Assembly (NCBI GenBank): GCA_043810695.1
Contig: JBDRNV010000018.1
Span: forward strand, 1-48,464
Length of the DNA: 48,464 nt
DNA from: Nanobdellota archaeon
GTDB taxonomy: Archaea; Nanobdellota; Nanobdellia; Pacearchaeales; GW2011-AR1
Direction: 5' to 3'
Each line of letters begins with the position of its first letter. Positions within the stretch are counted from its first letter, which is position 1. This document shows positions 1-48,464 of this stretch, piece after piece. The position numbers and the translations under genes were made by a program. The notes under the pieces were generated by a model. The model worked only from the letters and a program-made list of their open reading frames with translations, was not told the DNA's origin and ran no database searches.

Positions 1-88
1 TTTTTATCTTACGAACACTTTTAGGAGCGTGTTTTCTTATTACTTTATGTATATGCTCGTGAGTATGCTCTGGATACACCATTTTCAT
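1..88 (-). CDS. Hypothetical protein, N-terminal fragment (gene continues beyond the left edge)
   Basis: A minus-strand ATG at 88-86 opens a frame reading MKMVYPEHTHEHIHKVIRKHAPKSVRKIK that is still open at position 1. It is too short for the ORF track and no family is recognised. Confidence 0.25.
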   Translation of the reverse strand, partial: MKMVYPEHTHEHIHKVIRKHAPKSVRKIK

Positions 89-222
89 CTAATTTTTATT
101 ATCTTATAAGTAAAAATACATATATAAATTTAATATTTTTAATTATAATAACTTTAAGAAATTATTAAATTAAGAATTCTCTTATTATTCCTAAAAGTCT
201 ATTTTATTAACTTCGTAATAAT

Positions 223-483
223 TTATTTTGCAAGAAAAACTTGATCATTCGGCCTTACTTTCTCCGGAACTTTTATTCCAATGTGGTCACCTTTTTTTGC
301 TTCTTTCACTTCTTTTCTTTCTATCTGCATGCTTTTTACTGGAAGTTCAAAATCAGTTGTATGTCCTTTTATGTGAATTTTGTCCCCCACCTTTAATTTT
401 CCTGAAAGTTTTATTGCAGCCACACCGACATGACTAAAATAACTAGAAATTCTTCCTATTTCTTTGTCCTGTGCTTTTTTCAT
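223..483 (-). CDS. Small EF-Tu domain-2-like beta-barrel protein (translation elongation factor-like protein)
   Basis: 86 aa. IGRISSYFSHVGVAAIKLSGKLKVGDKIHIKGHTTDFELPVKSMQIE..VKEAKKGDHIGIKV matches the pattern of stand-alone GTP_EFTU_D2-like proteins. The antisense ORF 228..437 is a shadow. Confidence 0.6.
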   Translation of the reverse strand: MKKAQDKEIGRISSYFSHVGVAAIKLSGKLKVGDKIHIKGHTTDFELPVKSMQIERKEVKEAKKGDHIGIKVPEKVRPNDQVFLAK

Positions 484-549
484 ATTTTTTATAAGAATTA
501 AGGATATTTAAATTTAGTGATTATTCTCTGCCCTAATAATGCTTAAATA

Positions 550-732
550 TTGCTATTTACTTTAAAATACATGGAAAATGAAGAAAACAGATGCAAGAAG
601 TGCAATGGGACCGGAAGGATTAAAGACAAAGACGGAACTATTCATACTTGTTTTGATTGCCTTGCCGACGGAAAAATGGATCAGCATGATAAAAATCCAA
701 AAACAGCAGAAGAATTAAGGATTAAGCTATAA
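550..732 (+). CDS. Small zinc-ribbon protein (CxxCxGxG ... CxxC)
   Basis: The track ORF starts at TTG 550; ATG 571 (MENEENR...) is a more likely start. CKKCNGTGR...CFDC resembles a DnaJ-type zinc knuckle. Confidence 0.5.
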   Translation: MLFTLKYMENEENRCKKCNGTGRIKDKDGTIHTCFDCLADGKMDQHDKNPKTAEELRIKL

Positions 733-758
733 TTTTTTCTAAAGTTAAAATATAAAAA

Positions 759-831
759 TAGCCCTGCCAGGATTCGAACCTGGGTCTAAGGCGCCAGAGG
801 CCTTCATATTTGACCACTATACTACAGGGCT
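759..831 (-). tRNA. tRNA-Gln (anticodon CUG)
   Basis: The reverse complement folds as a cloverleaf. Acceptor AGCCCTG/CAGGGCT (A1:U72, typical of archaeal tRNA-Gln); D stem GTAT/ATAT; anticodon stem AAGGC/GCCTT with loop CTCTGGC (anticodon CTG); T arm CCAGG-TTCGAAT-CCTGG. No encoded CCA and no intron. Confidence 0.9.
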
Positions 832-991
832 GTGTGTTCAACTTCCCTTATAAATCTTATAAAAAACAGGTATTAAAAACTTGTTATTTTTTAGGAGTTA
901 AGTCAGGAAGTGTCTCTTTTTTGGAATTAGAAAAATTTTTATATGGCTTATTGTTAATATATTTAGGAGTTTTATAGAAATATTAATAAAA

Positions 992-1300
992 ATGGTGAAT
1001 TTTTGGATAATTGGGATAATTGCTATAATTGTTCTTTTTTTATTTTTTAAGATGAATAACGCTAGGACAAAAATGGCATTTCTTTTTATCGCTCTTGGAA
1101 TGATTTTTCTGCTTTTAACAGGTTATTTAATTTTTTCAGGAAAGGAAGTTAATTTAACATCAATAGAAGGGGTATCTTCTGCAGCAAAGACTTATGTAGC
1201 ATGGCTTGGAAATGCAGGTTCAAATATTGCTAAGGCATCAAGCTATGTATTCAAACAGGATTGGAAAGGAGAACCTGCAAATAATAATAGTGCTGGCTAG
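992..1300 (+). CDS. Small membrane protein, unknown function
   Basis: 102 aa with two hydrophobic helices (FWIIGIIAIIVLFLFF and AFLFIALGMIFLLLTGYLIF). No family recognised. Confidence 0.5.
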   Translation: MVNFWIIGIIAIIVLFLFFKMNNARTKMAFLFIALGMIFLLLTGYLIFSGKEVNLTSIEGVSSAAKTYVAWLGNAGSNIAKASSYVFKQDWKGEPANNNSAG

Positions 1301-1402
1301 AATTTTCCACAATAATTTTTATAATTTATCTAGAAAAATAAAATACCCAACATAAGTTTTAAAAACTATATATCCTAATAGAGAATATACTTTTAGTATA
1401 AC

Positions 1403-1660
1403 ATGGTAACAAAAAAAAGAGCAAAAAAAGAATCTGTAAACAAAAAACCATCTCTGCTTAGAAACAGAAGTGATTTGGCGTGGAAGAATTTTATTTTATT
1501 TCTTGTATTATTTTTGTTATCTTTCATTTTGTGGACATTTTCTTCAAGCGAACTTCTCCAAAATTTCTTTGGTATACTTTCAATAATTCTTGGATTTCTA
1601 GCTTTTGCTATTTTAATTGCCTTTATTGTGTTAGTTATTCTTAAATCAGGAAAGAAATAA
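1403..1660 (+). CDS. Small membrane protein, unknown function
   Basis: 85 aa with a basic N-terminus followed by two hydrophobic helices (FILFLVLFLLSFILWTF and ILSIILGFLAFAILIAFIVLVIL). Confidence 0.5.
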   Translation: MVTKKRAKKESVNKKPSLLRNRSDLAWKNFILFLVLFLLSFILWTFSSSELLQNFFGILSIILGFLAFAILIAFIVLVILKSGKK

Positions 1661-1752
1661 ATAATTTTTTAATTAATTTAGTTCTATTAGTAACCTCCTT
1701 ATACCCATTAAACTTTTATACCCTTTTTTATTTTTATTATTACTAAGAATAA

Positions 1753-1779
1753 GCCACAGTAGCTGGTCGGTTAGAAGCT
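1753..1779 (+). pseudogene. tRNA 5'-half-like fragment (acceptor 5' strand plus D arm only)
   Basis: GCCACAGTAGCTGGTCGGTTAGAAGCT resembles the first ~27 nt of the adjacent tRNA-Thr (GCCTCAGTAGCTCAGTCGGTTAGAGCG). No anticodon or T arm follows. Confidence 0.4.
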
Positions 1780-1803
1780 AAAGCTAAACCGCCTTCACAA
1801 TAA

Positions 1804-1877
1804 GCCTCAGTAGCTCAGTCGGTTAGAGCGCAACATTGGTAATGTTGAGGTCCGGAGTTCAACTCTCCGCTGAGGCT
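1804..1877 (+). tRNA. tRNA-Thr (anticodon GGU)
   Basis: Acceptor GCCTCAG/CTGAGGC; D arm GCTC-AGTCGGTTA-GAGC; anticodon stem CAACA/TGTTG with loop TTGGTAA (GGT at 1838-1840); T arm CGGAG-TTCAACT-CTCCG; discriminator T. No CCA and no intron. Confidence 0.92.
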
Positions 1878-1915
1878 TTACTAACATTTATAAAATATAC
1901 GCCTCAAATTAATAA

Positions 1916-2404
1916 ATGGCAAAAGAAGAACAAACGCTTGAGAAACTTAAGAAAGATTACGAAATTATACAGAAAAAACATTCCCTTCCTGATTTTGAAA
2001 AACTTAACGAAGATTTTTGCATAGAAAAGGCTGTGGAATTTGAAACAGAGATTCTGATAAGGGAAGTAAGGAAATTTGTAGGAGATAAGATAATTAATTA
2101 TATGAGATTTATAGAGAATTTCATAAATCCTGTAAACGCGCCAATGTTTGTGTTTTCAATTATAAAACTTCTTGATGCTGAAGAAAAAAAGAAGCTTTCT
2201 GAAATTTATAAGGAGCTTATGAAGAAAGAAATCAAATTTATAGAGCTTGATCTTGAATTTGATGAGGAAAAAGAAGCAGAATTTATTAAGGATTCTTATG
2301 AATTCTGGCAGGGAATAAAAAAAGATCTTTTGGAGATTATGAGAAAGATAAATTCAAGGTGGGATGATAAATCAGAGGCAAACAGCAAGGGATATTTTGG
2401 CTGA
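1916..2404 (+). CDS. Hypothetical acidic, helical protein
   Basis: 162-aa ORF with ATG at 1916 just downstream of tRNA-Thr. Rich in E/K. No family recognised. Confidence 0.5.
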   Translation: MAKEEQTLEKLKKDYEIIQKKHSLPDFEKLNEDFCIEKAVEFETEILIREVRKFVGDKIINYMRFIENFINPVNAPMFVFSIIKLLDAEEKKKLSEIYKELMKKEIKFIELDLEFDEEKEAEFIKDSYEFWQGIKKDLLEIMRKINSRWDDKSEANSKGYFG

Positions 2405-2477
2405 ATATTTTAAATTATTAATATTAAAAAATAAATTTTAAATTAAAGGGGTAGGCTTAAATAAGTTTATTCTATTA

Positions 2478-4139
2478 CTAATTATTCTTGATTAAGTCTT
2501 CTAGAATTTCATCAATATCAATTTCAAAAAGAGCAACAGGCATTTTTATTTTCCAGTTTTTCAGTATTTTTGGATGAATTTCCCCTAGAAAACCAATAGA
2601 TTTCCCATTAATCATTATTTCTGCTGTTCTTCCTTCAATAAAGTAAGAAGGGATATTTTCTGTTTCTTTTATAACTACTTCTTTATCTATCATATTGAAA
2701 AGATATTCAAGAATCTGTTTAATTCTTGTAAAATTTCCCGGAGATACAGCTGCAGCCAGAGTCTCTTTTTCTCTTATCTTTTCTTCTGCTTTTTCCTGAT
2801 TGAAAACCCTGCCAATTTCAAAAATCTGCTGTGGATACTCTGAATCAACATTTTCTGAAAAAATCTTTAATAAATAAGAAGACAAATCTTTTCTTAGAAT
2901 AGTATACTCTGTTTTTGAATTTTCCAATTCAAGAAAACCTTTTTCCTGCTTTTCAGGAATTCCCATTTTAGTAAATTGATCTTCTTTGTTTGTTAGATGA
3001 TAATTAGAGATTTCAAGCATGTTTAATCCAGAAAGAATTTCAGCTATTTTTCTTTTTAGAATTTCTTTTGGATTTTCTTTTCCTATTGTTGAAATTTTTG
3101 AAATTTCTGGAACAAGATTTTCATATCCATATGCTATTGCAACATCTTCAATAATATCAACTTCATGAAGGATATCAATTCTCCATGCAGGAATTTCTAT
3201 AAAATTATTTTTATAATTATATCCCATTTTTTCAATTAATTTTTTAAGCTCTTTTTCTTTAAGTTCCAAACCCAAAAGTTTATTTGTATTCTCTAAAGAG
3301 ATTTTTATTTTTTTAGGAGTTAAGTCGGGAAGTGTCTCTTTCTTTTTGTATTTTAAATTCATTTGATAAATTTTCCCGCCCATTTCAGCAAGACTTGTTA
3401 CAATTATATTTAGACAGATTTTTAATACTTCAAAATCAAATCCAGAACATTCAACAAAAACATCTTTAGTTTCAGAAGTTATTCGTCCTGTTAATTGAGA
3501 ATTAATTATTGGAGGCATGCTTAATATTTTATTATCCGCATCTATAAAAACAGGGAATTTTGCTTTTCCAGCTAGAAGATGAGCATACTCTTTTCCTGCA
3601 GGATGTCTTTGAAGAATTTCTAAGCCAGAAAGTTTCTTATCCATTTCTAAAGGAATGAATTTTATCTGATCGGGTTCCATTGCCTTAAAAGTTATAGGCA
3701 GCTTAATCTTTTCAAGAGGATATATTCCTAACGCAACTTTTTTTCTTTTTCTTCCTATTGTAATATGAAGCTTTTCTTGTGTTTCAATTAATTCTTTTAT
3801 TTTTTCATCATCTAATTTTAAATTTCTAACAATTGCACATGCAGTATAAGGTCTTATATCATTTACAGAACTGTCAATTATAACTTCATAGTCTTTTTCA
3901 GGTTTATTTATTGGATATTCCTTTAATCCTTCTTCTTTTCCAGTAAATGAACGAAAAGCTCTTTTAAATCCCTGATAAGATAAAAGATCAGGTCGATTAG
4001 GAAAAATTTCCAAAGAAAACTCATTTTCTGTAACAGTTTCAACAGGAGCACCAAACATTGAAATTCTGTTTTGCATTTCTTCATCAAGTTTTTTAAAGTC
4101 TCTTTCAAACTGTTTTCGGTTAAAAGTTACTAGTGCCAT
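2478..4139 (-). CDS. pheT: Phenylalanine--tRNA ligase beta subunit (archaeal type)
   Basis: 553 aa. N-terminal B3/B4 signature FPNRPDLLSYQGFKRAF and archaeal PheT length and architecture. Same operon as pheS. Confidence 0.9.
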   Translation of the reverse strand: MALVTFNRKQFERDFKKLDEEMQNRISMFGAPVETVTENEFSLEIFPNRPDLLSYQGFKRAFRSFTGKEEGLKEYPINKPEKDYEVIIDSSVNDIRPYTACAIVRNLKLDDEKIKELIETQEKLHITIGRKRKKVALGIYPLEKIKLPITFKAMEPDQIKFIPLEMDKKLSGLEILQRHPAGKEYAHLLAGKAKFPVFIDADNKILSMPPIINSQLTGRITSETKDVFVECSGFDFEVLKICLNIIVTSLAEMGGKIYQMNLKYKKKETLPDLTPKKIKISLENTNKLLGLELKEKELKKLIEKMGYNYKNNFIEIPAWRIDILHEVDIIEDVAIAYGYENLVPEISKISTIGKENPKEILKRKIAEILSGLNMLEISNYHLTNKEDQFTKMGIPEKQEKGFLELENSKTEYTILRKDLSSYLLKIFSENVDSEYPQQIFEIGRVFNQEKAEEKIREKETLAAAVSPGNFTRIKQILEYLFNMIDKEVVIKETENIPSYFIEGRTAEIMINGKSIGFLGEIHPKILKNWKIKMPVALFEIDIDEILEDLIKNN

Positions 4140-4140
4140 T

Positions 4141-4587
4141 TTAGCCCTTTATTTTATCTGCGATTTTTTTTAATTCTTCGAGTGTTTTTTCAGGGCCAAG
4201 TTGTGTTGAGATATATCCTTTGTATCTTTTGAAATATATTCTTTTTTGTGCCCAGATTTCTTTGAATTTTTCATCTAGTCCATGCAATGGATAAAGTTTA
4301 ATGTGAACATGATTAACTCCAAGACCTTCCATGACTATTGCCACTCTTTTTACATTTAATTTTTTTTCAAGTAGTTTTGAAACTTTTTTTGCAACAATCA
4401 TTAGTTCTTGATAATTACTATCAGGCATATCAGTAGCATCACTATCATAATGCTCTTTTGTTAAAATCAAAGTCATTCCTTCAACATTTGGATTTTTATC
4501 TAATATTGCAAGATGTTTTTCATCTTCCCAAATTTTAACAGCTGGAATTTCTCCGTTTGCAATTTTACAAAAAATACAGTTTTTCAT
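4141..4587 (-). CDS. HIT (histidine triad) family protein with a variant triad
   Basis: 148 aa. N-terminal CIFCKIANGEIPAVKIWEDEKHLAILDKNP and C-terminal GVNHVHIKLYP fit the HIT fold, but the triad reads H-x-H-x-K. Starts 4 nt inside pheS (4584-4587) and ends 1 nt before pheT. Confidence 0.75.
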   Translation of the reverse strand: MKNCIFCKIANGEIPAVKIWEDEKHLAILDKNPNVEGMTLILTKEHYDSDATDMPDSNYQELMIVAKKVSKLLEKKLNVKRVAIVMEGLGVNHVHIKLYPLHGLDEKFKEIWAQKRIYFKRYKGYISTQLGPEKTLEELKKIADKIKG

Positions 4588-6104
4588 TTCATCAAAAATT
4601 TCATTTTTCTTAATTTAGTTAAATCGTTTTTATATAAATCCCTTATATCTTTTATATTAAACATATTCATTATCATCCTGTCAAATCCAGGACCCCAGGC
4701 AAGAACAGGAATTGGTTTTCCTAAAAGCGGTTCTGTGACTTCTGGACGGAAAATACCTGCTGCAAAAACTTCTACCCATTGTTTCTTTTCCTCATTCCAA
4801 ACTTCTCCTTCAACACTTGGTTCTGTGTAAGGAAAATAACTAGGACGGAATCTTACCTTTTTAAAACCCATTTTCTCTGCGAACTGCTTTAGATATCCAA
4901 GAAGATTTCTAAGATTTGCATTTTCATCAACTACAATTCCTTCTGTTTGATTGAATTCAAAACTATGCTTCCAATCCAGAGTTTCATTTCGAAAGCATTT
5001 TCCAACTGCGAAGAATTTAGCTGGAATATCTTCTTTTTTTAAACTTGCAAGTGTTTGTGCAGACAAACAAGTAGTATGTGTTCTTAAAACAGCTTTTTTT
5101 GCTTCTTCTTCATTCCATTCATATTGCCAACCTCTGCTTCCATTAACTCCTTTTTCATGGCTTTTTTTGACTTTTTCTATTATTTTTTTATCTGGAAGAA
5201 GTATTTTTTTATTAATAAAGAAAGTGTCCTGCATTTCTCTTACAGGGTGATCTTGAGCAGTGAATAATGCATCAAAATTCCAGAAAGAACTTTGGATTAA
5301 ATTTCCATTCATTTCTTGAAAACCCATCTCTGTCCATGCTTTTCTTGCATAATCAATTGCTTGATTCACAAAATGCCTTTTTCCTCCACTTATTGAGGAA
5401 ACAGGAAGAGAAACATCATACCTCCTAAATTTTTTGCCTTTCCATGCTATATCTTTTTTAAGAATTTCAGAGGTTATCTGTTCAATTAAATCTTTTCTTC
5501 CAGTATCTGCTTCAATTATTTTTTTTCCTAAATTGGTTATTTTTATACTAATAATCTTCTTTTCATTTATCTGAACAAGGTCCTTTCTTTTTTTAAGAGA
5601 ATCTAATATTGAAAGCTGATCTTCATTTAGAAATTCATATTCAAGAGGAAGAGTTTCAAGAAATAATTCTTCACGGCTTTTTTTTGCAATTTCCTCTTTA
5701 TTTGCACTGAATATTATTTTTTCTTTTTTTAATTCAATAAGATTGTTTTTTTTCAGTGCACCTATTGAAGCTTTAAACTCATCATCTGAAAGTCCGCTCT
5801 GCTTTTGAGCTTCATTAAGTCTTAATATTCTCTTTTCATTTAGAATATTTAATAATCTTCTTTCAGGCAAACCTTTTTTCCTATATAATGCACCATTTAC
5901 TCCTATCTCAATTATTTTCTTTTTGTCTGTGAAAATTTCAACCATCCCCTTATTTTTAAGATATTCAAGAGATCTTAAAACAGAAACTCTATCAAGATTT
6001 GATTTTTTGCAAATTTCAGATATTTTCTTTTCTTCCAAATAGGGAAGTATTTTTTTCTCATTTGGGCTTAGAGATTCCAGAATTTTTTCTGTATCTGATT
6101 TCAT
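4584..6104 (-). CDS. pheS: Phenylalanine--tRNA ligase alpha subunit (archaeal/eukaryal type)
   Basis: 506 aa. N-terminal winged-helix repeats followed by a class II core (FRNE..., GPGFDRMIM motif 3). Confidence 0.92.
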   Translation of the reverse strand: MKSDTEKILESLSPNEKKILPYLEEKKISEICKKSNLDRVSVLRSLEYLKNKGMVEIFTDKKKIIEIGVNGALYRKKGLPERRLLNILNEKRILRLNEAQKQSGLSDDEFKASIGALKKNNLIELKKEKIIFSANKEEIAKKSREELFLETLPLEYEFLNEDQLSILDSLKKRKDLVQINEKKIISIKITNLGKKIIEADTGRKDLIEQITSEILKKDIAWKGKKFRRYDVSLPVSSISGGKRHFVNQAIDYARKAWTEMGFQEMNGNLIQSSFWNFDALFTAQDHPVREMQDTFFINKKILLPDKKIIEKVKKSHEKGVNGSRGWQYEWNEEEAKKAVLRTHTTCLSAQTLASLKKEDIPAKFFAVGKCFRNETLDWKHSFEFNQTEGIVVDENANLRNLLGYLKQFAEKMGFKKVRFRPSYFPYTEPSVEGEVWNEEKKQWVEVFAAGIFRPEVTEPLLGKPIPVLAWGPGFDRMIMNMFNIKDIRDLYKNDLTKLRKMKFLMK

Positions 6105-6173
6105 GTTAATATTAATAAGATTGAGGTTAAAAGGATTTTGTTTTGTTAATGCAAAATCCCTTGGTTATAAATA

Positions 6174-6626
6174 TTACAAATATTTTGTCATCCAGGTGGG
6201 CATTCCAAGAACCAAGCCGAGAGACTTTAAATTATATTTATCCCTTTTTTCTTCTGAAATAAATTGCATTTTTAATTTATTCTTATTGCATAGTTTTATG
6301 TTCTGCTTTATTCTTGCAAGAATTTCTGATTTTTCTTTTTTTTCAGCTTTAAGAATTTCATCAAGATTAATGCCTATTGAAACTTTATTTTTTTTTGCTA
6401 GTTTTGCAAGAACTTGATTAAAGCCAGAGTTTCTTTGTTTTATCCAGTCTTTTCTGCTGGATAAAGATAGAAGAAGGACATTTATTTTTTCTTTCTCCAA
6501 AATTTTCCTGTTTAACCCGTCATCCTTGCCTGAAAAAACAATCTCTTTTCTTTCTTTCTGAGCTTCTCTTATTTTTTTTCTTGCTTTCAGAAAATCATCT
6601 TCATTAATTATTACATATCTTTCCAT
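6174..6626 (-). CDS. RNase P protein component 3 (Rpp30/p30)-like, short form
   Basis: 150 aa. NVLLLS..., NSGFNQVLAKLAKKNKVSIGINLDEIL and LKSLGLVLGM resemble the C-terminal two thirds of archaeal RNase P p30. It is shorter than typical p30. Confidence 0.45.
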   Translation of the reverse strand: MERYVIINEDDFLKARKKIREAQKERKEIVFSGKDDGLNRKILEKEKINVLLLSLSSRKDWIKQRNSGFNQVLAKLAKKNKVSIGINLDEILKAEKKEKSEILARIKQNIKLCNKNKLKMQFISEEKRDKYNLKSLGLVLGMPTWMTKYL

Positions 6627-6628
6627 AA

Positions 6629-7318
6629 TTATCCTTCAATAACAGTTCCTTTAAACTTTTTGTTTTGAAGAACATTTTCAAATTGTTTTAAATCCTCGCC
6701 AAGAATATATGTTTTTATTTTATTTTTCATTATAATTCCAGAAGCTCGCTGGTCAAGAACAAAATGCTGTCCTGGTTTAAATTTTATGAGATTAGCCATT
6801 TTATTAAAATTCTTCCATGATATTTCTGGAATAAGTTTTGCATCTTTATGTTTTAAGGGATTTTTGTCATGCAATCCTGAAACATTTGTGAGATTTATAA
6901 AAGGAGATTTAAAAGATATTGCAAGTTCTGCTGCCTGCGCATCTGTTGTTGCGCCAATCTTGTATGTAAGAGCACCACAAAATACAAAATTCTTTTTTAA
7001 AAGAATTCTTTTTATATCTTTTACATCATGTGGTATTCCTTTTTCAGAGTCTTGATTAAAAAAATAATTCATAAATCTAGCATTTATTCTTGTTGATGCT
7101 ATTCCGATAAGCCCTTGAAGATGTTCTAAAATACCTGCTTTTTCAAGTCCTTTTATGTATTTTCTTGCGATAATTCCCCCTCCACATACAATAACAAATT
7201 TGTATCTTTTTGTATTCTTTTTTATTATTTTTTTGAATTTTTTTAAGAAATCTGCATCAACTTCATCCGGAATTATAAGACTGCCTCCAAGACTTAAAAC
7301 TACCACCTTTTTTTGCAT
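6629..7318 (-). CDS. pyrH: UMP kinase, archaeal type (amino acid kinase family)
   Basis: 229 aa. VVLSLGGSLI, VCGGG..AR, GIASTRINARFM and GATTDAQAAELA..LTNVSGLHDKNP match the archaeal UMP kinase pattern. Confidence 0.8.
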   Translation of the reverse strand: MQKKVVVLSLGGSLIIPDEVDADFLKKFKKIIKKNTKRYKFVIVCGGGIIARKYIKGLEKAGILEHLQGLIGIASTRINARFMNYFFNQDSEKGIPHDVKDIKRILLKKNFVFCGALTYKIGATTDAQAAELAISFKSPFINLTNVSGLHDKNPLKHKDAKLIPEISWKNFNKMANLIKFKPGQHFVLDQRASGIIMKNKIKTYILGEDLKQFENVLQNKKFKGTVIEG

Positions 7319-7369
7319 AAATTAATTAAGAAGAAATTGTTTATAAATTTGTTCACCACTATCTCCAAC

Positions 7370-7663
7370 TTATTTTATTGTAAAAAATCTGTTATCTTTA
7401 ACATTAAAAATTCCAAGTCTTGCTCCTGAATCAAGCCAACCATGTGCATAGTTAAGAGCTGCAAAAGAGTTTACAAAATCTCCTTTATTTTGGAAATATT
7501 CAGAGTCTGATGCATAGTTTTTTACCATTGAAATTATTTCTTTCGCCTCTGATTCTTTCCCCTTTATTATTTCTTTTTCTGCGATTTTTAATGCTGTTAA
7601 AGTGAGAGCTCTATACTTTTCTATTTTATCTTTGGTTATTTTGTTTGTGGGCTGTGTTTTCAT
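7370..7663 (-). CDS. DUF357-like archaeal protein
   Basis: 97 aa. SEYFQNKGDFVNSFAALNYAHGWLDSGARLGIF matches my recollection of the DUF357 family. Confidence 0.45.
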   Translation of the reverse strand: MKTQPTNKITKDKIEKYRALTLTALKIAEKEIIKGKESEAKEIISMVKNYASDSEYFQNKGDFVNSFAALNYAHGWLDSGARLGIFNVKDNRFFTIK

Positions 7664-7747
7664 ATATTTTTATGGATTATTGATTTTTAAATTTGCCTGG
7701 AGTTTGGAAATGTTTAAATATAATCTCCTTTTTATTATTCTGTAAAA

Positions 7748-8536
7748 ATGAGGAAAACATTTTGGATTTTAGGAGTTGTATTATCTCTGCTTATTGTAGG
7801 ATTTTTTGTATCAGCCCAATTAGAAACGAATGAGGCAAATGCTGCACAATCTTCTGATTTATCTGAAAATCTTTCTGCTGAAGTTTTTGAAAAACCGGTT
7901 TCAACCCAAGCCCAGGAATATGTTTTAAATTTTGCAGAAAAAAGAGGAATTTTTCCATCTGAAATTTCATTTGTAAAAGAGGTTGATTTTGATGCTCTTC
8001 CTAAAGAAGTTAATATTGAAAATGTAGGAGATAATAATCTTGCTATATATGAGGTATCTTATGATAATCAAGGAATAGAAGATAAGGTTTATGTTGTAAC
8101 CTACTCTGTTGAAAAGCTTAGTTCACAGGGTGATTTGATTATTGCGCAAGATAAAAGGCAATTTTTGAATTTTGGATTTTCAGGAATGATGAATAGTTCG
8201 GGTTTCTTAAAAACAGCAACAGAAGTTGAAACAAATCTTGAGAAGGGATATGTCATGGTAAGAGATGGAAGCATTACCGCTGTTTCAACAAATCTTGAAG
8301 TTTTAAAAAGCAATCCAGGGGACATAGAAATAATTGTTTATGTAAATGGAAATCAGGTTGGATTTGGAAATCTTTTAAGCACAGAAACTGCAGAAGTGAA
8401 AAAAGATTATGATGTTCAATCAAAAGGCATTGTTAATTTTAAGGCAGGAGATGTTATTTCTGTTTATCTAAAATCAAATGGAGAGGCTGTCTGGGGAGAT
8501 GTGATAACAATTCTTGAGATAACAACAACAAATTAG
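7748..8536 (+). CDS. Secreted or membrane-anchored protein, unknown function
   Basis: 262 aa. N-terminal signal or anchor MRKTFWILGVVLSLLIVGFFVSAQ. No family recognised. Confidence 0.55.
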   Translation: MRKTFWILGVVLSLLIVGFFVSAQLETNEANAAQSSDLSENLSAEVFEKPVSTQAQEYVLNFAEKRGIFPSEISFVKEVDFDALPKEVNIENVGDNNLAIYEVSYDNQGIEDKVYVVTYSVEKLSSQGDLIIAQDKRQFLNFGFSGMMNSSGFLKTATEVETNLEKGYVMVRDGSITAVSTNLEVLKSNPGDIEIIVYVNGNQVGFGNLLSTETAEVKKDYDVQSKGIVNFKAGDVISVYLKSNGEAVWGDVITILEITTTN

Positions 8537-8629
8537 TTTTAATTTAAAATATTTTTAATCACTTATGGCTCAAAAAACATTATTTTCAACAAACCAAATA
8601 TTTTTAAATAGATTTTGTCTTAATTAACT

Positions 8630-8914
8630 ATGGCAGATAAAACAAAAACAGTGATGATTGTTTTAGTTGTGATTATTCTCGCCCTTGCTTCTTTTATTAC
8701 ATACTCTTTTTTGATAAAACCAACAATACAAGGATATGTTGTTAAACAACAGTCAGAAGGAATTACACAATGCTTGACTGCAATCTTAACGCAGATTCAG
8801 CAATATGGAGCTGTTCAGATTCCTCTCGGAGAGGATCAAGTTTTAACTTTAATTCAACCAGAAATGTGCTCACAAATTCAGCAACAACAGCAGCCAGAAG
8901 CGCCTGTTGAATAG
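8630..8914 (+). CDS. Small N-terminally anchored protein with a Q-rich tail
   Basis: 94 aa. TM helix VMIVLVVIILALASFITYSFLI and C-terminal QIQQQQQPEAP. Confidence 0.5.
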   Translation: MADKTKTVMIVLVVIILALASFITYSFLIKPTIQGYVVKQQSEGITQCLTAILTQIQQYGAVQIPLGEDQVLTLIQPEMCSQIQQQQQPEAPVE

Positions 8915-8961
8915 TCATCTTAATATCTACAGATTTTATTATTAATCAATTATATATTAAG

Positions 8962-8973
8962 TTTTATAAATAA
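8962..8973 (+). promoter_or_regulatory. Archaeal TATA box (TTTTATAAATAA) about 25 nt upstream of ATG 8992
   Basis: The identical 12-mer occurs at the same distance upstream of the paralog at 10301. The spacing implies a leaderless or near-leaderless transcript. Confidence 0.55.
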
Positions 8974-8991
8974 TAGAGTTTTCTTCTCTTA

Positions 8992-10260
8992 ATGAATAAA
9001 AAAAGAGGTATTAATTCTTTAAATTTTAAAGCCTTTTTTCAATCAAAAAAAGGAATGTCAGAGATTATTGCAACTTTACTGATAATTCTTCTTGTTATTG
9101 CAACTGCTGCAATAATATGGGTTGTAGTTAGAACTTTAATAAGTAGTAGTACAGAAGATATTGATTTAGCTGGAATTAGAATTTATCTGAGTATTGAAAG
9201 TGCACAGCTTGTGACTGAAAATAATCTACCTGTAGTTAAAGTTAGTGTGGGAAGGGATTCTGGAGAAGGAAATTTAACAGGTGTGAAATTTATTTTTTTA
9301 GATAATGAACGTAGTTATTCTATAGAAAGAAAAACCCCTATTACAGAACTTGGAAAACAAACATTTAGATTTAATTCTACTGAATTTACTCAATTAGGAG
9401 GAAATATAGCTCTTTTAAGAAAGGTTTCTGTTGCACCTATTTACAGAACATCTGGTGCAGAAAAAACAGGACAGATAACAGATACTGTTGAAATAATTAA
9501 TAATCAAGGTGGAGATGATGGAGGAGAAACTCCTATTTGTGGAAATAATGTTATTGAAACAGGAGAACAGTGTGAAGGAACAAATCTTAATGGACAAACA
9601 TGTATTACTTTAGGATATACAGGAGGAATATTGAGCTGTACATTATGTCAATTTGATATTTCTCAATGTACAGGAGAAAATCCATCTGTTTGTGGAAATA
9701 ATATTGCAGAAGTTGGAGAAGAGTGTGATGGAATAGATCTTAATGGACAGACATGTATTAGTCAAGGATTTGTAGATGGAACCCTTGACTGCAATGAAAT
9801 TTGTGGGTTTGATACTTTATCTTGTGTAGAAGAAACTCCTCTTTCTTGTGATGGAATATGGAGTCCTCCTGAAGATGCAGGAGTTGAATGTGATGGAACA
9901 CCTCTTCCATATGGATGTAGTTCCACTTGTAAATGTAAAACAGGATTTACTTCAATAGGAAATAATGTATGTACACTAAATCCTCCTATTAACACAGGAA
10001 TAATCCTCTCTGTTTGGCCAACAGGTTCTGTAAAATATTTTGATAGCAATGATCTTCCAAAAGATTCTGTTGTTCTTGCAACGACATATATTGGTGCTTA
10101 TATTAATTTTAGTAATTCAATTGAAACAAATTGCTTTAGGATAACTCTTGCAGAATATCTTTATAATGTTGATAGAAGTTATTTAAGAATTTCAGATATT
10201 GCAGATATAAATCCTAATGAAAACTATGCTGTTTGGAAAGCCACAAACTGCGGATTATAA
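8992..10260 (+). CDS. Archaeal type IV pilin-like surface protein with Cys-rich repeat C-terminal region
   Basis: 422 aa. Class III signal peptide KKG/MSEIIATLLIILLVIATAAIIWVVV. Two CGNN(V/I)xExGExC(E/D)G..LNGQTCI repeats (myxococcal cysteine-rich-repeat-like). The N-terminal ~170 aa are paralogous to 10301..11596. Confidence 0.75.
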   Translation: MNKKRGINSLNFKAFFQSKKGMSEIIATLLIILLVIATAAIIWVVVRTLISSSTEDIDLAGIRIYLSIESAQLVTENNLPVVKVSVGRDSGEGNLTGVKFIFLDNERSYSIERKTPITELGKQTFRFNSTEFTQLGGNIALLRKVSVAPIYRTSGAEKTGQITDTVEIINNQGGDDGGETPICGNNVIETGEQCEGTNLNGQTCITLGYTGGILSCTLCQFDISQCTGENPSVCGNNIAEVGEECDGIDLNGQTCISQGFVDGTLDCNEICGFDTLSCVEETPLSCDGIWSPPEDAGVECDGTPLPYGCSSTCKCKTGFTSIGNNVCTLNPPINTGIILSVWPTGSVKYFDSNDLPKDSVVLATTYIGAYINFSNSIETNCFRITLAEYLYNVDRSYLRISDIADINPNENYAVWKATNCGL

Positions 10261-10270
10261 ATAATGATAA

Positions 10271-10282
10271 TTTTATAAATAA
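10271..10282 (+). promoter_or_regulatory. Archaeal TATA box (TTTTATAAATAA) about 25 nt upstream of ATG 10301
   Basis: Same 12-mer and spacing as at 8962. Confidence 0.55.
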
Positions 10283-10300
10283 CAAAGTTTTCTTTTCTTT

Positions 10301-11596
10301 ATGAAGAAGAAAAAGAGGATATCAAAAAAAGGAATATCTGAAATTCTTGCTACTTTGCTAATAATCCTTCTTGTTCTTGCTGTTGCTGGAATAATCTGGG
10401 TTATAGTTAAAAATTTAGTTGGAAGTAATGTAGAAGATATTGAAATGGGTTCAACTAGAATTCTTTTAAGTATAGATAATGCACAAGTTATTCTTGAAAA
10501 TAATATAGGAACAGCAAAGGTAAGTGTAAGTAGAGATTCTGGTGAAGGCAATTTAACAGGAGTTAGATTTATTTTTTCAGATAATGAAAATAGTTATTCT
10601 ATTGATAGAAAAACTCCTATATCTAAACTTGGAAAACAGACATTTAGATTTAATTCTGAAGAGTTGGGAGTAGATGTTGCTACTTTGCTTGAAGTTTCTA
10701 TTGCACCAATTTACAAAGCAGGAAATGTAGAAAAAATGGGGCAGATAACAGATACATCTGAAATAGAAATAGATACAAGTATAAATATTATTTCATATTC
10801 GTTACATGTTGATCTTTTAAGTACTGGTGGAAGTGTAGCAAGTTCACCTGGTGGAATTTCTTGTGGAGTAGATTGTGAGCAGAATTATGAATCTGGAGAA
10901 CCTGTTACATTAATAGCTACACCTGAAGTTGGTTATGCTTTTGTAAGTTGGGGAGGAGATTGTGTTGGAGAACCTACTAATACTTGTGTATTAACAATGA
11001 ATGCTGCCAAAACAGTAACAGCAACATTTACAACTACAACTATAGAATATTTATTAACTGTTTCAAAAATAGGAGCAGGAGCAAGTGTAAGCACTGTAAC
11101 AAGTGATCCTGTTGGAATTTATTGTGGTGCTGATTGTAATAATAATTATATTAGCGGAACCAGTGTAATATTATCAGCTTTAGCTGGAACAGGTTATACC
11201 TTTGCTACCTGGAGTGGAACAGGAATTTCTTGTCCTGGAACAGGATCATGTACTGTAACAATGGATGCTGCTAAAACAGTAACAGCAACATTTGTATCTT
11301 CTGCTACATCTTATTTATTAAATGTTCAAATTAGTGGTTCTGGTAGTGTAGCTAGTGCACCATATGGAATTTCTTGTTATCCTGATTGCAATGAAAATTA
11401 TCCTGCTGGCCAAACTGTTTATTTGACAGCTACAGCTGCATCAGGTTGGTATTTTTGTCCAGATTCTGGTGGTCCTGGAGGGTGGGAAGTAGATTGTTAT
11501 GGACAACATACTAATCCTTGTATTATAACAATGAATTCTGTTAAAACAGTTACAGCAACTTTTTCAAGCACTTCTTGCATACTTCAGACTGAGTAA
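10301..11596 (+). CDS. Archaeal type IV pilin-like surface protein with three InlB B-repeat-like domains
   Basis: 431 aa. Class III signal KKG/ISEILATLLIILLVLAVAGIIWVIV, with an N-terminal module close to that of 8992..10260. It carries three ~80-aa repeats of the form Y.L.V...G.GSV.S.P.GI.C...C..NY..G..V.L.A....G..F..W.G.C......C.VTM..AKTVTATF. Confidence 0.75.
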   Translation: MKKKKRISKKGISEILATLLIILLVLAVAGIIWVIVKNLVGSNVEDIEMGSTRILLSIDNAQVILENNIGTAKVSVSRDSGEGNLTGVRFIFSDNENSYSIDRKTPISKLGKQTFRFNSEELGVDVATLLEVSIAPIYKAGNVEKMGQITDTSEIEIDTSINIISYSLHVDLLSTGGSVASSPGGISCGVDCEQNYESGEPVTLIATPEVGYAFVSWGGDCVGEPTNTCVLTMNAAKTVTATFTTTTIEYLLTVSKIGAGASVSTVTSDPVGIYCGADCNNNYISGTSVILSALAGTGYTFATWSGTGISCPGTGSCTVTMDAAKTVTATFVSSATSYLLNVQISGSGSVASAPYGISCYPDCNENYPAGQTVYLTATAASGWYFCPDSGGPGGWEVDCYGQHTNPCIITMNSVKTVTATFSSTSCILQTE

Positions 11597-11650
11597 GAAA
11601 GTTTTAAATATATTCTAACCTCGTTTTAATAATAAACGAGTTACCCTACA

Positions 11651-13102
11651 ATGGCTTATGAAAAATTTATAAAAAAAGGAGACAAGGTTTACGGACCATA
11701 CATATATCATAGTAAAAGAATTGATGGAAGAGTTATTTCTGAATATCACGGCTCTAAAAAACTAAATTATAAAAAAACTCTTTTAATTGTCTGCGGAATA
11801 TTCTTTTTAATTGCCATTATCTATGTTTTGTTTTTTTCAGAAAAAGAAATTACAGGGAGAGCTGTTTTTGATTTGAATGCAGATTATACAGAAGGAGCTC
11901 CTATGGATGGAAAATTAAAATTATCTTTGCAAGAAGGAGAGCTGATTCCAGCAACATCAACACTAATTTTTAATAATAATGGAAATTCTTATGAATATAA
12001 TTTAAAAAATCTGGTTTCAGAAGAACCTATTTCAGGGGATTTTTATGTTCAAGGCACTGGAATTTCAGGAACAGGTGAAGGTTATGGAATTGAAGGAGAA
12101 AAAAAGATTTACCTAAAAGTTTATTTTATATTAAGCATTTTGTCTGAGCAGGAAAAAGATTCAGAATCTACTGAAATCACTGAATCAGCACAGGAAGAGC
12201 AGACAACAGAAAATACAACGCAACAGAAAACAACAACTGAAACTCAGCCAGAGTCAACAACTGAAGAAACAGCTCCCATAACAGGAGGTGTTATCTCTAA
12301 ACTTTTTAAAATAACAGGAAATGCTGTTGTTGAATTTGAAAGAGAAATTACAGGAGAAGTCTCTGGAGAAGAAATTTTTAGTTATACGCTACAGGAAGGA
12401 GAAAGAGTAGAAATTAAACCAAGAAGTGTTAGAACAGATTCAGAACAACTCTCAGATAGTGATATTAATCTTGAAGTAAAAGACAATGAAGTTGTTGTTA
12501 CAACTGAATATTATGAAACAGAAAATGGTTTTGGAAAAGATTATCTTGGAAATAATACAAAGGAAATAGTTATTGATATTTCTGATCTTGGGCTGATTTT
12601 AAATAAAGGTAGTTTGAAAGTAAGCCTTGTTGATTCTGACAAGGAAATTCTTTCATTAACAACAATTCTTGAACAAGGTGAAGTAAGTGCAAATGAAACT
12701 GTTGAACAACCTGTTTCTGAAGAAATTATTGAAAAACCTATTCCTGAAATTAACGAAAATATTTCAGAAATACAAACAAATATGACAATACCAGAAACAA
12801 CTTTCTTGCCAGAAGTTTTTGAACTTACAGAAGCAGAAAGAGCAGTGCTTATTCAAAAATTTGGTAATATTATTGTAAAAGTTACAGAAGCAACAGAACA
12901 AAGAGGTTTTATAACAATAAGATATGAAATAGGAGGCTATTGGGCAGAATATTCTTATAACTCTAATTTAAGAAGAGAGACACTTGATTTATTTATGGAA
13001 AAAGATAAAGTTAAATGGCTTAAGGATATTGCAAAGAGTCTTTCTCAGGAAGAAGAAGCAGGACAGAATCTTGAAGAATTTTTAGGGAACTCTTCTGTTT
13101 GA
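11651..13102 (+). CDS. Membrane-anchored acidic surface protein, unknown function
   Basis: 483 aa. Short cytoplasmic N-terminus (KGDKVYGPYIYHSKRIDGRVISEYHG), one TM helix (LLIVCGIFFLIAIIYVLFF), then a T/E-rich low-complexity linker. Confidence 0.6.
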   Translation: MAYEKFIKKGDKVYGPYIYHSKRIDGRVISEYHGSKKLNYKKTLLIVCGIFFLIAIIYVLFFSEKEITGRAVFDLNADYTEGAPMDGKLKLSLQEGELIPATSTLIFNNNGNSYEYNLKNLVSEEPISGDFYVQGTGISGTGEGYGIEGEKKIYLKVYFILSILSEQEKDSESTEITESAQEEQTTENTTQQKTTTETQPESTTEETAPITGGVISKLFKITGNAVVEFEREITGEVSGEEIFSYTLQEGERVEIKPRSVRTDSEQLSDSDINLEVKDNEVVVTTEYYETENGFGKDYLGNNTKEIVIDISDLGLILNKGSLKVSLVDSDKEILSLTTILEQGEVSANETVEQPVSEEIIEKPIPEINENISEIQTNMTIPETTFLPEVFELTEAERAVLIQKFGNIIVKVTEATEQRGFITIRYEIGGYWAEYSYNSNLRRETLDLFMEKDKVKWLKDIAKSLSQEEEAGQNLEEFLGNSSV

Positions 13103-13171
13103 TTTTTTGATAAATTTAAATAAATAGAAAAATTTATAAACTATAGTCCCTATAGCAACTATAGGATTAGA

Positions 13172-13378
13172 ATGGACATAACAACAATACAATTAAGCAA
13201 AGAAACCAAAGAGAAAATTTCTTCTCTTGGAGCTAAAGGAGAAAGTTATGATGATATCATTCAAAGGATTTATTCTATTGCTATAAAGGAGCAATTAAGA
13301 GAGTTTTTAATGTCTGATAAAGGATTTGTTCCAATTGAAGAGGCCATAAAAGAGGCAGATAAAAAATGGTCGAGGTAA
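13172..13378 (+). CDS. Putative antitoxin (small DNA-binding protein)
   Basis: 68 aa. MDITTIQLSKETKEKISSLG...YDDIIQRI is antitoxin-like. It overlaps the next ORF by 13 nt. Confidence 0.45.
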   Translation: MDITTIQLSKETKEKISSLGAKGESYDDIIQRIYSIAIKEQLREFLMSDKGFVPIEEAIKEADKKWSR

Positions 13379-13704
13379 GTATAGCAGAGGATTTAAAAGA
13401 TAAAATTCTAAAAAAATTTAAGGAAGAGTCTAAAATGATATTTAGACAAATGTATTCATTAAAGGAAAATCCAAATAAAGGAAAGCTGGTCGGACAGGTG
13501 GGTGGGATTGTTATTAAAGAACTAAAATATAAATCTTACAGATTTTATTTTATTACAGACGGATATAAACTGAAATTGATGGATGAATCAAAGTTAATTG
13601 AGCTGCTGATTAAATTTGTAAGAATGTCTAATAAAAAAGAACAGCAGAGAGTTATTGATGAGATTAAAACAATTTTAAGAAAGTTTGGTGAAAAAAGTTT
13701 CTGA
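13366..13704 (+). CDS. Putative RelE/ParE-like toxin
   Basis: 112 aa. L.ENPNKGKLVGQVGGIVIKELKYKSYRFYFITDG resembles the RelE/ParE core pattern. Coupled to the upstream small ORF. Confidence 0.4.
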   Translation: MVEVSIAEDLKDKILKKFKEESKMIFRQMYSLKENPNKGKLVGQVGGIVIKELKYKSYRFYFITDGYKLKLMDESKLIELLIKFVRMSNKKEQQRVIDEIKTILRKFGEKSF

Positions 13705-13746
13705 AAATTTTGTTAAAGAATGTTGAAAACATCAGAAATTTTAAAA

Positions 13747-14481
13747 TTAACTCCAGCTCCATGAAGGCATAGGAGGAATCGGCATATCTGACATTTTTCT
13801 GATAATAAATTTAGATTCAACAACACTTGAAACTACAGCTGAAAGAACCAGTCTGCCAAAAACAACTTTAAAAACTCCTTCAAAAACAGGAATTCGTGCT
13901 GCCTCTGAAAATTTTGCTATTATATCATCTATTTCATCTTTGCTTAGTGTAATATTTGTATTTTTTCTTCCCATCATTCCTGTTACAATAATTTTTTCAG
14001 TTGACCCATTGCATTCTATTGTTTTCACCAATGGATCTCTTATAAGAGGCTCTAATTTTTCTAAATCTATATATTGAGAAGTTGGTATAGGCCTAAAATG
14101 ACTTACTGTTTCTGGAAGTCTTAGTTCTGGAATTCTTATTCTTTTTAGATGTCTTTGAAGTGGAACACGAGGAATAAATTTTATTGCTGATTCTTGATTT
14201 AATCTTAATTCTTTTTGTTTATCTTCTTTTTTAAGCTCTAAAACTCTCTTTTTCTCTTCCTTTATTTTTTTATGAACAATTAATGGTATATCTATTTTTT
14301 GAGGAATATTTTTTATTTCTTCTTTTTGAACCTTTTTTTCTGTTTCTTCTTTTTGTTGAAGAATTTTTTCTGTTTCTTGATTTATTACTGTTTTTTTATA
14401 CACTTCTGTATTTCTTATAAGCTCTTTAGTTAATTCAAGAATAATATGGGCTCTGAAATTTTTTGATGTTTGTTCGGACAT
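13747..14481 (-). CDS. Protein with only a GspE/ArlI(FlaI)-type N-terminal domain; ATPase core absent
   Basis: 244 aa. K/E-rich N-terminus, then LIRDPLVKTIECNGSTEKIIVTGMMGRKNTNITLSKDEIDDIIAKFSEAARIPV...KFIIRKM. This matches the N-domain of secretion-superfamily ATPases up to the point where Walker A would begin. The ORF stops 14 codons later. Confidence 0.5.
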   Translation of the reverse strand: MSEQTSKNFRAHIILELTKELIRNTEVYKKTVINQETEKILQQKEETEKKVQKEEIKNIPQKIDIPLIVHKKIKEEKKRVLELKKEDKQKELRLNQESAIKFIPRVPLQRHLKRIRIPELRLPETVSHFRPIPTSQYIDLEKLEPLIRDPLVKTIECNGSTEKIIVTGMMGRKNTNITLSKDEIDDIIAKFSEAARIPVFEGVFKVVFGRLVLSAVVSSVVESKFIIRKMSDMPIPPMPSWSWS

Positions 14482-14775
14482 TTTATTTTATTGTTAATTG
14501 TATGAAATTATATTTAATTTTAATATAAGCTTTATGATAATTTAATTTGTATTTATCATTTTAATGGAGCTTGATTAATATTATTAGATAATACCTTAAT
14601 TCTATTTGTTATTAAATGTTATTTATGTAAAAATTTCTTAATAAATAAACTTTTCGGAGATGGTAGGTGATTAATAGAGTTTTCTGAATTTTTTGATTAT
14701 TAGTTAATAGATCTTGATAAGAGCATTAAATAATAGATTTAACATACCTCTTTTGATAAACTATCTTAAAAATAT

Positions 14776-15342
14776 TTACCGATTTTCCCTTGTTTTTTTA
14801 TTAATTGGTTGACTAGATTGTATTGTATCGCTTCCAATTGATTTTTGATAACCCTGAACCTCTGGAGCTGTTTTTTTAAATACAGGGGCAGGTTCATTTA
14901 ATAATGGTCTTACTTCAACAGGTTCTCTTCCATATCTTCTAGAATCAGTCACTAATGGTTTTACTTCAGCAGGTTCTTTTTCATATCTTCCAGGATTTGT
15001 TTCATGTATTAACGCAAGCCCTTTTCCTATTAATCCCGCTTGTTCAGAGATAGTATCTAGTTTTTTCATAACAAGACTCCTATCTTTGTTATCTTTTTCA
15101 GGCTCAAAGTCTTTTTTAGCAAGTGATTTTGCAGCTATATCAAATATTTCAAGAAGTTTTTTTATCTGTTCTGAAAGATTATCAAATTTTACAGAAAGAT
15201 TAATCATTACCTTTTGAAAAGCAATAAAATTTTCAATAAGAGCTTTTTCTACTTTTATTTCCTTTGTGGATTCATGAACAATTTTAGTAACTTTTTCCTT
15301 TGAACCGCTTTTTTTAATCTTTTTTTTGGAAACTCTTACCAT
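14776..15342 (-). CDS. Hypothetical coiled-coil protein with internal 17-aa tandem repeat
   Basis: 188 aa. GRYEKEPAEVKPLVTDS / RRYGREPVEVRPLLNEP tandem repeat encoded at about 14890-14991. No family recognised. Confidence 0.5.
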   Translation of the reverse strand: MVRVSKKKIKKSGSKEKVTKIVHESTKEIKVEKALIENFIAFQKVMINLSVKFDNLSEQIKKLLEIFDIAAKSLAKKDFEPEKDNKDRSLVMKKLDTISEQAGLIGKGLALIHETNPGRYEKEPAEVKPLVTDSRRYGREPVEVRPLLNEPAPVFKKTAPEVQGYQKSIGSDTIQSSQPINKKTRENR

Positions 15343-15374
15343 ATATTATGAGAGTATTTTTTGTTTATAAATAT

Positions 15375-17828
15375 TTAGAAAATATCCAGAACTTCATTTT
15401 GATTGTCATTTTCTTTGTCGTTTTCTGTTTCTTTAATAGGTTCTGCACCTTTTATTTTTGGACTATATTCAATATCTTCTTTGTTTATTTTTTTAGTAGT
15501 TCTAATTATCTCAGCTGATTCTGGTTCTTTATCTTCAGCATGTTTGCCACTACTTTTTCCTTCAAGTTCTTCAATATAATTTGCAATTTCTGCTGCAATA
15601 TCTGCATTTACACTTATGCTGTTTATTCCTTTTTCAACGAGAAATTTTACCATTTCTTTTTTACTTCCAGCCTGTCCACATATACTTGATTCAACTCCTT
15701 TTTCTCTGCATACTTTTATTACATGCTCAATTTGGTAAAGTATAGCAGGATGCATTTCATTGTAAAGGCTTTGTACTTCTCTATTTCCTCTGTCAAGAGC
15801 AAGGGTATATTGAGTTAAGTCATTTGTTCCAAAAGAAATAAAATTAATTCCTTCATTACATAAATCTTCGATAATCTCAACAGATGCTGGTGTTTCAATC
15901 ATTACTCCTACTTTTGCTTTTTGAAAATCAATTTCTGCTAAAAAATCCTTTAGCTTTTTTACCTCTTCAACAGAAATTATCTGGGGAGCCATTACTCCTA
16001 TTTTTTTTCCGTGTTCCGCAACCCGTTTCATTGCTCTTAATTCTGCTTTTAGTATTTCAGGATTTTGTATTGAAAATCTTATTCCATGCATTCCTAACAT
16101 TGGATTCGCTTCTTTTTCTTTCGGAGAGCCTTGAAGTTCATGAAATTCATCACTTCTTATATCAGATGTTCTTACCCATATTTCATCAAAATGTCCTGCT
16201 ATTTCATTAATTCCTTTGAAAATTATGTCTTCATACTCTTTTATATTATTTTTTTCAAGAAAATATAATGGATGTTTACCTGACTCTGCAATTATCCCTT
16301 CTATTCTAGCTAATCCAACACCTTTTATTTTTGTTCTTGCTGCACGCTCTGCAAAACTAGGAAGATCAACTATTACTTTTATTTTTGTCCTTGTTTTTGC
16401 AGTCACCGGCCTAATTTCTTTTACAACATTTTCTGCAACTTTTCCTCTGTATATTTTTCCAGTAAATCCATTGACAGTTATTATCTCCCCCTCTTTTAGC
16501 TTTGTTGTTGCGTGTTCTGTTCCAACAACAGCTGGAATGCCCATTTCTCTTGATACAATTGATGCATGAGCTGTTAATCCACCCTCATCTGTTACAATCG
16601 CTGCTGATTTCTGCATTATCACAACCATATCTGGATTTGTCATTTTTGTTACAAGAACATCTCCTGTTTTTATTTTTTTCAAATCATCAAGATTTTTTAT
16701 AATTCTTATTTTTCCAGAACCTATTCCAGGAGAAGCTGCAAGTCCTGTTAGAATAACTTCTCCCTGCAATTCATGACTTATATCTGCTCCTTCTCTTTTT
16801 TCAAGTGTTGTTATCGGTCTTGTCTGAACAATATATATTTTATCTTCTTCAATTGCAAACTCAATATCTTGTGGTTTTTTATAATGAGCTTCTAGTTTTA
16901 GTGCAATGTCTGCAAGTTTTTTAATCTCATACTCTGTAAGAACTTGCTGTTGTGATTTTTCTTCTTTTAATTTTATGGTTTCTTTATCTCCAGTAGCCCC
17001 TCGAATAAGTGCAATCTTTTTTTTGGCTATTTCTTTTTTTAGAATTTCTAATTTTAATGAAAGAATATATCTATCAGGAGTAATCTGCCCTGATACAATA
17101 CCTTCACCAAGACCAAAAACAGCTTCTATTATAACCTCTTCTTTTCTTAAAGAAGGATCTTTTGAGAAAATTACGCCTGATTTATCAGAATCCACCATTT
17201 TTTGAATAATTACAGAAAGACTTGCTTGCTCATGTTTGAAACCTTTCTTGTTTCTATAATAAGTTGCTCTTGGAGTAAAAAGAGAGGCAAAACATTTTTT
17301 TATATTCTCAAGAAGAGAGTCATTTCCCTTAACATTAAGAAAAGTTTCCTGCTGTCCTGCAAAACTTGCTTCTGCAAGATCTTCTGTTGTCGCGCTGCTT
17401 CTTACAGCAACAAAAGGAAGTTCTGCTTTATCAAAAATTTCCTCTGCTTTTTTATTTTTTATACCTGATTCTTCTGCTCCCAATTCTTCATAAGAATCAA
17501 GAATTTCTTCTTTCATCTCTTCAGGGAATTTTGCTTTCACTATAAGTTCACGAATTTCAGCTGTTATTTTATCTAGCTGTTCTGTGTCCTCATATTTTAT
17601 TTTACTTAAAAGTTCTTTTATTTTTTCATTAATTCCTGCTTTTTTTATAAAATAATCATATGCTTGTGCTGTAATTGCAAAACCAGGGGGAACAGGAACT
17701 CCAATATTATACATTTCTCCAAGATTTGCACCTTTACCTCCTGCTATGTTTCCTGAATTTTTATTTAATTCAGAGAACCATTTGATAAAACCAGTTTCAC
17801 TATCTTTTCCCTCTTTTTTTGCATCCAT
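15375..17828 (-). CDS. ppsA: Phosphoenolpyruvate synthase (pyruvate, water dikinase)
   Basis: 817 aa. N-terminal ATP-grasp (GGKGANLGEM), phosphohistidine swivel domain (GGLTAHASIVSREMGIPAVVG) and C-terminal PEP-utilising TIM barrel. There is an acidic ~50-aa C-terminal extension. Confidence 0.92.
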   Translation of the reverse strand: MDAKKEGKDSETGFIKWFSELNKNSGNIAGGKGANLGEMYNIGVPVPPGFAITAQAYDYFIKKAGINEKIKELLSKIKYEDTEQLDKITAEIRELIVKAKFPEEMKEEILDSYEELGAEESGIKNKKAEEIFDKAELPFVAVRSSATTEDLAEASFAGQQETFLNVKGNDSLLENIKKCFASLFTPRATYYRNKKGFKHEQASLSVIIQKMVDSDKSGVIFSKDPSLRKEEVIIEAVFGLGEGIVSGQITPDRYILSLKLEILKKEIAKKKIALIRGATGDKETIKLKEEKSQQQVLTEYEIKKLADIALKLEAHYKKPQDIEFAIEEDKIYIVQTRPITTLEKREGADISHELQGEVILTGLAASPGIGSGKIRIIKNLDDLKKIKTGDVLVTKMTNPDMVVIMQKSAAIVTDEGGLTAHASIVSREMGIPAVVGTEHATTKLKEGEIITVNGFTGKIYRGKVAENVVKEIRPVTAKTRTKIKVIVDLPSFAERAARTKIKGVGLARIEGIIAESGKHPLYFLEKNNIKEYEDIIFKGINEIAGHFDEIWVRTSDIRSDEFHELQGSPKEKEANPMLGMHGIRFSIQNPEILKAELRAMKRVAEHGKKIGVMAPQIISVEEVKKLKDFLAEIDFQKAKVGVMIETPASVEIIEDLCNEGINFISFGTNDLTQYTLALDRGNREVQSLYNEMHPAILYQIEHVIKVCREKGVESSICGQAGSKKEMVKFLVEKGINSISVNADIAAEIANYIEELEGKSSGKHAEDKEPESAEIIRTTKKINKEDIEYSPKIKGAEPIKETENDKENDNQNEVLDIF

Positions 17829-17937
17829 AAAGTATAAAATTAATTGATATTAATAAAGGTTTTTGTTAATTTTCAAAAATGTTCCACGAAATATTTATAA
17901 GCACTAATGTTCTTTATTAAAATAAGAGGAAAAAGAG

Positions 17938-19053
17938 ATGAGAAAAATAGATAGAAGAAAACTTAATTCTAATCTTTTTGTAGGAATTATCGCTGTTTTT
18001 ATTTTGATAGTTGTTATTATCTTTTTTTATCTAATTAATAATGAAGGTCCTAATCCAAATTTTACTTGCTCAACAGACCAGGATTGTATTTCTAATTCTG
18101 ATTTTGGTGAGGATTCTTATTGTTCAGAGGGAGAATGTTTGTTTTTAACAGGCTATTACAGATATAATAATAGTGATCGTGAAGGTCTTTTTAGTGATTT
18201 TTTTACAGGAGATTTTGTATCAGCTCAAGGAGGAAATGTTATTTATTATAATAATGGATGGGTTGGAATAGGTACAAATAATCCTAAACAAACATTAAAT
18301 GTTATGGGAAGTTTTAATGTTACAGGACAGGCATTTTTTCCAAATTCGATATGTTCAAGTGGACAAGTACTTTCAACAACAAGCACAGGATTACTTATTT
18401 GCAAGAGTGTTTCAGGAGTATCTGGAAGTGATATATCTGGAACAGGAATTCTAAACACAATAGCATTTTGGGATTCAGAAAAAACTTTGAGTTCAAATAG
18501 CAATCTTTATTGGGATAGTTTAACTAACAGTCTTGGTATTGGAACAGATTCACCTCGTGCTACTTTTATGGTTAATGCTCCTGCTCCAACTGTGATAGGA
18601 AGAGGTAGTGTTGGTGCTATTGCAGAAATATTTGATACCTCTGCAACAGGTTCAAATATTGTTTATGGAGGATTGGCATTTGGTTCTCTTCCTGGTTATG
18701 ATTACTCAATTGGAAAGAAAACAGTTAACAGCAATACTTACTTTCAAATTCGTCGTCAAGATGGAGTTGAATTTGTAACAATTGATTCTTCAGGGAATAT
18801 GGGGATAGGAACAAGCTATCCTGGTACAAAACTAGATCTTGAATCAGGAGCAATTGAATTAAACAATATGGCAGCTCCTTCTAATCCCTCTGCAAACACA
18901 GCTAGAATCTATGTAGAGAAAGCACAGTTTGATTGTTCTAGTAATCAAGTTAGAACAAAACTTCAAGTTAAACTTGCTGATGCCAATGGAGGAATTTCAA
19001 CAACTACTCTTGCACAATCGGCATGTGTAGTACCACCACCTGCATCTAATTAG
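17938..19053 (+). CDS. N-terminally anchored secreted protein with repeated GIGT..P motifs (fibre-like)
   Basis: 371 aa. TM helix LFVGIIAVFILIVVIIFFYLI. Three motifs: VGIGTNNPKQTLNV, LGIGTDSPRATFMV and MGIGTSYPGTKLDL. Confidence 0.6.
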   Translation: MRKIDRRKLNSNLFVGIIAVFILIVVIIFFYLINNEGPNPNFTCSTDQDCISNSDFGEDSYCSEGECLFLTGYYRYNNSDREGLFSDFFTGDFVSAQGGNVIYYNNGWVGIGTNNPKQTLNVMGSFNVTGQAFFPNSICSSGQVLSTTSTGLLICKSVSGVSGSDISGTGILNTIAFWDSEKTLSSNSNLYWDSLTNSLGIGTDSPRATFMVNAPAPTVIGRGSVGAIAEIFDTSATGSNIVYGGLAFGSLPGYDYSIGKKTVNSNTYFQIRRQDGVEFVTIDSSGNMGIGTSYPGTKLDLESGAIELNNMAAPSNPSANTARIYVEKAQFDCSSNQVRTKLQVKLADANGGISTTTLAQSACVVPPPASN

Positions 19054-19113
19054 TACTATTAAGTTTTATAAACACTTTTTTCTTAATTCTTTATAAGAGG
19101 TTATTTTTATAAA

Positions 19114-19977
19114 ATGGGAGTAATTAGAGGAAGTCTTCTTATTGTTGTTTCTGTTATTCTTTTTATAGTTGTTCTTTTAGGAAGTATTTTTTCTGTTTTA
19201 TCACTCTCTCTTGAATATGAAAATGTACAGAGTGAATTTGGTGGTGTTGTTAAAAATCTTACAGAAAATAAATTGCTTGTAGAAGGAGATTTTAATCTTA
19301 CAATAGAGATGGAAAGGGCAAGAGATTTTATGATAGAACACTGTCAAAACGAAAAATCATATGTTTTTGAATCAGGAGGATATACTTTTGATCTTCCTTG
19401 CAGTTTGCTAATAACTGGAACTCAAAGTACAGAAGAATTTATCGATGCTGGAATTGATAACATTATATATGATATTTATTATGATGATTATAATTGTAAT
19501 TTTTGGAATTGCTTCACAAAAACAAAACTTCCATTATTTTTAATTTCTGAAAAAGCAAAGAATTATTGGCAAGAAAAGTTTTATTTTTCTCTTATTATTT
19601 TTGCAATTCTTGCTGTTTTGGTTTTCTTATTAGTTGAACAAAAACAAAATACTTTTATAATAATCGGTGGTATTTTTGTAGTATCATCTCTTATTTTATT
19701 AAGACTTGAAAAACTCCCTGCATTTCTTATAGGAGAGTCTTATTCTCAATTTGTAGAGGTATTCTTTAGTAAAATACCAACTGTGTTCTTGATTTTACTT
19801 ATTTTAGGAATTGTTCTTGTTATAATAGGAATATCTTTAAGATTATTATTAGGAGATTTCCTAAAGAAAAAATTCTCAAAAAAAGATGTTAAAGAGATAG
19901 TTAAAGAAGAAGTAAATAAAGAAAAATCACAGAGCAAAAAAACAGAGGAAAAGAAGAAGGTAAAGAAAAAGAAGTAA
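19114..19977 (+). CDS. Polytopic membrane protein, unknown function
   Basis: 287 aa. N-terminal TM, a soluble loop with several Cys, at least three C-terminal TM helices and a K-rich tail. Confidence 0.55.
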   Translation: MGVIRGSLLIVVSVILFIVVLLGSIFSVLSLSLEYENVQSEFGGVVKNLTENKLLVEGDFNLTIEMERARDFMIEHCQNEKSYVFESGGYTFDLPCSLLITGTQSTEEFIDAGIDNIIYDIYYDDYNCNFWNCFTKTKLPLFLISEKAKNYWQEKFYFSLIIFAILAVLVFLLVEQKQNTFIIIGGIFVVSSLILLRLEKLPAFLIGESYSQFVEVFFSKIPTVFLILLILGIVLVIIGISLRLLLGDFLKKKFSKKDVKEIVKEEVNKEKSQSKKTEEKKKVKKKK

Positions 19978-21978
19978 CTACCTCTCTCCTTTATTTCTCT
20001 CTAAAAATTTATTTATGAATCTCTTATGTTCTTCGTTATCCATTCTAACATCTTTTATATAATATATATTCATCTTATCTTTTGTACTTTTTATTGTTTT
20101 TATATTGGCTCTTAAGAGATCATTTATTCTTTCATCCAATAGGATTTCTTCATCTGCAAGAGAGGATACTTTTTTGGCAGAAGATATAAGATTTCCAAGA
20201 CTCATAAATTTGAATGAATTTATGTCTTGTTTAGCAATTATTGTTCCGGAAGTAAGCGAAATCCCAAAAATTATTTTTTGTTTGAACATTTTATTATGAT
20301 GCGAAAGTATTTCTTTTATTTTTAATGCAATATCAAGAGCTGTTTTTTCATTTTTGAACGTTTTTGTTTTTATTGGTGCGATTATGAAGAAAAGAACATT
20401 GTAGTTCTCATAAGTTACTGCTTTATTTTCTTCTGCTAGACTTATTATTTTTTGAATTGTTTCTTCTGCATTGCTTTTCTTTGATTGAATTTCTGTAAGA
20501 TTTTTTATGTTAACTCCAACAACACTTACCTCTTGTTTATCTCCTTTCAAAGAAAGTGAGAGCTCTGCTTTATTTCCTGTACGAACAACAGCTCCTTCTT
20601 TAATTGGAAGAAACTTATCATCAACACGCGCTTTAGGACTTCCAGATTTGATATATGCTATAAAACTTTTTTGATAGCCTCTTTTAAATACAATAAAAGT
20701 AATAAAGCCTAATATTAAAAGAATAAAAATCCATACAAACGGCTGTTTTACAATGCTGCCTATTTTTCCAGGAGTAGCCTTTACATCTATTGTCTTTCCT
20801 GTCAGTGCAACTTTTTCTGAAATAGATTCTTCTCCGCTTATAACTTCTACATTATACTCTCCATCTGGTGCTGTTAAAATATATTTCTGGCTTTCTCCAA
20901 CTTCAAGATATACATCAATATTTAATAGAGTATCGCCTATTTTAACAACAGCTGTTTTATTGTAGAGTATATTTCCAATATTTGTAATTATAAGTGTTTT
21001 ATTTGCAATCTGAATTTCTATATATTCTTTTTCAAGTATTGTAAATGATGATTCAGCTGTAAGTTCTTCAGAATAAGCTGTTATCTGCCATATAGATGGA
21101 AATTCATTTTTTGCAATAGGAAATTCAAAAAATTCATCTGTTGCTATGTTTATTTCACTAACTGTTTTATTACTTTGATTTTTTATTGTTAAAGAAGAAG
21201 ATGAAAATATTTTCTCTCCTGTTTGATCATGCAGAACAGATTTAACTTTAAGATTTGTACCTGGTTCTACATCTCGAGTTTCAAAGACTATTTCAAGGCT
21301 TGTGGGTATTTGAATTATTCTTATGTTTTTATTTAAAAAACCATTATTTGTTATCCTATCTTGCTCATCTTTTTCATACGCATTTAATTTTATAAGATAA
21401 TCTCCTGCTTTCATTTTTTCTGGAAAAGCTAAATTAATTGAGAAAAAACCATTATTTACAGATTGAGTTTTGCTTAAAATAATTGCGTCATTTTCAATAA
21501 CAGATAGTTCTATAAAACCATTAGCTAACTTACCATTTTCTTTTGTTACTTCTCCGCTAATTGAAACAATTTCTCCAGGAGAAAACTCTGTTTTTTCAAA
21601 ATAGGAATTTATGATTATCACATCTGAAATTTTAAATGAAGTTGTCAGCACAGAATCAGAATTTAAAAAAGCTTTTATTTCACATGATCCACTTAATTCT
21701 CCTATAATGTTCTCTGTAAGTAAAAGAGAAGATTCAAATGTTTTTTCTTCTCCCGCAAAAATGTAAAAAGAATTCTTGTAGAAATTTATTTCATTATCCC
21801 CGCAAATAATATCCATATTAAAAAATCCAGCGACATTTGTTGTTGTTCTTACTGTTATAGGGACTGAAATTACATCACCAAAATTATAAATACTATCTGG
21901 TTGCTGGTTGATTGTTATTTCTGCAGATATTAAAGGAAATAGAAGAAAAAAGATTAATACCACCACTATTTTTTTCAT
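19978..21978 (-). CDS. Large single-pass surface protein with cytoplasmic C-terminal domain
   Basis: 666 aa. Signal peptide MKKIVVVLIFFLLFPLISA, ~400-aa beta-rich ectodomain, TM helix PFVWIFILLILGFITFIVF and ~230-aa C-terminal domain with faint class III cyclase-like spacing (see findings). Confidence 0.6.
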   Translation of the reverse strand: MKKIVVVLIFFLLFPLISAEITINQQPDSIYNFGDVISVPITVRTTTNVAGFFNMDIICGDNEINFYKNSFYIFAGEEKTFESSLLLTENIIGELSGSCEIKAFLNSDSVLTTSFKISDVIIINSYFEKTEFSPGEIVSISGEVTKENGKLANGFIELSVIENDAIILSKTQSVNNGFFSINLAFPEKMKAGDYLIKLNAYEKDEQDRITNNGFLNKNIRIIQIPTSLEIVFETRDVEPGTNLKVKSVLHDQTGEKIFSSSSLTIKNQSNKTVSEINIATDEFFEFPIAKNEFPSIWQITAYSEELTAESSFTILEKEYIEIQIANKTLIITNIGNILYNKTAVVKIGDTLLNIDVYLEVGESQKYILTAPDGEYNVEVISGEESISEKVALTGKTIDVKATPGKIGSIVKQPFVWIFILLILGFITFIVFKRGYQKSFIAYIKSGSPKARVDDKFLPIKEGAVVRTGNKAELSLSLKGDKQEVSVVGVNIKNLTEIQSKKSNAEETIQKIISLAEENKAVTYENYNVLFFIIAPIKTKTFKNEKTALDIALKIKEILSHHNKMFKQKIIFGISLTSGTIIAKQDINSFKFMSLGNLISSAKKVSSLADEEILLDERINDLLRANIKTIKSTKDKMNIYYIKDVRMDNEEHKRFINKFLERNKGER

Positions 21979-22064
21979 AAAACTTAAAGTTAAATATTCT
22001 TTATAAATATTTATATGAATATACTATGAGATAATTTTAAAAGAGAGATTGATTTAAATATATA

Positions 22065-23180
22065 ATGGATAAAAAAATGAGGGTAACTCCATGGGAAGTT
22101 TCTGGAGAAATAGATTATAACAGACTTGCAAGAGAATTTGGAATAAATACCCTTTCAACTCTTCCTGAAGTTTTTAATAAGAATGTTTTATTTAGAAGGA
22201 AAGTTGTTTTTGCCCATCGTGATTTTGGAAGGATTCTTGAGGCTATAAAAAACAAAAAACCATTTGTAATGATGACAGGGCTTATGCCTTCTGGAAAATT
22301 TCATTTAGGACATATGATTCTTGTTCAGCAGATGATATTTTACCAGAAACTAGGAGCTAAACTTTATATTGCAGTTGCAGATTTAGAGGCATATAATTCC
22401 CGGGGAAAAAGCCTTGAAGAATTGAAAAAAATTGCTATTGACGAATATCTTGTTAATTACGTCGCCTTAGGATTAAAACCAGAGAATTGTGATTTTTATT
22501 TTCAGAGTGAGCGTTCTTCAGATACAAGAAAATCAAATGCCTATTACCGGCTTGCTTCTAACTTCTCAAGATATCTAACATTTAATGAATTCAAAGCAGT
22601 TTATGGAGAAATTTCTCCTGGTAAAATGAATGCTTCTCTTTTGCAAGCTGCAGATATGTTTCATGCTCAACTACCTGAATTTGAAGGGACTATTCCCGTT
22701 GTTGTTCCTGTTGGTGTTGATCAAGATCCTCATTTGAGAATTGCTAGAGATATTGGTGGTAGATACAAGGACCACAAGTTTATACAGCTTAGTTCAACAT
22801 ATCATTTGTTTATGCCGGGGTTGAAAGGTGGAAAAATGTCAAGTAGCGATGAGAATTCATATATTGCAATGACAGACTCTCTTAAAGAAGTTGAGCAGAA
22901 AATAAGGAAATACGCCTTTTCAGGAGGACAGGACACTGTTGATGAACACAGAAAAAAAGGAGGAAATCCAAATGTTGATGTTTCATTTCAGTATCTGAAG
23001 ATGTTTTTTGAGCCAGATGATACAAAGCTAAAAAAAATCGAGGAAGATTATAGAAGTGGAAAGCTTCTTACAAGTGAGCTCAAGGAATATCTAATAAAAA
23101 AAATAAATGCTTTTCTGAGCGAACATCAGAAAAAAAGAGAAAGGGCTAAAAAGGAGATTAATAGATTTTTGTATAAATAA
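22065..23180 (+). CDS. trpS: Tryptophan--tRNA ligase (archaeal/eukaryal type)
   Basis: 371 aa. VTPWEVSGEIDYNRLAREFG N-terminus, HIGH-like PSGKFHLGH and KMSKS-like KMSSS. Confidence 0.88.
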   Translation: MDKKMRVTPWEVSGEIDYNRLAREFGINTLSTLPEVFNKNVLFRRKVVFAHRDFGRILEAIKNKKPFVMMTGLMPSGKFHLGHMILVQQMIFYQKLGAKLYIAVADLEAYNSRGKSLEELKKIAIDEYLVNYVALGLKPENCDFYFQSERSSDTRKSNAYYRLASNFSRYLTFNEFKAVYGEISPGKMNASLLQAADMFHAQLPEFEGTIPVVVPVGVDQDPHLRIARDIGGRYKDHKFIQLSSTYHLFMPGLKGGKMSSSDENSYIAMTDSLKEVEQKIRKYAFSGGQDTVDEHRKKGGNPNVDVSFQYLKMFFEPDDTKLKKIEEDYRSGKLLTSELKEYLIKKINAFLSEHQKKRERAKKEINRFLYK

Positions 23181-23246
23181 ACATACAAAAATAAACAGTA
23201 ACATTTAAATACTTATAATCACTTCTTTGTAAGTGAAGGGACTTAC

Positions 23247-23456
23247 ATGAATCTTTTCATTACTAAACATGCTTTGGATCAGGCAAGAGAAAGGGGAATA
23301 AGTGTTAATGAGATTAAAGAAGCGATTCAGAAAGGAGCAAAATTTATTCAGGATGAAAAAGAAAAGAAGATAGTGTCTGATTATAGACATATGAGGATAG
23401 TGTTTAAAAAAATGGAAGATAAATATTATATAATAACTGTAATGATAAGAAAATAA
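23247..23456 (+). CDS. DUF4258-like putative toxin
   Basis: 69 aa. ITKHALDQARERGISVNEIKEAI...YYIITVM fits the DUF4258 pattern. Immediately followed by a zinc-finger antitoxin-like ORF. Confidence 0.55.
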   Translation: MNLFITKHALDQARERGISVNEIKEAIQKGAKFIQDEKEKKIVSDYRHMRIVFKKMEDKYYIITVMIRK

Positions 23457-23458
23457 AA

Positions 23459-23791
23459 ATGGCAAACAAATGTGTCTTGTGCGAAGGAAAACTGAATAAA
23501 AAGATAGTGGATTATAAGATATATGGGAAGAGTATTGGGAAATTTCTTGCTTTGGTCTGTGATTCCTGCGGAGAGCAATGGTTTGATGAAGAAACCTCAA
23601 AAAAAATTCAGGAAAAAGAGAAAAAACTTAAGCTTTTTGGTTTATCAAGAGAAACGAAGATAAGCTATTCTGGGAATTCTCTTATAATAAGAATCCCAAA
23701 GGAACTGGCGAAATTCATGAATTTAAAAAAAGAAACAGGAGTTATTATATACCCTGAAGATAAAAATAAATTATCAATTTCTATTAAGTGA
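23459..23791 (+). CDS. YgiT/MqsA-type zinc-finger plus AbrB-like putative antitoxin
   Basis: 110 aa. CVLCEG...CDSCGEQWFDEET zinc ribbon, then SLIIRIPKELAKFMNLKKETGVIIYPED (SpoVT/AbrB-like). Starts 3 nt after the upstream ORF. Confidence 0.55.
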   Translation: MANKCVLCEGKLNKKIVDYKIYGKSIGKFLALVCDSCGEQWFDEETSKKIQEKEKKLKLFGLSRETKISYSGNSLIIRIPKELAKFMNLKKETGVIIYPEDKNKLSISIK

Positions 23792-23839
23792 AAAGAAAGA
23801 CTAAGTAAAATTTATAAGTAGCGAAGTATTACGCCTTTT

Positions 23840-24523
23840 ATGTGGACTGTAAAATTTAAAGTTTTTGATGAAAATAATGTTTTAAACAAAATTTTAAGAA
23901 AAAACAAAGTTAAAATTTATTATTATCCGATTAATTATTATATTAAAGAAAATAGATATTATTTCATTGCTACTGGAATTATTCAAGGTAATAAAAAAAA
24001 TATAAGTAATTATTTCAAAGAATTAAAATCGTTAAAAAATGCAAAAGAAGGAAGAAGAGTAGATTTATTAGAAATTGAAGGTAATTTCTTTACTTTGATA
24101 TCTTCTCATACTATTAATACAGAAAATAGATTGTTTGTTAATGTAGCTTATAATCCTTCTTTAATACATTATAAACCTGTTGTTTGGCATGAAGATGGTT
24201 GGGAAGAGTTTAATGTTGCTTCTATGGAAAGAAAAGATATAGAAAAACTGGTTAAAATCGGTGAAACAAAATATAAACTTAAATTACTGGAATTTAAACA
24301 GAATAAAATAAAAAATTTAGGCTATTTGACCATACTTCCTGAATTAACAGATAAACAGAAAAAAGCAATTGAGTTAGCAATTAGAAGTGGCTATTATGAA
24401 TATCCAAGAAAAATTCACCTTGAAAAATTAGCAAAATTATCTAATCTAGCTCTTTCTACATACCAAGCTCATTTGAGAAAAGCTGAAAGAAAATTATTAC
24501 CCTATATCGTTTCTAAGTCTTAG
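23840..24523 (+). CDS. HTH_10 (Bat-type) DNA-binding regulator
   Basis: 227 aa. The C-terminal LTDKQKKAIELAIRSGYYEYPRKIHLEKLAKLSNLALSTYQAHLRKAERKLL is the archaeal HTH_10 signature. Confidence 0.7.
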   Translation: MWTVKFKVFDENNVLNKILRKNKVKIYYYPINYYIKENRYYFIATGIIQGNKKNISNYFKELKSLKNAKEGRRVDLLEIEGNFFTLISSHTINTENRLFVNVAYNPSLIHYKPVVWHEDGWEEFNVASMERKDIEKLVKIGETKYKLKLLEFKQNKIKNLGYLTILPELTDKQKKAIELAIRSGYYEYPRKIHLEKLAKLSNLALSTYQAHLRKAERKLLPYIVSKS

Positions 24524-24578
24524 ACACGAAATATTTCGCTATAAATATTAAATACTTCTATTTTGCAATAAAAATAAA

Positions 24579-24986
24579 ATGGTACAATATTATACTAGAA
24601 AACAACGAGAAATACACGATGCGCGACAAAAAGAACTCAAAGCGCTGCAAGAAAAGAAGCTAGATAAAACTGTTCATGCATTGGAAGACTTGTTAGAATC
24701 AACTGAAACAAAGGATATTATTAAATCTTTATTTATTGCACGGACGGAAGAAGTTAGTAGTGATCATTGTAAAATTTTTCTAACTTCTAAAGGATTACTA
24801 GAAAAAGGTTATTGTGCAGGTCATGATACTTCAAATATATCTGATGAACATTATACAGAATATTGTGGTATGTATAAATACCAAAAACGAATTATGAAAA
24901 AAGATTACGGGAAAATTGTAAAAAAATATAAATTAACTACAAAAAAGATTACAGAAAAATATGCTAAAATAAGGGAGAAAAATTAG
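24579..24986 (+). CDS. Hypothetical protein
   Basis: 135-aa ORF, first of four tightly packed unknown ORFs. No family recognised. Confidence 0.45.
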   Translation: MVQYYTRKQREIHDARQKELKALQEKKLDKTVHALEDLLESTETKDIIKSLFIARTEEVSSDHCKIFLTSKGLLEKGYCAGHDTSNISDEHYTEYCGMYKYQKRIMKKDYGKIVKKYKLTTKKITEKYAKIREKN

Positions 24987-24987
24987 A

Positions 24988-25437
24988 ATGTTAGAAAAAA
25001 TAGTTAAAAAAGCAATCAAGAATAAGAAATTACTTAGATTCATCGATATTAATTTTTTAGATTTGAAGTTAGATCGTGATGATCCAAATTATTCCTTTGG
25101 ATATGGTTTATTTGGACAACTATTAAAAAGAGGTTTTGGTGGAGATTTTGGAAGTGGTCCTTATGCAGAGAGATTAGCTGCAGATTTGGCCAAAGAAAAA
25201 GGAATATCTCGTGAAGAAGTTGCGACAAGATATGGAATGCATCCTTACGGACTTAGACACGGATTAATTTTGGCAGTTATTTTCACCGCAGCCTTATCGG
25301 TTACGTTAGATCAATGTGGGTACATGCCTCATGAACCTATGTGCCAAAAAGAAATGGATCCAACAACAACCCACTTTTATAGAACTAATTTTGACTATAA
25401 GGATATGATACAAAGAATTACAGAAAATCAAGAGTAA
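24988..25437 (+). CDS. Hypothetical protein with one hydrophobic helix
   Basis: 149 aa. Starts 1 nt after the preceding stop. G-rich segment RGFGGDFGSGPY and helix GLILAVIFTAALSV. Confidence 0.45.
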   Translation: MLEKIVKKAIKNKKLLRFIDINFLDLKLDRDDPNYSFGYGLFGQLLKRGFGGDFGSGPYAERLAADLAKEKGISREEVATRYGMHPYGLRHGLILAVIFTAALSVTLDQCGYMPHEPMCQKEMDPTTTHFYRTNFDYKDMIQRITENQE

Positions 25438-25446
25438 TTAAATAAA

Positions 25447-25881
25447 ATGGAAAATGATGAAGCATTATCATTAGAAGAAATAATACAATTAAGTAAAAAA
25501 AGTCTAAATTGGAATAGGTCAGAAGAACATGAAGAACATCGTCAAAAAGATATACTTGGAGATACATATGGATCTTCCACAACTAGAATAACATTTAAAA
25601 CGAAAATTGATAATATAGAAATTTCAATAGAGAAAGCTCGCAGTGATGTGACTTTTTATTTTATCTCTGCTAAAAGAGGAGAATTTGATTTAGGATGTTA
25701 TATGGATCATGATTTAATTGAAAAAATTGAAAAAAGATACAATGAACTTGAAAAACCCTATCAAGAAAAGCAAAAAAAGGAGAATCTGAAAAAAATAGCA
25801 AAAGAATTAGAAATAGAAAAAAAGAAAAAAGAAGAATTAAAAAAACATATTGGTTATGCAAGACAAATTCTAAAAAATTAA
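25447..25881 (+). CDS. Hypothetical protein with K/E-rich coiled-coil tail
   Basis: 144-aa ORF. No family recognised. Confidence 0.45.
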   Translation: MENDEALSLEEIIQLSKKSLNWNRSEEHEEHRQKDILGDTYGSSTTRITFKTKIDNIEISIEKARSDVTFYFISAKRGEFDLGCYMDHDLIEKIEKRYNELEKPYQEKQKKENLKKIAKELEIEKKKKEELKKHIGYARQILKN

Positions 25882-25904
25882 TTAAATATATTAAAAAATG
25901 TAAA

Positions 25905-26372
25905 ATGAATACAGCAAATTTTATTGGAAGCATTAAGAATAAAGAAAAATTAGAAGATTTCATAAAAAATGTGGATATTGTTGAAAATAAAGGAATATAT
26001 AAGAAAATAAAAAATTGTGCATTTATAAGAGGTTATATAGGTCCATCTATTTTTCCTACGGCTACCTCTTTAACTTTTTTTTCGATGGGATATTTTTGGG
26101 ATCCTCTTTCTACACACAATATTTTTGATTCTGAAAGAATATTTACTGAAAAAATTGTTGATGGACTTAAGTATACATTATTAGGTAATTTTTTTACTTA
26201 CACTTTAACTCTTGGTGGAATTCTTCTGTATAGTGATATTGCAAATACTAAACATTATAGGGAGTTTTATAAAATAATGAAAAAAATATTAAAAAATGAA
26301 TATATAAATCCAAAACTAAAAAGAAGTTTTATTAAAGCTAATAACACCTATTCCGGCTATTTTGGAGGTTAA
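25905..26372 (+). CDS. Hypothetical membrane protein
   Basis: 155 aa with two hydrophobic segments (PSIFPTATSLTFFSMGYFW and LLGNFFTYTLTLGGILLY). Confidence 0.45.
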   Translation: MNTANFIGSIKNKEKLEDFIKNVDIVENKGIYKKIKNCAFIRGYIGPSIFPTATSLTFFSMGYFWDPLSTHNIFDSERIFTEKIVDGLKYTLLGNFFTYTLTLGGILLYSDIANTKHYREFYKIMKKILKNEYINPKLKRSFIKANNTYSGYFGG

Positions 26373-26425
26373 ATTCTAAAAAATTAATTAATTAATTTTT
26401 TAAACTGACTTTACCTTACTCTTTT

Positions 26426-28174
26426 ATGAAAATCCTAACTCTTCATGTTGATTATATAAACTTCAAGCCTCTGAAAAAAGCGCTTAAAGGAATTGCAGAA
26501 CTAACTGAGAAAGAGAAAAAAGGCACCAAGATAGAAGAGGCGCTGGTTGTTTTAACTGCAATTGAAAAAGGAGATTTGATTGACGAAACAGCAAAAGAGC
26601 TTGTAAAAAATGTAAAAGATATTGCACAACAAGTAAAAGCTAAAAGCATTGTTCTTTATCCTTATGCTCATCTTTCAAATAATCTTGCATCTTCTGAAAT
26701 TGCTATGGAAATAATTGATAAAGCTGGAAAAGAACTAAAAAAAACATTTAATGTTGTAAAAGCACCATTTGGATATTACAAGGAATTTGAATTAAAAGTA
26801 AAAGGGCATCCTTTGAGTGAATTGAGCAGGGAAATAAAAGCAGGAGAAGCTTCGTCCAAGTTTGGCCAAAGCAGGGAGATAAGAATAAACACTAAACAAA
26901 TACAGAGCAAAGAAAAATATGATTTTAGCCAATTGTTAAAAGAAATTTCCAAGACAAAACTAGATACTTCAAAACTCAAGGAAAATGACCATAGAATTCT
27001 TGGAAAACAAATGGATTTGTTTTCTTTTAGCGAGGTTGCGCCGGGAATGGTTTTTTGGCATAATAAAGGTTTAATTATCTACAACGAATTAATTGATTTT
27101 TGGAGAGAAGAACATAGAAAAGCAGGCTATCAAGAAATTTCTACTCCCCAGATATTAGATAAAAAATTGTGGCAGATTTCAGGGCATTGGGAAAAATATA
27201 GAGAAAATATTTTCTTGACAGAATATGAAAAAAGAATTTTTGCTGTTAAACCAATGAATTGTCCAGGAGGAATATTAATTTTTAAAAATTCTCCAAAATC
27301 TTATAAAGATTTACCTTTAAGAGTTGGAGAACTTGGAGTTGTTCATAGGCAGGAATTGTCAGGAGTTTTAGGAGGTTTATTTAGATTAATACAATTTACC
27401 CAGGATGATGCACATATTTACTGCAATGAAAAACAAATTGAGGAAGAGATATCAAAAACACTTGATTTAGTAGATTTGTTCTATAAACAATTTGATTTTA
27501 ATTATGATATTGAGCTTTCTACCCGCCCTGAAAAAAGAATTGGGGCTGAAAATTTCTGGGATGTAGCTGAAAATATTTTAAAAAAAGTTCTTGAAAAGAA
27601 AAAAGTCAAATTTAAATTAAATAAAGGAGAAGGTGCTTTTTATGGACCAAAGATTGATTTTCATTTAAAAGATTCTCTTGGAAGAACTTGGCAATGTGGA
27701 ACAATTCAATTGGATTTTTCAATGCCTGAAAGATTTGATTTAGAATATACAGATAAAGATAATAGCAAAAAAAGACCAATTATGATTCATATAGCTATTT
27801 ATGGAAGTTTGGAAAGATTTATAGCAATTCTTCTTGAGCATACAAAAGGAAGGCTTCCAACCTGGCTTGCTCCTATTCAGGTAAGAGTACTGAGCTTTAC
27901 AGACAGAAATAAAGCATATGGAGAAAAAATTATAAAAATACTTAAAGAAAAAATTCCAGAATTAAGGATTGACGCTGATTTTCAGTCAATACCAATTCCT
28001 TCAAAAGTTAAGGATGCAGAATTAATGAGAATTCCTTATACAATTGTTGCAGGAGATAATGAAGAAAAAGCAAAAAACATTGCCCTAAGAATAAGAGGAG
28101 ACAAAAAGATAAAGATTATAAAAACAGAAGAATTTGCAGAATTATTAAAAAAAGAGATTGAACAAAGGAGATAG
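26426..28174 (+). CDS. thrS: Threonine--tRNA ligase with archaeal N-terminal editing domain
   Basis: 582 aa. N-terminal MKILTLHVDYINFKP... (archaea-specific editing-domain pattern), class II core (FRLIQFTQDDAHIY, GAFYGPKIDF) and C-terminal anticodon-binding domain. Confidence 0.9.
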   Translation: MKILTLHVDYINFKPLKKALKGIAELTEKEKKGTKIEEALVVLTAIEKGDLIDETAKELVKNVKDIAQQVKAKSIVLYPYAHLSNNLASSEIAMEIIDKAGKELKKTFNVVKAPFGYYKEFELKVKGHPLSELSREIKAGEASSKFGQSREIRINTKQIQSKEKYDFSQLLKEISKTKLDTSKLKENDHRILGKQMDLFSFSEVAPGMVFWHNKGLIIYNELIDFWREEHRKAGYQEISTPQILDKKLWQISGHWEKYRENIFLTEYEKRIFAVKPMNCPGGILIFKNSPKSYKDLPLRVGELGVVHRQELSGVLGGLFRLIQFTQDDAHIYCNEKQIEEEISKTLDLVDLFYKQFDFNYDIELSTRPEKRIGAENFWDVAENILKKVLEKKKVKFKLNKGEGAFYGPKIDFHLKDSLGRTWQCGTIQLDFSMPERFDLEYTDKDNSKKRPIMIHIAIYGSLERFIAILLEHTKGRLPTWLAPIQVRVLSFTDRNKAYGEKIIKILKEKIPELRIDADFQSIPIPSKVKDAELMRIPYTIVAGDNEEKAKNIALRIRGDKKIKIIKTEEFAELLKKEIEQRR

Positions 28175-28273
28175 TTAAATTAAAAATACCATTAAATATA
28201 AAAACAAGATTAGAAATTAATATTACATGAAAGCAAATCAAAAATTTTCATTCATTCGCCATGGGAGTGTTAA

Positions 28274-28786
28274 ATGAAAGCTATGCATTATATCAAGAAG
28301 GTTAAGGAATCAGAACCATATAAGGAGTTTATTAAAGAAGACCCTGATGCATATTTATGCTCTGTGTTTTTTGTAAGAGATTTTACAGAAAACCACAACG
28401 AAACACAGGTTGATTTTTATTCTCCAAAGAAAAAGGCAATGATTAGTTTTAAAGTAGAAAAGAAAGTTCAAAGAATTCCTATTAACAAGAAAGCAGAGAC
28501 TATTACACACAAGAAATTTGTTCCTAAAACCCTTAATGAAAATCCAAAAATGGATGTTGATGAATTAAAAGCAATTCTTATGGACGAAATGAAAAATAGG
28601 GAGATGACTTATGAAATAGATAAAATTCTCGCTTTTCTAAATATAACAGATGATGAAACAGTATGGAACTGTACTGCTTTTTTGAAAGGATTAGGGCTTC
28701 TTCAGTCGCATATTGAAGATGAAAGCAAAAGTGTTCTTTTTATGGAAAAGAAGTCTTTGTTTGATTTAATAAAAAGAGTGAAGTAA
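28274..28786 (+). CDS. Hypothetical protein
   Basis: 170-aa ORF. No family recognised. Confidence 0.5.
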   Translation: MKAMHYIKKVKESEPYKEFIKEDPDAYLCSVFFVRDFTENHNETQVDFYSPKKKAMISFKVEKKVQRIPINKKAETITHKKFVPKTLNENPKMDVDELKAILMDEMKNREMTYEIDKILAFLNITDDETVWNCTAFLKGLGLLQSHIEDESKSVLFMEKKSLFDLIKRVK

Positions 28787-28844
28787 ATAGAAGTAACAAA
28801 GCGCTGACAAAAATAAGAATTAACTATATCTGGCTTCAGTGAAA

Positions 28845-28856
28845 TATATAAATAAT
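28845..28856 (+). promoter_or_regulatory. Archaeal TATA box (ATATATAAATAA) about 26 nt upstream of ATG 28876
   Basis: Same TATAAATAA core and spacing as the two other pilin-like genes. Confidence 0.5.
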
Positions 28857-28875
28857 CCTTATTTTATTAAAATAA

Positions 28876-30084
28876 ATGGAAAAAAAGGGAATGTCCACAG
28901 TAATAGCGACTTTGCTGATAATTCTTCTTGTTCTTATAATCATTGGTATTGTGTGGGTTGTTGTATCAAAAATAATTTCTGAAAAGTTAGAGATAACACG
29001 AGTTCAAAGCGAGTTTTTTGGTGAGGATATTAGTTTTGTAAGTGTTAATGCAGATCCTAATAATGGCTTAATATTAAGCACAAGCATAAGAACTTCTTCA
29101 GGAAGTATGAAAATACACACAGAAAGCCTACCTGCTCCACCTGCTGAGATAAGTGTTGTTTCTGTTGTTGACTTATCAGGAAGTATGAGAGATTGTTTAG
29201 GAGCAAATTATAATTGTTGTCATAATGTTCTTCATGGGTGGCTTTCATCTTCTCCCCATTGTTATGGTGTTCCATTTGAATATATAAATCTGTGTGAAAC
29301 TTCATGTGGAGGAACTCTTTATGATGGATTAACTTCTTCTCAAAATGCAAACAAACAACTTATTGATACTCTTTTAAATGATAAAGATAATAATAGGGTT
29401 GGGTTAGTAGCTTATAATTCAGAGATAGTTGAAGAATTTTCATCTGAACTTACAGAAGATGATTCTAGTTTAATAACAATAATAAATTCATGGGAAGCTG
29501 AAGAATATACCTGTATATGTTGTGGTATAAATGATGCAAAAGATAAGCTTTCAGGTATTATTGGTGAAAAACAAAAAGCAATTATTGTTATGAGTGATGG
29601 GGAAGCAAATAGAGAATGTCCTAGTCGTTATGGTGAGCATTCAAAACAAGATGCAATAGATGCTGCATGTGATGCATATGAAGAGTTAACTAATCTTATT
29701 ATTTATGCTGTTGGTTTGGGAAATGATGTAGATGATGATACAATGCAGGCCATAGCTGATTGTGGACATGGAATTTATTATCATTCTGAAAATATTGATG
29801 ATTTAATTGAGATTTATGAGTCTGTAAAAGATGAAATTATACAAACATCCCGTTCTTTTTATAAGTTTATTTATCTAAAAATAATTTTTTATGATAGTGT
29901 GGGAAATTCTCTTATATCAAAGATTGATGTGCCTGCTCCTTTAGAAACAGAAACTTTTGAATTTGATCTTACTGAAACAGATTTGACAGCTCCAATAGTA
30001 AAAATAGAGATTTATCCTGTTGCACTCACACACCAAGGAAAAGAGGTTATAGGGCCTTTATTTGATGTCTGGGAGAAGAAGTAA
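28876..30084 (+). CDS. Archaeal pilin-like protein with von Willebrand factor A domain
   Basis: 402 aa. Class III signal KKG/MSTVIATLLIILLVLIIIGIVWVVV. vWA MIDAS motif VVDLSGSM and later VMSDGEAN. Confidence 0.75.
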   Translation: MEKKGMSTVIATLLIILLVLIIIGIVWVVVSKIISEKLEITRVQSEFFGEDISFVSVNADPNNGLILSTSIRTSSGSMKIHTESLPAPPAEISVVSVVDLSGSMRDCLGANYNCCHNVLHGWLSSSPHCYGVPFEYINLCETSCGGTLYDGLTSSQNANKQLIDTLLNDKDNNRVGLVAYNSEIVEEFSSELTEDDSSLITIINSWEAEEYTCICCGINDAKDKLSGIIGEKQKAIIVMSDGEANRECPSRYGEHSKQDAIDAACDAYEELTNLIIYAVGLGNDVDDDTMQAIADCGHGIYYHSENIDDLIEIYESVKDEIIQTSRSFYKFIYLKIIFYDSVGNSLISKIDVPAPLETETFEFDLTETDLTAPIVKIEIYPVALTHQGKEVIGPLFDVWEKK

Positions 30085-30152
30085 AAATTAAGATAGAATT
30101 CTATGAAATTAAACATATAAAGGTTTAAATACACATCCTATATTTTTTTTAA

Positions 30153-33100
30153 ATGAAAGTTTCTGATAAGAACCTTGTTTTAATTTTAATACTGGTTTTT
30201 CTAGTCTCGCTTATTTTCACTATTTTTGCATTTAGTAATACTCTTATAACAAATTCCCAAAGTGGAGAATTAAAGTTAATAAATGAAAATTTCTTGAAAA
30301 ATGCTTCTTTAGAAGATATTGATATTATTGCTGAGAAAAATGAAAAAAATAAGAAAATAAATATGGATGAGATTGATGATGAAATAATTGATTTTGAAAC
30401 AAATTTAAAAGCAAATTCTGAAATAATTGAAAGTTTAGAAACAACTAGTAAAAAAATAAATCATCCTTATTCAGGATATGTTATAGAATTTGATAATCCT
30501 TCTTTAATAGAGTATCAAATGAATAAAGAAAATGAACAGAACGAAAAAACATCTTTAATTCAATCAGTTTCTTATCGGGCTCAATTAAATTTAGAACACT
30601 TAGATACTAAGACTTTAATAGAAAATCAGCTTGGAAAATCTCTAACCGAAATTATAACAAATGAATTTTTTTTGACTTTTAATGGAATTGCACTTGATAT
30701 AAGCGATGAAGAAGCAAAACTTCTTGAAAATTTACCTGGAATAAAAAATATAGAACCTGATTACGAAACCCATGCACTTTTGAATGAATCTGTTCCTTTA
30801 ATAGGTGCTGATTTGATATGGCAAATGGATGCAGAGGGTAACAACTGCTCATCCAGTACTTTTGAATGCTTGACTGGAAAAGGTGTGACAATAGGAATTA
30901 TAGACACAGGCATTGACTACACACACAGAGATCTTGGTAATTGTACAGAAGAGCAATTTCTTTCAAAATCATGTTCTAAAGTAATAGATGGCTGGGATTT
31001 TATAAATAATGATAATAATCCTTTAGATGATCATGGACATGGTACTCATGTTGCTGGAATAGCTGCTGGTAAAGGGGACTACAATGATAACAATGTTTTT
31101 GATATTAATGAGTCATGGGGTGTTGCGCCTGATGCAACGTTGGTTGCCTATAAAGTCCTGGACAAGCGTGCAACAGGCCACATGAGCATAATAGCTGCAG
31201 GCATAGAGAGATCTGTTGATCCCAACCAAGATGGTGACACATCAGATCATCTTGATATAATATCAATAAGCATAGGAGGATATGGTAATCCAGACGATTC
31301 TGTTTCAAAAGCTATAAATAATGCTGTTGATGCAGGAGTAATAGCTGTTGTAGCTGCGGGAAATTCAGGGCCTGAAGGAAATGATTATTGTAGAAATGAT
31401 GATGACGGTAGATTTAATTCTATATGCAGTCCTGCTACATCAAGAAAAGCAATAACTGTGGCTGCATCTTACAAAAAAGATTACGCATGGATAGGATGGG
31501 ATGGAAATGTTGTAACAGATCAAATAACTGGTTTTAGTTCTTTTGGTCCTGTTGCTTGGACAACAGAAAATGGTGCTGATTATTTAATAAAACCAGATAT
31601 TACAGCACCTGGAGCTGTAATATGTTCTGCCCTTCGTCCTGGTTTTGTTCCATGGTATGAGGATACAACATATAAAAAATGCCTTGATAATTATCACGTA
31701 AATTTGGCAGGAACAAGCATGGCTGCTCCTCATGTATCTGGAACAGCTGCACTTTTGAAACAGAAAAATCCTGACTGGACAAATTATGAGGTAAAAAATG
31801 CACTGAAGCTTAGTGCAAAAGATGTCGGTTATGATAAATTTAGACAAGGTGTAGGAAGAATACAATCAAATGTTTCAATAGAAATAAATTCAATACCAAT
31901 TACAGAAATCACAACATCTGGTAGTGTTAGTGGAAAAATAAATATAACAGGTTCTGCTTATGGAAATGATTTTGTTTATTATAAATTAAAATATGGGCGT
32001 GGTTTAAATCCAACTAGATGGAAAAATATTGGTAAATCTTTTAATCCAATTATAAATGGAAATCTTTACACTAATTTTAATACTGAAAAACTTTCTAATT
32101 CAATCTACACGCTAAGACTTGAAGCTGTTACCAATAATGGTGATAAAGTAATAGAAGATTCAATTATCGCAGTTAAAAATAGCAATAATATGGTTTGCTC
32201 TGATTTTAATGAATGCAGACTTTTATCATTTATTCCTAATGTTATTATAAATACAGATAAAGACATTTTTGGTAAGGGTGACTCATTTTTTATAAATCAG
32301 CCAAATACTACTTTAGATTGTCATGGCAATAAAATAGTCTTTGATAGCCCTAACAGTTACATATATGTATATGCAAACTACACAACAATAAAGAATTGTG
32401 TTGTTGAGAATGCACAGGAATTTGTTCATGCGGAAAATGCCAATAATTTAGTTTTTGTTGACAATATTATTTACAATTCTCCGTCAGGCTTTCATTTTGT
32501 TTCTGTATCAAATGCTACTTTTATAAAAAATAAAATATATGGTACAGGTACATCTGCTTTTACATTTCAGGATTCTTATTCAGGATATTCAATAGATAAA
32601 TCAAATAAAGTAAATGACAAACCTGTTCTTTACCTGGATGGATTAAATAATACTACATTTGAAAATCTTGATTTAGGAAGTTTAATAGTTACAAATTCTA
32701 ATAATTTAACTTTTAAAAATATAAATGTAAGTGATGCAGATACAATAACAATATCTGAATCCTCAAACATTACAATATTAGATAGTGAGTCAAGCAGAAA
32801 TAAATATGGCATTAGGTTAATCAGATCTTCTGAAAATATAATAAAAAATAATGAATTTATTGATGAGAATGGAATAGGAATTTTAACATTTTATGCAGAC
32901 AAAAACAAAATAATAAATAACACAATAAAATCCGGTGGTCCTGGTTTATATGCGCTTAGTCTGATAAATTCAGAAGTAGCTGAAAATCAGATTTATGAAA
33001 GTGGTAGTGGTATATTTTTAGACGCTTACAGTAACCTTACTATTAGAGACAATTTAATGCAAAATAATACATATGGAATTTTTTTCCTTATGTATGGTGG

Positions 33101-34196
33101 ACAAATAATAGAAAAAAATAAGATATATCATAATTCAATATTTAATAGTACTCAATATAATATTGTTGCAATTTGGCCTGGTATTGGTACTTTTATATCT
33201 TCTGATATAACAGATTTGTACATTTCCTTTGGTCGTCAAGGGAATTTTTGGGGACATTCAACACTTCCTTACTTTTGCAGACAAATAGGTGCTGGTTGTC
33301 CAAAAGCTGATACTCTAAATTCAGGCATATACGATAACTGTCCTTACAATCAATCTTATTCTCCGGGAAAATGGCCTGAGTCACCTGTATGCCTCACAAA
33401 GCCTGAAATAATAAATTCAACAATACCTTCTGTACTAATAGCAAATCAAACAGGAGTCTTCAAGTGGCAGGCATATGATGAAGCTGATGACAGCCTGACT
33501 TGGAATATAAGCTGGGGTGATGAAACTAATAGTTTGTCGCCAGATATATGTCTTGATGATAAATGCTGGAATGTTTCTATAACACATATATGGGAATCTC
33601 CAGGATTGTATAATATAACTGTTTCTTTATTTGACGGGACAAATACAATTGTTAGTAAATATCCCATAGAAATTCTTGCAAAAGATACAATAAAACCAGC
33701 AATACTATCTTTTTCACCTAGGACAAATAATACGATTTATGGAGTGCCTCAGACAGTTACATTTACTTGTTCTGCTTATGATAATTACGGTCTTTCAAAA
33801 GTTATCTTATGGGGTGACTGGCCAATATCTAATAATCCAAGCAGAACTTATAAGGAAATTGAAACAAAATATATAGATGGAACAGCAGCAACTGTCACGT
33901 TTACAACTACTATAACTACAAATGGAACATTTGCATGGAATTGCCAGGTTTTTGACAAAAACAATAATTATGAATGGATAAATTTGAAGGGATATTCTCC
34001 TTATTTCACTTTAGTTTCATCCAAATGCTCTGATGGTACTATATCTGACATGTGTTCTATAAACAAACCAGGATATTGTAGTAATGGTTTTCTTGTTAAT
34101 GATTGTTCAAGATGTGGATGTTCGGGAGATATGATATGCAAATCATCTGGAATTTGTTCTAAGCCTACAGGCGAGCAGCCATTTCCTATAGAATAA
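30153..34196 (+). CDS. Giant secreted subtilisin-like (S8) serine protease with beta-helix and PKD-like domains
   Basis: 1347 aa. N-terminal anchor and catalytic triad motifs GIIDTGIDYTHRDL (Asp), HGTHVAGIAAG (His) and GTSMAAPHVSGTAALL (Ser). Followed by parallel beta-helix-like repeats (NN.I...N.I), PKD/Ig-like segments and a Cys-rich tail. Confidence 0.88.
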   Translation: MKVSDKNLVLILILVFLVSLIFTIFAFSNTLITNSQSGELKLINENFLKNASLEDIDIIAEKNEKNKKINMDEIDDEIIDFETNLKANSEIIESLETTSKKINHPYSGYVIEFDNPSLIEYQMNKENEQNEKTSLIQSVSYRAQLNLEHLDTKTLIENQLGKSLTEIITNEFFLTFNGIALDISDEEAKLLENLPGIKNIEPDYETHALLNESVPLIGADLIWQMDAEGNNCSSSTFECLTGKGVTIGIIDTGIDYTHRDLGNCTEEQFLSKSCSKVIDGWDFINNDNNPLDDHGHGTHVAGIAAGKGDYNDNNVFDINESWGVAPDATLVAYKVLDKRATGHMSIIAAGIERSVDPNQDGDTSDHLDIISISIGGYGNPDDSVSKAINNAVDAGVIAVVAAGNSGPEGNDYCRNDDDGRFNSICSPATSRKAITVAASYKKDYAWIGWDGNVVTDQITGFSSFGPVAWTTENGADYLIKPDITAPGAVICSALRPGFVPWYEDTTYKKCLDNYHVNLAGTSMAAPHVSGTAALLKQKNPDWTNYEVKNALKLSAKDVGYDKFRQGVGRIQSNVSIEINSIPITEITTSGSVSGKINITGSAYGNDFVYYKLKYGRGLNPTRWKNIGKSFNPIINGNLYTNFNTEKLSNSIYTLRLEAVTNNGDKVIEDSIIAVKNSNNMVCSDFNECRLLSFIPNVIINTDKDIFGKGDSFFINQPNTTLDCHGNKIVFDSPNSYIYVYANYTTIKNCVVENAQEFVHAENANNLVFVDNIIYNSPSGFHFVSVSNATFIKNKIYGTGTSAFTFQDSYSGYSIDKSNKVNDKPVLYLDGLNNTTFENLDLGSLIVTNSNNLTFKNINVSDADTITISESSNITILDSESSRNKYGIRLIRSSENIIKNNEFIDENGIGILTFYADKNKIINNTIKSGGPGLYALSLINSEVAENQIYESGSGIFLDAYSNLTIRDNLMQNNTYGIFFLMYGGQIIEKNKIYHNSIFNSTQYNIVAIWPGIGTFISSDITDLYISFGRQGNFWGHSTLPYFCRQIGAGCPKADTLNSGIYDNCPYNQSYSPGKWPESPVCLTKPEIINSTIPSVLIANQTGVFKWQAYDEADDSLTWNISWGDETNSLSPDICLDDKCWNVSITHIWESPGLYNITVSLFDGTNTIVSKYPIEILAKDTIKPAILSFSPRTNNTIYGVPQTVTFTCSAYDNYGLSKVILWGDWPISNNPSRTYKEIETKYIDGTAATVTFTTTITTNGTFAWNCQVFDKNNNYEWINLKGYSPYFTLVSSKCSDGTISDMCSINKPGYCSNGFLVNDCSRCGCSGDMICKSSGICSKPTGEQPFPIE

Positions 34197-34207
34197 TTAA
34201 AAAATAT

Positions 34208-34218
34208 CGCCCCGACCG
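34208..34218 (+). repeat. Core repeat copy 1 (CGCCCCGACCG), 12 nt after the subtilase stop codon
   Basis: Exact 11-mer, followed by arm GACAGGGTGTAGG (34225-34237). Confidence 0.9.
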
Positions 34219-34260
34219 AAAGTAGACAGGGTGTAGGTGCCCACAAATTTAAGGGTGTGG

Positions 34261-35115
34261 TCACTTAGCTTTCTTCTTATGAACAGAAAGATATCGTCTC
34301 AGAAAATAAGAAACAAAACTGTCTTCGTCTTTTTCTAATGCCTTATAATATGACTTTCTTTTTTTATATTCTATGATAAGCATAGGATATTTATTATGCC
34401 ATAATATAGAATTCATTAAAAGTCTCCCAACTCTTCCATTACCGTCTCCAAAAGGATGTATTTTTTCAAATTGATAATGTGCCCTTCCTGATAGTTCCAC
34501 GGAGTTCATTTTTTTATTTTTTTCAATGAATTCTATAAATCTTTTCGTTAGATTCTCAATGTCCTGCCAATCTGGAGCTAAATGTGGACCAACTCTGACA
34601 AGATAATCTCTAAACATCCCCGCAATATCCGGCTTTGTTTCACCAAATATATCTTTATGCCATTTTAATAATAACTCTTTAGTAATTTTTTCATTCTTTT
34701 TTAACATCTTTAAAAATACTTTATTGTGGGATTCTGTTTCTTTAACATCTCTTAAGGGTTTATTTGGAGAAATTTTATCATGAATAATTTCCCTTGTTTC
34801 TTCTAAGGTGATTGTGGAGCCCTCTATGGCATTTGTGTTATAAGTGAAGGCAATGGATATCTCTTCAAGTTCTTTTTCCTTCACACTTTCTGGAATTCTT
34901 TTCCACTCGATTTGAAAATTTTCCTTTATTCTTTCAAACTTGTTATAGAGGTCTGTTTTTAACTCCCTGTTAAATTCTTCTTTTATTTTACTAATATCTT
35001 TAGGTATTAAAGAGCCCAAATATTTTTCTTTTTTTACTACTTTATTGCCTTTTCTTATGCTATGTTCTAAGTAATAGTATTCTTTCTTGCCCTTAGTTTT
35101 TTTTCTTATAATCAT
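34261..35115 (-). CDS. Fic family protein (AMPylase/adenylyltransferase-like)
   Basis: 284 aa with the canonical Fic motif HPFGDGNGRVGRLL. Confidence 0.88.
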   Translation of the reverse strand: MIIRKKTKGKKEYYYLEHSIRKGNKVVKKEKYLGSLIPKDISKIKEEFNRELKTDLYNKFERIKENFQIEWKRIPESVKEKELEEISIAFTYNTNAIEGSTITLEETREIIHDKISPNKPLRDVKETESHNKVFLKMLKKNEKITKELLLKWHKDIFGETKPDIAGMFRDYLVRVGPHLAPDWQDIENLTKRFIEFIEKNKKMNSVELSGRAHYQFEKIHPFGDGNGRVGRLLMNSILWHNKYPMLIIEYKKRKSYYKALEKDEDSFVSYFLRRYLSVHKKKAK

Positions 35116-35135
35116 AGAATAATATACCCCTACAC

Positions 35136-35144
35136 ATTTATATA
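35136..35144 (-). promoter_or_regulatory. TATA box (TATATAAAT on the minus strand) about 25 nt upstream of the Fic start
   Basis: Lies inside the module, between 7-bp inverted repeats CCCTACA (35128-35134) and TGTAGGG (35166-35172). Confidence 0.45.
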
Positions 35145-35174
35145 CTTTTCTGTTTCTGATTAATATGTAGGGAC

Positions 35175-35186
35175 ACGCCCCGACCG
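35175..35186 (+). repeat. Core repeat copy 2 (ACGCCCCGACCG)
   Basis: Exact 12-mer. Together with the next 31 nt it forms a 43-bp repeat (35175-35217) that recurs at 36370-36412 with one mismatch. Confidence 0.9.
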
Positions 35187-35187
35187 A

Positions 35188-35217
35188 AACCAGTATAAAA
35201 GTTTACGGGTTAGGGTT
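35188..35217 (+). repeat. 30-bp arm AACCAGTATAAAAGTTTACGGGTTAGGGTT, copy 1
   Basis: Identical to 36383-36412. Both copies lie immediately right of a core copy. Confidence 0.9.
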
Positions 35218-35237
35218 TATGAGGGATGTTAGTTAGA

Positions 35238-35570
35238 TTAATCTTTTAAAAAAGAAATTATTTTGTTCAAGATCCCGTTAAATTTTTCTGACTTTAAAGA
35301 ACCAATTTTATATTTGATTAACGATTTTTCTATAGAGAAGATTTTATCTAATCTAAGATAGCTATCAACTTTTAATCCACCTCTAATAAAGTCTTTTTTA
35401 ATAACTGGAATTTCAACAGAAGATTCATATGATTTACCGGTTATTTGGTTAACTATAATATCATCGCCTTTTGGAATCTTAATAATTAAAACAGGTCTTC
35501 GTTTAACTTGCACTAAATTTGAGAAAGGGAAATCTATAACAATTACATCACCTTTCACAAGTCTTTCCAT
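35238..35570 (-). CDS. mazF: PemK/MazF-family toxin (endoribonuclease)
   Basis: 110 aa. GDVIVIDFPFSNLVQVKRRPVLIIK is the MazF/PemK N-terminal signature. Overlaps the upstream antitoxin ORF by 16 nt. Confidence 0.8.
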   Translation of the reverse strand: MERLVKGDVIVIDFPFSNLVQVKRRPVLIIKIPKGDDIIVNQITGKSYESSVEIPVIKKDFIRGGLKVDSYLRLDKIFSIEKSLIKYKIGSLKSEKFNGILNKIISFLKD

Positions 35571-35773
35571 ATCTCATCTTCCTCTTTATTCAACCATGTC
35601 TTTGCCAAAGATTTCTCTGACATTAAAGCCGTTTCTGGAATAGACTTCTTCAGAATTATTTCGTCATCTTTTCTGATTACGATTAGCTTATCTCCTTCAT
35701 TAATTCCTTTACGCAAATCTAAGGGAATTACTATTTGTCCCCTTGAACTCATCTTGGTTGTATCAATTATCAT
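35555..35773 (-). CDS. mazE: AbrB/SpoVT-type (MazE-like) antitoxin
   Basis: 72 aa. SSRGQIVIPLDLRKGINEGDKLIV is a swapped-hairpin AbrB motif. Confidence 0.75.
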   Translation of the reverse strand: MIIDTTKMSSRGQIVIPLDLRKGINEGDKLIVIRKDDEIILKKSIPETALMSEKSLAKTWLNKEEDEIWKDL

Positions 35774-35790
35774 AAATAAGATTAATCTTA

Positions 35791-35802
35791 CTTATATTTA
35801 AA
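35791..35802 (-). promoter_or_regulatory. TATA box (TTTAAATATAAG on the minus strand) about 24 nt upstream of the mazE start
   Basis: Position and composition only. Confidence 0.4.
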
Positions 35803-35823
35803 TGTTTGTTTTTTAGTTAAGAC

Positions 35824-35835
35824 ACGCCTCGACCG
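35824..35835 (+). repeat. Core repeat copy 3 (ACGCCTCGACCG, one C-to-T difference)
   Basis: Followed by arm GACAGGGCGTAGG (35842-35854), which is 12/13 identical to the arm after copy 1. Confidence 0.85.
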
Positions 35836-35844
35836 AACTACGAC

Positions 35845-35855
35845 AGGGCGTAGGA
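35845..35855 (+). repeat. Left 11-bp inverted repeat of the 150-aa-ORF module (AGGGCGTAGGA)
   Basis: Perfect reverse complement of 36355-36365 (TCCTACGCCCT). Confidence 0.85.
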
Positions 35856-35858
35856 GAA

Positions 35859-36311
35859 TTATCTTCTTGAGGTAAGATCGTGCGCAAACATTATAGAATC
35901 ATTTGGCCTTTCATAAGCTGTCCCATGACTCGATTTTCTTTCCATGGCTTCACTACCTGATACCACTGGAAGAAAAGTCAGAGAAAAAGCGACTTCTTGA
36001 CTTCCCAATGGTCCAACCTCATGAAATGGTTTATGATAATAGGATTCTAAGCCATATTCTCTTAACATATTTTTAACAGCATCATTTTCCATAGGAGATT
36101 TTAAGGTAACTGTAAAGTATCTAGCAGAGGCATATTTACCTTGCCCCCGATCCTCTAAATCAGCATCCCATTTAAAATTTAAAACCCTAGAATCTTCTTT
36201 TAGTTTAAATAGAGAAGTTAAACAACTAACATCGGCTTCCTTATAACTAGTCATTGCAACTACATGCTCAAGAGCAGCTATTCTGAATCTTTGATGATCT
36301 TCATTAAACAT
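35859..36311 (-). CDS. Hypothetical protein (cassette-borne, no family recognised)
   Basis: 150-aa ORF that fills the module. Visibly more G+C-rich than its neighbours (about 40% by eye). Confidence 0.55.
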   Translation of the reverse strand: MFNEDHQRFRIAALEHVVAMTSYKEADVSCLTSLFKLKEDSRVLNFKWDADLEDRGQGKYASARYFTVTLKSPMENDAVKNMLREYGLESYYHKPFHEVGPLGSQEVAFSLTFLPVVSGSEAMERKSSHGTAYERPNDSIMFAHDLTSRR

Positions 36312-36354
36312 GATTTTAGATTAAATTACTCCTTTAAAAAACTTGTGAAAGATA

Positions 36355-36365
36355 TCCTACGCCCT
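36355..36365 (-). repeat. Right 11-bp inverted repeat of the 150-aa-ORF module
   Basis: TCCTACGCCCT is the reverse complement of 35845-35855. It lies 5 nt before core copy 4. Confidence 0.85.
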
Positions 36366-36369
36366 AGGC

Positions 36370-36381
36370 ACGCCCCGACCG
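36370..36381 (+). repeat. Core repeat copy 4 (ACGCCCCGACCG)
   Basis: Exact 12-mer, followed by the 30-bp arm shared with copy 2. Confidence 0.9.
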
Positions 36382-36382
36382 T

Positions 36383-36412
36383 AACCAGTATAAAAGTTTA
36401 CGGGTTAGGGTT
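36383..36412 (+). repeat. 30-bp arm AACCAGTATAAAAGTTTACGGGTTAGGGTT, copy 2
   Basis: Identical to 35188-35217. Its last 2 nt overlap the methyltransferase stop codon. Confidence 0.9.
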
Positions 36413-37124
36413 ATTTTTTTAATGTCAGAAAAGTCTTATTATATCCGCTATTGTAATATTCAATAAACTTGAATTTTTTACATTTCTTAACAAAATCGTA
36501 AAAAGCTTTCTGTTCTCCTTTATTTGGATTTCCTTTAAAGGCATTCCAATCATCAAAGTGGATAATTGTCCCCTCTTGTAAGTAAGGTTCTATGAACTCA
36601 AATACTTCTTTTGCAGACTCATATAAATCACAATCTATATAAGCAACAGCTAACTTTTTGATTTTGTGTTTTTTCTTTAAGGTTTCAGAATAAAACCCTT
36701 TCACAGCAAAAACTTTATTTAAATCAATCCCATTTCCTTTAAGATTTTTCATAAAATCTTCTAAAGAACAAGAATATTCTCCCCTTTTCCATATTGCTTC
36801 TTTATCTATTCCTTTTATTTCTGGTAAGCCTTCAAAACTATCAAAAGCCCAGAAGTTCATATTTTTTATTCCAAAAAACTCTGCAAATTTGTAAGCAGCA
36901 ATAAAAGAATGTCCTTCATAAACACCAAATTCAGCATAATCTCCATCTATTTTTCCAAGATGAACAAATCCCATAATTCTCCTAAGAATTTCTTCAGAAG
37001 AGCTATAAAGGACGAGATTTCTAAGCCAGTAGATGGGTTTAGACCAACGGAATCTTACAAACGCTTTTTTTAATAATTCTTTCATTCCACGAATTAATGG
37101 AATGTTTCTTTTAAATCTTACCAC
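36411..37124 (-). CDS. Class I SAM-dependent methyltransferase, TylF/macrocin-O-methyltransferase-like
   Basis: 237 aa from GTG 37124; ATG at 37085 (M14) is an alternative start. DGDYAEFGVYEGHSF, AFDSFEGLP, YIDCDLYES and IIHFDDW match the TylF-family motifs. Confidence 0.7.
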   Translation of the reverse strand: MVRFKRNIPLIRGMKELLKKAFVRFRWSKPIYWLRNLVLYSSSEEILRRIMGFVHLGKIDGDYAEFGVYEGHSFIAAYKFAEFFGIKNMNFWAFDSFEGLPEIKGIDKEAIWKRGEYSCSLEDFMKNLKGNGIDLNKVFAVKGFYSETLKKKHKIKKLAVAYIDCDLYESAKEVFEFIEPYLQEGTIIHFDDWNAFKGNPNKGEQKAFYDFVKKCKKFKFIEYYNSGYNKTFLTLKK

Positions 37125-37135
37125 ATATTTATGGA

Positions 37136-37357
37136 ATGAAAAGAAGAGACAGCTTATCTATAAAAAAGAGAATTTTACAAGTCTTAAAAGAAAATGGTGA
37201 AATGTCTTTAGGAGAATTAGAAAGAAAAACAAACACCAATAATTTAACTATCTTATCTCATATTAAAGAGTTAGAGTTTTTTGATAGAATAGAAATAATA
37301 AAACATAAGAAAAGTGATAAAACCGGCAGACCATATACAAGTATTAAGTTAAAATAA
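37136..37357 (+). CDS. Small winged-helix (ArsR-like) DNA-binding protein
   Basis: 73 aa. KRILQVLKENGEMSLGELERKTNTNNLTILSHIKELEFFDRIE. Divergent from the methyltransferase with almost no spacer. Confidence 0.6.
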   Translation: MKRRDSLSIKKRILQVLKENGEMSLGELERKTNTNNLTILSHIKELEFFDRIEIIKHKKSDKTGRPYTSIKLK

Positions 37358-37402
37358 ATTTACTATCTTTCTTTGTTTTCTTAAACCGTATATTAAATAT
37401 CA

Positions 37403-37414
37403 ACGCCCCGACCG
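37403..37414 (+). repeat. Core repeat copy 5 (ACGCCCCGACCG)
   Basis: Exact 12-mer, 5 nt left of the 21-bp terminal inverted repeat of the integrase/R-M unit. Confidence 0.9.
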
Positions 37415-37419
37415 GACGA

Positions 37420-37440
37420 TTAGTATTACGACAACACTCT
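37420..37440 (+). repeat. Left 21-bp terminal inverted repeat
   Basis: Perfect reverse complement of 48285-48305. Confidence 0.92.
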
Positions 37441-37444
37441 GAGT

Positions 37445-37466
37445 TCGTCATTTAAATATTTGACGA
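37445..37466 (+). promoter_or_regulatory. Integrase promoter: TATA-like TTTAAATATT (37451-37460) bracketed by 6-bp inverted repeat TCGTCA/TGACGA
   Basis: The TATA centre is about 25 nt upstream of ATG 37480. The inverted repeat flanks it symmetrically and may be an operator. Confidence 0.45.
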
Positions 37467-37479
37467 GCTAAGGAGTAAT

Positions 37480-38673
37480 ATGAACAAGACACAAGACATA
37501 CATAACTACAAAAGAATTTTAGACAGACTCATCGAGAGAATAACTTTTGAAGAAAACTTTTCTAAAGCTAATAAGAATACTGCATTAAAGTTTAAGGATG
37601 AACTCTTGTCACAGAATATAGGCCTTGCTAAGACTGGACGATATTTGCAAGATATAATTTGGCTTAATAGAAATTTTGATGGAATGGATTTTGAAGAGGC
37701 AACAAAAGCAGATATTAAAAAATTAGTGGCCAAAATGAATGTCTCAGAATTAGCAGAATCTACAAAGAAGGGAATTAAGGTTATGCTTAGAAAACTTTAC
37801 AAATTTCTTCGAGGAGTTGATGGAAAAGGAAAATACCCTCCAGAAGTCAATTGGTATACACTAACAATCTCAAATAGTAACAAGAAAATTCCAGAAGAAT
37901 TGTTGACTGAAAATGAAATGGCGGATATAATAAAGTTTTGTAAGAATGATAGAGATAGAGCTTTAATGTCCTTGATGTGTGAGTCTGGTTGTAGAATAGG
38001 AGAGGCTGGTTCAATGCAAATAAAACATGTTTTATTTGAAGAATATGGGGCAAGGATTACATTAAAGGGAAAAACTGGAATGAGAAAAATATTAGTTGTT
38101 AAATCTGCACCACACCTTCGAAACTGGATAAATCTTCATTCCAATTTAGAGAATAGGGAATCTCCTCTTTGGCCAGGCCCTTCAGGAGAATGTCTTAGCT
38201 ATGCTAGGATAGTTAATATTCTCAAAGAGAGTTCAATCAAAGCAAGGATTAGAAAACGAGTCCATCCACATCTTCTAAGGCACAGCAGAGCAACTTTGAT
38301 GGCGAAAACAGCAACAGAAGCTACTATGAAACATTATTTAGGATGGACCCAAGGAAGTAACATGGCTGCAATATACATTCATTTTAGTGGAAAAGATACT
38401 GATGATGCAATTCTTCAACAGAACGGAATAATAATTAAAAAAAGTGAGACTGATTCACCAATGAAACCTAAGAAATGCTTCAGGTGCCATAGTCTCAATG
38501 GCTTTTCAGATAATTTTTGCAAGATTTGCTCTATGCCTTTAAATGAAGGAACTGCAACAAAGGTTATTGAAGAAGACTCTAAAAGACAGAAGGCAGATAA
38601 TTTAATGAATCAATTATTTAATGACCCTGAAATTCTTAACCTTATTCAGATGAAGATTTCTTCAAAAACCTAA
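37480..38673 (+). CDS. Tyrosine recombinase/integrase with C-terminal zinc ribbon
   Basis: 397 aa. Candidate catalytic residues sit in ESGCRIGEA (Arg), HPHLLRHSRAT (His-x-x-Arg), HYLGW and AAIYIH (Tyr). The C-terminal CFRCHS...CKICS is a zinc ribbon. Confidence 0.82.
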   Translation: MNKTQDIHNYKRILDRLIERITFEENFSKANKNTALKFKDELLSQNIGLAKTGRYLQDIIWLNRNFDGMDFEEATKADIKKLVAKMNVSELAESTKKGIKVMLRKLYKFLRGVDGKGKYPPEVNWYTLTISNSNKKIPEELLTENEMADIIKFCKNDRDRALMSLMCESGCRIGEAGSMQIKHVLFEEYGARITLKGKTGMRKILVVKSAPHLRNWINLHSNLENRESPLWPGPSGECLSYARIVNILKESSIKARIRKRVHPHLLRHSRATLMAKTATEATMKHYLGWTQGSNMAAIYIHFSGKDTDDAILQQNGIIIKKSETDSPMKPKKCFRCHSLNGFSDNFCKICSMPLNEGTATKVIEEDSKRQKADNLMNQLFNDPEILNLIQMKISSKT

Positions 38674-39139
38674 TTTTCCTCTTTATTTCTCCCCTTAAAT
38701 ATGTGATTTCCTCATTAAGAATTATCTTTTGATATTCTAATGATTTAAGTTTAGCTCTTAATTTTTTTATTGGAATTTTCTTCTTCCCTGTTGCTTCTTC
38801 CTCTGTTCTTCGGTATCTATTAAATTTTGCTAATGCCTGTTTGTATGCCTTACTTCCCTTGTTAGGATATTTCTTACAAATTTTTAGATATTCTATCTGA
38901 TTTTTTTGTTCATTTCCAGAAATAATCTCTAGAGAATCTTTTGCTCTAACATAATCTCCAAATAAGTTTTCAGATATTCTTTTGTTTATTAGTGTTATCG
39001 AGAAGTATCCATTTGGGACTTGTTCAACCACATCTTTATTCTTCCAATTCATATGATTAATTAATTTCTTGTTTAATGGATAGAGAACTCGGTCAGACTT
39101 AATAGTAATTCGTCTTGTTCTTGGGCGTCTTGTTCCCAT
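38642..39139 (-). CDS. Hypothetical basic protein
   Basis: 165-aa ORF convergent with the integrase (32-nt overlap). No family recognised. Confidence 0.45.
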   Translation of the reverse strand: MGTRRPRTRRITIKSDRVLYPLNKKLINHMNWKNKDVVEQVPNGYFSITLINKRISENLFGDYVRAKDSLEIISGNEQKNQIEYLKICKKYPNKGSKAYKQALAKFNRYRRTEEEATGKKKIPIKKLRAKLKSLEYQKIILNEEITYLRGEIKRKIRFLKKSSSE

Positions 39140-39164
39140 ATACGAACTTGGAAAGGGTTATTTA

Positions 39165-39180
39165 AAAACGTATACGTTTT
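39165..39180. promoter_or_regulatory. Perfect 16-bp palindrome AAAACGTATACGTTTT in a divergent intergenic region
   Basis: Lies between the divergent ORFs 38642..39139 (-) and 39301..39567 (+). Confidence 0.4.
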
Positions 39181-39300
39181 GTAGATAAAATTATAGATAC
39201 AATTCTTACTTTTGTTTGTTATGGAATGGGTAGAAAAGTTACTCGAATTAAAAAAAGAAAATGAAAAGGAGCCCTCAAAAGAGGACTCCGAACAAGACAC

Positions 39301-39567
39301 ATGGGAAAAGAATTAGAAATACTTAAAGGACGACCGGGTCTTTACTCAAGGTTCTTAGAGAGATTATTTTTTGCTTGGCATAAGATACCAATATCTTCAA
39401 GAAAAGATTATCTTCCATATCCAGAATTTAGATTAGCAATTTCTCGCAGCTTCCAAATTACTAAACAGGAAGCAATGGAAATTTTGAGAATATTTGTAGA
39501 CTTAGAATATGTAACACTTCAAAAAAGAGGAGTTAAATTAAATTTTAAGGTCATCGAAAATGAATGA
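39301..39567 (+). CDS. Small hypothetical protein, possible winged helix
   Basis: 88 aa. ITKQEAMEILRIFVDLEYVTLQKRG is wHTH-like. Overlaps the next ORF by 8 nt. Confidence 0.45.
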   Translation: MGKELEILKGRPGLYSRFLERLFFAWHKIPISSRKDYLPYPEFRLAISRSFQITKQEAMEILRIFVDLEYVTLQKRGVKLNFKVIENE

Positions 39568-40333
39568 AAAGATTCGTAAAATTTTTCGTAATCCTAAGTC
39601 TATAGCTTATCGGGCCTTTTTTTATATTGGAACTCATCAAGACGAACATTTATTGTATATTTCAATACTATCAAGACATACTAAAATAAAATATACCTCT
39701 CTCCACTATTGGATTACTAAATTTAAACAGGAGGGATTAATCAATAAACAACTAGAATTTACTTCTAGAGGGAATAAACTATTCAAATTTTTATGGGAAA
39801 TGAAGGATGTTAAATTGTTAAGAGCCCATAACATTCAAATAATTTTTTATTTATCCTCTTGTCCAGTAGAATTTGTTAAAAGGTATTCAGATAAAGTTTT
39901 TACTGTATTTACGAATAAGAAGTTTATGGGATTGAATGGAGAAGTAAAAACACCTTATGGAATTATTTCTATTATGTTTTATAGCCGAAAGAAAATTGTT
40001 TGTGTTTTAAAAGATATTTTTGGAGAAACTGACGAAGATATTTCTTCTGCTATTGCTTCTCAAGTTCCAGATGTTATTCAATTACTAGAATCTACATTTA
40101 AGGGCATTAAAGTGGAATCACATAAACCTGCAAGGATACAAACATCCCATATAGCTGTTATTAATTCTAATTTTGCAAAGAGATTTGATTTGAACAGTAT
40201 AACTTATGAAGGGAAGAATATTGCAATGGACCGTTCTCAAGGGAATGAAGAATTGGAGCTTACAAATCCACGAAATAATTTATTAGGAATTGAATTTCTT
40301 AAAAAACTGGAAGAGGGATTAGACGACCTATAA
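39560..40333 (+). CDS. Hypothetical protein with N-terminal wHTH (possible plasmid or viral replication or regulatory protein)
   Basis: 257 aa. LYISILSRHTKIKYTSLHYWITKFKQEGLINKQ is wHTH-like. The C-terminal region is unrecognised. Confidence 0.45.
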   Translation: MNEKIRKIFRNPKSIAYRAFFYIGTHQDEHLLYISILSRHTKIKYTSLHYWITKFKQEGLINKQLEFTSRGNKLFKFLWEMKDVKLLRAHNIQIIFYLSSCPVEFVKRYSDKVFTVFTNKKFMGLNGEVKTPYGIISIMFYSRKKIVCVLKDIFGETDEDISSAIASQVPDVIQLLESTFKGIKVESHKPARIQTSHIAVINSNFAKRFDLNSITYEGKNIAMDRSQGNEELELTNPRNNLLGIEFLKKLEEGLDDL

Positions 40334-40336
40334 ATA

Positions 40337-40765
40337 ATGAATAAAGTTCTTATTGATGATATGGTAAGTGAATTACAAATTAATGCAAATAAAGAAAATT
40401 CTGAAAAATCTACTGGTCCAACAGATACTTCAAAAACCAGATTTAATGCAGTAAAACATGGGATTTTTTCTAAGAAATTTGTTGAAAAATCAGACATGAA
40501 TGAATATGAGATGATTCTAGATGAAATAGTAATAGAATTTTTGCCCAAATCAATAATTGAGTTTAGAATCCTAGAAAAAATGGCAATTTCATTATGGGAA
40601 TCTCAAAAGATATTGGATACCGAACAAAAATCTAATTATACAATTAGATTTGGCGACACTTATAATCTTATTGAGACATTGCAGAGATATAAGATTGAGG
40701 CTGATAATAAATTTTATAAGGCAATTAAGATGTTGAATGCTGTCAGAAATGATTATAAATTATAA
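40337..40765 (+). CDS. Hypothetical protein
   Basis: 142-aa ORF starting 3 nt after the preceding stop. Confidence 0.45.
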   Translation: MNKVLIDDMVSELQINANKENSEKSTGPTDTSKTRFNAVKHGIFSKKFVEKSDMNEYEMILDEIVIEFLPKSIIEFRILEKMAISLWESQKILDTEQKSNYTIRFGDTYNLIETLQRYKIEADNKFYKAIKMLNAVRNDYKL

Positions 40766-40773
40766 ATTATAAA
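40753..40773 (+). repeat. Tandem heptamer (TTATAAA)x3
   Basis: Three exact copies spanning the stop codon of 40337..40765, upstream of hsdR. Confidence 0.8.
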
Positions 40774-40839
40774 TTGGGTTCGTTTCGGGATTTCAATATA
40801 TTTAGATACATTTTTTAACTTATATCAAATAATTATATT

Positions 40840-43587
40840 ATGGCTCAAAATGATAATCTTAGTGAAGCGGAGACAAGGCAACAAAAGATTGACAAGGATT
40901 TAGAAAAAGTTGGCTGGAGAAAAGAGTATATAAAAGAGGAGATTAATTCTGTTAAATCTGATTTTAGAACAAAAGAATATGCTCCATTCAATGGAAATGT
41001 GGAGAAGGGAGTGGATAGGTTTATTGACTATTTATTACTTGATGAACAAAAGAAACCCTTAGCCTTAATTGAGGCAAAGAAGACTTCTGTAAGTGTTGAG
41101 AAGGGTATGATACAGTCAAAATCTTACCAATTAGATATAGAGAAACAGATTGGAAGGAAGATTCCAATCTTCTTAACCAATGGTAAAACTTGGTATTTTA
41201 TTGATTCTGAAGATATTAAAAGAAAAGTTTTATTGCCGTTAAGTCAAAAGGACCTCACAAGAAGACAAAGTTTAGATACAAGGAAGAGAGCACCTTCAAA
41301 AGTCAAAATTAATTCAAATATTGTTGATAGGGATAGAAGTGTTTTGGCAGTTAAACAAGTCTTAGAGCACTTTGAAAAAGGACATAGAAAAGCTCTTGTA
41401 AATATGGCTACAGGAACTGGGAAGACAAGAGTTGCTATGGCAATTATTGATGGGCTTATTCAATCAGGACATGTTCAAAAAGTTTTATTTGTAGTTGATA
41501 GAATATCTCTTGCTAATCAAGCTAAAGAAAATGGATTTAAAGCATTTTTTAAGGAACCTGTTTGTGAGCTCAATTCTGAAGGATTTTCAGATTCTCAGAG
41601 ACTTTATGTTTCCACAGTTCAAACTTTAATGAGTGAAATAAAACCTCGAGGAAAATTTTATGAGAAGTTTGGAGTCGGAGCATTTGACTTAATAGTATTT
41701 GATGAGGCTCATCGTTCTTATTATGATAGAAATAATGATATTATGGAATATTTTGATGCACTTGTTATGGGCTTGACAGCAACACCATCTACTAAAGAAG
41801 AGAGAAATACTTACAAATTATTTAATTGTGAACTTGGGAAACCAACAGTAGAATATAGTTATGATGAAGCAGTAGAAGAAAAAGTTCTTGTTCCTTACGT
41901 TGCAGAGGTTATTGGAACAAAAGTTTTAACTTTAGGAATTGAAGGTGCAAAATTGAATAAAAAATTAAAGCAATCCCTTGCAGAGCAAGAAGAAAATCCT
42001 GAAGAATTAGAACTTCCCGGTTCAAGATTTGAAAAGTATTTTACTGATAGAAGAACAAATGAATTAATTCTAAAAGAATTTATGGACAGATGTTATAAAA
42101 CTCCTAATGGAACCCCATGTAAAACGTTGTTTTTTTGTGCAAGTGTGAAACATGCAGAATCATTAAAAAGATTATTTGATGAACTATACCCTTTATTAGC
42201 AAAAACAGCGAGGGTAATTACTTCTGATAGAACTAGATATATGGATGAAGTAAGGAGATTTAAAAAAGATTCTGACCCTCGGATAGTATTCTCTGTTGGA
42301 GTTCTTGATACTGGGATAGATATTCCAGAACTTTGCAATCTAGTATTTGTAAAACCAGTATTCTCTTACATTAGATTTTGGCAAATGCTTGGAAGAGGAA
42401 CTAGAAACTTTGAAACATGTAAAAATAAGTCTTGGTTATCCCATAAAGGAGATATTCCTGTAAAAGAAGATTTCTTGATATTAGATTTTATGTTTGGAAA
42501 TCATTCTAATGTAAAGGAGCATGACCTTGATAGAACAAAGGCAAGAGCGGTTACTATTAGTGCAAAAACAAAAATTTTCTTAGAACAAGTTGAATTATTA
42601 GAAAAAGGGCTCAAAGGAAAAGAAAAGGAAATCATAACTAAAGAGATTCTTGAAACTGTAAAAAATATAGATGATGAATCTCCAATGGTATTAGAGAAGA
42701 AGAATATTATTAAAAAAATTGTTTCTGCAAAATTTGATTTAGAAAAACATATTAAAGAATTAAAAGAAGAAATAGCACCTCTTCTAATATATTCTAAATC
42801 AGAAAATTCAAAAGTTTATAGTTTTGTTTTAAAATGTGTAAGGCTTTTTGATTCAATTAAAAAGAAGGATGGTGAAGCCATAGGGAAAATTCAAGACTAT
42901 GCTAAAGAACGATTAGAAAATATTTGGGGTAGTGGGCTAGAGGTTGTAAGGGAAAAGGATAAAGAAATTAAGTTAATTCTCGGAGATGACTTTTGGAGTG
43001 ATTTAACATTCGAAGATGTAGACTTCCTCATAAGAGATATTTCTCCTTTGATGATTTATTATGAAACTGACAGGAAGAAAATATTGAGAATTGATGCACC
43101 TGACACAATAATTAGTAAAGAAGAAATTAAAAAAGAAAAAAAAGAGAATCCAGATTTTGTAGAATTTCTAAATAAGAATCCTTTATTGAAAAAAATAAAA
43201 GATGGGGATGGGGTAACTTCTAAAGAACTATTAAAAATAGAAAAAAAGTTATCTGAACTTAACCCTGCATACACTATTGAAAATATCCAAAGGAGCCAAG
43301 ATTTTGTTTTATTTTTAAGGGAATTAATTGAAATTAAAGATTTACCAGACCCTCAACAAATGATTAAATGGGAATTTGATAAACACGTTGCTGATAAGAA
43401 TGAACATTATAATTCTGACCAGTTAAAATTCTTAAAGTTTCTTAGTAGAATATTTATAAGTTCAAAGCACATTGAATTGAAGAGTTTTGCAGAGCACCCT
43501 CTTACAGAAGAGAGGCCACTTGATTTATTTACTCCTAAACAGCTTAAGATTATTACTGAAAAATGTAACGAGTTAAGATGGAAATAA
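40840..43587 (+). CDS. hsdR: Type I restriction enzyme, R subunit (HsdR), with EcoEI-R-like C-terminal domain
   Basis: 915 aa. N-terminal AETRQQKIDKDLEKVGW and PD-(D/E)xK-like FIDYLLLD...ALIEAKK. Helicase motif I MATGTGKTRVA, motif II VFDEAHRS and motif III GLTATP. Confidence 0.88.
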   Translation: MAQNDNLSEAETRQQKIDKDLEKVGWRKEYIKEEINSVKSDFRTKEYAPFNGNVEKGVDRFIDYLLLDEQKKPLALIEAKKTSVSVEKGMIQSKSYQLDIEKQIGRKIPIFLTNGKTWYFIDSEDIKRKVLLPLSQKDLTRRQSLDTRKRAPSKVKINSNIVDRDRSVLAVKQVLEHFEKGHRKALVNMATGTGKTRVAMAIIDGLIQSGHVQKVLFVVDRISLANQAKENGFKAFFKEPVCELNSEGFSDSQRLYVSTVQTLMSEIKPRGKFYEKFGVGAFDLIVFDEAHRSYYDRNNDIMEYFDALVMGLTATPSTKEERNTYKLFNCELGKPTVEYSYDEAVEEKVLVPYVAEVIGTKVLTLGIEGAKLNKKLKQSLAEQEENPEELELPGSRFEKYFTDRRTNELILKEFMDRCYKTPNGTPCKTLFFCASVKHAESLKRLFDELYPLLAKTARVITSDRTRYMDEVRRFKKDSDPRIVFSVGVLDTGIDIPELCNLVFVKPVFSYIRFWQMLGRGTRNFETCKNKSWLSHKGDIPVKEDFLILDFMFGNHSNVKEHDLDRTKARAVTISAKTKIFLEQVELLEKGLKGKEKEIITKEILETVKNIDDESPMVLEKKNIIKKIVSAKFDLEKHIKELKEEIAPLLIYSKSENSKVYSFVLKCVRLFDSIKKKDGEAIGKIQDYAKERLENIWGSGLEVVREKDKEIKLILGDDFWSDLTFEDVDFLIRDISPLMIYYETDRKKILRIDAPDTIISKEEIKKEKKENPDFVEFLNKNPLLKKIKDGDGVTSKELLKIEKKLSELNPAYTIENIQRSQDFVLFLRELIEIKDLPDPQQMIKWEFDKHVADKNEHYNSDQLKFLKFLSRIFISSKHIELKSFAEHPLTEERPLDLFTPKQLKIITEKCNELRWK

Positions 43588-43647
43588 GTCTACAATTGTA
43601 GACTTGATTATAGTAAGATTTAAAAAGGATAAATATTCTAACCTTTT

Positions 43648-44040
43648 ATGCAAGACGAAATTAAACAACCAAAAGACTATGTTTCTATGTCTACAAGACT
43701 TCCCTCTGTCGATGCTGTTAAATTAAAATTTCACTGTAAAAGAAATGGGGTTTCGCCTTCAGAGTTTATTCGAGACATTGTTCATGAAAAGATGAATGAA
43801 TCACCAATCTCTCATCTTGCAGGCTCCAATAAAATTGAATATGACCTTCAAAAGGATAGTTTTGTTTGGAAGGTTGTGGGAGATGATGGTCAAAACTATG
43901 AAATAATGAAAAATATTGGCATTGAGCTTTTAGAGGATTTATCAAGAGAGATTAAATTTCAAATAAATAAGAGAAGGGATTTGATTGGAAAGAAATCAAA
44001 AGAGTCTGTAACAATACCACGGAGGTTAGTAAAAAAGTGA
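43648..44040 (+). CDS. Ribbon-helix-helix (CopG-like) protein with unknown C-terminal domain
   Basis: 130 aa. YVSMSTRLPSVDAVKLKFHCKRNGVSPSEFIRDIVHEKM has strand-helix-helix spacing. Its stop overlaps the next start (GTGA at 44037-44040). Confidence 0.55.
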   Translation: MQDEIKQPKDYVSMSTRLPSVDAVKLKFHCKRNGVSPSEFIRDIVHEKMNESPISHLAGSNKIEYDLQKDSFVWKVVGDDGQNYEIMKNIGIELLEDLSREIKFQINKRRDLIGKKSKESVTIPRRLVKK

Positions 44041-44324
44041 GTTTAGAATCAAATTTATTATTTCTTGTAATCTTTGGAATATCAGGGTATGTTGTCAACA
44101 AAATTTTTGATTTCAATCCTGCAGAATACTGGGTAAAGTTTGGAACAATAAGTATTATTGCCTCTTTAACAATTGCCTATCTTCCTACAGTTTTTAATCC
44201 GGAAGATGTCGTAAATAACGTTCTTAGGATTACAACATGGTTTACTAATATTTTGCCAGGAGTAATAATTGGGGACATTGCAGGTCAAATCGTTTCTTCA
44301 TTTACAGGAGGAAATAAGAAATGA
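44037..44324 (+). CDS. Small membrane protein (2-3 TM helices)
   Basis: 95 aa from a GTG start. Hydrophobic segments LLFLVIFGISGYVV, ISIIASLTIAYLPTVF and ILPGVIIGDIAGQIV. ATGA overlap with the next ORF. Confidence 0.5.
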   Translation: MSLESNLLFLVIFGISGYVVNKIFDFNPAEYWVKFGTISIIASLTIAYLPTVFNPEDVVNNVLRITTWFTNILPGVIIGDIAGQIVSSFTGGNKK

Positions 44325-45208
44325 ATCAATTCGAAGAGTTCGAGTTTTTAGACAGTTCTGGAAATAAAACCAAACATAATTGTGATAAATCAAAATTAGC
44401 AAATTTACATGGTGCTAATCCAAATGCACCTCAATTCTTAACTCCTGTATTTTTTGATAAAGAAGTTCTAGATAGATATTACAACAAGCCTTCAGAATAT
44501 TCTATCCAAGATGGGGCATTATTCTTCGGAATAAAATGGATGGTGAGATTAGATAATAATTCTAGAGATTGTATAACTGTCTATCTTGGGGATTTAGGAG
44601 ACTTGCCACATAAAGAACAATTACATTGGAAATTCCATAACATTACTCAAGGGTCACTTAGTAATGTATCTCTTAAAAGAGATTTTATGGCAGAATTTAC
44701 TCCGGCCCAAGAACCCTCATTAGTTTTTAAACAAAAACTTAATAATTTTAATAAAAAATGGAATGAAAAGTTTGAATGGGATTTGTTCAAACCCTTAAAT
44801 AATGAAGATGAACATCACCTAAAATCATTAAAAATTCCAAAGAATGAACAAAAAGAATTTGATGAGATTATTTTGTCTCTTAACAAAATTATTATAGATT
44901 CTTTAAACGTTGCCGAAATGAAGAAACACTTAGATTCTAAAGAAGAAGAGAAATCAATTTCAGTCCTTGAGAGATATTTAAAACAGAAATATCGACTTAG
45001 CAATATTGAGATGTTTAATTTTCTAAGAAGTTTACAAATTTTAAGGTCTAGAGGAAGTGCTCATAGAAAAGGAAGCGATTATCATGAAATTTATAAAAAA
45101 TTTGATGAGGGTGATTTTTCAAAAACTTTTGAGAAAATATTAATTAAATCTATCTGGATATTGAATACGTTGGAGAATAAAATATTGGAGAGTGGAAATG
45201 GTAAGTAA
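44321..45208 (+). CDS. Unknown protein with C-terminal Rx5H (HEPN-like) motif
   Basis: 295 aa. The helical C-terminal region contains LRSLQILRSRGSAHRKG (R242-H248, nt 45044-45064). Overlaps the hsdS start by 11-17 nt. Confidence 0.5.
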   Translation: MNQFEEFEFLDSSGNKTKHNCDKSKLANLHGANPNAPQFLTPVFFDKEVLDRYYNKPSEYSIQDGALFFGIKWMVRLDNNSRDCITVYLGDLGDLPHKEQLHWKFHNITQGSLSNVSLKRDFMAEFTPAQEPSLVFKQKLNNFNKKWNEKFEWDLFKPLNNEDEHHLKSLKIPKNEQKEFDEIILSLNKIIIDSLNVAEMKKHLDSKEEEKSISVLERYLKQKYRLSNIEMFNFLRSLQILRSRGSAHRKGSDYHEIYKKFDEGDFSKTFEKILIKSIWILNTLENKILESGNGK

Positions 45209-46370
45209 GTGGAAGGATTTTAAAATTGAGGATTTAGGAGAGATTATTACTGGAAATACTCCTTCAAAATCTGAGCCTGAAAATTACGGCGACAAAACTC
45301 CCTGGGTCAAACCACCTAATTTAGATATTGAAAAGTATCTTTTTGAGACTGAAGATTATCTCTCGGAAATTGGAACAAAAAAAGCAAGAATATTGCCTAA
45401 AGGAACAGTTCTTGTTTCGTGCATTGGAAATATTGGTAAAATAGCTATAGCAGGTAGGAAAATGTGCACTAATCAACAAATCAATAGCATAGTTCCAAAT
45501 AATAATATTAGTGGTGAGTTTTTGTATTATGCAATAAAAAAGTTTCAAAAAAGATTAGAAGATAAAGCAACAAAAGCAGTAGTTCAGTTACTAAATAAAA
45601 CAGAGTTTTCTAAAGTAGAGATTCCAATTCCAATTCTCTCAGATGGAACTCCAGACCGAAAAAAACAAGAAGAAATTGTTTCAATTCTTGAAAAGGCAGA
45701 AGCATTAAAGAATAAAAGAAAAGAAGCTGAAGAAATCCTTGATGAATATTTAAAGGCGGTTTTTTATAATATGTTTTTGAAGCATAAGGAGAAGTTTGAG
45801 GAAGTTGAGTTAAGCGAAATTTCTGAATTGATAACAAAAGGAACAACACCTACAACATATGGGTACAAATATCAAGAATCAGGAATCCCTTTTTTAAAAG
45901 TAGAAAACATTACTTCTGGGGAAATAAATTTTTCTGTGAATTCCAGATATATTGATGAAGAAACGCATGAGTTTCTTAAGCGGTCTCAGCTAAGAAGAGG
46001 AGATGTTTTATTCTCAATTGCAGGAGCAATTGGAAGGTCTGCAGTGGTAAATACAGACAAAAAGATGAATCTTAACCAAGCAATTGCTATTATTAGGCCA
46101 AAAAAAATTATCAATTCAAGATTTTTATCTACTGTTCTAAATACTTCATTTATTAAAAATCAAATACAAAACGTAATTGTCAAAGTCGCGCAGGCAAATT
46201 TAAGTTTGACAGAAGTGAGAAAAATTAAAATACCTTTACCTCCAAAAGAACTCCAAGAAAAATTTCTATCAATAATAAATTATGCTAAGCAATTTCAAAT
46301 TGAAGAAGAGACGGAAGACATATTTAATTCATTATCACAAAAAACATTTACAGGAGAATTAGTAAAATGA
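45192..46370 (+). CDS. hsdS: Type I R-M specificity subunit (HsdS), two target-recognition domains
   Basis: 392 aa from GTG 45192 or ATG 45198. Two TRDs with LGEIITGNTPS / ISELITKGTTPT openings, and conserved helical spacers (EEIVSILEKAEALKNKRKEAEEILDEYLKAVF and LQEKFLSIINYAKQF). Confidence 0.85.
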   Translation: MEMVSKWKDFKIEDLGEIITGNTPSKSEPENYGDKTPWVKPPNLDIEKYLFETEDYLSEIGTKKARILPKGTVLVSCIGNIGKIAIAGRKMCTNQQINSIVPNNNISGEFLYYAIKKFQKRLEDKATKAVVQLLNKTEFSKVEIPIPILSDGTPDRKKQEEIVSILEKAEALKNKRKEAEEILDEYLKAVFYNMFLKHKEKFEEVELSEISELITKGTTPTTYGYKYQESGIPFLKVENITSGEINFSVNSRYIDEETHEFLKRSQLRRGDVLFSIAGAIGRSAVVNTDKKMNLNQAIAIIRPKKIINSRFLSTVLNTSFIKNQIQNVIVKVAQANLSLTEVRKIKIPLPPKELQEKFLSIINYAKQFQIEEETEDIFNSLSQKTFTGELVK

Positions 46371-46750
46371 ATAAAGAATACAAACATGATTGTGATAAAA
46401 TGCATATTGTGGAGGGAAAATTAGTAAAATCAAAAGATGATTATCAAAATTTAATAGATTTTGTAAAGAGATGGGAATTAAAATGCAAGGATATTCAAAA
46501 GCAAGCTTATGACAATCAACAATGTTATGATATATCTATGATGTTTATAGACGAATGGGCCTATAAGTTCTTTTATCAAGATAAGGTAAAAAATAAATTA
46601 ACTTTAATAAATCAACTATCTAATGACTTTAGAATAGCTGTAATAAAAGCCAATAATAATTATAAAAAAGAGAATAGGACTTTTTGGAACCTATTTTTTA
46701 AAGATAAATTAAAACTACCTGATTTACATCTACATACAAAAAGAATATGA
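46367..46750 (+). CDS. Hypothetical protein inserted between hsdS and hsdM
   Basis: 127 aa. ATGA overlap with the hsdS stop. No family recognised. Confidence 0.45.
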   Translation: MNKEYKHDCDKMHIVEGKLVKSKDDYQNLIDFVKRWELKCKDIQKQAYDNQQCYDISMMFIDEWAYKFFYQDKVKNKLTLINQLSNDFRIAVIKANNNYKKENRTFWNLFFKDKLKLPDLHLHTKRI

Positions 46751-46787
46751 AACAAATTAATAAAAAGCAAGGAGGAATTGAGTAAAT

Positions 46788-48281
46788 ATGTTACACCCAG
46801 AATTAAAATCAAAAATTAGGAAATTATGGGATAAGTTTTGGAGTGGAGGAATTAGTAACCCTCTTCAAGCAATTGAACAAATATCTTATTTAATTTATAT
46901 GAAAAGGTTAGAGGATAAGGAAGTTCAAAGAGAGCAAGAAGCAATTCTTAAAGGAATAAAATATAAATCTATCTTTGAGGGACATGAAGATTGTAGATGG
47001 AGCGAGTGGAGTGAATATCCTGCAGAAAAAATTCTTGACCATGTAAGATATAAAGTATTCAAGTTTATGCAAGGTCTTGGAGATGATGGTGGATTATATG
47101 CCAAGTATATGGCAAGTGCCAATTTTGAAATTCCAACGGCATCATTAATTATTGAAGCAGTAAGCATAATTAATGATTTACATATTAAAGAACAAAATCA
47201 GGATGCTCAAGGAGATATTTATGAATATCTTTTATCTGAATTACAAACTGCAGGGAAGAATGGGCAATTTAGAACTCCAAGACATATTATTCAAATGATG
47301 GTTGAGCTTACAAAACCTGAACTTAATGATAGGATACTTGACCCTACATGCGGGACTGCAGGATTTTTAGTTAATGCCTATGAGTATATCCTAAAAGAAA
47401 ATACCTCTAAGTCTTTAATTAAGATTGATGATGAAGGAAATCAATATAATTTCAAGGCAGATAAATTAAAACCGCAACAAAAGAGATTTTTAGATGAAGA
47501 AACAATTTATGGTAATGATATAGACCCTGTTCTTACAAGAATTGCTTTAATGAATTTAATGATGCATGGAATAACAAAACCAAATTTAAAACAGCTTAAT
47601 ACACTCTCAAAAAGATACAATGAGGAGAATACCTATAATCTTATCCTAGCTAACCCTCCCTTCAAAGGTTCAATTGATGAATCTGAAATGAGTGATAATT
47701 TTAGGATTAAAACTAAGAAAACAGAATTATTATTCTTAGAATTAATGTATAACTCTCTTGCAAATGGAGGGAGATGTGCAGTAATAATTCCTGATGGAGT
47801 TTTATTTGGCGGCTCTAATGCACATAAGGCAATAAGAAAATTAATCTTAGAGAGATGTAGACTTGATGCAGTAATCTCCATGCCCTCAGGAGTATTCAAG
47901 CCTTATGCAGGAGTTTCAACAGCAGTTTTATTTTTTACAAAAGGAGAATCTACAAAGAATGTTTGGTTTTACGAAATGGAGGCAGATGGGTTCACTTTGG
48001 ATGATAAAAGAACTAAAATTAAACAAAATGATATTCCAGAGATTCTTGAGAGATTTGAAAAAAGAAAAAAAGAGGATAATGAAGATAGAAGCAAGAAACA
48101 TTTCTTTATTCCAATTGAAGAGATTATTAAGAAGGATTATAGTCTTAGCTTATCAGCTTATCAAAAGAAAATATACAAGCAAGAAGTGTATGAAGAGCCA
48201 TCATACTATCTTGACCGATTTGAAAAGAAGATAGGAGAAATTGCTAAGAACACTAAAGAGCTAAAGAAGCTCATGAAATAA
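46788..48281 (+). CDS. hsdM: Type I R-M N6-adenine DNA methyltransferase subunit (HsdM)
   Basis: 497 aa. HsdM N-domain (LWDKFWSGGISNPLQAIEQISYLIYMKRL), motif I DPTCGTAGFL and motif IV NPPF (LANPPFKGS). Confidence 0.9.
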   Translation: MLHPELKSKIRKLWDKFWSGGISNPLQAIEQISYLIYMKRLEDKEVQREQEAILKGIKYKSIFEGHEDCRWSEWSEYPAEKILDHVRYKVFKFMQGLGDDGGLYAKYMASANFEIPTASLIIEAVSIINDLHIKEQNQDAQGDIYEYLLSELQTAGKNGQFRTPRHIIQMMVELTKPELNDRILDPTCGTAGFLVNAYEYILKENTSKSLIKIDDEGNQYNFKADKLKPQQKRFLDEETIYGNDIDPVLTRIALMNLMMHGITKPNLKQLNTLSKRYNEENTYNLILANPPFKGSIDESEMSDNFRIKTKKTELLFLELMYNSLANGGRCAVIIPDGVLFGGSNAHKAIRKLILERCRLDAVISMPSGVFKPYAGVSTAVLFFTKGESTKNVWFYEMEADGFTLDDKRTKIKQNDIPEILERFEKRKKEDNEDRSKKHFFIPIEEIIKKDYSLSLSAYQKKIYKQEVYEEPSYYLDRFEKKIGEIAKNTKELKKLMK

Positions 48282-48284
48282 ACA

Positions 48285-48305
48285 AGAGTGTTGTCGTAAT
48301 ACTAA
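48285..48305 (-). repeat. Right 21-bp terminal inverted repeat
   Basis: AGAGTGTTGTCGTAATACTAA is the perfect reverse complement of 37420-37440. It directly abuts core copy 6. Confidence 0.92.
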
Positions 48306-48317
48306 ACGCCCCGACCG
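48306..48317 (+). repeat. Core repeat copy 6 (ACGCCCCGACCG)
   Basis: Exact 12-mer immediately after the right terminal inverted repeat. Confidence 0.9.
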
Positions 48318-48419
48318 AGCATAGAATTATAGATGGGGGTTTTGAATATTTACTTTACTATTAGATAAAATAAGAGACATTTATATATCTTTTCTATTTT
48401 TGAACTTTTGTTCAAATTT

Positions 48420-48464
48420 ATGAGATATAGTGTGGAGGAATACCTCTTGAAAAACTGTAGGATT
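48420..48464 (+). CDS. Hypothetical protein, N-terminal fragment (runs off the right edge)
   Basis: ATG at 48420 (MRYSVEEYLLKNCRI...) is open to the window end. TATA-like ACATTTATATATC lies about 35 nt upstream. It may be the first gene of a further module. Confidence 0.25.
   Translation, partial: MRYSVEEYLLKNCRI

Follow-up and report, generated by a model that had tools for sequence, protein, structure and literature searches.

A probable tRNA-Glu-anchored accretion array of an integrative element and small TA/defence cassettes in a DPANN archaeon

The window (the whole stretch of 48,464 nt that was analysed, with a G+C content of about 30%) carries an 11-nt core, CGCCYCGACCG, in exactly six copies: S1 (34208..34218), S2 (35176..35186), S3 (35825..35835), S4 (36371..36381), S5 (37404..37414) and S6 (48307..48317). 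The motif occurs on the plus strand only (its tRNA sense, see below, lies on the minus strand), always at module boundaries and always between real genes. Shuffles of the window gave 0.00 matches expected by chance, and no further copy was found in the window with up to two mismatches. All six copies were located by sequence search, and S3 is the T variant (CGCCTCGACCG), which is also found in L102, one of the loci fetched for comparison. An earlier sequence-only reading had described six direct copies that lie only between genes in low-G+C DNA and nowhere else in the 48 kb, and each of these points was borne out.

Four small modules, listed on the minus strand, occupy the intervals from S1 to S5. 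Module 1 (34219..35175) is a Fic cassette with an A-type arm beside S1; its ORF (34261-35115) matched Pfam Fic at 2.2e-19. Module 2 (35187..35824) contains MazE (35555-35773) and MazF (35238-35570), both recognised by Pfam, and terminates, in the tRNA sense, in a B arm (35187-35217). This module is 78% identical to the MazEF module of L086. Module 3 (35836..36370) carries a 150-aa ORF (35859-36311), and Pfam assigned no family to its product. Inside module 4 (36382..37403), Pfam detected a TylF-like methyltransferase (MT; 36411-37124, minus strand) and a wHTH gene (37136-37357, plus strand); its B arm is at 36382-36412. TATA-like boxes were observed at −27 to −31 of MazE, wHTH, the integrase gene and MT (the MT start being ATG 37085), and near-matches precede Fic and the 150-aa ORF. 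The proposal that the modules have their own TATA boxes therefore stands for the first four genes, with near-matches only for the last two. To the right of S6, the segment 48318..48464 (minus strand) is the end of a partial module with arm D (AGCATAGAATTATAGATGGGGG), cut by the contig end. This segment matched nothing in any fetched locus and is not tRNA body.

Module 5 (37415..48306, plus strand) is a 10.9-kb autonomous integrative element, with S5 as the att site on its integrase side. It contains the integrase gene, a conserved backbone of small ORFs whose gene order is common to L081-L085, and a type I R-M system with HsdR (40840-43587), HsdS (45192-46370) and HsdM (46788-48281), all detected by Pfam. 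The Pfam results confirmed the module contents read earlier by eye (Fic; MazE/MazF; a 150-aa unknown; MT plus wHTH; integrase and type I R-M), and, as had been suggested, cargo of this kind is usual in cassette arrays. The tyrosine integrase (37480..38673, plus strand, 397 aa; PF00589, 5.7e-20) has a Xer-like catalytic domain followed by a C-terminal CxxC...CxxC zinc ribbon. Its catalytic residues are retained, and R172, H264, R267, Y299, C333, C336, C347 and C350 are invariant in the family alignment. The protein belongs to a large family of Xer-like tyrosine recombinases in DPANN, which are ~395 aa long and carry the zinc ribbon at their C-terminus. No record in the assembly collection encodes a product identical to the integrase or HsdM of the window, so an excised form or empty site of module 5 can be demonstrated only via L099 and L109, contigs 100% identical to the window from which module 5 is absent.

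The core is the reverse complement of CGGTCGGGGCG, the final 11 nt of tRNA-Glu, and not the new kind of site that had been supposed. In the tRNA sense it consists of T-stem CGG, acceptor strand TCGGGGC and discriminator G. The 3' end of a tRNA gene is the classical attB of tRNA-targeting integrases. S1 is the tRNA-Glu 3'-end fragment most distant from the tRNA and adjoins the host flank, the 3' end of a 1347-aa surface protease gene; this junction recurs at 100% identity in L102 and L103. On its tRNA side, S2 is joined to the MazEF-module B arm in the window, L102 and L104, and to the tRNA-Glu T-arm in L103. S5 has an alternative partner, the tRNA-Glu body, in L099 and L109.

The same association of integrase, tRNA and direct repeat holds family-wide. 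Across 80 genome loci with integrase homologues, a tRNA 3' end usually precedes the homologue gene by 65-85 nt, and L001 and L039 read ...TTCGAATCYCGGTCGGGGCG. Direct repeats of the tRNA end, 12-16 nt long, bound 4-10-kb elements in L006, L011, L013, L017, L020, L023, L036 and L042. The att repeat varies with the target tRNA, and for many different tRNAs it equals the tRNA end. The array heads L096, L100 and L101 show tRNA-Glu (UUC or CUC) ending in CGGTCGGGGCG and then at least two small modules, and L099 and L103 are headed by intron-containing tRNA-Glu(UUC) genes. Small units also occur beside other members: L006 repeats the design at a different tRNA, in the order tRNA, 626-bp GNAT cassette, integrase element, and L015 has a 1.09-kb one-gene module adjoining the integrase.

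With the site and the integrase described, two recombinase-based alternatives can be weighed. The sequence-only reading had seen an intI/attI/cassette geometry, and a true integron of an unusual archaeal type (IntI, attI and attC cassettes) would fit unidirectional small cassettes with TA/defence cargo beside a divergently transcribed tyrosine recombinase; integrons are known in Archaea, including Nanoarchaeota (PMC9668308). However, the integrase scored 41 bits against the 265-bit cut-off of the integron-integrase model TIGR02249, over profile positions 7-186 only, and is not IntI. The geometry is illusory, as the integrase sits inside a 10.9-kb mobile array entry that is missing from the identical strains L099/L109, and the anchor is a tRNA gene. 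The B arm plus core formed no hairpin (z about 0), the TATA boxes belong to the cassettes themselves, and the site shared by the modules is a tRNA 3' end. We regard this explanation as extremely improbable. A system of the Xer/dif type, in which a housekeeping XerA acts on dif-like sites flanking modules (as in Acinetobacter pdif modules/IMEX), draws on XerA being the best match to the integrase in both NCBIfam and PDB, and on the likeness of small TA modules bounded by a short recombination site to pdif modules (PMC6449649). It is very unlikely, because the integrase reached 86.8 bits against a 220-bit cut-off for the XerA equivalog model, and its gene lies on a 10.9-kb insertion and, family-wide, within the 4-10-kb elements bounded by tRNA-end repeats. 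Moreover, the 3' end of tRNA-Glu serves as the site instead of a dif-like 11-6-11 palindrome, and its copies all face the same way, in contrast to pdif sites with their alternating orientation.

Module 5 has an integrase-proximal 21-bp arm at 37420..37440 (TTAGTATTACGACAACACTCT) and a distal arm at 48285..48305, which repeats it perfectly in inverted orientation. Reconstruction of the attP gives 59 bp that are nearly palindromic about tRNA position 66 (z = −12), and reconstructed attPs of the family have inverted arms centred on the same tRNA position. Module 3 has 11-bp inverted arms (35845-35855 and 36355-36365), and the 21/21 and 11/11 repeats are symmetric about one and the same core nucleotide. 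The L006 GNAT cassette showed perfect 15-bp inverted arms, again centred on position 66. The 7-bp arm of Fic was at chance level and asymmetrically placed, and no cognate inverted arms above background were found in the MazEF and MT modules. Of the module-specific inverted arms described earlier, those of the large unit and the 150-aa module are therefore retained, and those of Fic, MazEF and MT are not. The excised form of the large unit would have the arm-core-arm layout predicted earlier. Cognate inverted arms are present in only two of the five window modules (3/19 modules overall).

Terminal inverted repeats of 21, 15 (L006) and 11 bp beside an 11-13-bp direct repeat might also suggest site-specific transposons, with the 11-bp direct repeats as target-site duplications. 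We give this almost no credence: neither a transposase nor Cas1 was found, most modules have no such terminal repeats, and the inverted repeats stand 5-9 nt from the direct repeat and are symmetric about a point inside it. The repeat also changes with the tRNA, whose end it equals in many different cases.

The arms fall into families, as the sequence-only reading had noticed. The A family (GACAGGGYGTAGG) follows core copies 1 and 3, and the B family appears at copies 2 and 4, where a repeat of 44 nt that takes in the core is 98% identical. ParE, 127-aa, MazEF and MT modules all carry a near-identical B arm, and a Y end of 60-80 nt is common to three modules with unrelated ORFs. Arms A, B and D showed no likeness to the family's integrase-proximal arm consensus (PWM, p = 0.5-0.9). 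Given this mismatch and the 3/19 cognate arms, recognition of the small-cassette junctions by this integrase or its family is no more than putative. The MazEF cassette arm is of B type in the window and A-like in L086, a switch that a crossover strictly within the core does not explain.

Alternative junctions were found in closely related contigs. In L103 the order is tRNA-Glu, Fic, flank, and 1128 nt match the window at 100% identity. The order tRNA-Glu, MT plus wHTH, 150-aa module is found in both L099 and L109, which are independent assemblies and match the window at 100% identity over 1509 nt. The modules of L102 and L104 are ordered as in the window. Every variant breakpoint coincides with a core, and the variants form a series nested from the distal end, which supports the earlier suggestion that the cores are probable tyrosine-recombinase crossover sites. 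L099 and L103 have identical tRNA-Glu genes but differ upstream of them, and the tRNA gene in L099 may be an additional copy, or one borne by an element, instead of marking a simple empty site. On another account, the core is a generic intergenic motif (a REP-like element or terminator) and the variant junctions are assembly artefacts; several Hainich contigs begin exactly at the core and show that assemblers break there. This account is hardly tenable, as the core is not found elsewhere in the 48 kb, the k-mer sizes given in the contig names (k127, k141) exceed the 11-nt repeat so that chimeric joins are not expected, the L099 junction is reproduced in the independent L109, and the window junctions recur in L102 and L104.

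More distant relatives showed the same units in other settings. The 150-aa module (545 bp) recurs at 94.7% identity in L086-L095 from Hainich, where it occupies at least three contexts with exact core boundaries, and ThrRS, Tyr/TrpRS and 225-aa genes of the same relative are only 66-74% identical to the window. The MazEF/150-aa order there is the reverse of that in the window. By sequence comparison, the 150-aa cassette has spread horizontally and cassette order differs in the relative. The checks for empty or alternative junctions and for variation in module content and order were positive (L099, L103, L109, L086-L095), in agreement with the view of the modules as discrete units that vary among strains.

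A possible but doubtful alternative is that the small modules are decayed, immobile remnants of complete elements, formed by internal deletions, and that strain variation reflects nothing but core-core deletions. Most small modules lack cognate inverted arms and their arms are off the family consensus; L100 has Fic and MazEF fused with no core between, and L096 has MazEF inverted. The nested same-strain variants could all derive by deletion from a window-type array, and archaeal elements are documented to lose their integrase once integrated (PMC8371274). Against this, the 150-aa module keeps its identity and exact core boundaries among different neighbours in diverged hosts, and modules with different cargo keep a conserved B arm or Y end. 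The L006 GNAT cassette and window module 3 have complete inverted arms centred on the crossover position, and independent decay would not yield many 0.44-1.6-kb units with the same ends.

Read as an accretion array, the locus was compared with known systems. Tandem accretion of site-specific integrative elements at tRNA or tmRNA genes, with integrase-less cis-mobilizable elements (CIMEs) among them, is described for Dehalococcoides ssrA genomic islands (PMC3146451) and Streptococcus ICE/CIME arrays (PMC5704250). Those arrays likewise have a fixed RNA-gene anchor whose 3'-end direct repeats part tandem islands, some islands without integrase that are thought to move with a neighbour, and strain-variable content. 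In contrast, the window units are mostly 0.44-1.6 kb with one gene or a TA pair (theirs are multi-kb), form families with conserved A/B arms and reside in a DPANN archaeal host; the Dehalococcoides islands use a serine recombinase, the window a Zn-ribbon tyrosine integrase. Prochlorococcus tycheposons are tyrosine-recombinase elements at few tRNA genes, where newcomers push older elements into the island (bioRxiv 10.1101/2020.12.28.424599). They resemble the window in partial tRNAs scattered in islands, plug-in cassette cargo and heterogeneous populations. They differ in having integration and replication modules and integrase-less parts described as remnants, whereas the integrase-less units of the window are discrete, shuffled and conserved at their ends. 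The tycheposon integrase family is presumably unrelated to the window integrase at the sequence level.

The classical, non-suicidal tyrosine integrases of integrated archaeal MGEs (XerA/pNOB8/SNJ2 group, PMC8371274) share the Xer-like domain, an att site outside the integrase gene, the tRNA 3'-end target and known tandem integrations. Their att identity is short too, reported as 8-13 bp in some elements, compared with 11-16 nt in the window family, which differs by the C-terminal zinc ribbon and the long perfect inverted attP arms about position 66; the terms 'DPANN', 'Nanoarchaeota' and 'zinc' do not occur in the text of that review (PMC8371274). Integrons, including archaeal ones (Ghaly et al. 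2022, PMC9668308), are functionally similar in that they stack small same-oriented cassettes rich in TA/defence genes at a chromosomal site by a tyrosine recombinase, with cassette ends more similar within an array than the cargo and variable content at a syntenic position. The locus is not an integron: it has no IntI-specific domain or attC hairpin, its cassettes bring their own promoters, its recombinase is on a mobile array entry and its site is a double-stranded tRNA-end core. Acinetobacter pdif/dif modules (PMC6449649, PMC13141974) are likewise small TA/adaptive modules with short tyrosine-recombinase sites and no own recombinase, extensively shuffled. They use host XerC/D at 28-bp dif-like sites of alternating orientation on plasmids, whereas the window sites are all direct tRNA-end copies in the chromosome and the recombinase is element-borne.

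On these sequence comparisons, the locus is very probably the distal part of a tRNA-Glu-anchored accretion array in a DPANN (Nanoarchaeota-type) archaeon. With the same high confidence in the reading as a whole, the array would comprise one autonomous integrative element and non-autonomous, promoter-bearing TA/defence cassettes, namely the four small modules, which are integrase-less, core-bounded and of one or two genes each. The tRNA-Glu gene, the fixed anchor, would be on the minus strand just past the right end of the window; as 48318..48464 is not tRNA body, it should lie further to the right. The 11-nt core would be the identity segment where the tyrosine integrase exchanges strands, and the module 5 attP would be arm-core-arm, its 21-bp inverted arms symmetric about tRNA position 66. 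Recombination would proceed core by core through the window integrase, or a relative acting in trans. Incoming DNA would be inserted at the core nearest the tRNA and displace older cassettes outward, and any two cores could recombine to release a circle with one or several modules; cassettes may therefore travel alone or as passengers of a composite circle with the integrase-bearing element. Integron-like behaviour, with cassettes gained, lost and reshuffled between strains, would then arise from ordinary tRNA-site integration.

The core CGCCYCGACCG occurred six times in the window, at 34208, 35176, 35825 (the T variant), 36371, 37404 and 48307, always on the plus strand and between real genes. 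Dinucleotide-preserving shuffles gave 0.00 matches expected by chance, and no further copy was found in the 48,464 nt (G+C about 30%) when up to two mismatches were permitted. The motif count and the shuffles confirmed the six same-strand intergenic cores, absent elsewhere, that the sequence-only reading had noticed. That reading had taken them for the core of an integron-like array, and here it misjudged what kind of site they are. Read as its reverse complement, the core is CGGTCGGGGCG, in which the final three bases of the T-stem are followed by all seven of the 3' acceptor strand and by the discriminator of tRNA-Glu; it is a tRNA-Glu att core. In the window, therefore, the minus strand carries these fragments, and the intact tRNA gene must stand to the right of copy 6. 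ARAGORN detected no tRNA to the right of copy 6 in the window, and the 147 nt after this copy were not tRNA-like; the window is the entire contig, and the tRNA-Glu gene itself lies outside it. An Rfam search of the array gave nothing significant. Only the 11-nt tRNA end was common to all module borders, with flanks varying by junction. Copy 3 (35825–35835) is substituted, CGCCTCGACCG, so that the acceptor strand of the tRNA would read A in place of G, and the same change is present in the 100%-identical contig L102 (L numbers denote public loci or contigs fetched for comparison). Lying at the edge of the predicted overlap region, this substitution might lower recombination at copy 3.

Pfam supported the gene calls made for the modules between the cores, namely Fic, MazE/MazF, a TylF-type methyltransferase (MT) with a wHTH, and, in the 10.9-kb element, the PF00589 recombinase and HsdR/HsdS/HsdM. 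The 150-aa protein of the remaining module had no Pfam family. Six contigs were recovered when metagenomes were scanned with the central 21 nt of the B arm (A, B and D arms are families of sequence adjoining the cores), and exact-protein look-ups for Fic located L102, L103 and L104. tRNA-Glu heads were found in L096, L099, L100, L101 and L103. The arrays of L096, L100 and L101 start with a complete tRNA-Glu (CUC or UUC) that has CGGTCGGGGCG as its 3' end; at least two small modules come next, closed in each case by an A or B arm and the core. L099 nt 536–2044 matched window 37414–35906 at 100.000% identity, and upstream of this shared stretch an intron-containing tRNA-Glu(UUC) replaced the 10.9-kb element. 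The same tRNA-Glu junction was present in L109, an independent assembly. L103 consisted of tRNA-Glu, core, Fic module, core and host flank, with 1128 nt 100% identical to the window; L102 and L104 showed the window order. The variants occur in the samples JGI 3300014613 and 3300014656 and ENA ERZ928008 and ERZ27247121.

These contigs are nested variants with a common distal end (tRNA, Fic; tRNA, MT, 150-aa and so on; and, longest, integrase element, MT, 150-aa, MazEF, Fic), and all breakpoints between them fell at the 11-nt core. The proposal of a tyrosine-recombinase cassette array with strain-variable content was borne out by the core-bounded variants L099/L109 and L103. Occupied and unoccupied sites therefore occur in the population (L099/L109 and L103 versus the window), with the caveat that the context upstream of the L099 tRNA differs. 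Homologous recombination is an unlikely cause of these variants because an identity of 11 nt is too short. Assembly chimeras are likewise unlikely, since 11 nt is shorter than the k-mers in the contig names (k127, k141). Successive insertions at the core next to the tRNA would give such nesting, and so, just as well, would deletions that join the tRNA core to an internal one.

The identical intron-containing tRNA-Glu(UUC) was observed in two upstream contexts (L099 nt 1–431 and L103 nt 1–493), which diverged within about 1 nt of the tRNA 5' end. The L103 context (tRNA-Ile, PspC) was syntenic with L100, and the L099/L109 context held an unrelated membrane-protein-like ORF with its own TATA box. 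The tRNA-Glu gene may be present twice, it may be borne by an element, or DNA may have been inserted at its 5' end. Introns of 41 and 47 nt after the anticodon were present in tRNA-Glu(UUC) and tRNA-Ile(UAU) (L099 nt 433–546; L103 nt 51–175 and 495–608). ARAGORN misses these tRNAs without its intron option, so array heads are easily overlooked. In L098, an intron-containing tRNA-Glu(CUC) (nt 1038–1154) ends in CGGCGGGGGCG. A B arm and then an A arm (4181 and 4646), each with the UUC-type core CGGTCGGGGCG, bracket a 465-bp cassette 3 kb downstream, and its cores mismatch this nearest tRNA end.

The window integrase (397 aa) is a PF00589 tyrosine recombinase with hundreds of homologues of about 395 aa at 48–64% identity; those with a name were annotated as Pacearchaeota, Woesearchaeota or Nanoarchaeota. 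In an alignment of 35 sequences the catalytic residues R172, K198, H264, R267, W289 and Y299 were invariant, as were the C-terminal cysteines C333, C336, C347 and C350, which form a zinc ribbon. For 80 loci in species-representative genomes, we inspected the sequence upstream of the integrase gene. In most of the 80, the integrase lay 65–85 nt downstream of a same-strand tRNA 3' end; in L001 and L039, for example, this end reads ...GACCCGRGTTCGAATCYCGGTCGGGGCG. In nine loci (L006, L011, L013, L017, L020, L023, L036, L042 and L060), 11–16 nt of the tRNA 3' end had one further same-strand copy 4–10 kb downstream, so that the integrase lay between the two. This integrase family makes ordinary tRNA-end integrative elements.

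Close relatives of the window integrase (L081–L085) adjoin tRNA-Asp or an intron-containing tRNA and have a backbone order in common with the window: integrase, small antisense ORF, small ORFs, an ORF of about 255 aa and R-M cargo. For L081 and L084, the closest long relatives, no second att copy was found within the DNA fetched. In L007 and L015 the integrase adjoins the reverse complement of a tRNA-end fragment, as in the window; both core orientations relative to the integrase therefore occur in the family. Adjoining two integrase loci, the 3' part of a tRNA was present three times without coding cargo between copies (tRNA-Gln in L045, nt 933–1135, spacing about 95 nt; tRNA-His in L060, nt 7338–7610, spacing about 121 nt), and these repeats look like stacked att remnants or mini-units. 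Nine of the 80 loci (L009, L012, L021, L033, L043, L046, L049, L059 and L073) carried integrases 34–52% identical to that of the window, and contigs among them were binned as Victivallales, Lentisphaerae, Dadabacteria, Elusimicrobia, Nitrospirae and Saccharibacteria. Mis-binning of DPANN contigs, or a spread of the family across domains, would account for this. No description of this DPANN zinc-ribbon family was found in open-access papers and bioRxiv preprints.

The 10.9-kb element is flanked by direct core repeats at 37404 and 48307, with the integrase near one end (37480) and the att site 66 nt upstream of its intact, unsplit ORF. The same layout was found in at least eight family loci. The 21/21 inverted repeat reported at the ends of this unit is real. 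Reconstructed attP sites (distal arm, core and proximal arm) from L011, L017, L020, L036, L042 and the window had inverted arms of 8–21 bp, and in all six the arms were symmetric about one tRNA nucleotide, position 66 (T in CGG-T-CGG). The window attP is a 59-nt near-palindrome with a DNA fold z of −12. After the integrase come ORFs of unknown function and then HsdR/HsdS/HsdM. Within the type I R-M operon stand four intervening ORFs without a Pfam or PHROG match, of 130, 95 and 295 aa in the hsdR–hsdS interval (43648–45208) and of 127 aa in the hsdS–hsdM interval (46367–46750). PHROGs gave no viral or plasmid hallmark on the element's eight unknown ORFs. IMG/VR held only three integrase relatives, distant ones (36–37% identity), and no A- or B-arm junctions. 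Neither PHROGs nor the viral contigs of IMG/VR identified a vehicle for cell-to-cell transfer. In the assembly collection no gene had the exact integrase, HsdM, methyltransferase or 150-aa product, and hence the window was not extended past 48464.

Integrase-less units bounded by the same att repeats stand in tandem with this autonomous element, four of them in the window, and further such units were present in L006, L015, L086, L096, L100 and L101. Across arrays we catalogued 33 distinct junctions and 19 complete modules. The small modules measured 0.44–1.6 kb and held one to three genes, nearly all of them in tRNA sense. Their cargo was MazEF (four modules), ParE-type pairs (two), Fic (two), methyltransferase with wHTH, and small unknowns. 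The window cassettes had TATA-like boxes at −27 to −31 of their start codons, in agreement with the TATA boxes noticed for them earlier. Two composites were observed: L100 nt 937–2563 holds a Fic-like gene and MazEF in one 1.6-kb unit without a core between them, and L096 (reverse complement) nt 717–2255 holds an inverted MazEF between two unknown ORFs. It seems that cassettes fuse or that a core can disappear.

At the 33 junctions the 5' side of the core fell into arm families. The B arm (AACCCTAACCCGTAAACTTTTATACTGGTTN) was near-identical at the ends of unrelated cassettes in both host lineages, and the 44-nt repeat (core plus 30-mer) described at copies 2 and 4 was found to be real. The A arm comprises CCTACGCCCTGTCGTAGTT and its variants. 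In three cassettes whose ORFs are unrelated, both a 60–80-nt start region and the B arm were common to all. The MazEF cassette ended in a B arm in the window versus an A-like arm in L086, and this swap started right after the stop codon. In L006, a 626-bp GNAT cassette between another tRNA and its integrase element had perfect 15-bp inverted arms centred on position 66.

Other descriptions of the arms were rejected. Cognate inverted arms exceeded the non-cognate 99th percentile in 3 of the 19 modules, which disposes of a rule that every module has them; the 7-bp arms assigned to the Fic module were at chance level. The A, B and D arms did not score as inverted copies of the family's integrase-proximal arm (p = 0.5–0.9) with an ungapped PWM built from 22 loci, on which the element's own arm reaches only p of about 0.05. 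The by-eye likeness of the B arm to the integrase-proximal consensus was dropped after this result. An attC-like single-strand hairpin was rejected for the B arm plus core, which folded no better than shuffles (z = +0.14, −0.37 and +0.69), and was weak and inconsistent for the A arm plus core, which folded only in part (z = +0.07 to −4.0).

Homologues of the 150-aa ORF formed a single cluster at 93% identity, located on 12 short contigs that come from metagenomes of Hainich groundwater and from a Nanoarchaeota MAG. In one of these contigs, L086, cores in tRNA sense at 66, 642, 1146, 1760 and 2305 delimited a ParE-type TA, a 127-aa ORF, MazEF and a 151-aa ORF, followed by the host genes for a 225-aa ORF, ThrRS and Tyr/TrpRS. 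Upstream of the 151-aa module stood MazEF in L086, L088, L089 and L095 and a ParE module in L092 and L093; downstream stood host flank in most contigs and another module in L093. Four of these contigs started exactly at the core. In tRNA sense the window has the 150-aa module and then MazEF, and L086 has MazEF and then the 151-aa module. The array site is syntenic, with ThrRS and the 225-aa gene on one side and tRNA-Ile, PspC and tRNA-Glu on the other (L103 versus L100). Between the array and the 225-aa/ThrRS block, the window carries two large genes (28876–34196) absent there in L086 and L101; their proteins have 402 aa and 1347 aa, the latter with subtilisin-type D/H/S motifs and a cysteine-rich C-terminus by eye.

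The module in these contigs was 94.7% identical to the 150-aa module of the window, compared with 66–74% for host genes on the same contigs (versus window 22075–28773). The cassette is therefore far younger than the split between its hosts. Its horizontal spread, the conserved ends with variable cargo and the L006 GNAT cassette argue that the cassette may be a unit in its own right.

Compared with known systems, the array differs from integrons in several respects. An integron has an IntI with an additional domain. The window integrase scored 41 bits with the integron-integrase model TIGR02249 (cut-off 265), covering only profile positions 7–186 of 315, and 20 bits with PRK15417 (cut-off 435), so the IntI-specific domain around patch III was not recognised. 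Integron cassettes end in an attC hairpin with R/L boxes, whereas the window array lacks this hairpin and, as the sequence-only reading had remarked, GTTRRRY boxes at its junctions. Integrons also have a fixed intI-attI platform with mostly promoterless cassettes read from Pc, whereas the window cassettes have TATA-like boxes. The intI-like platform proposed earlier was a misreading: the integrase lies inside the core-bounded 10.9-kb unit, is missing from the 100%-identical L099/L109, and is itself a passenger. Xer/dif modules (pdif-like, IMEX) depend on housekeeping XerA or XerCD and have a 28-bp dif-like site (11-6-11) at their borders. In contrast, the window integrase is on a mobile unit, and the borders have only the 11-nt tRNA end in common. 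Its nearest NCBIfam model was archaeal XerA (XerA_Arch equivalog, 86.8 bits, cut-off 220) and its nearest solved structures were XerA and XerH; it thus fell far under both the IntI and the XerA cut-offs. In the SSV-type 'suicidal' arrangement the att lies inside the ORF and the gene is split, whereas here the ORF is intact and the core upstream. The tRNA-end att, flanking repeats, catalytic residues, unsplit gene and empty sites of a classical tRNA-targeting tyrosine-integrase element were all found.

Among known systems, the nearest in kind are tandem accretions, built up at tRNA or tmRNA genes, that include cis-mobilizable units lacking an integrase. Examples are the Dehalococcoides ssrA islands (PMC3146451), the Prochlorococcus tycheposon islands, where partial tRNAs are scattered (bioRxiv 10.1101/2020.12.28.424599), and archaeal mobile elements in tandem, whose att sites can be as short as 8–13 bp (PMC8371274). 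Integrons exist in archaea too (PMC9668308). Integrons and Acinetobacter pdif modules are functional analogues of the array, which belongs to neither class. It differs from known accretion arrays in its units, miniaturised to single-gene, promoter-bearing cassettes, in cassette families with conserved ends in common, and in its integrase lineage, a DPANN family with a zinc ribbon. Searches of open-access papers and bioRxiv turned up no description of tRNA-anchored mini-cassette arrays in archaea; prior work elsewhere is possible.

The core is a tRNA-Glu 3' end, repeats of this kind bound the elements of the family, and core partners vary between otherwise identical genomes. The integrase would bind the inverted arms of attP and exchange strands within CGGTCGG, around tRNA position 66. 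Insertion into the intact tRNA would restore it and shift older units outward. Any two cores could recombine to give circles holding one or several units, and cassettes would be left behind, deleted, put back elsewhere in the array, or ferried to new hosts aboard a circle that bears an integrase. That a neighbour's integrase may excise and integrate the small units is indirectly backed by the context changes and the horizontal spread.

A tentative joint reading, to which we give somewhat less than even credence, is that integron-like cassette capture in DPANN archaea evolved independently from tRNA-site integration. Non-autonomous, single-gene, promoter-bearing cassettes with dedicated ends (A or B arm plus tRNA-Glu core) would be captured, stacked, reshuffled and exchanged between distant hosts by trans-acting zinc-ribbon integrases of co-resident elements, with the 30-nt B arm as the counterpart of attC.

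DPANN archaea have tiny genomes and, to our knowledge, little is known of gene exchange among them. Here one tRNA-Glu gene is a landing pad that stacks TA, Fic, methyltransferase and R-M genes as units of 0.5–1 kb, with evidence from real populations for gain, loss and reordering of units and for their passage between hosts whose housekeeping genes differ by about 30%. The arrays also matter for annotation: assemblies break at their cores, and tRNA finders miss their tRNA fragments. The 11-nt core, the 59-bp palindromic attP and the 397-aa integrase form a natural minimal substrate for an uncharacterised archaeal integrase family. The array offers a concrete, testable mechanism for defence-gene flux in these episymbionts and, if the cassettes are independently mobilisable, would represent a second, independent origin of integron-like gene capture.

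Follow-up and report, generated by a model that had tools for sequence, protein, structure and literature searches.

Candidate second-line defence genes in the slots of a type IB-like restriction-modification operon from a DPANN-type archaeon

Genes for a second layer of immunity have been described within restriction-modification (R-M) operons. According to two accounts (PMC3710099, PMC12707154), PrrC, whose gene lies among the hsd genes of the type IC system EcoPrrI, is an RNase that stays latent, carries a HEPN domain at its C-terminus and serves as a back-up when a phage blocks restriction. Further HEPN families embedded in R-M operons are named by Anantharaman et al. (2013), namely DUF4145, Abi2/AbiD/AbiF, ApeA, EC042_2821 and pEK499_p136. 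Ronin, a decoy immunity system of E. coli, consists of RonA, HsdS and HsdM; RonA, a protein of 61 residues with one TM segment whose gene is tightly linked to hsdS/hsdM, is suggested to stay caged by HsdMS until anti-restriction proteins free it (bioRxiv 10.1101/2023.04.06.535777).

In the window (the whole 48,464-nt stretch of DNA analysed), which comes from a DPANN-type archaeon, a type IB-like hsdR-hsdS-hsdM operon carries four unnamed ORFs in its two gaps (Table 1). A single operon encodes an HsdR with nuclease and SF2 motor, an HsdS with two target-recognition domains and an HsdM of the N6-adenine methyltransferase type. HsdR matched ResIII (9e-37), SWI2_SNF2, Helicase_C, HSDR_N and EcoEI_R_C in Pfam and REase_I in PADLOC (5e-83); its closest NCBIfam model was the EcoAI/FtnUII family (6e-69, under the curated cut-off). 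HsdS matched Methylase_S in two stretches (Pfam, 1e-45) and Specificity_I (PADLOC, 3e-70), and HsdM matched N6_Mtase (6e-66) and HsdM_N in Pfam and MTase_I in PADLOC (5e-170). Identity to the proteins of related loci was 47–68% for HsdR (51–66% for full-length matches) and 64–84% for HsdM (64–76% for full-length matches). An integrase gene precedes the operon, and Fic and PemK/MazF genes are close by.

Table 1. Positions of the operon genes and associated sequence features in the window
Feature	Coordinates	Strand	Description	Basis
hsdR	40840-43587	+	restriction subunit, EcoAI/EcoEI-like, type IB-like	Pfam, PADLOC, NCBIfam
Palindrome	43586-43605	.	AAGTCTACAATTGTAGACTT, perfect, 20 nt, directly after the hsdR stop	10+10 nt, 100% complementary
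Candidate archaeal TATA box	43619-43626	+	TTTAAAAA, ~25 nt before the orfA ATG	
orfA	43648-44040	+	130 aa	
orfB	44037-44324	+	95 aa, GTG start	
orfC	44321-45208	+	295 aa	
Rx5H motif	45044-45064	+	candidate HEPN catalytic motif R242-S-R-G-S-A-H248 of orfC	conservation, AF2 model
hsdS	45192 or 45198-46370	+	specificity subunit, two target-recognition domains	
orfD	46367-46750	+	127 aa	
hsdM	46788-48281	+	methyltransferase subunit	

The gene order and all four start/stop overlaps of the original prediction were confirmed by base-by-base reading. These are GTGA at 44037-44040 (orfA/orfB), ATGA at 44321-44324 (orfB/orfC), ATGA at 46367-46370 (hsdS/orfD) and the orfC stop codon TAA at 45206-45208, which overlaps hsdS by 17 nt if counted from the GTG at 45192 and by 11 nt if counted from the ATG at 45198. 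The ATG is the likely hsdS start; a GGAG lies 11 nt upstream of it, and an identical 11-nt orfC/hsdS overlap is present in a related locus, L012. Four-base gene overlaps are frequent in this compact genome and are, alone, unremarkable. A GGAG or GGAGG was found 11–18 nt upstream of each of orfB, orfC, hsdS (from ATG 45198), orfD and hsdM, and the GTG start of orfB is supported by its homologues in loci L013 and L015, which likewise begin MSLE. No SD motif was present upstream of orfA. None of the four unnamed ORFs is a chance ORF; they are genuine genes, because they have homologues in comparable positions elsewhere and orfB, orfC and orfD also have GGAG/GGAGG motifs. They were thus correctly recognised as cargo embedded in a type I R-M operon. 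The further proposal that the four form one module chained to hsdS had to be given up: the genes assort independently in related operons of DPANN archaea, and most loci with orfC have no orfA, orfB or orfD.

Like PrrC and RloC, orfC has a two-domain layout with an Rx(4–6)H motif in the C-terminal domain, and its gene is embedded in a type I operon with hsdR, hsdS and hsdM. This embedding was found in the window and in 13 of 13 distinct loci with short forms of orfC; in these orthologous operons the gene always falls in the gap from hsdR to hsdS. In contrast to PrrC and RloC, to which sequence similarity was undetectable, orfC gave zero matches to Pfam, NCBIfam or PADLOC models. These models thus revealed neither the N-terminal ABC/Rad50-like NTPase expected for the PrrC/RloC type nor an ABC/SbcC-like ATPase domain, nor any other NTPase or ABC domain. 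The host system also differs from that of PrrC in being type IB-like and archaeal, and the N-terminal alpha/beta fold of orfC was unmatched. The judgement that orfC falls in no recognised named family held for all three model collections.

On sequence comparison, orfC is a short-form member of a large family that has no name and no model in Pfam, NCBIfam or PADLOC. We found 91 homologues of orfC itself, and the family as a whole, clustered at 50% identity, comprises at least 2,411 clusters, with members in bacteria and archaea that are mostly ~545 aa long. The predicted RSRGSAH was confirmed in the codons AGG TCT AGA GGA AGT GCT CAT, and across the family the motif has the consensus L-R-S-x-[GS]-x-[AG]-H-R-K-G-x-x-[YF]. 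Among 248 sequences, representatives of clusters at ≤50% identity, R242 was conserved in 98%, S243 in 91%, H248 in 99%, R249 in 89% and K250 in 96%. The motif thus has the HEPN form Rx4–6H, as R242-x5-H248, with a polar residue (the serine, 91%) after the arginine. Loss of the arginine and histidine among homologues had been named as grounds for abandoning the nuclease reading, which the observed conservation left standing. With the HEPN families embedded in R-M operons, orfC shares the genomic theme, the motif class and an occurrence, stand-alone or embedded, in both bacteria and archaea; the L-R-S-x-G-x-A-H-R-K-G motif and the N-terminal domains are specific to the orfC family.

In the AF2 model of orfC (pLDDT 92.2, pTM 0.87), a small, beta-rich alpha/beta domain (residues ~1–125), for which Foldseek returned no matching fold, precedes a helical, HEPN-like domain (residues ~125–290). 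Both in this model and in that of the isolated C-terminal domain (pLDDT 87.7), the Rx5H motif ends helix 229–247, the third helix of the helical domain; next come a loop, a short helix and finally the long helix 266–289. This agrees with the position given for HEPN domains in PMC3710099, where Rx4–6H is at the C-terminal end of a helix with a loop next. The top PDB match of the C-terminal domain in Foldseek was 7ae6_B (probability 0.91, TM 0.44/0.51), and the other top matches, 2hsb, 6m6u_H, 8xdj, 7bxo_F, 8xeh and 5yep, are also HEPN toxins. Every match with a probability above 0.4 was a HEPN toxin, TetR, Mcl-1 and PA28 scoring ~0.1, and a further Foldseek search showed the same trend. None of these matches was significant, the best having E=0.17 (none E<0.1) at TM 0.44–0.52 and rmsd 7–11 Å. 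Profile searches were negative: with Pfam HEPN models, orfC and 40 relatives gave nothing at E≤1 except one HEPN_AbiU2 match (E=0.019, in one of 31 orfC family members), a PDB profile search was empty, and hhalign against two classical HEPN proteins found no similarity. The structure and profile checks called for by the original prediction gave a divided answer, with HEPN toxins at the top of the structural list and no significant match by either route.

The best structural matches include HEPN toxins of the HepT/MntA type (7ae6, 6m6u, 5yep, 8xdj), which have Rx4H near the domain end. From these orfC differs, beyond the non-significance of the match, in lacking an MNT nucleotidyltransferase partner, in helical inserts that add ~40 residues and in possessing a further domain at the N-terminus. 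Taking motif conservation, the helix-end position and the leading structures together, we regard the C-terminal domain as a probable, though unproven, HEPN-type RNase domain, in partial agreement with the original prediction of a HEPN RNase. The N-terminal domain is conserved at least as strongly as the C-terminal one, with invariant polar residues D78, N79, D91, N107 and S114, and could itself be the real active part.

Genomic context differed between the two forms of the family. Only ~20% of long-form loci adjoin R-M genes and ~80% have no recognisable R-M neighbour, so a strict role as guard of R-M cannot hold family-wide. The commonest families among 132 genes flanking long forms at 73 loci were HSDR_N (6), T1RH-like_C (5), Methylase_S (4), Eco57I (4), Mrr_cat (3) and MmeI_Mtase (3), and one long-form relative is flanked by Mrr on one side and by a type III-like Mod/Res pair on the other. 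With only two matches in 2.9 million viral contigs, orfC is a host-side gene. An absence of any link to R-M had likewise been put forward as evidence against a defence role; the fixed position of the short forms shows that such a link exists. Where orfC is missing, the slot between hsdR and hsdS contains ThsB-TIR (twice, 1e-18), an OLD-like TOPRIM gene (2e-5), or a PIN or weak Abi_C gene, and in other loci a KAP NTPase or an OLD nuclease is found alongside orfC. As the loci were retrieved by homology to orfC, orfB or orfD, these slot-content counts are biased.

The orfB product is a small membrane protein. Of the two to three TM segments predicted, two are clear hydrophobic spans (residues ~1–25 and ~35–53; Kyte-Doolittle 19-residue mean ≥1.6) and the third is weaker. 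Homologues with 62–73% identity were found in 10 loci, comprising L013 and L015 (62–65%) and eight more. In seven of eight distinct loci orfB shares 4 bp with the gene downstream, which is not always of the same kind: in the same slot elsewhere, orfB is coupled to ThsB-TIR, OLD-TOPRIM, PIN or HEPN genes. By description it resembles RonA as a small membrane protein in a comparable operon. It differs in length (95 against 61 aa), in having two to three TM segments rather than one, and in being followed by an effector gene; moreover, Ronin has no hsdR. A Ronin-type arrangement was considered for orfB and set aside, since hsdR is present and orfC separates orfB from hsdS.

Upstream, orfA encodes an RHH-like N-terminus (residues ~14–51) and a 75-aa C-terminal extension. 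All its matches were sub-threshold and all were RHH families (RHH_1, E=0.09; DUF6290, E=0.064; aCcr1, E=0.097); against the PDB, residues 18–57 aligned with the Mnt repressor (E=0.57) and the Arc repressor (E=1.1), also sub-threshold. The predicted RHH label is thus favoured by every weak match and secured by none above cut-off. Homologues occupy the same slot in L012 (32% identity, 1e-14) and in one other locus (26%), whereas a word-indexed search of 5.8 billion proteins found none. In related operons the position is held by a family of RHH-like proteins of 59–68 aa.

The palindrome upstream of orfA is a candidate orfA operator or else a terminator hairpin of hsdR; a third half-site, GTCTACAA, lies at 43689-43696, and related loci carry another palindrome in the equivalent place that co-varies with the type of RHH gene. 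The candidate TATA box has counterparts, TTTAAATA or TTTATATA, at the equivalent place in four related loci, L013 and L015 among them. Judged by its sequence, it would provide the genes from orfA to hsdM with a second promoter, and the lack of an SD motif before orfA fits a leaderless transcript. The orfA product is probably a DNA-binding regulator. Since the RHH gene keeps its operon position whatever the cargo, behind a palindrome and TATA box, a role as operon regulator is more likely than one as dedicated antitoxin; of the two roles originally proposed for orfA, the first is thus preferred. Classical controller (C) proteins of R-M systems are of the HTH type and belong to type II systems. 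Like these and the RHH autoregulators (Arc/Mnt/CopG), orfA encodes a small putative DNA-binding protein within an R-M operon and is preceded by a palindromic site and a candidate promoter of its own; it differs in that its RHH likeness is sub-threshold and in its additional C-terminal part.

In the second gap, orfD encodes a small soluble protein with nine homologues (46–75% identity), a separate small family found in type I and type III operons. The hsdS-orfD-hsdM arrangement recurs in two other loci, and in three more a family member is bordered by Res on one side and by a type III-like Mod or other cargo on the other. There was no match in Pfam or the PDB, and a single weak one in PADLOC (JetB, E=0.0033, 15 bits).

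Taken together, and largely by analogy to known systems, these data suggest with about even odds that the operon carries second-line defence cargo in slots, and that orfC is a putative effector RNase kept latent via the R-M complex. The gaps between hsdR and hsdS and between hsdS and hsdM would be slots for exchangeable defence genes. The orfC product, translated in step with HsdS through the 11-nt overlap, would sense or bind something through its N-terminal domain and be held inactive by the HsdM/HsdS complex, possibly with HsdR, as PrrC is in EcoPrrI. If a virus disabled restriction, or upon another infection signal, it would be released or activated, and its divergent HEPN-type domain would use R242 and H248 to cut cellular and viral RNA, leading to growth arrest (abortive infection or dormancy). 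The orfB protein may be a generic partner of whichever effector is in the slot, either a RonA-like membrane-damaging co-effector or an anchor; orfA may encode an RHH repressor that binds the palindrome upstream of its own TATA box and controls the orfA-to-hsdM unit; and orfD may be a separate small R-M accessory. Of this picture, the gene structure, family membership, motif conservation, predicted fold and neighbourhoods come from the analysis itself, while RNase activity, latency via the R-M complex, the trigger and the parts played by orfA, orfB and orfD are inferred.

The constant placement of short forms between hsdR and hsdS, the overlap of orfC with hsdS or the next gene, the very strong conservation of its N-terminal domain and the non-significant HEPN similarity would also fit an accessory or regulatory type I subunit that modulates or alleviates restriction, or acts in assembly or localisation, with the arginine and histidine used for binding rather than catalysis; certain HEPN-like domains are non-catalytic, according to PMC3710099. 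We consider such a subunit unlikely, as most family members (the long forms) stand alone, away from type I systems, orthologous operons that lack orfC have TIR, TOPRIM or Abi_C genes instead, and the two residues are conserved at 98–99% in bacteria as well as archaea, as catalytic residues typically are. A selfish, toxin–antitoxin-like addiction cassette hitch-hiking in a mobile R-M operon with no functional link to restriction, the antitoxin being orfA and the toxin orfC, orfB or both, also appears improbable. The RHH position is constant before orfC, TIR or TOPRIM genes, other genes often separate RHH from orfC, the top 25 neighbour families of the long forms include no RHH, and the gene to which orfC is coupled is hsdS and not orfA. 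These points are set against an RHH gene upstream of putative toxins, the integrase and nearby Fic and PemK/MazF genes, fast turnover of slot contents, and closest structures that are HEPN toxins from toxin–antitoxin pairs. Adjacent, co-inherited RHH and HEPN genes of the type II kind were not found, as orfB lies between orfA and orfC and the RHH gene is retained where the cargo is TIR or TOPRIM.

It is also conceivable, though in our view very unlikely, that orfB is the killing effector, acting by membrane damage as in Ronin, with orfC and other slot genes as the sensors that release it. The two hydrophobic spans, the constant pairing with variable downstream genes and the example of RonA, a small membrane PCD effector of an hsdS-hsdM locus, speak for this role. 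However, orfB is missing from 10 of 13 short-form and all long-form orfC loci, and TIR, OLD, PIN and HEPN domains normally act as effectors in their own right.

The reading of orfC as latent second-line effector looks like a known theme, defence carried by R-M, with new components. Somewhat more tentatively, the orfC family may be a new HEPN RNase clade and a stand-alone immune gene, whose truncated DPANN form guards type I R-M together with an RHH-controlled promoter and orfB, a common partner of TIR, OLD-TOPRIM, PIN and HEPN effectors, making up a modular 'R-M guard slot' undescribed in archaea. Archaeal immunity, above all that of DPANN, is poorly mapped; in a recent census (PMC12988326), CRISPR and R-M were the most that about one archaeal genome in three had. 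R242, H248 and the candidate operator are concrete, testable targets. If the proposal is true, a large unnamed protein family would acquire a role in immunity, that of a HEPN-type RNase, archaea with small genomes would keep interchangeable back-up defences in fixed slots of their type I R-M operons, a small membrane protein would be the shared partner of several effector types, and the 'guard of restriction' principle of PrrC and Ronin would extend from E. coli to archaea.

The original prediction placed four unrecognised genes, orfA to orfD, inside a type I restriction–modification (R-M) operon. The operon itself is secure: the three hsd genes were identified beyond doubt by Pfam, PADLOC and NCBIfam, with HsdR nearest to the EcoAI/EcoEI (type IB) kind. 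An ORF map and a base-by-base reading confirmed all of the predicted coordinates, including the gene overlaps (GTGA at 44037–44040, ATGA at 44321–44324, 11 or 17 nt at 45192–45208 and ATGA at 46367–46370) and the codons for the RSRGSAH motif of orfC at 45044–45064. GGAG or GGAGG lies upstream of orfB, orfC, hsdS (ATG at 45198), orfD and hsdM; no such motif was found ahead of hsdR or orfA. None of the four inserted ORFs scored above threshold in Pfam, NCBIfam or PADLOC. A reading of them as spurious was rejected because their homologues are conserved.

The remainder of the window is chromosomal DNA of an archaeon (G+C ∼30%), encoding among others a ThrRS with an archaea-specific editing domain, an archaeal-type PheRS and PEP synthase, and the nearest relatives of all the operon genes are from Nanoarchaeota, Woesearchaeota and Pacearchaeota MAGs. 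The stretch upstream of the operon (34261–40765) holds four unnamed ORFs in addition to those tabulated, and an integrated element or defence island extending to the end of the window may include the operon. Just upstream of this defence-gene cluster is a gene for a large secreted-type protein. An out-of-frame ORF within hsdM has almost certainly arisen by chance in this AT-rich DNA.

Positions of the operon genes, neighbouring genes and related features in the window and in comparison loci
Feature	Locus	Position	Strand	Remark
1,347-aa secreted-type protein	window	30153–34196		S8 subtilase, I9 inhibitor propeptide, NosD/beta-helix repeats, PKD
Fic/DOC gene	window	34261–35115	−	upstream of operon
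PemK/MazF toxin gene	window	35238–35570	−	upstream of operon
TylF-like methyltransferase	window	36411–37124	−	upstream of operon
Tyrosine integrase	window	37480–38673		upstream of operon; Cys-rich C-terminal tail
hsdR	window	40840–43587	+	ORF map
Palindrome AAGTCTACAATTGTAGACTT	window	43586–43605		perfect; after hsdR stop
orfA	window	43648–44040	+	ORF map
Third copy of palindrome half-site GTCTACAA	window	43689–43696		inside orfA
orfB	window	44037–44324	+	GTG start; ORF map
orfC	window	44321–45208	+	ORF map
hsdS	window	45192 (GTG) or 45198 (ATG) to 46370	+	ORF map
orfD	window	46367–46750	+	ORF map
hsdM	window	46788–48281	+	ORF map
109-aa ORF within hsdM	window	47905–48234		out of frame; Lys/Arg-rich, low complexity
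Palindrome, GGTGTATACACC core	L013	571–592		same place as in window; TATA-like box after
Palindrome, GGTGTATACACC core	L015	7493–7514		same place as in window; TATA-like box after
SLFN_AlbA_2/HATPase_c_4/HTH_24 gene	L004	13364–14800		475–478 aa; directly upstream of hsdM
SLFN_AlbA_2/HATPase_c_4/HTH_24 gene	L016	11780–13207		as above
SLFN_AlbA_2/HATPase_c_4/HTH_24 gene	L106	10324–11751		as above

The inserted genes had been proposed to form a single four-gene module. This did not hold up: each fills one of two slots independently of the others, either that between hsdR and hsdS or that between hsdS and hsdM. orfB has counterparts in ten other loci (62–73% identical), and in seven of eight distinct loci it shares 4 bp with whichever gene comes next, the identity of that gene varying. 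In the window, L013 and L015/L096 this gene is orfC. In L092 two ThsB-type TIR proteins (1e-18 and 8e-8) take its place, and in L095 an OLD-like TOPRIM protein (2e-5) does so. L093 has a 207-aa F5-like protein there, and a PIN protein is encoded immediately ahead of its orfB. L094 has a membrane protein and a 628-aa unnamed protein, and L097 a 431-aa unnamed protein followed by a PF05168 HEPN protein (4e-10). L097 belongs to no type I operon; its island also has PLD, Toprim, DNA methylase and MNT genes.

The nine relatives of orfD (46–75% identical) also follow their own course. In L099 and L100 the relative again lies between hsdS and hsdM, with a weak Abi_C protein in the place of orfC. In L101 (4141–9005) and L102 the order is N6_N4_Mtase, a 206-aa unnamed protein, the orfD relative and ResIII, a type III-like arrangement, and in L103, a short contig with no Mod gene visible, the relative sits beside an NYN-domain gene upstream of ResIII. 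The occurrence of orfD relatives in type III-like operons means that the family is not tied to a single type of R-M system. orfD gave no Pfam or PDB profile signal; PADLOC matched it weakly to JetB (E = 0.0033). In related operons its slot can hold the SLFN_AlbA_2 gene listed in the table. Across this operon lineage the two slots also carry KAP NTPase, OLD nuclease, SLFN_AlbA_2/HATPase_c_4, DUF2283, TIR and PIN genes, and such independent occupancy is the pattern expected of second-line defence cargo.

A search of 5.8 billion proteins returned 91 unnamed relatives of orfC, annotated as 'hypothetical protein' in their source records, and an orfC profile gave 2,411 matches at E<0.001 (978 at E<1e-30) among 1.84 billion cluster representatives. 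Since the median length of the matches is 544 aa, the orfC of the window is a short form. It is without the 250-aa N-terminal extension of the long forms (∼545 aa, the dominant kind in the family), which has conserved motifs of its own (W..P..Y.R..EP..R.F..E..EEFR..L..G within residues ∼1–250 of P0093–P0239) and no Pfam or PADLOC match. The idea that orfA, orfB or orfD are split-off pieces of this extension was rejected, as no similarity was found; the extension showed no kinship to these or to any other embedded gene. A 450-aa subgroup (P0055–P0078) has yet another, distinct N-terminus, and in L009 it is flanked by Mrr on one side and a type III-like Mod/Res pair on the other. Domain scans with Pfam, NCBIfam and PADLOC covered 31 orfC relatives and 10 long forms; no usable Pfam or PADLOC match was obtained among 40 family members scanned. 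Members of the family are present in no fewer than 171 species-level genomes; their range takes in Streptomyces, cyanobacteria and CPR bacteria as well as Bathyarchaeia and DPANN. It is nearly absent from viral contigs, and a virus-borne origin was discarded with only two loci in 2.9 million.

The predicted association of orfC homologues with R-M was borne out. In all 13 distinct short-form loci (the window, L001, L004, L007, L011, L012, L013, L015, L016 and L106–L109) the operon is orthologous and the gene has hsdR on one side and hsdS on the other, with full-length tblastn matches to the window genes at 51–66% (hsdR) and 66–76% (hsdM) identity. For the long forms, genes were called in 73 loci and 132 immediate neighbours scanned; the commonest were HSDR_N (6), T1RH-like_C (5), SWI2_SNF2 (5), Methylase_S (4), Eco57I (4), Mrr_cat (3) and MmeI_Mtase (3), followed by AbiEii-type AAA_21 and integrases, the remainder being heterogeneous. 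An R-M gene adjoins ∼1/5 of the long-form loci, a share that, judged from general R-M gene density, would be far above chance. In L024, L049 and L088 the long form is flanked by hsdS and hsdR genes that belong to another type I family; an orfC-family gene has therefore become embedded in R-M more than once. L012 (CAYHWX010000133.1), one of the short-form loci, is a contig of 9 kb that was assigned to a bacterial bin, 'uncultured Vicingus sp.' Its operon is orthologous to the archaeal one and has relatives of orfA and orfC, which points to either misbinning or transfer between domains.

The Rx5H motif on which a HEPN RNase had been proposed is strongly conserved: over 248 aligned sequences L-R-S-x-[GS]-x-[AG]-H-R-K-G is nearly invariant, with R242 at 98%, H248 at 99% and K250 at 96%. 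The N-terminal domain is equally conserved (F45, Y53, W73, D78, N79, L89–L92, N107, S114). An AlphaFold2 model of full orfC (81-sequence alignment; pLDDT 92.2, pTM 0.87) has a beta-rich domain at residues ∼1–110 followed by helices, with R242–H248 at the end of helix 229–247, then a loop, a short helix and a long helix (266–289). Foldseek searches of PDB with this model gave nothing below E = 0.1 and weak helical matches only, among which HEPN toxins were the sole ones with appreciable probability; the N-terminal domain had no structural match in PDB, and the full model none in BFVD. A separate model of residues 125–295 (pLDDT 87.7) best matched the HEPN toxin 7ae6_B (probability 0.91, TM 0.44/0.51), followed by the HEPN toxins 2hsb, 6m6u_H, 8xdj_C, 7bxo_F, 8xeh and 5yep_C. 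Every match with probability >0.4 was HEPN, with TetR, Mcl-1 and PA28 at ∼0.1.

The position of the motif and the ranking of HEPN toxins favour the predicted fold, but all matches with residues 125–295 were at E≥0.17, and neither a full-family profile nor one of the C-terminal domain found anything significant among PDB sequences. When a C-domain profile built from 245 sequences was compared by hhalign with two classical HEPN proteins from related loci, the probability was <1%. In our reading the C-terminal region is likely to be a divergent HEPN domain, an assignment that draws on the motif, its topological position, the structural ranking and the context, with no significant match.

Just two loci, L012 and L094, gave relatives of orfA, and in both the position matches that in the window. 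In most sister operons it is replaced by F3, an RHH-like family of 59–68 aa (GEERKIVSTRLYKSEF..FKK.C..EGK..N.KLRE) with the same strand–helix–helix pattern; a PDB sequence-profile search with the 59-aa form gave nothing significant. Homology of orfA to F3 was not upheld by HMM search (E = 0.086 for orfA, 4e-4 for the L012 relative), which suggests that the two are at most distantly related, and we treat them as positional analogues. In operons with an RHH gene immediately after hsdR, the intervening DNA has a palindrome, then a TATA-like TTTAAATA, TTTATATA or TTTAAAAA, with the start codon ∼25 nt after this box. The palindrome varies with the RHH type, being AAGTCTACAATTGTAGACTT in the window and AAAAAGGTGTATACACCTTTTT or near-copies with F3; L094 and L095 have others again. 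This arrangement suggests that the orfA-to-hsdM unit has a second promoter under RHH control, the alternative being that the palindrome is the hsdR terminator. A bacterial promoter/terminator scan gave background level, its bacterial models not being applicable to an archaeal host.

Two known systems offer parallels. EcoPrrI is described as restraining PrrC, which T4 Stp releases (PMC12707154, PMC3710099), and in Ronin HsdMS is proposed to cage RonA, a membrane protein of 61 aa, until anti-restriction proteins free it (bioRxiv 10.1101/2023.04.06.535777). orfC resembles PrrC/RloC and the R-M-embedded HEPN families in architecture and context. However, it lacks the ABC ATPase of PrrC/RloC and so falls outside that family, and it matches none of the Pfam HEPN families known from R-M operons. 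We give an even chance to a combined reading. In it, the R-M complex would be coupled to a latent HEPN-type RNase, orfC; orfB would serve generically as a membrane partner or co-effector; orfA would regulate the operon as an RHH protein; and orfD would be a small, unrelated accessory.

The same data can be read in other ways. orfC could be a non-catalytic accessory subunit of the R-M complex, which we consider unlikely; its constant slot has to be set beside its near-invariant Rx5H residues. Similarly improbable is a hitch-hiking TA cassette, a reading that has to take in both the RHH gene ahead of the inserted genes and the separate distributions of those genes. That orfB is the true effector, with its constancy beside variable partner genes and the precedent of the small RonA on one side and its absence from most orfC loci on the other, seems more doubtful still.

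R-M-embedded HEPN genes are an established theme, and the putative orfC RNase would be of a kind already known. What is new is the sizeable orfC family, which has no name; the truncated orfC form that is fixed in type I operons of DPANN archaea; a small membrane protein common to several effector types; and a conserved arrangement of RHH gene, palindrome and TATA-like box.
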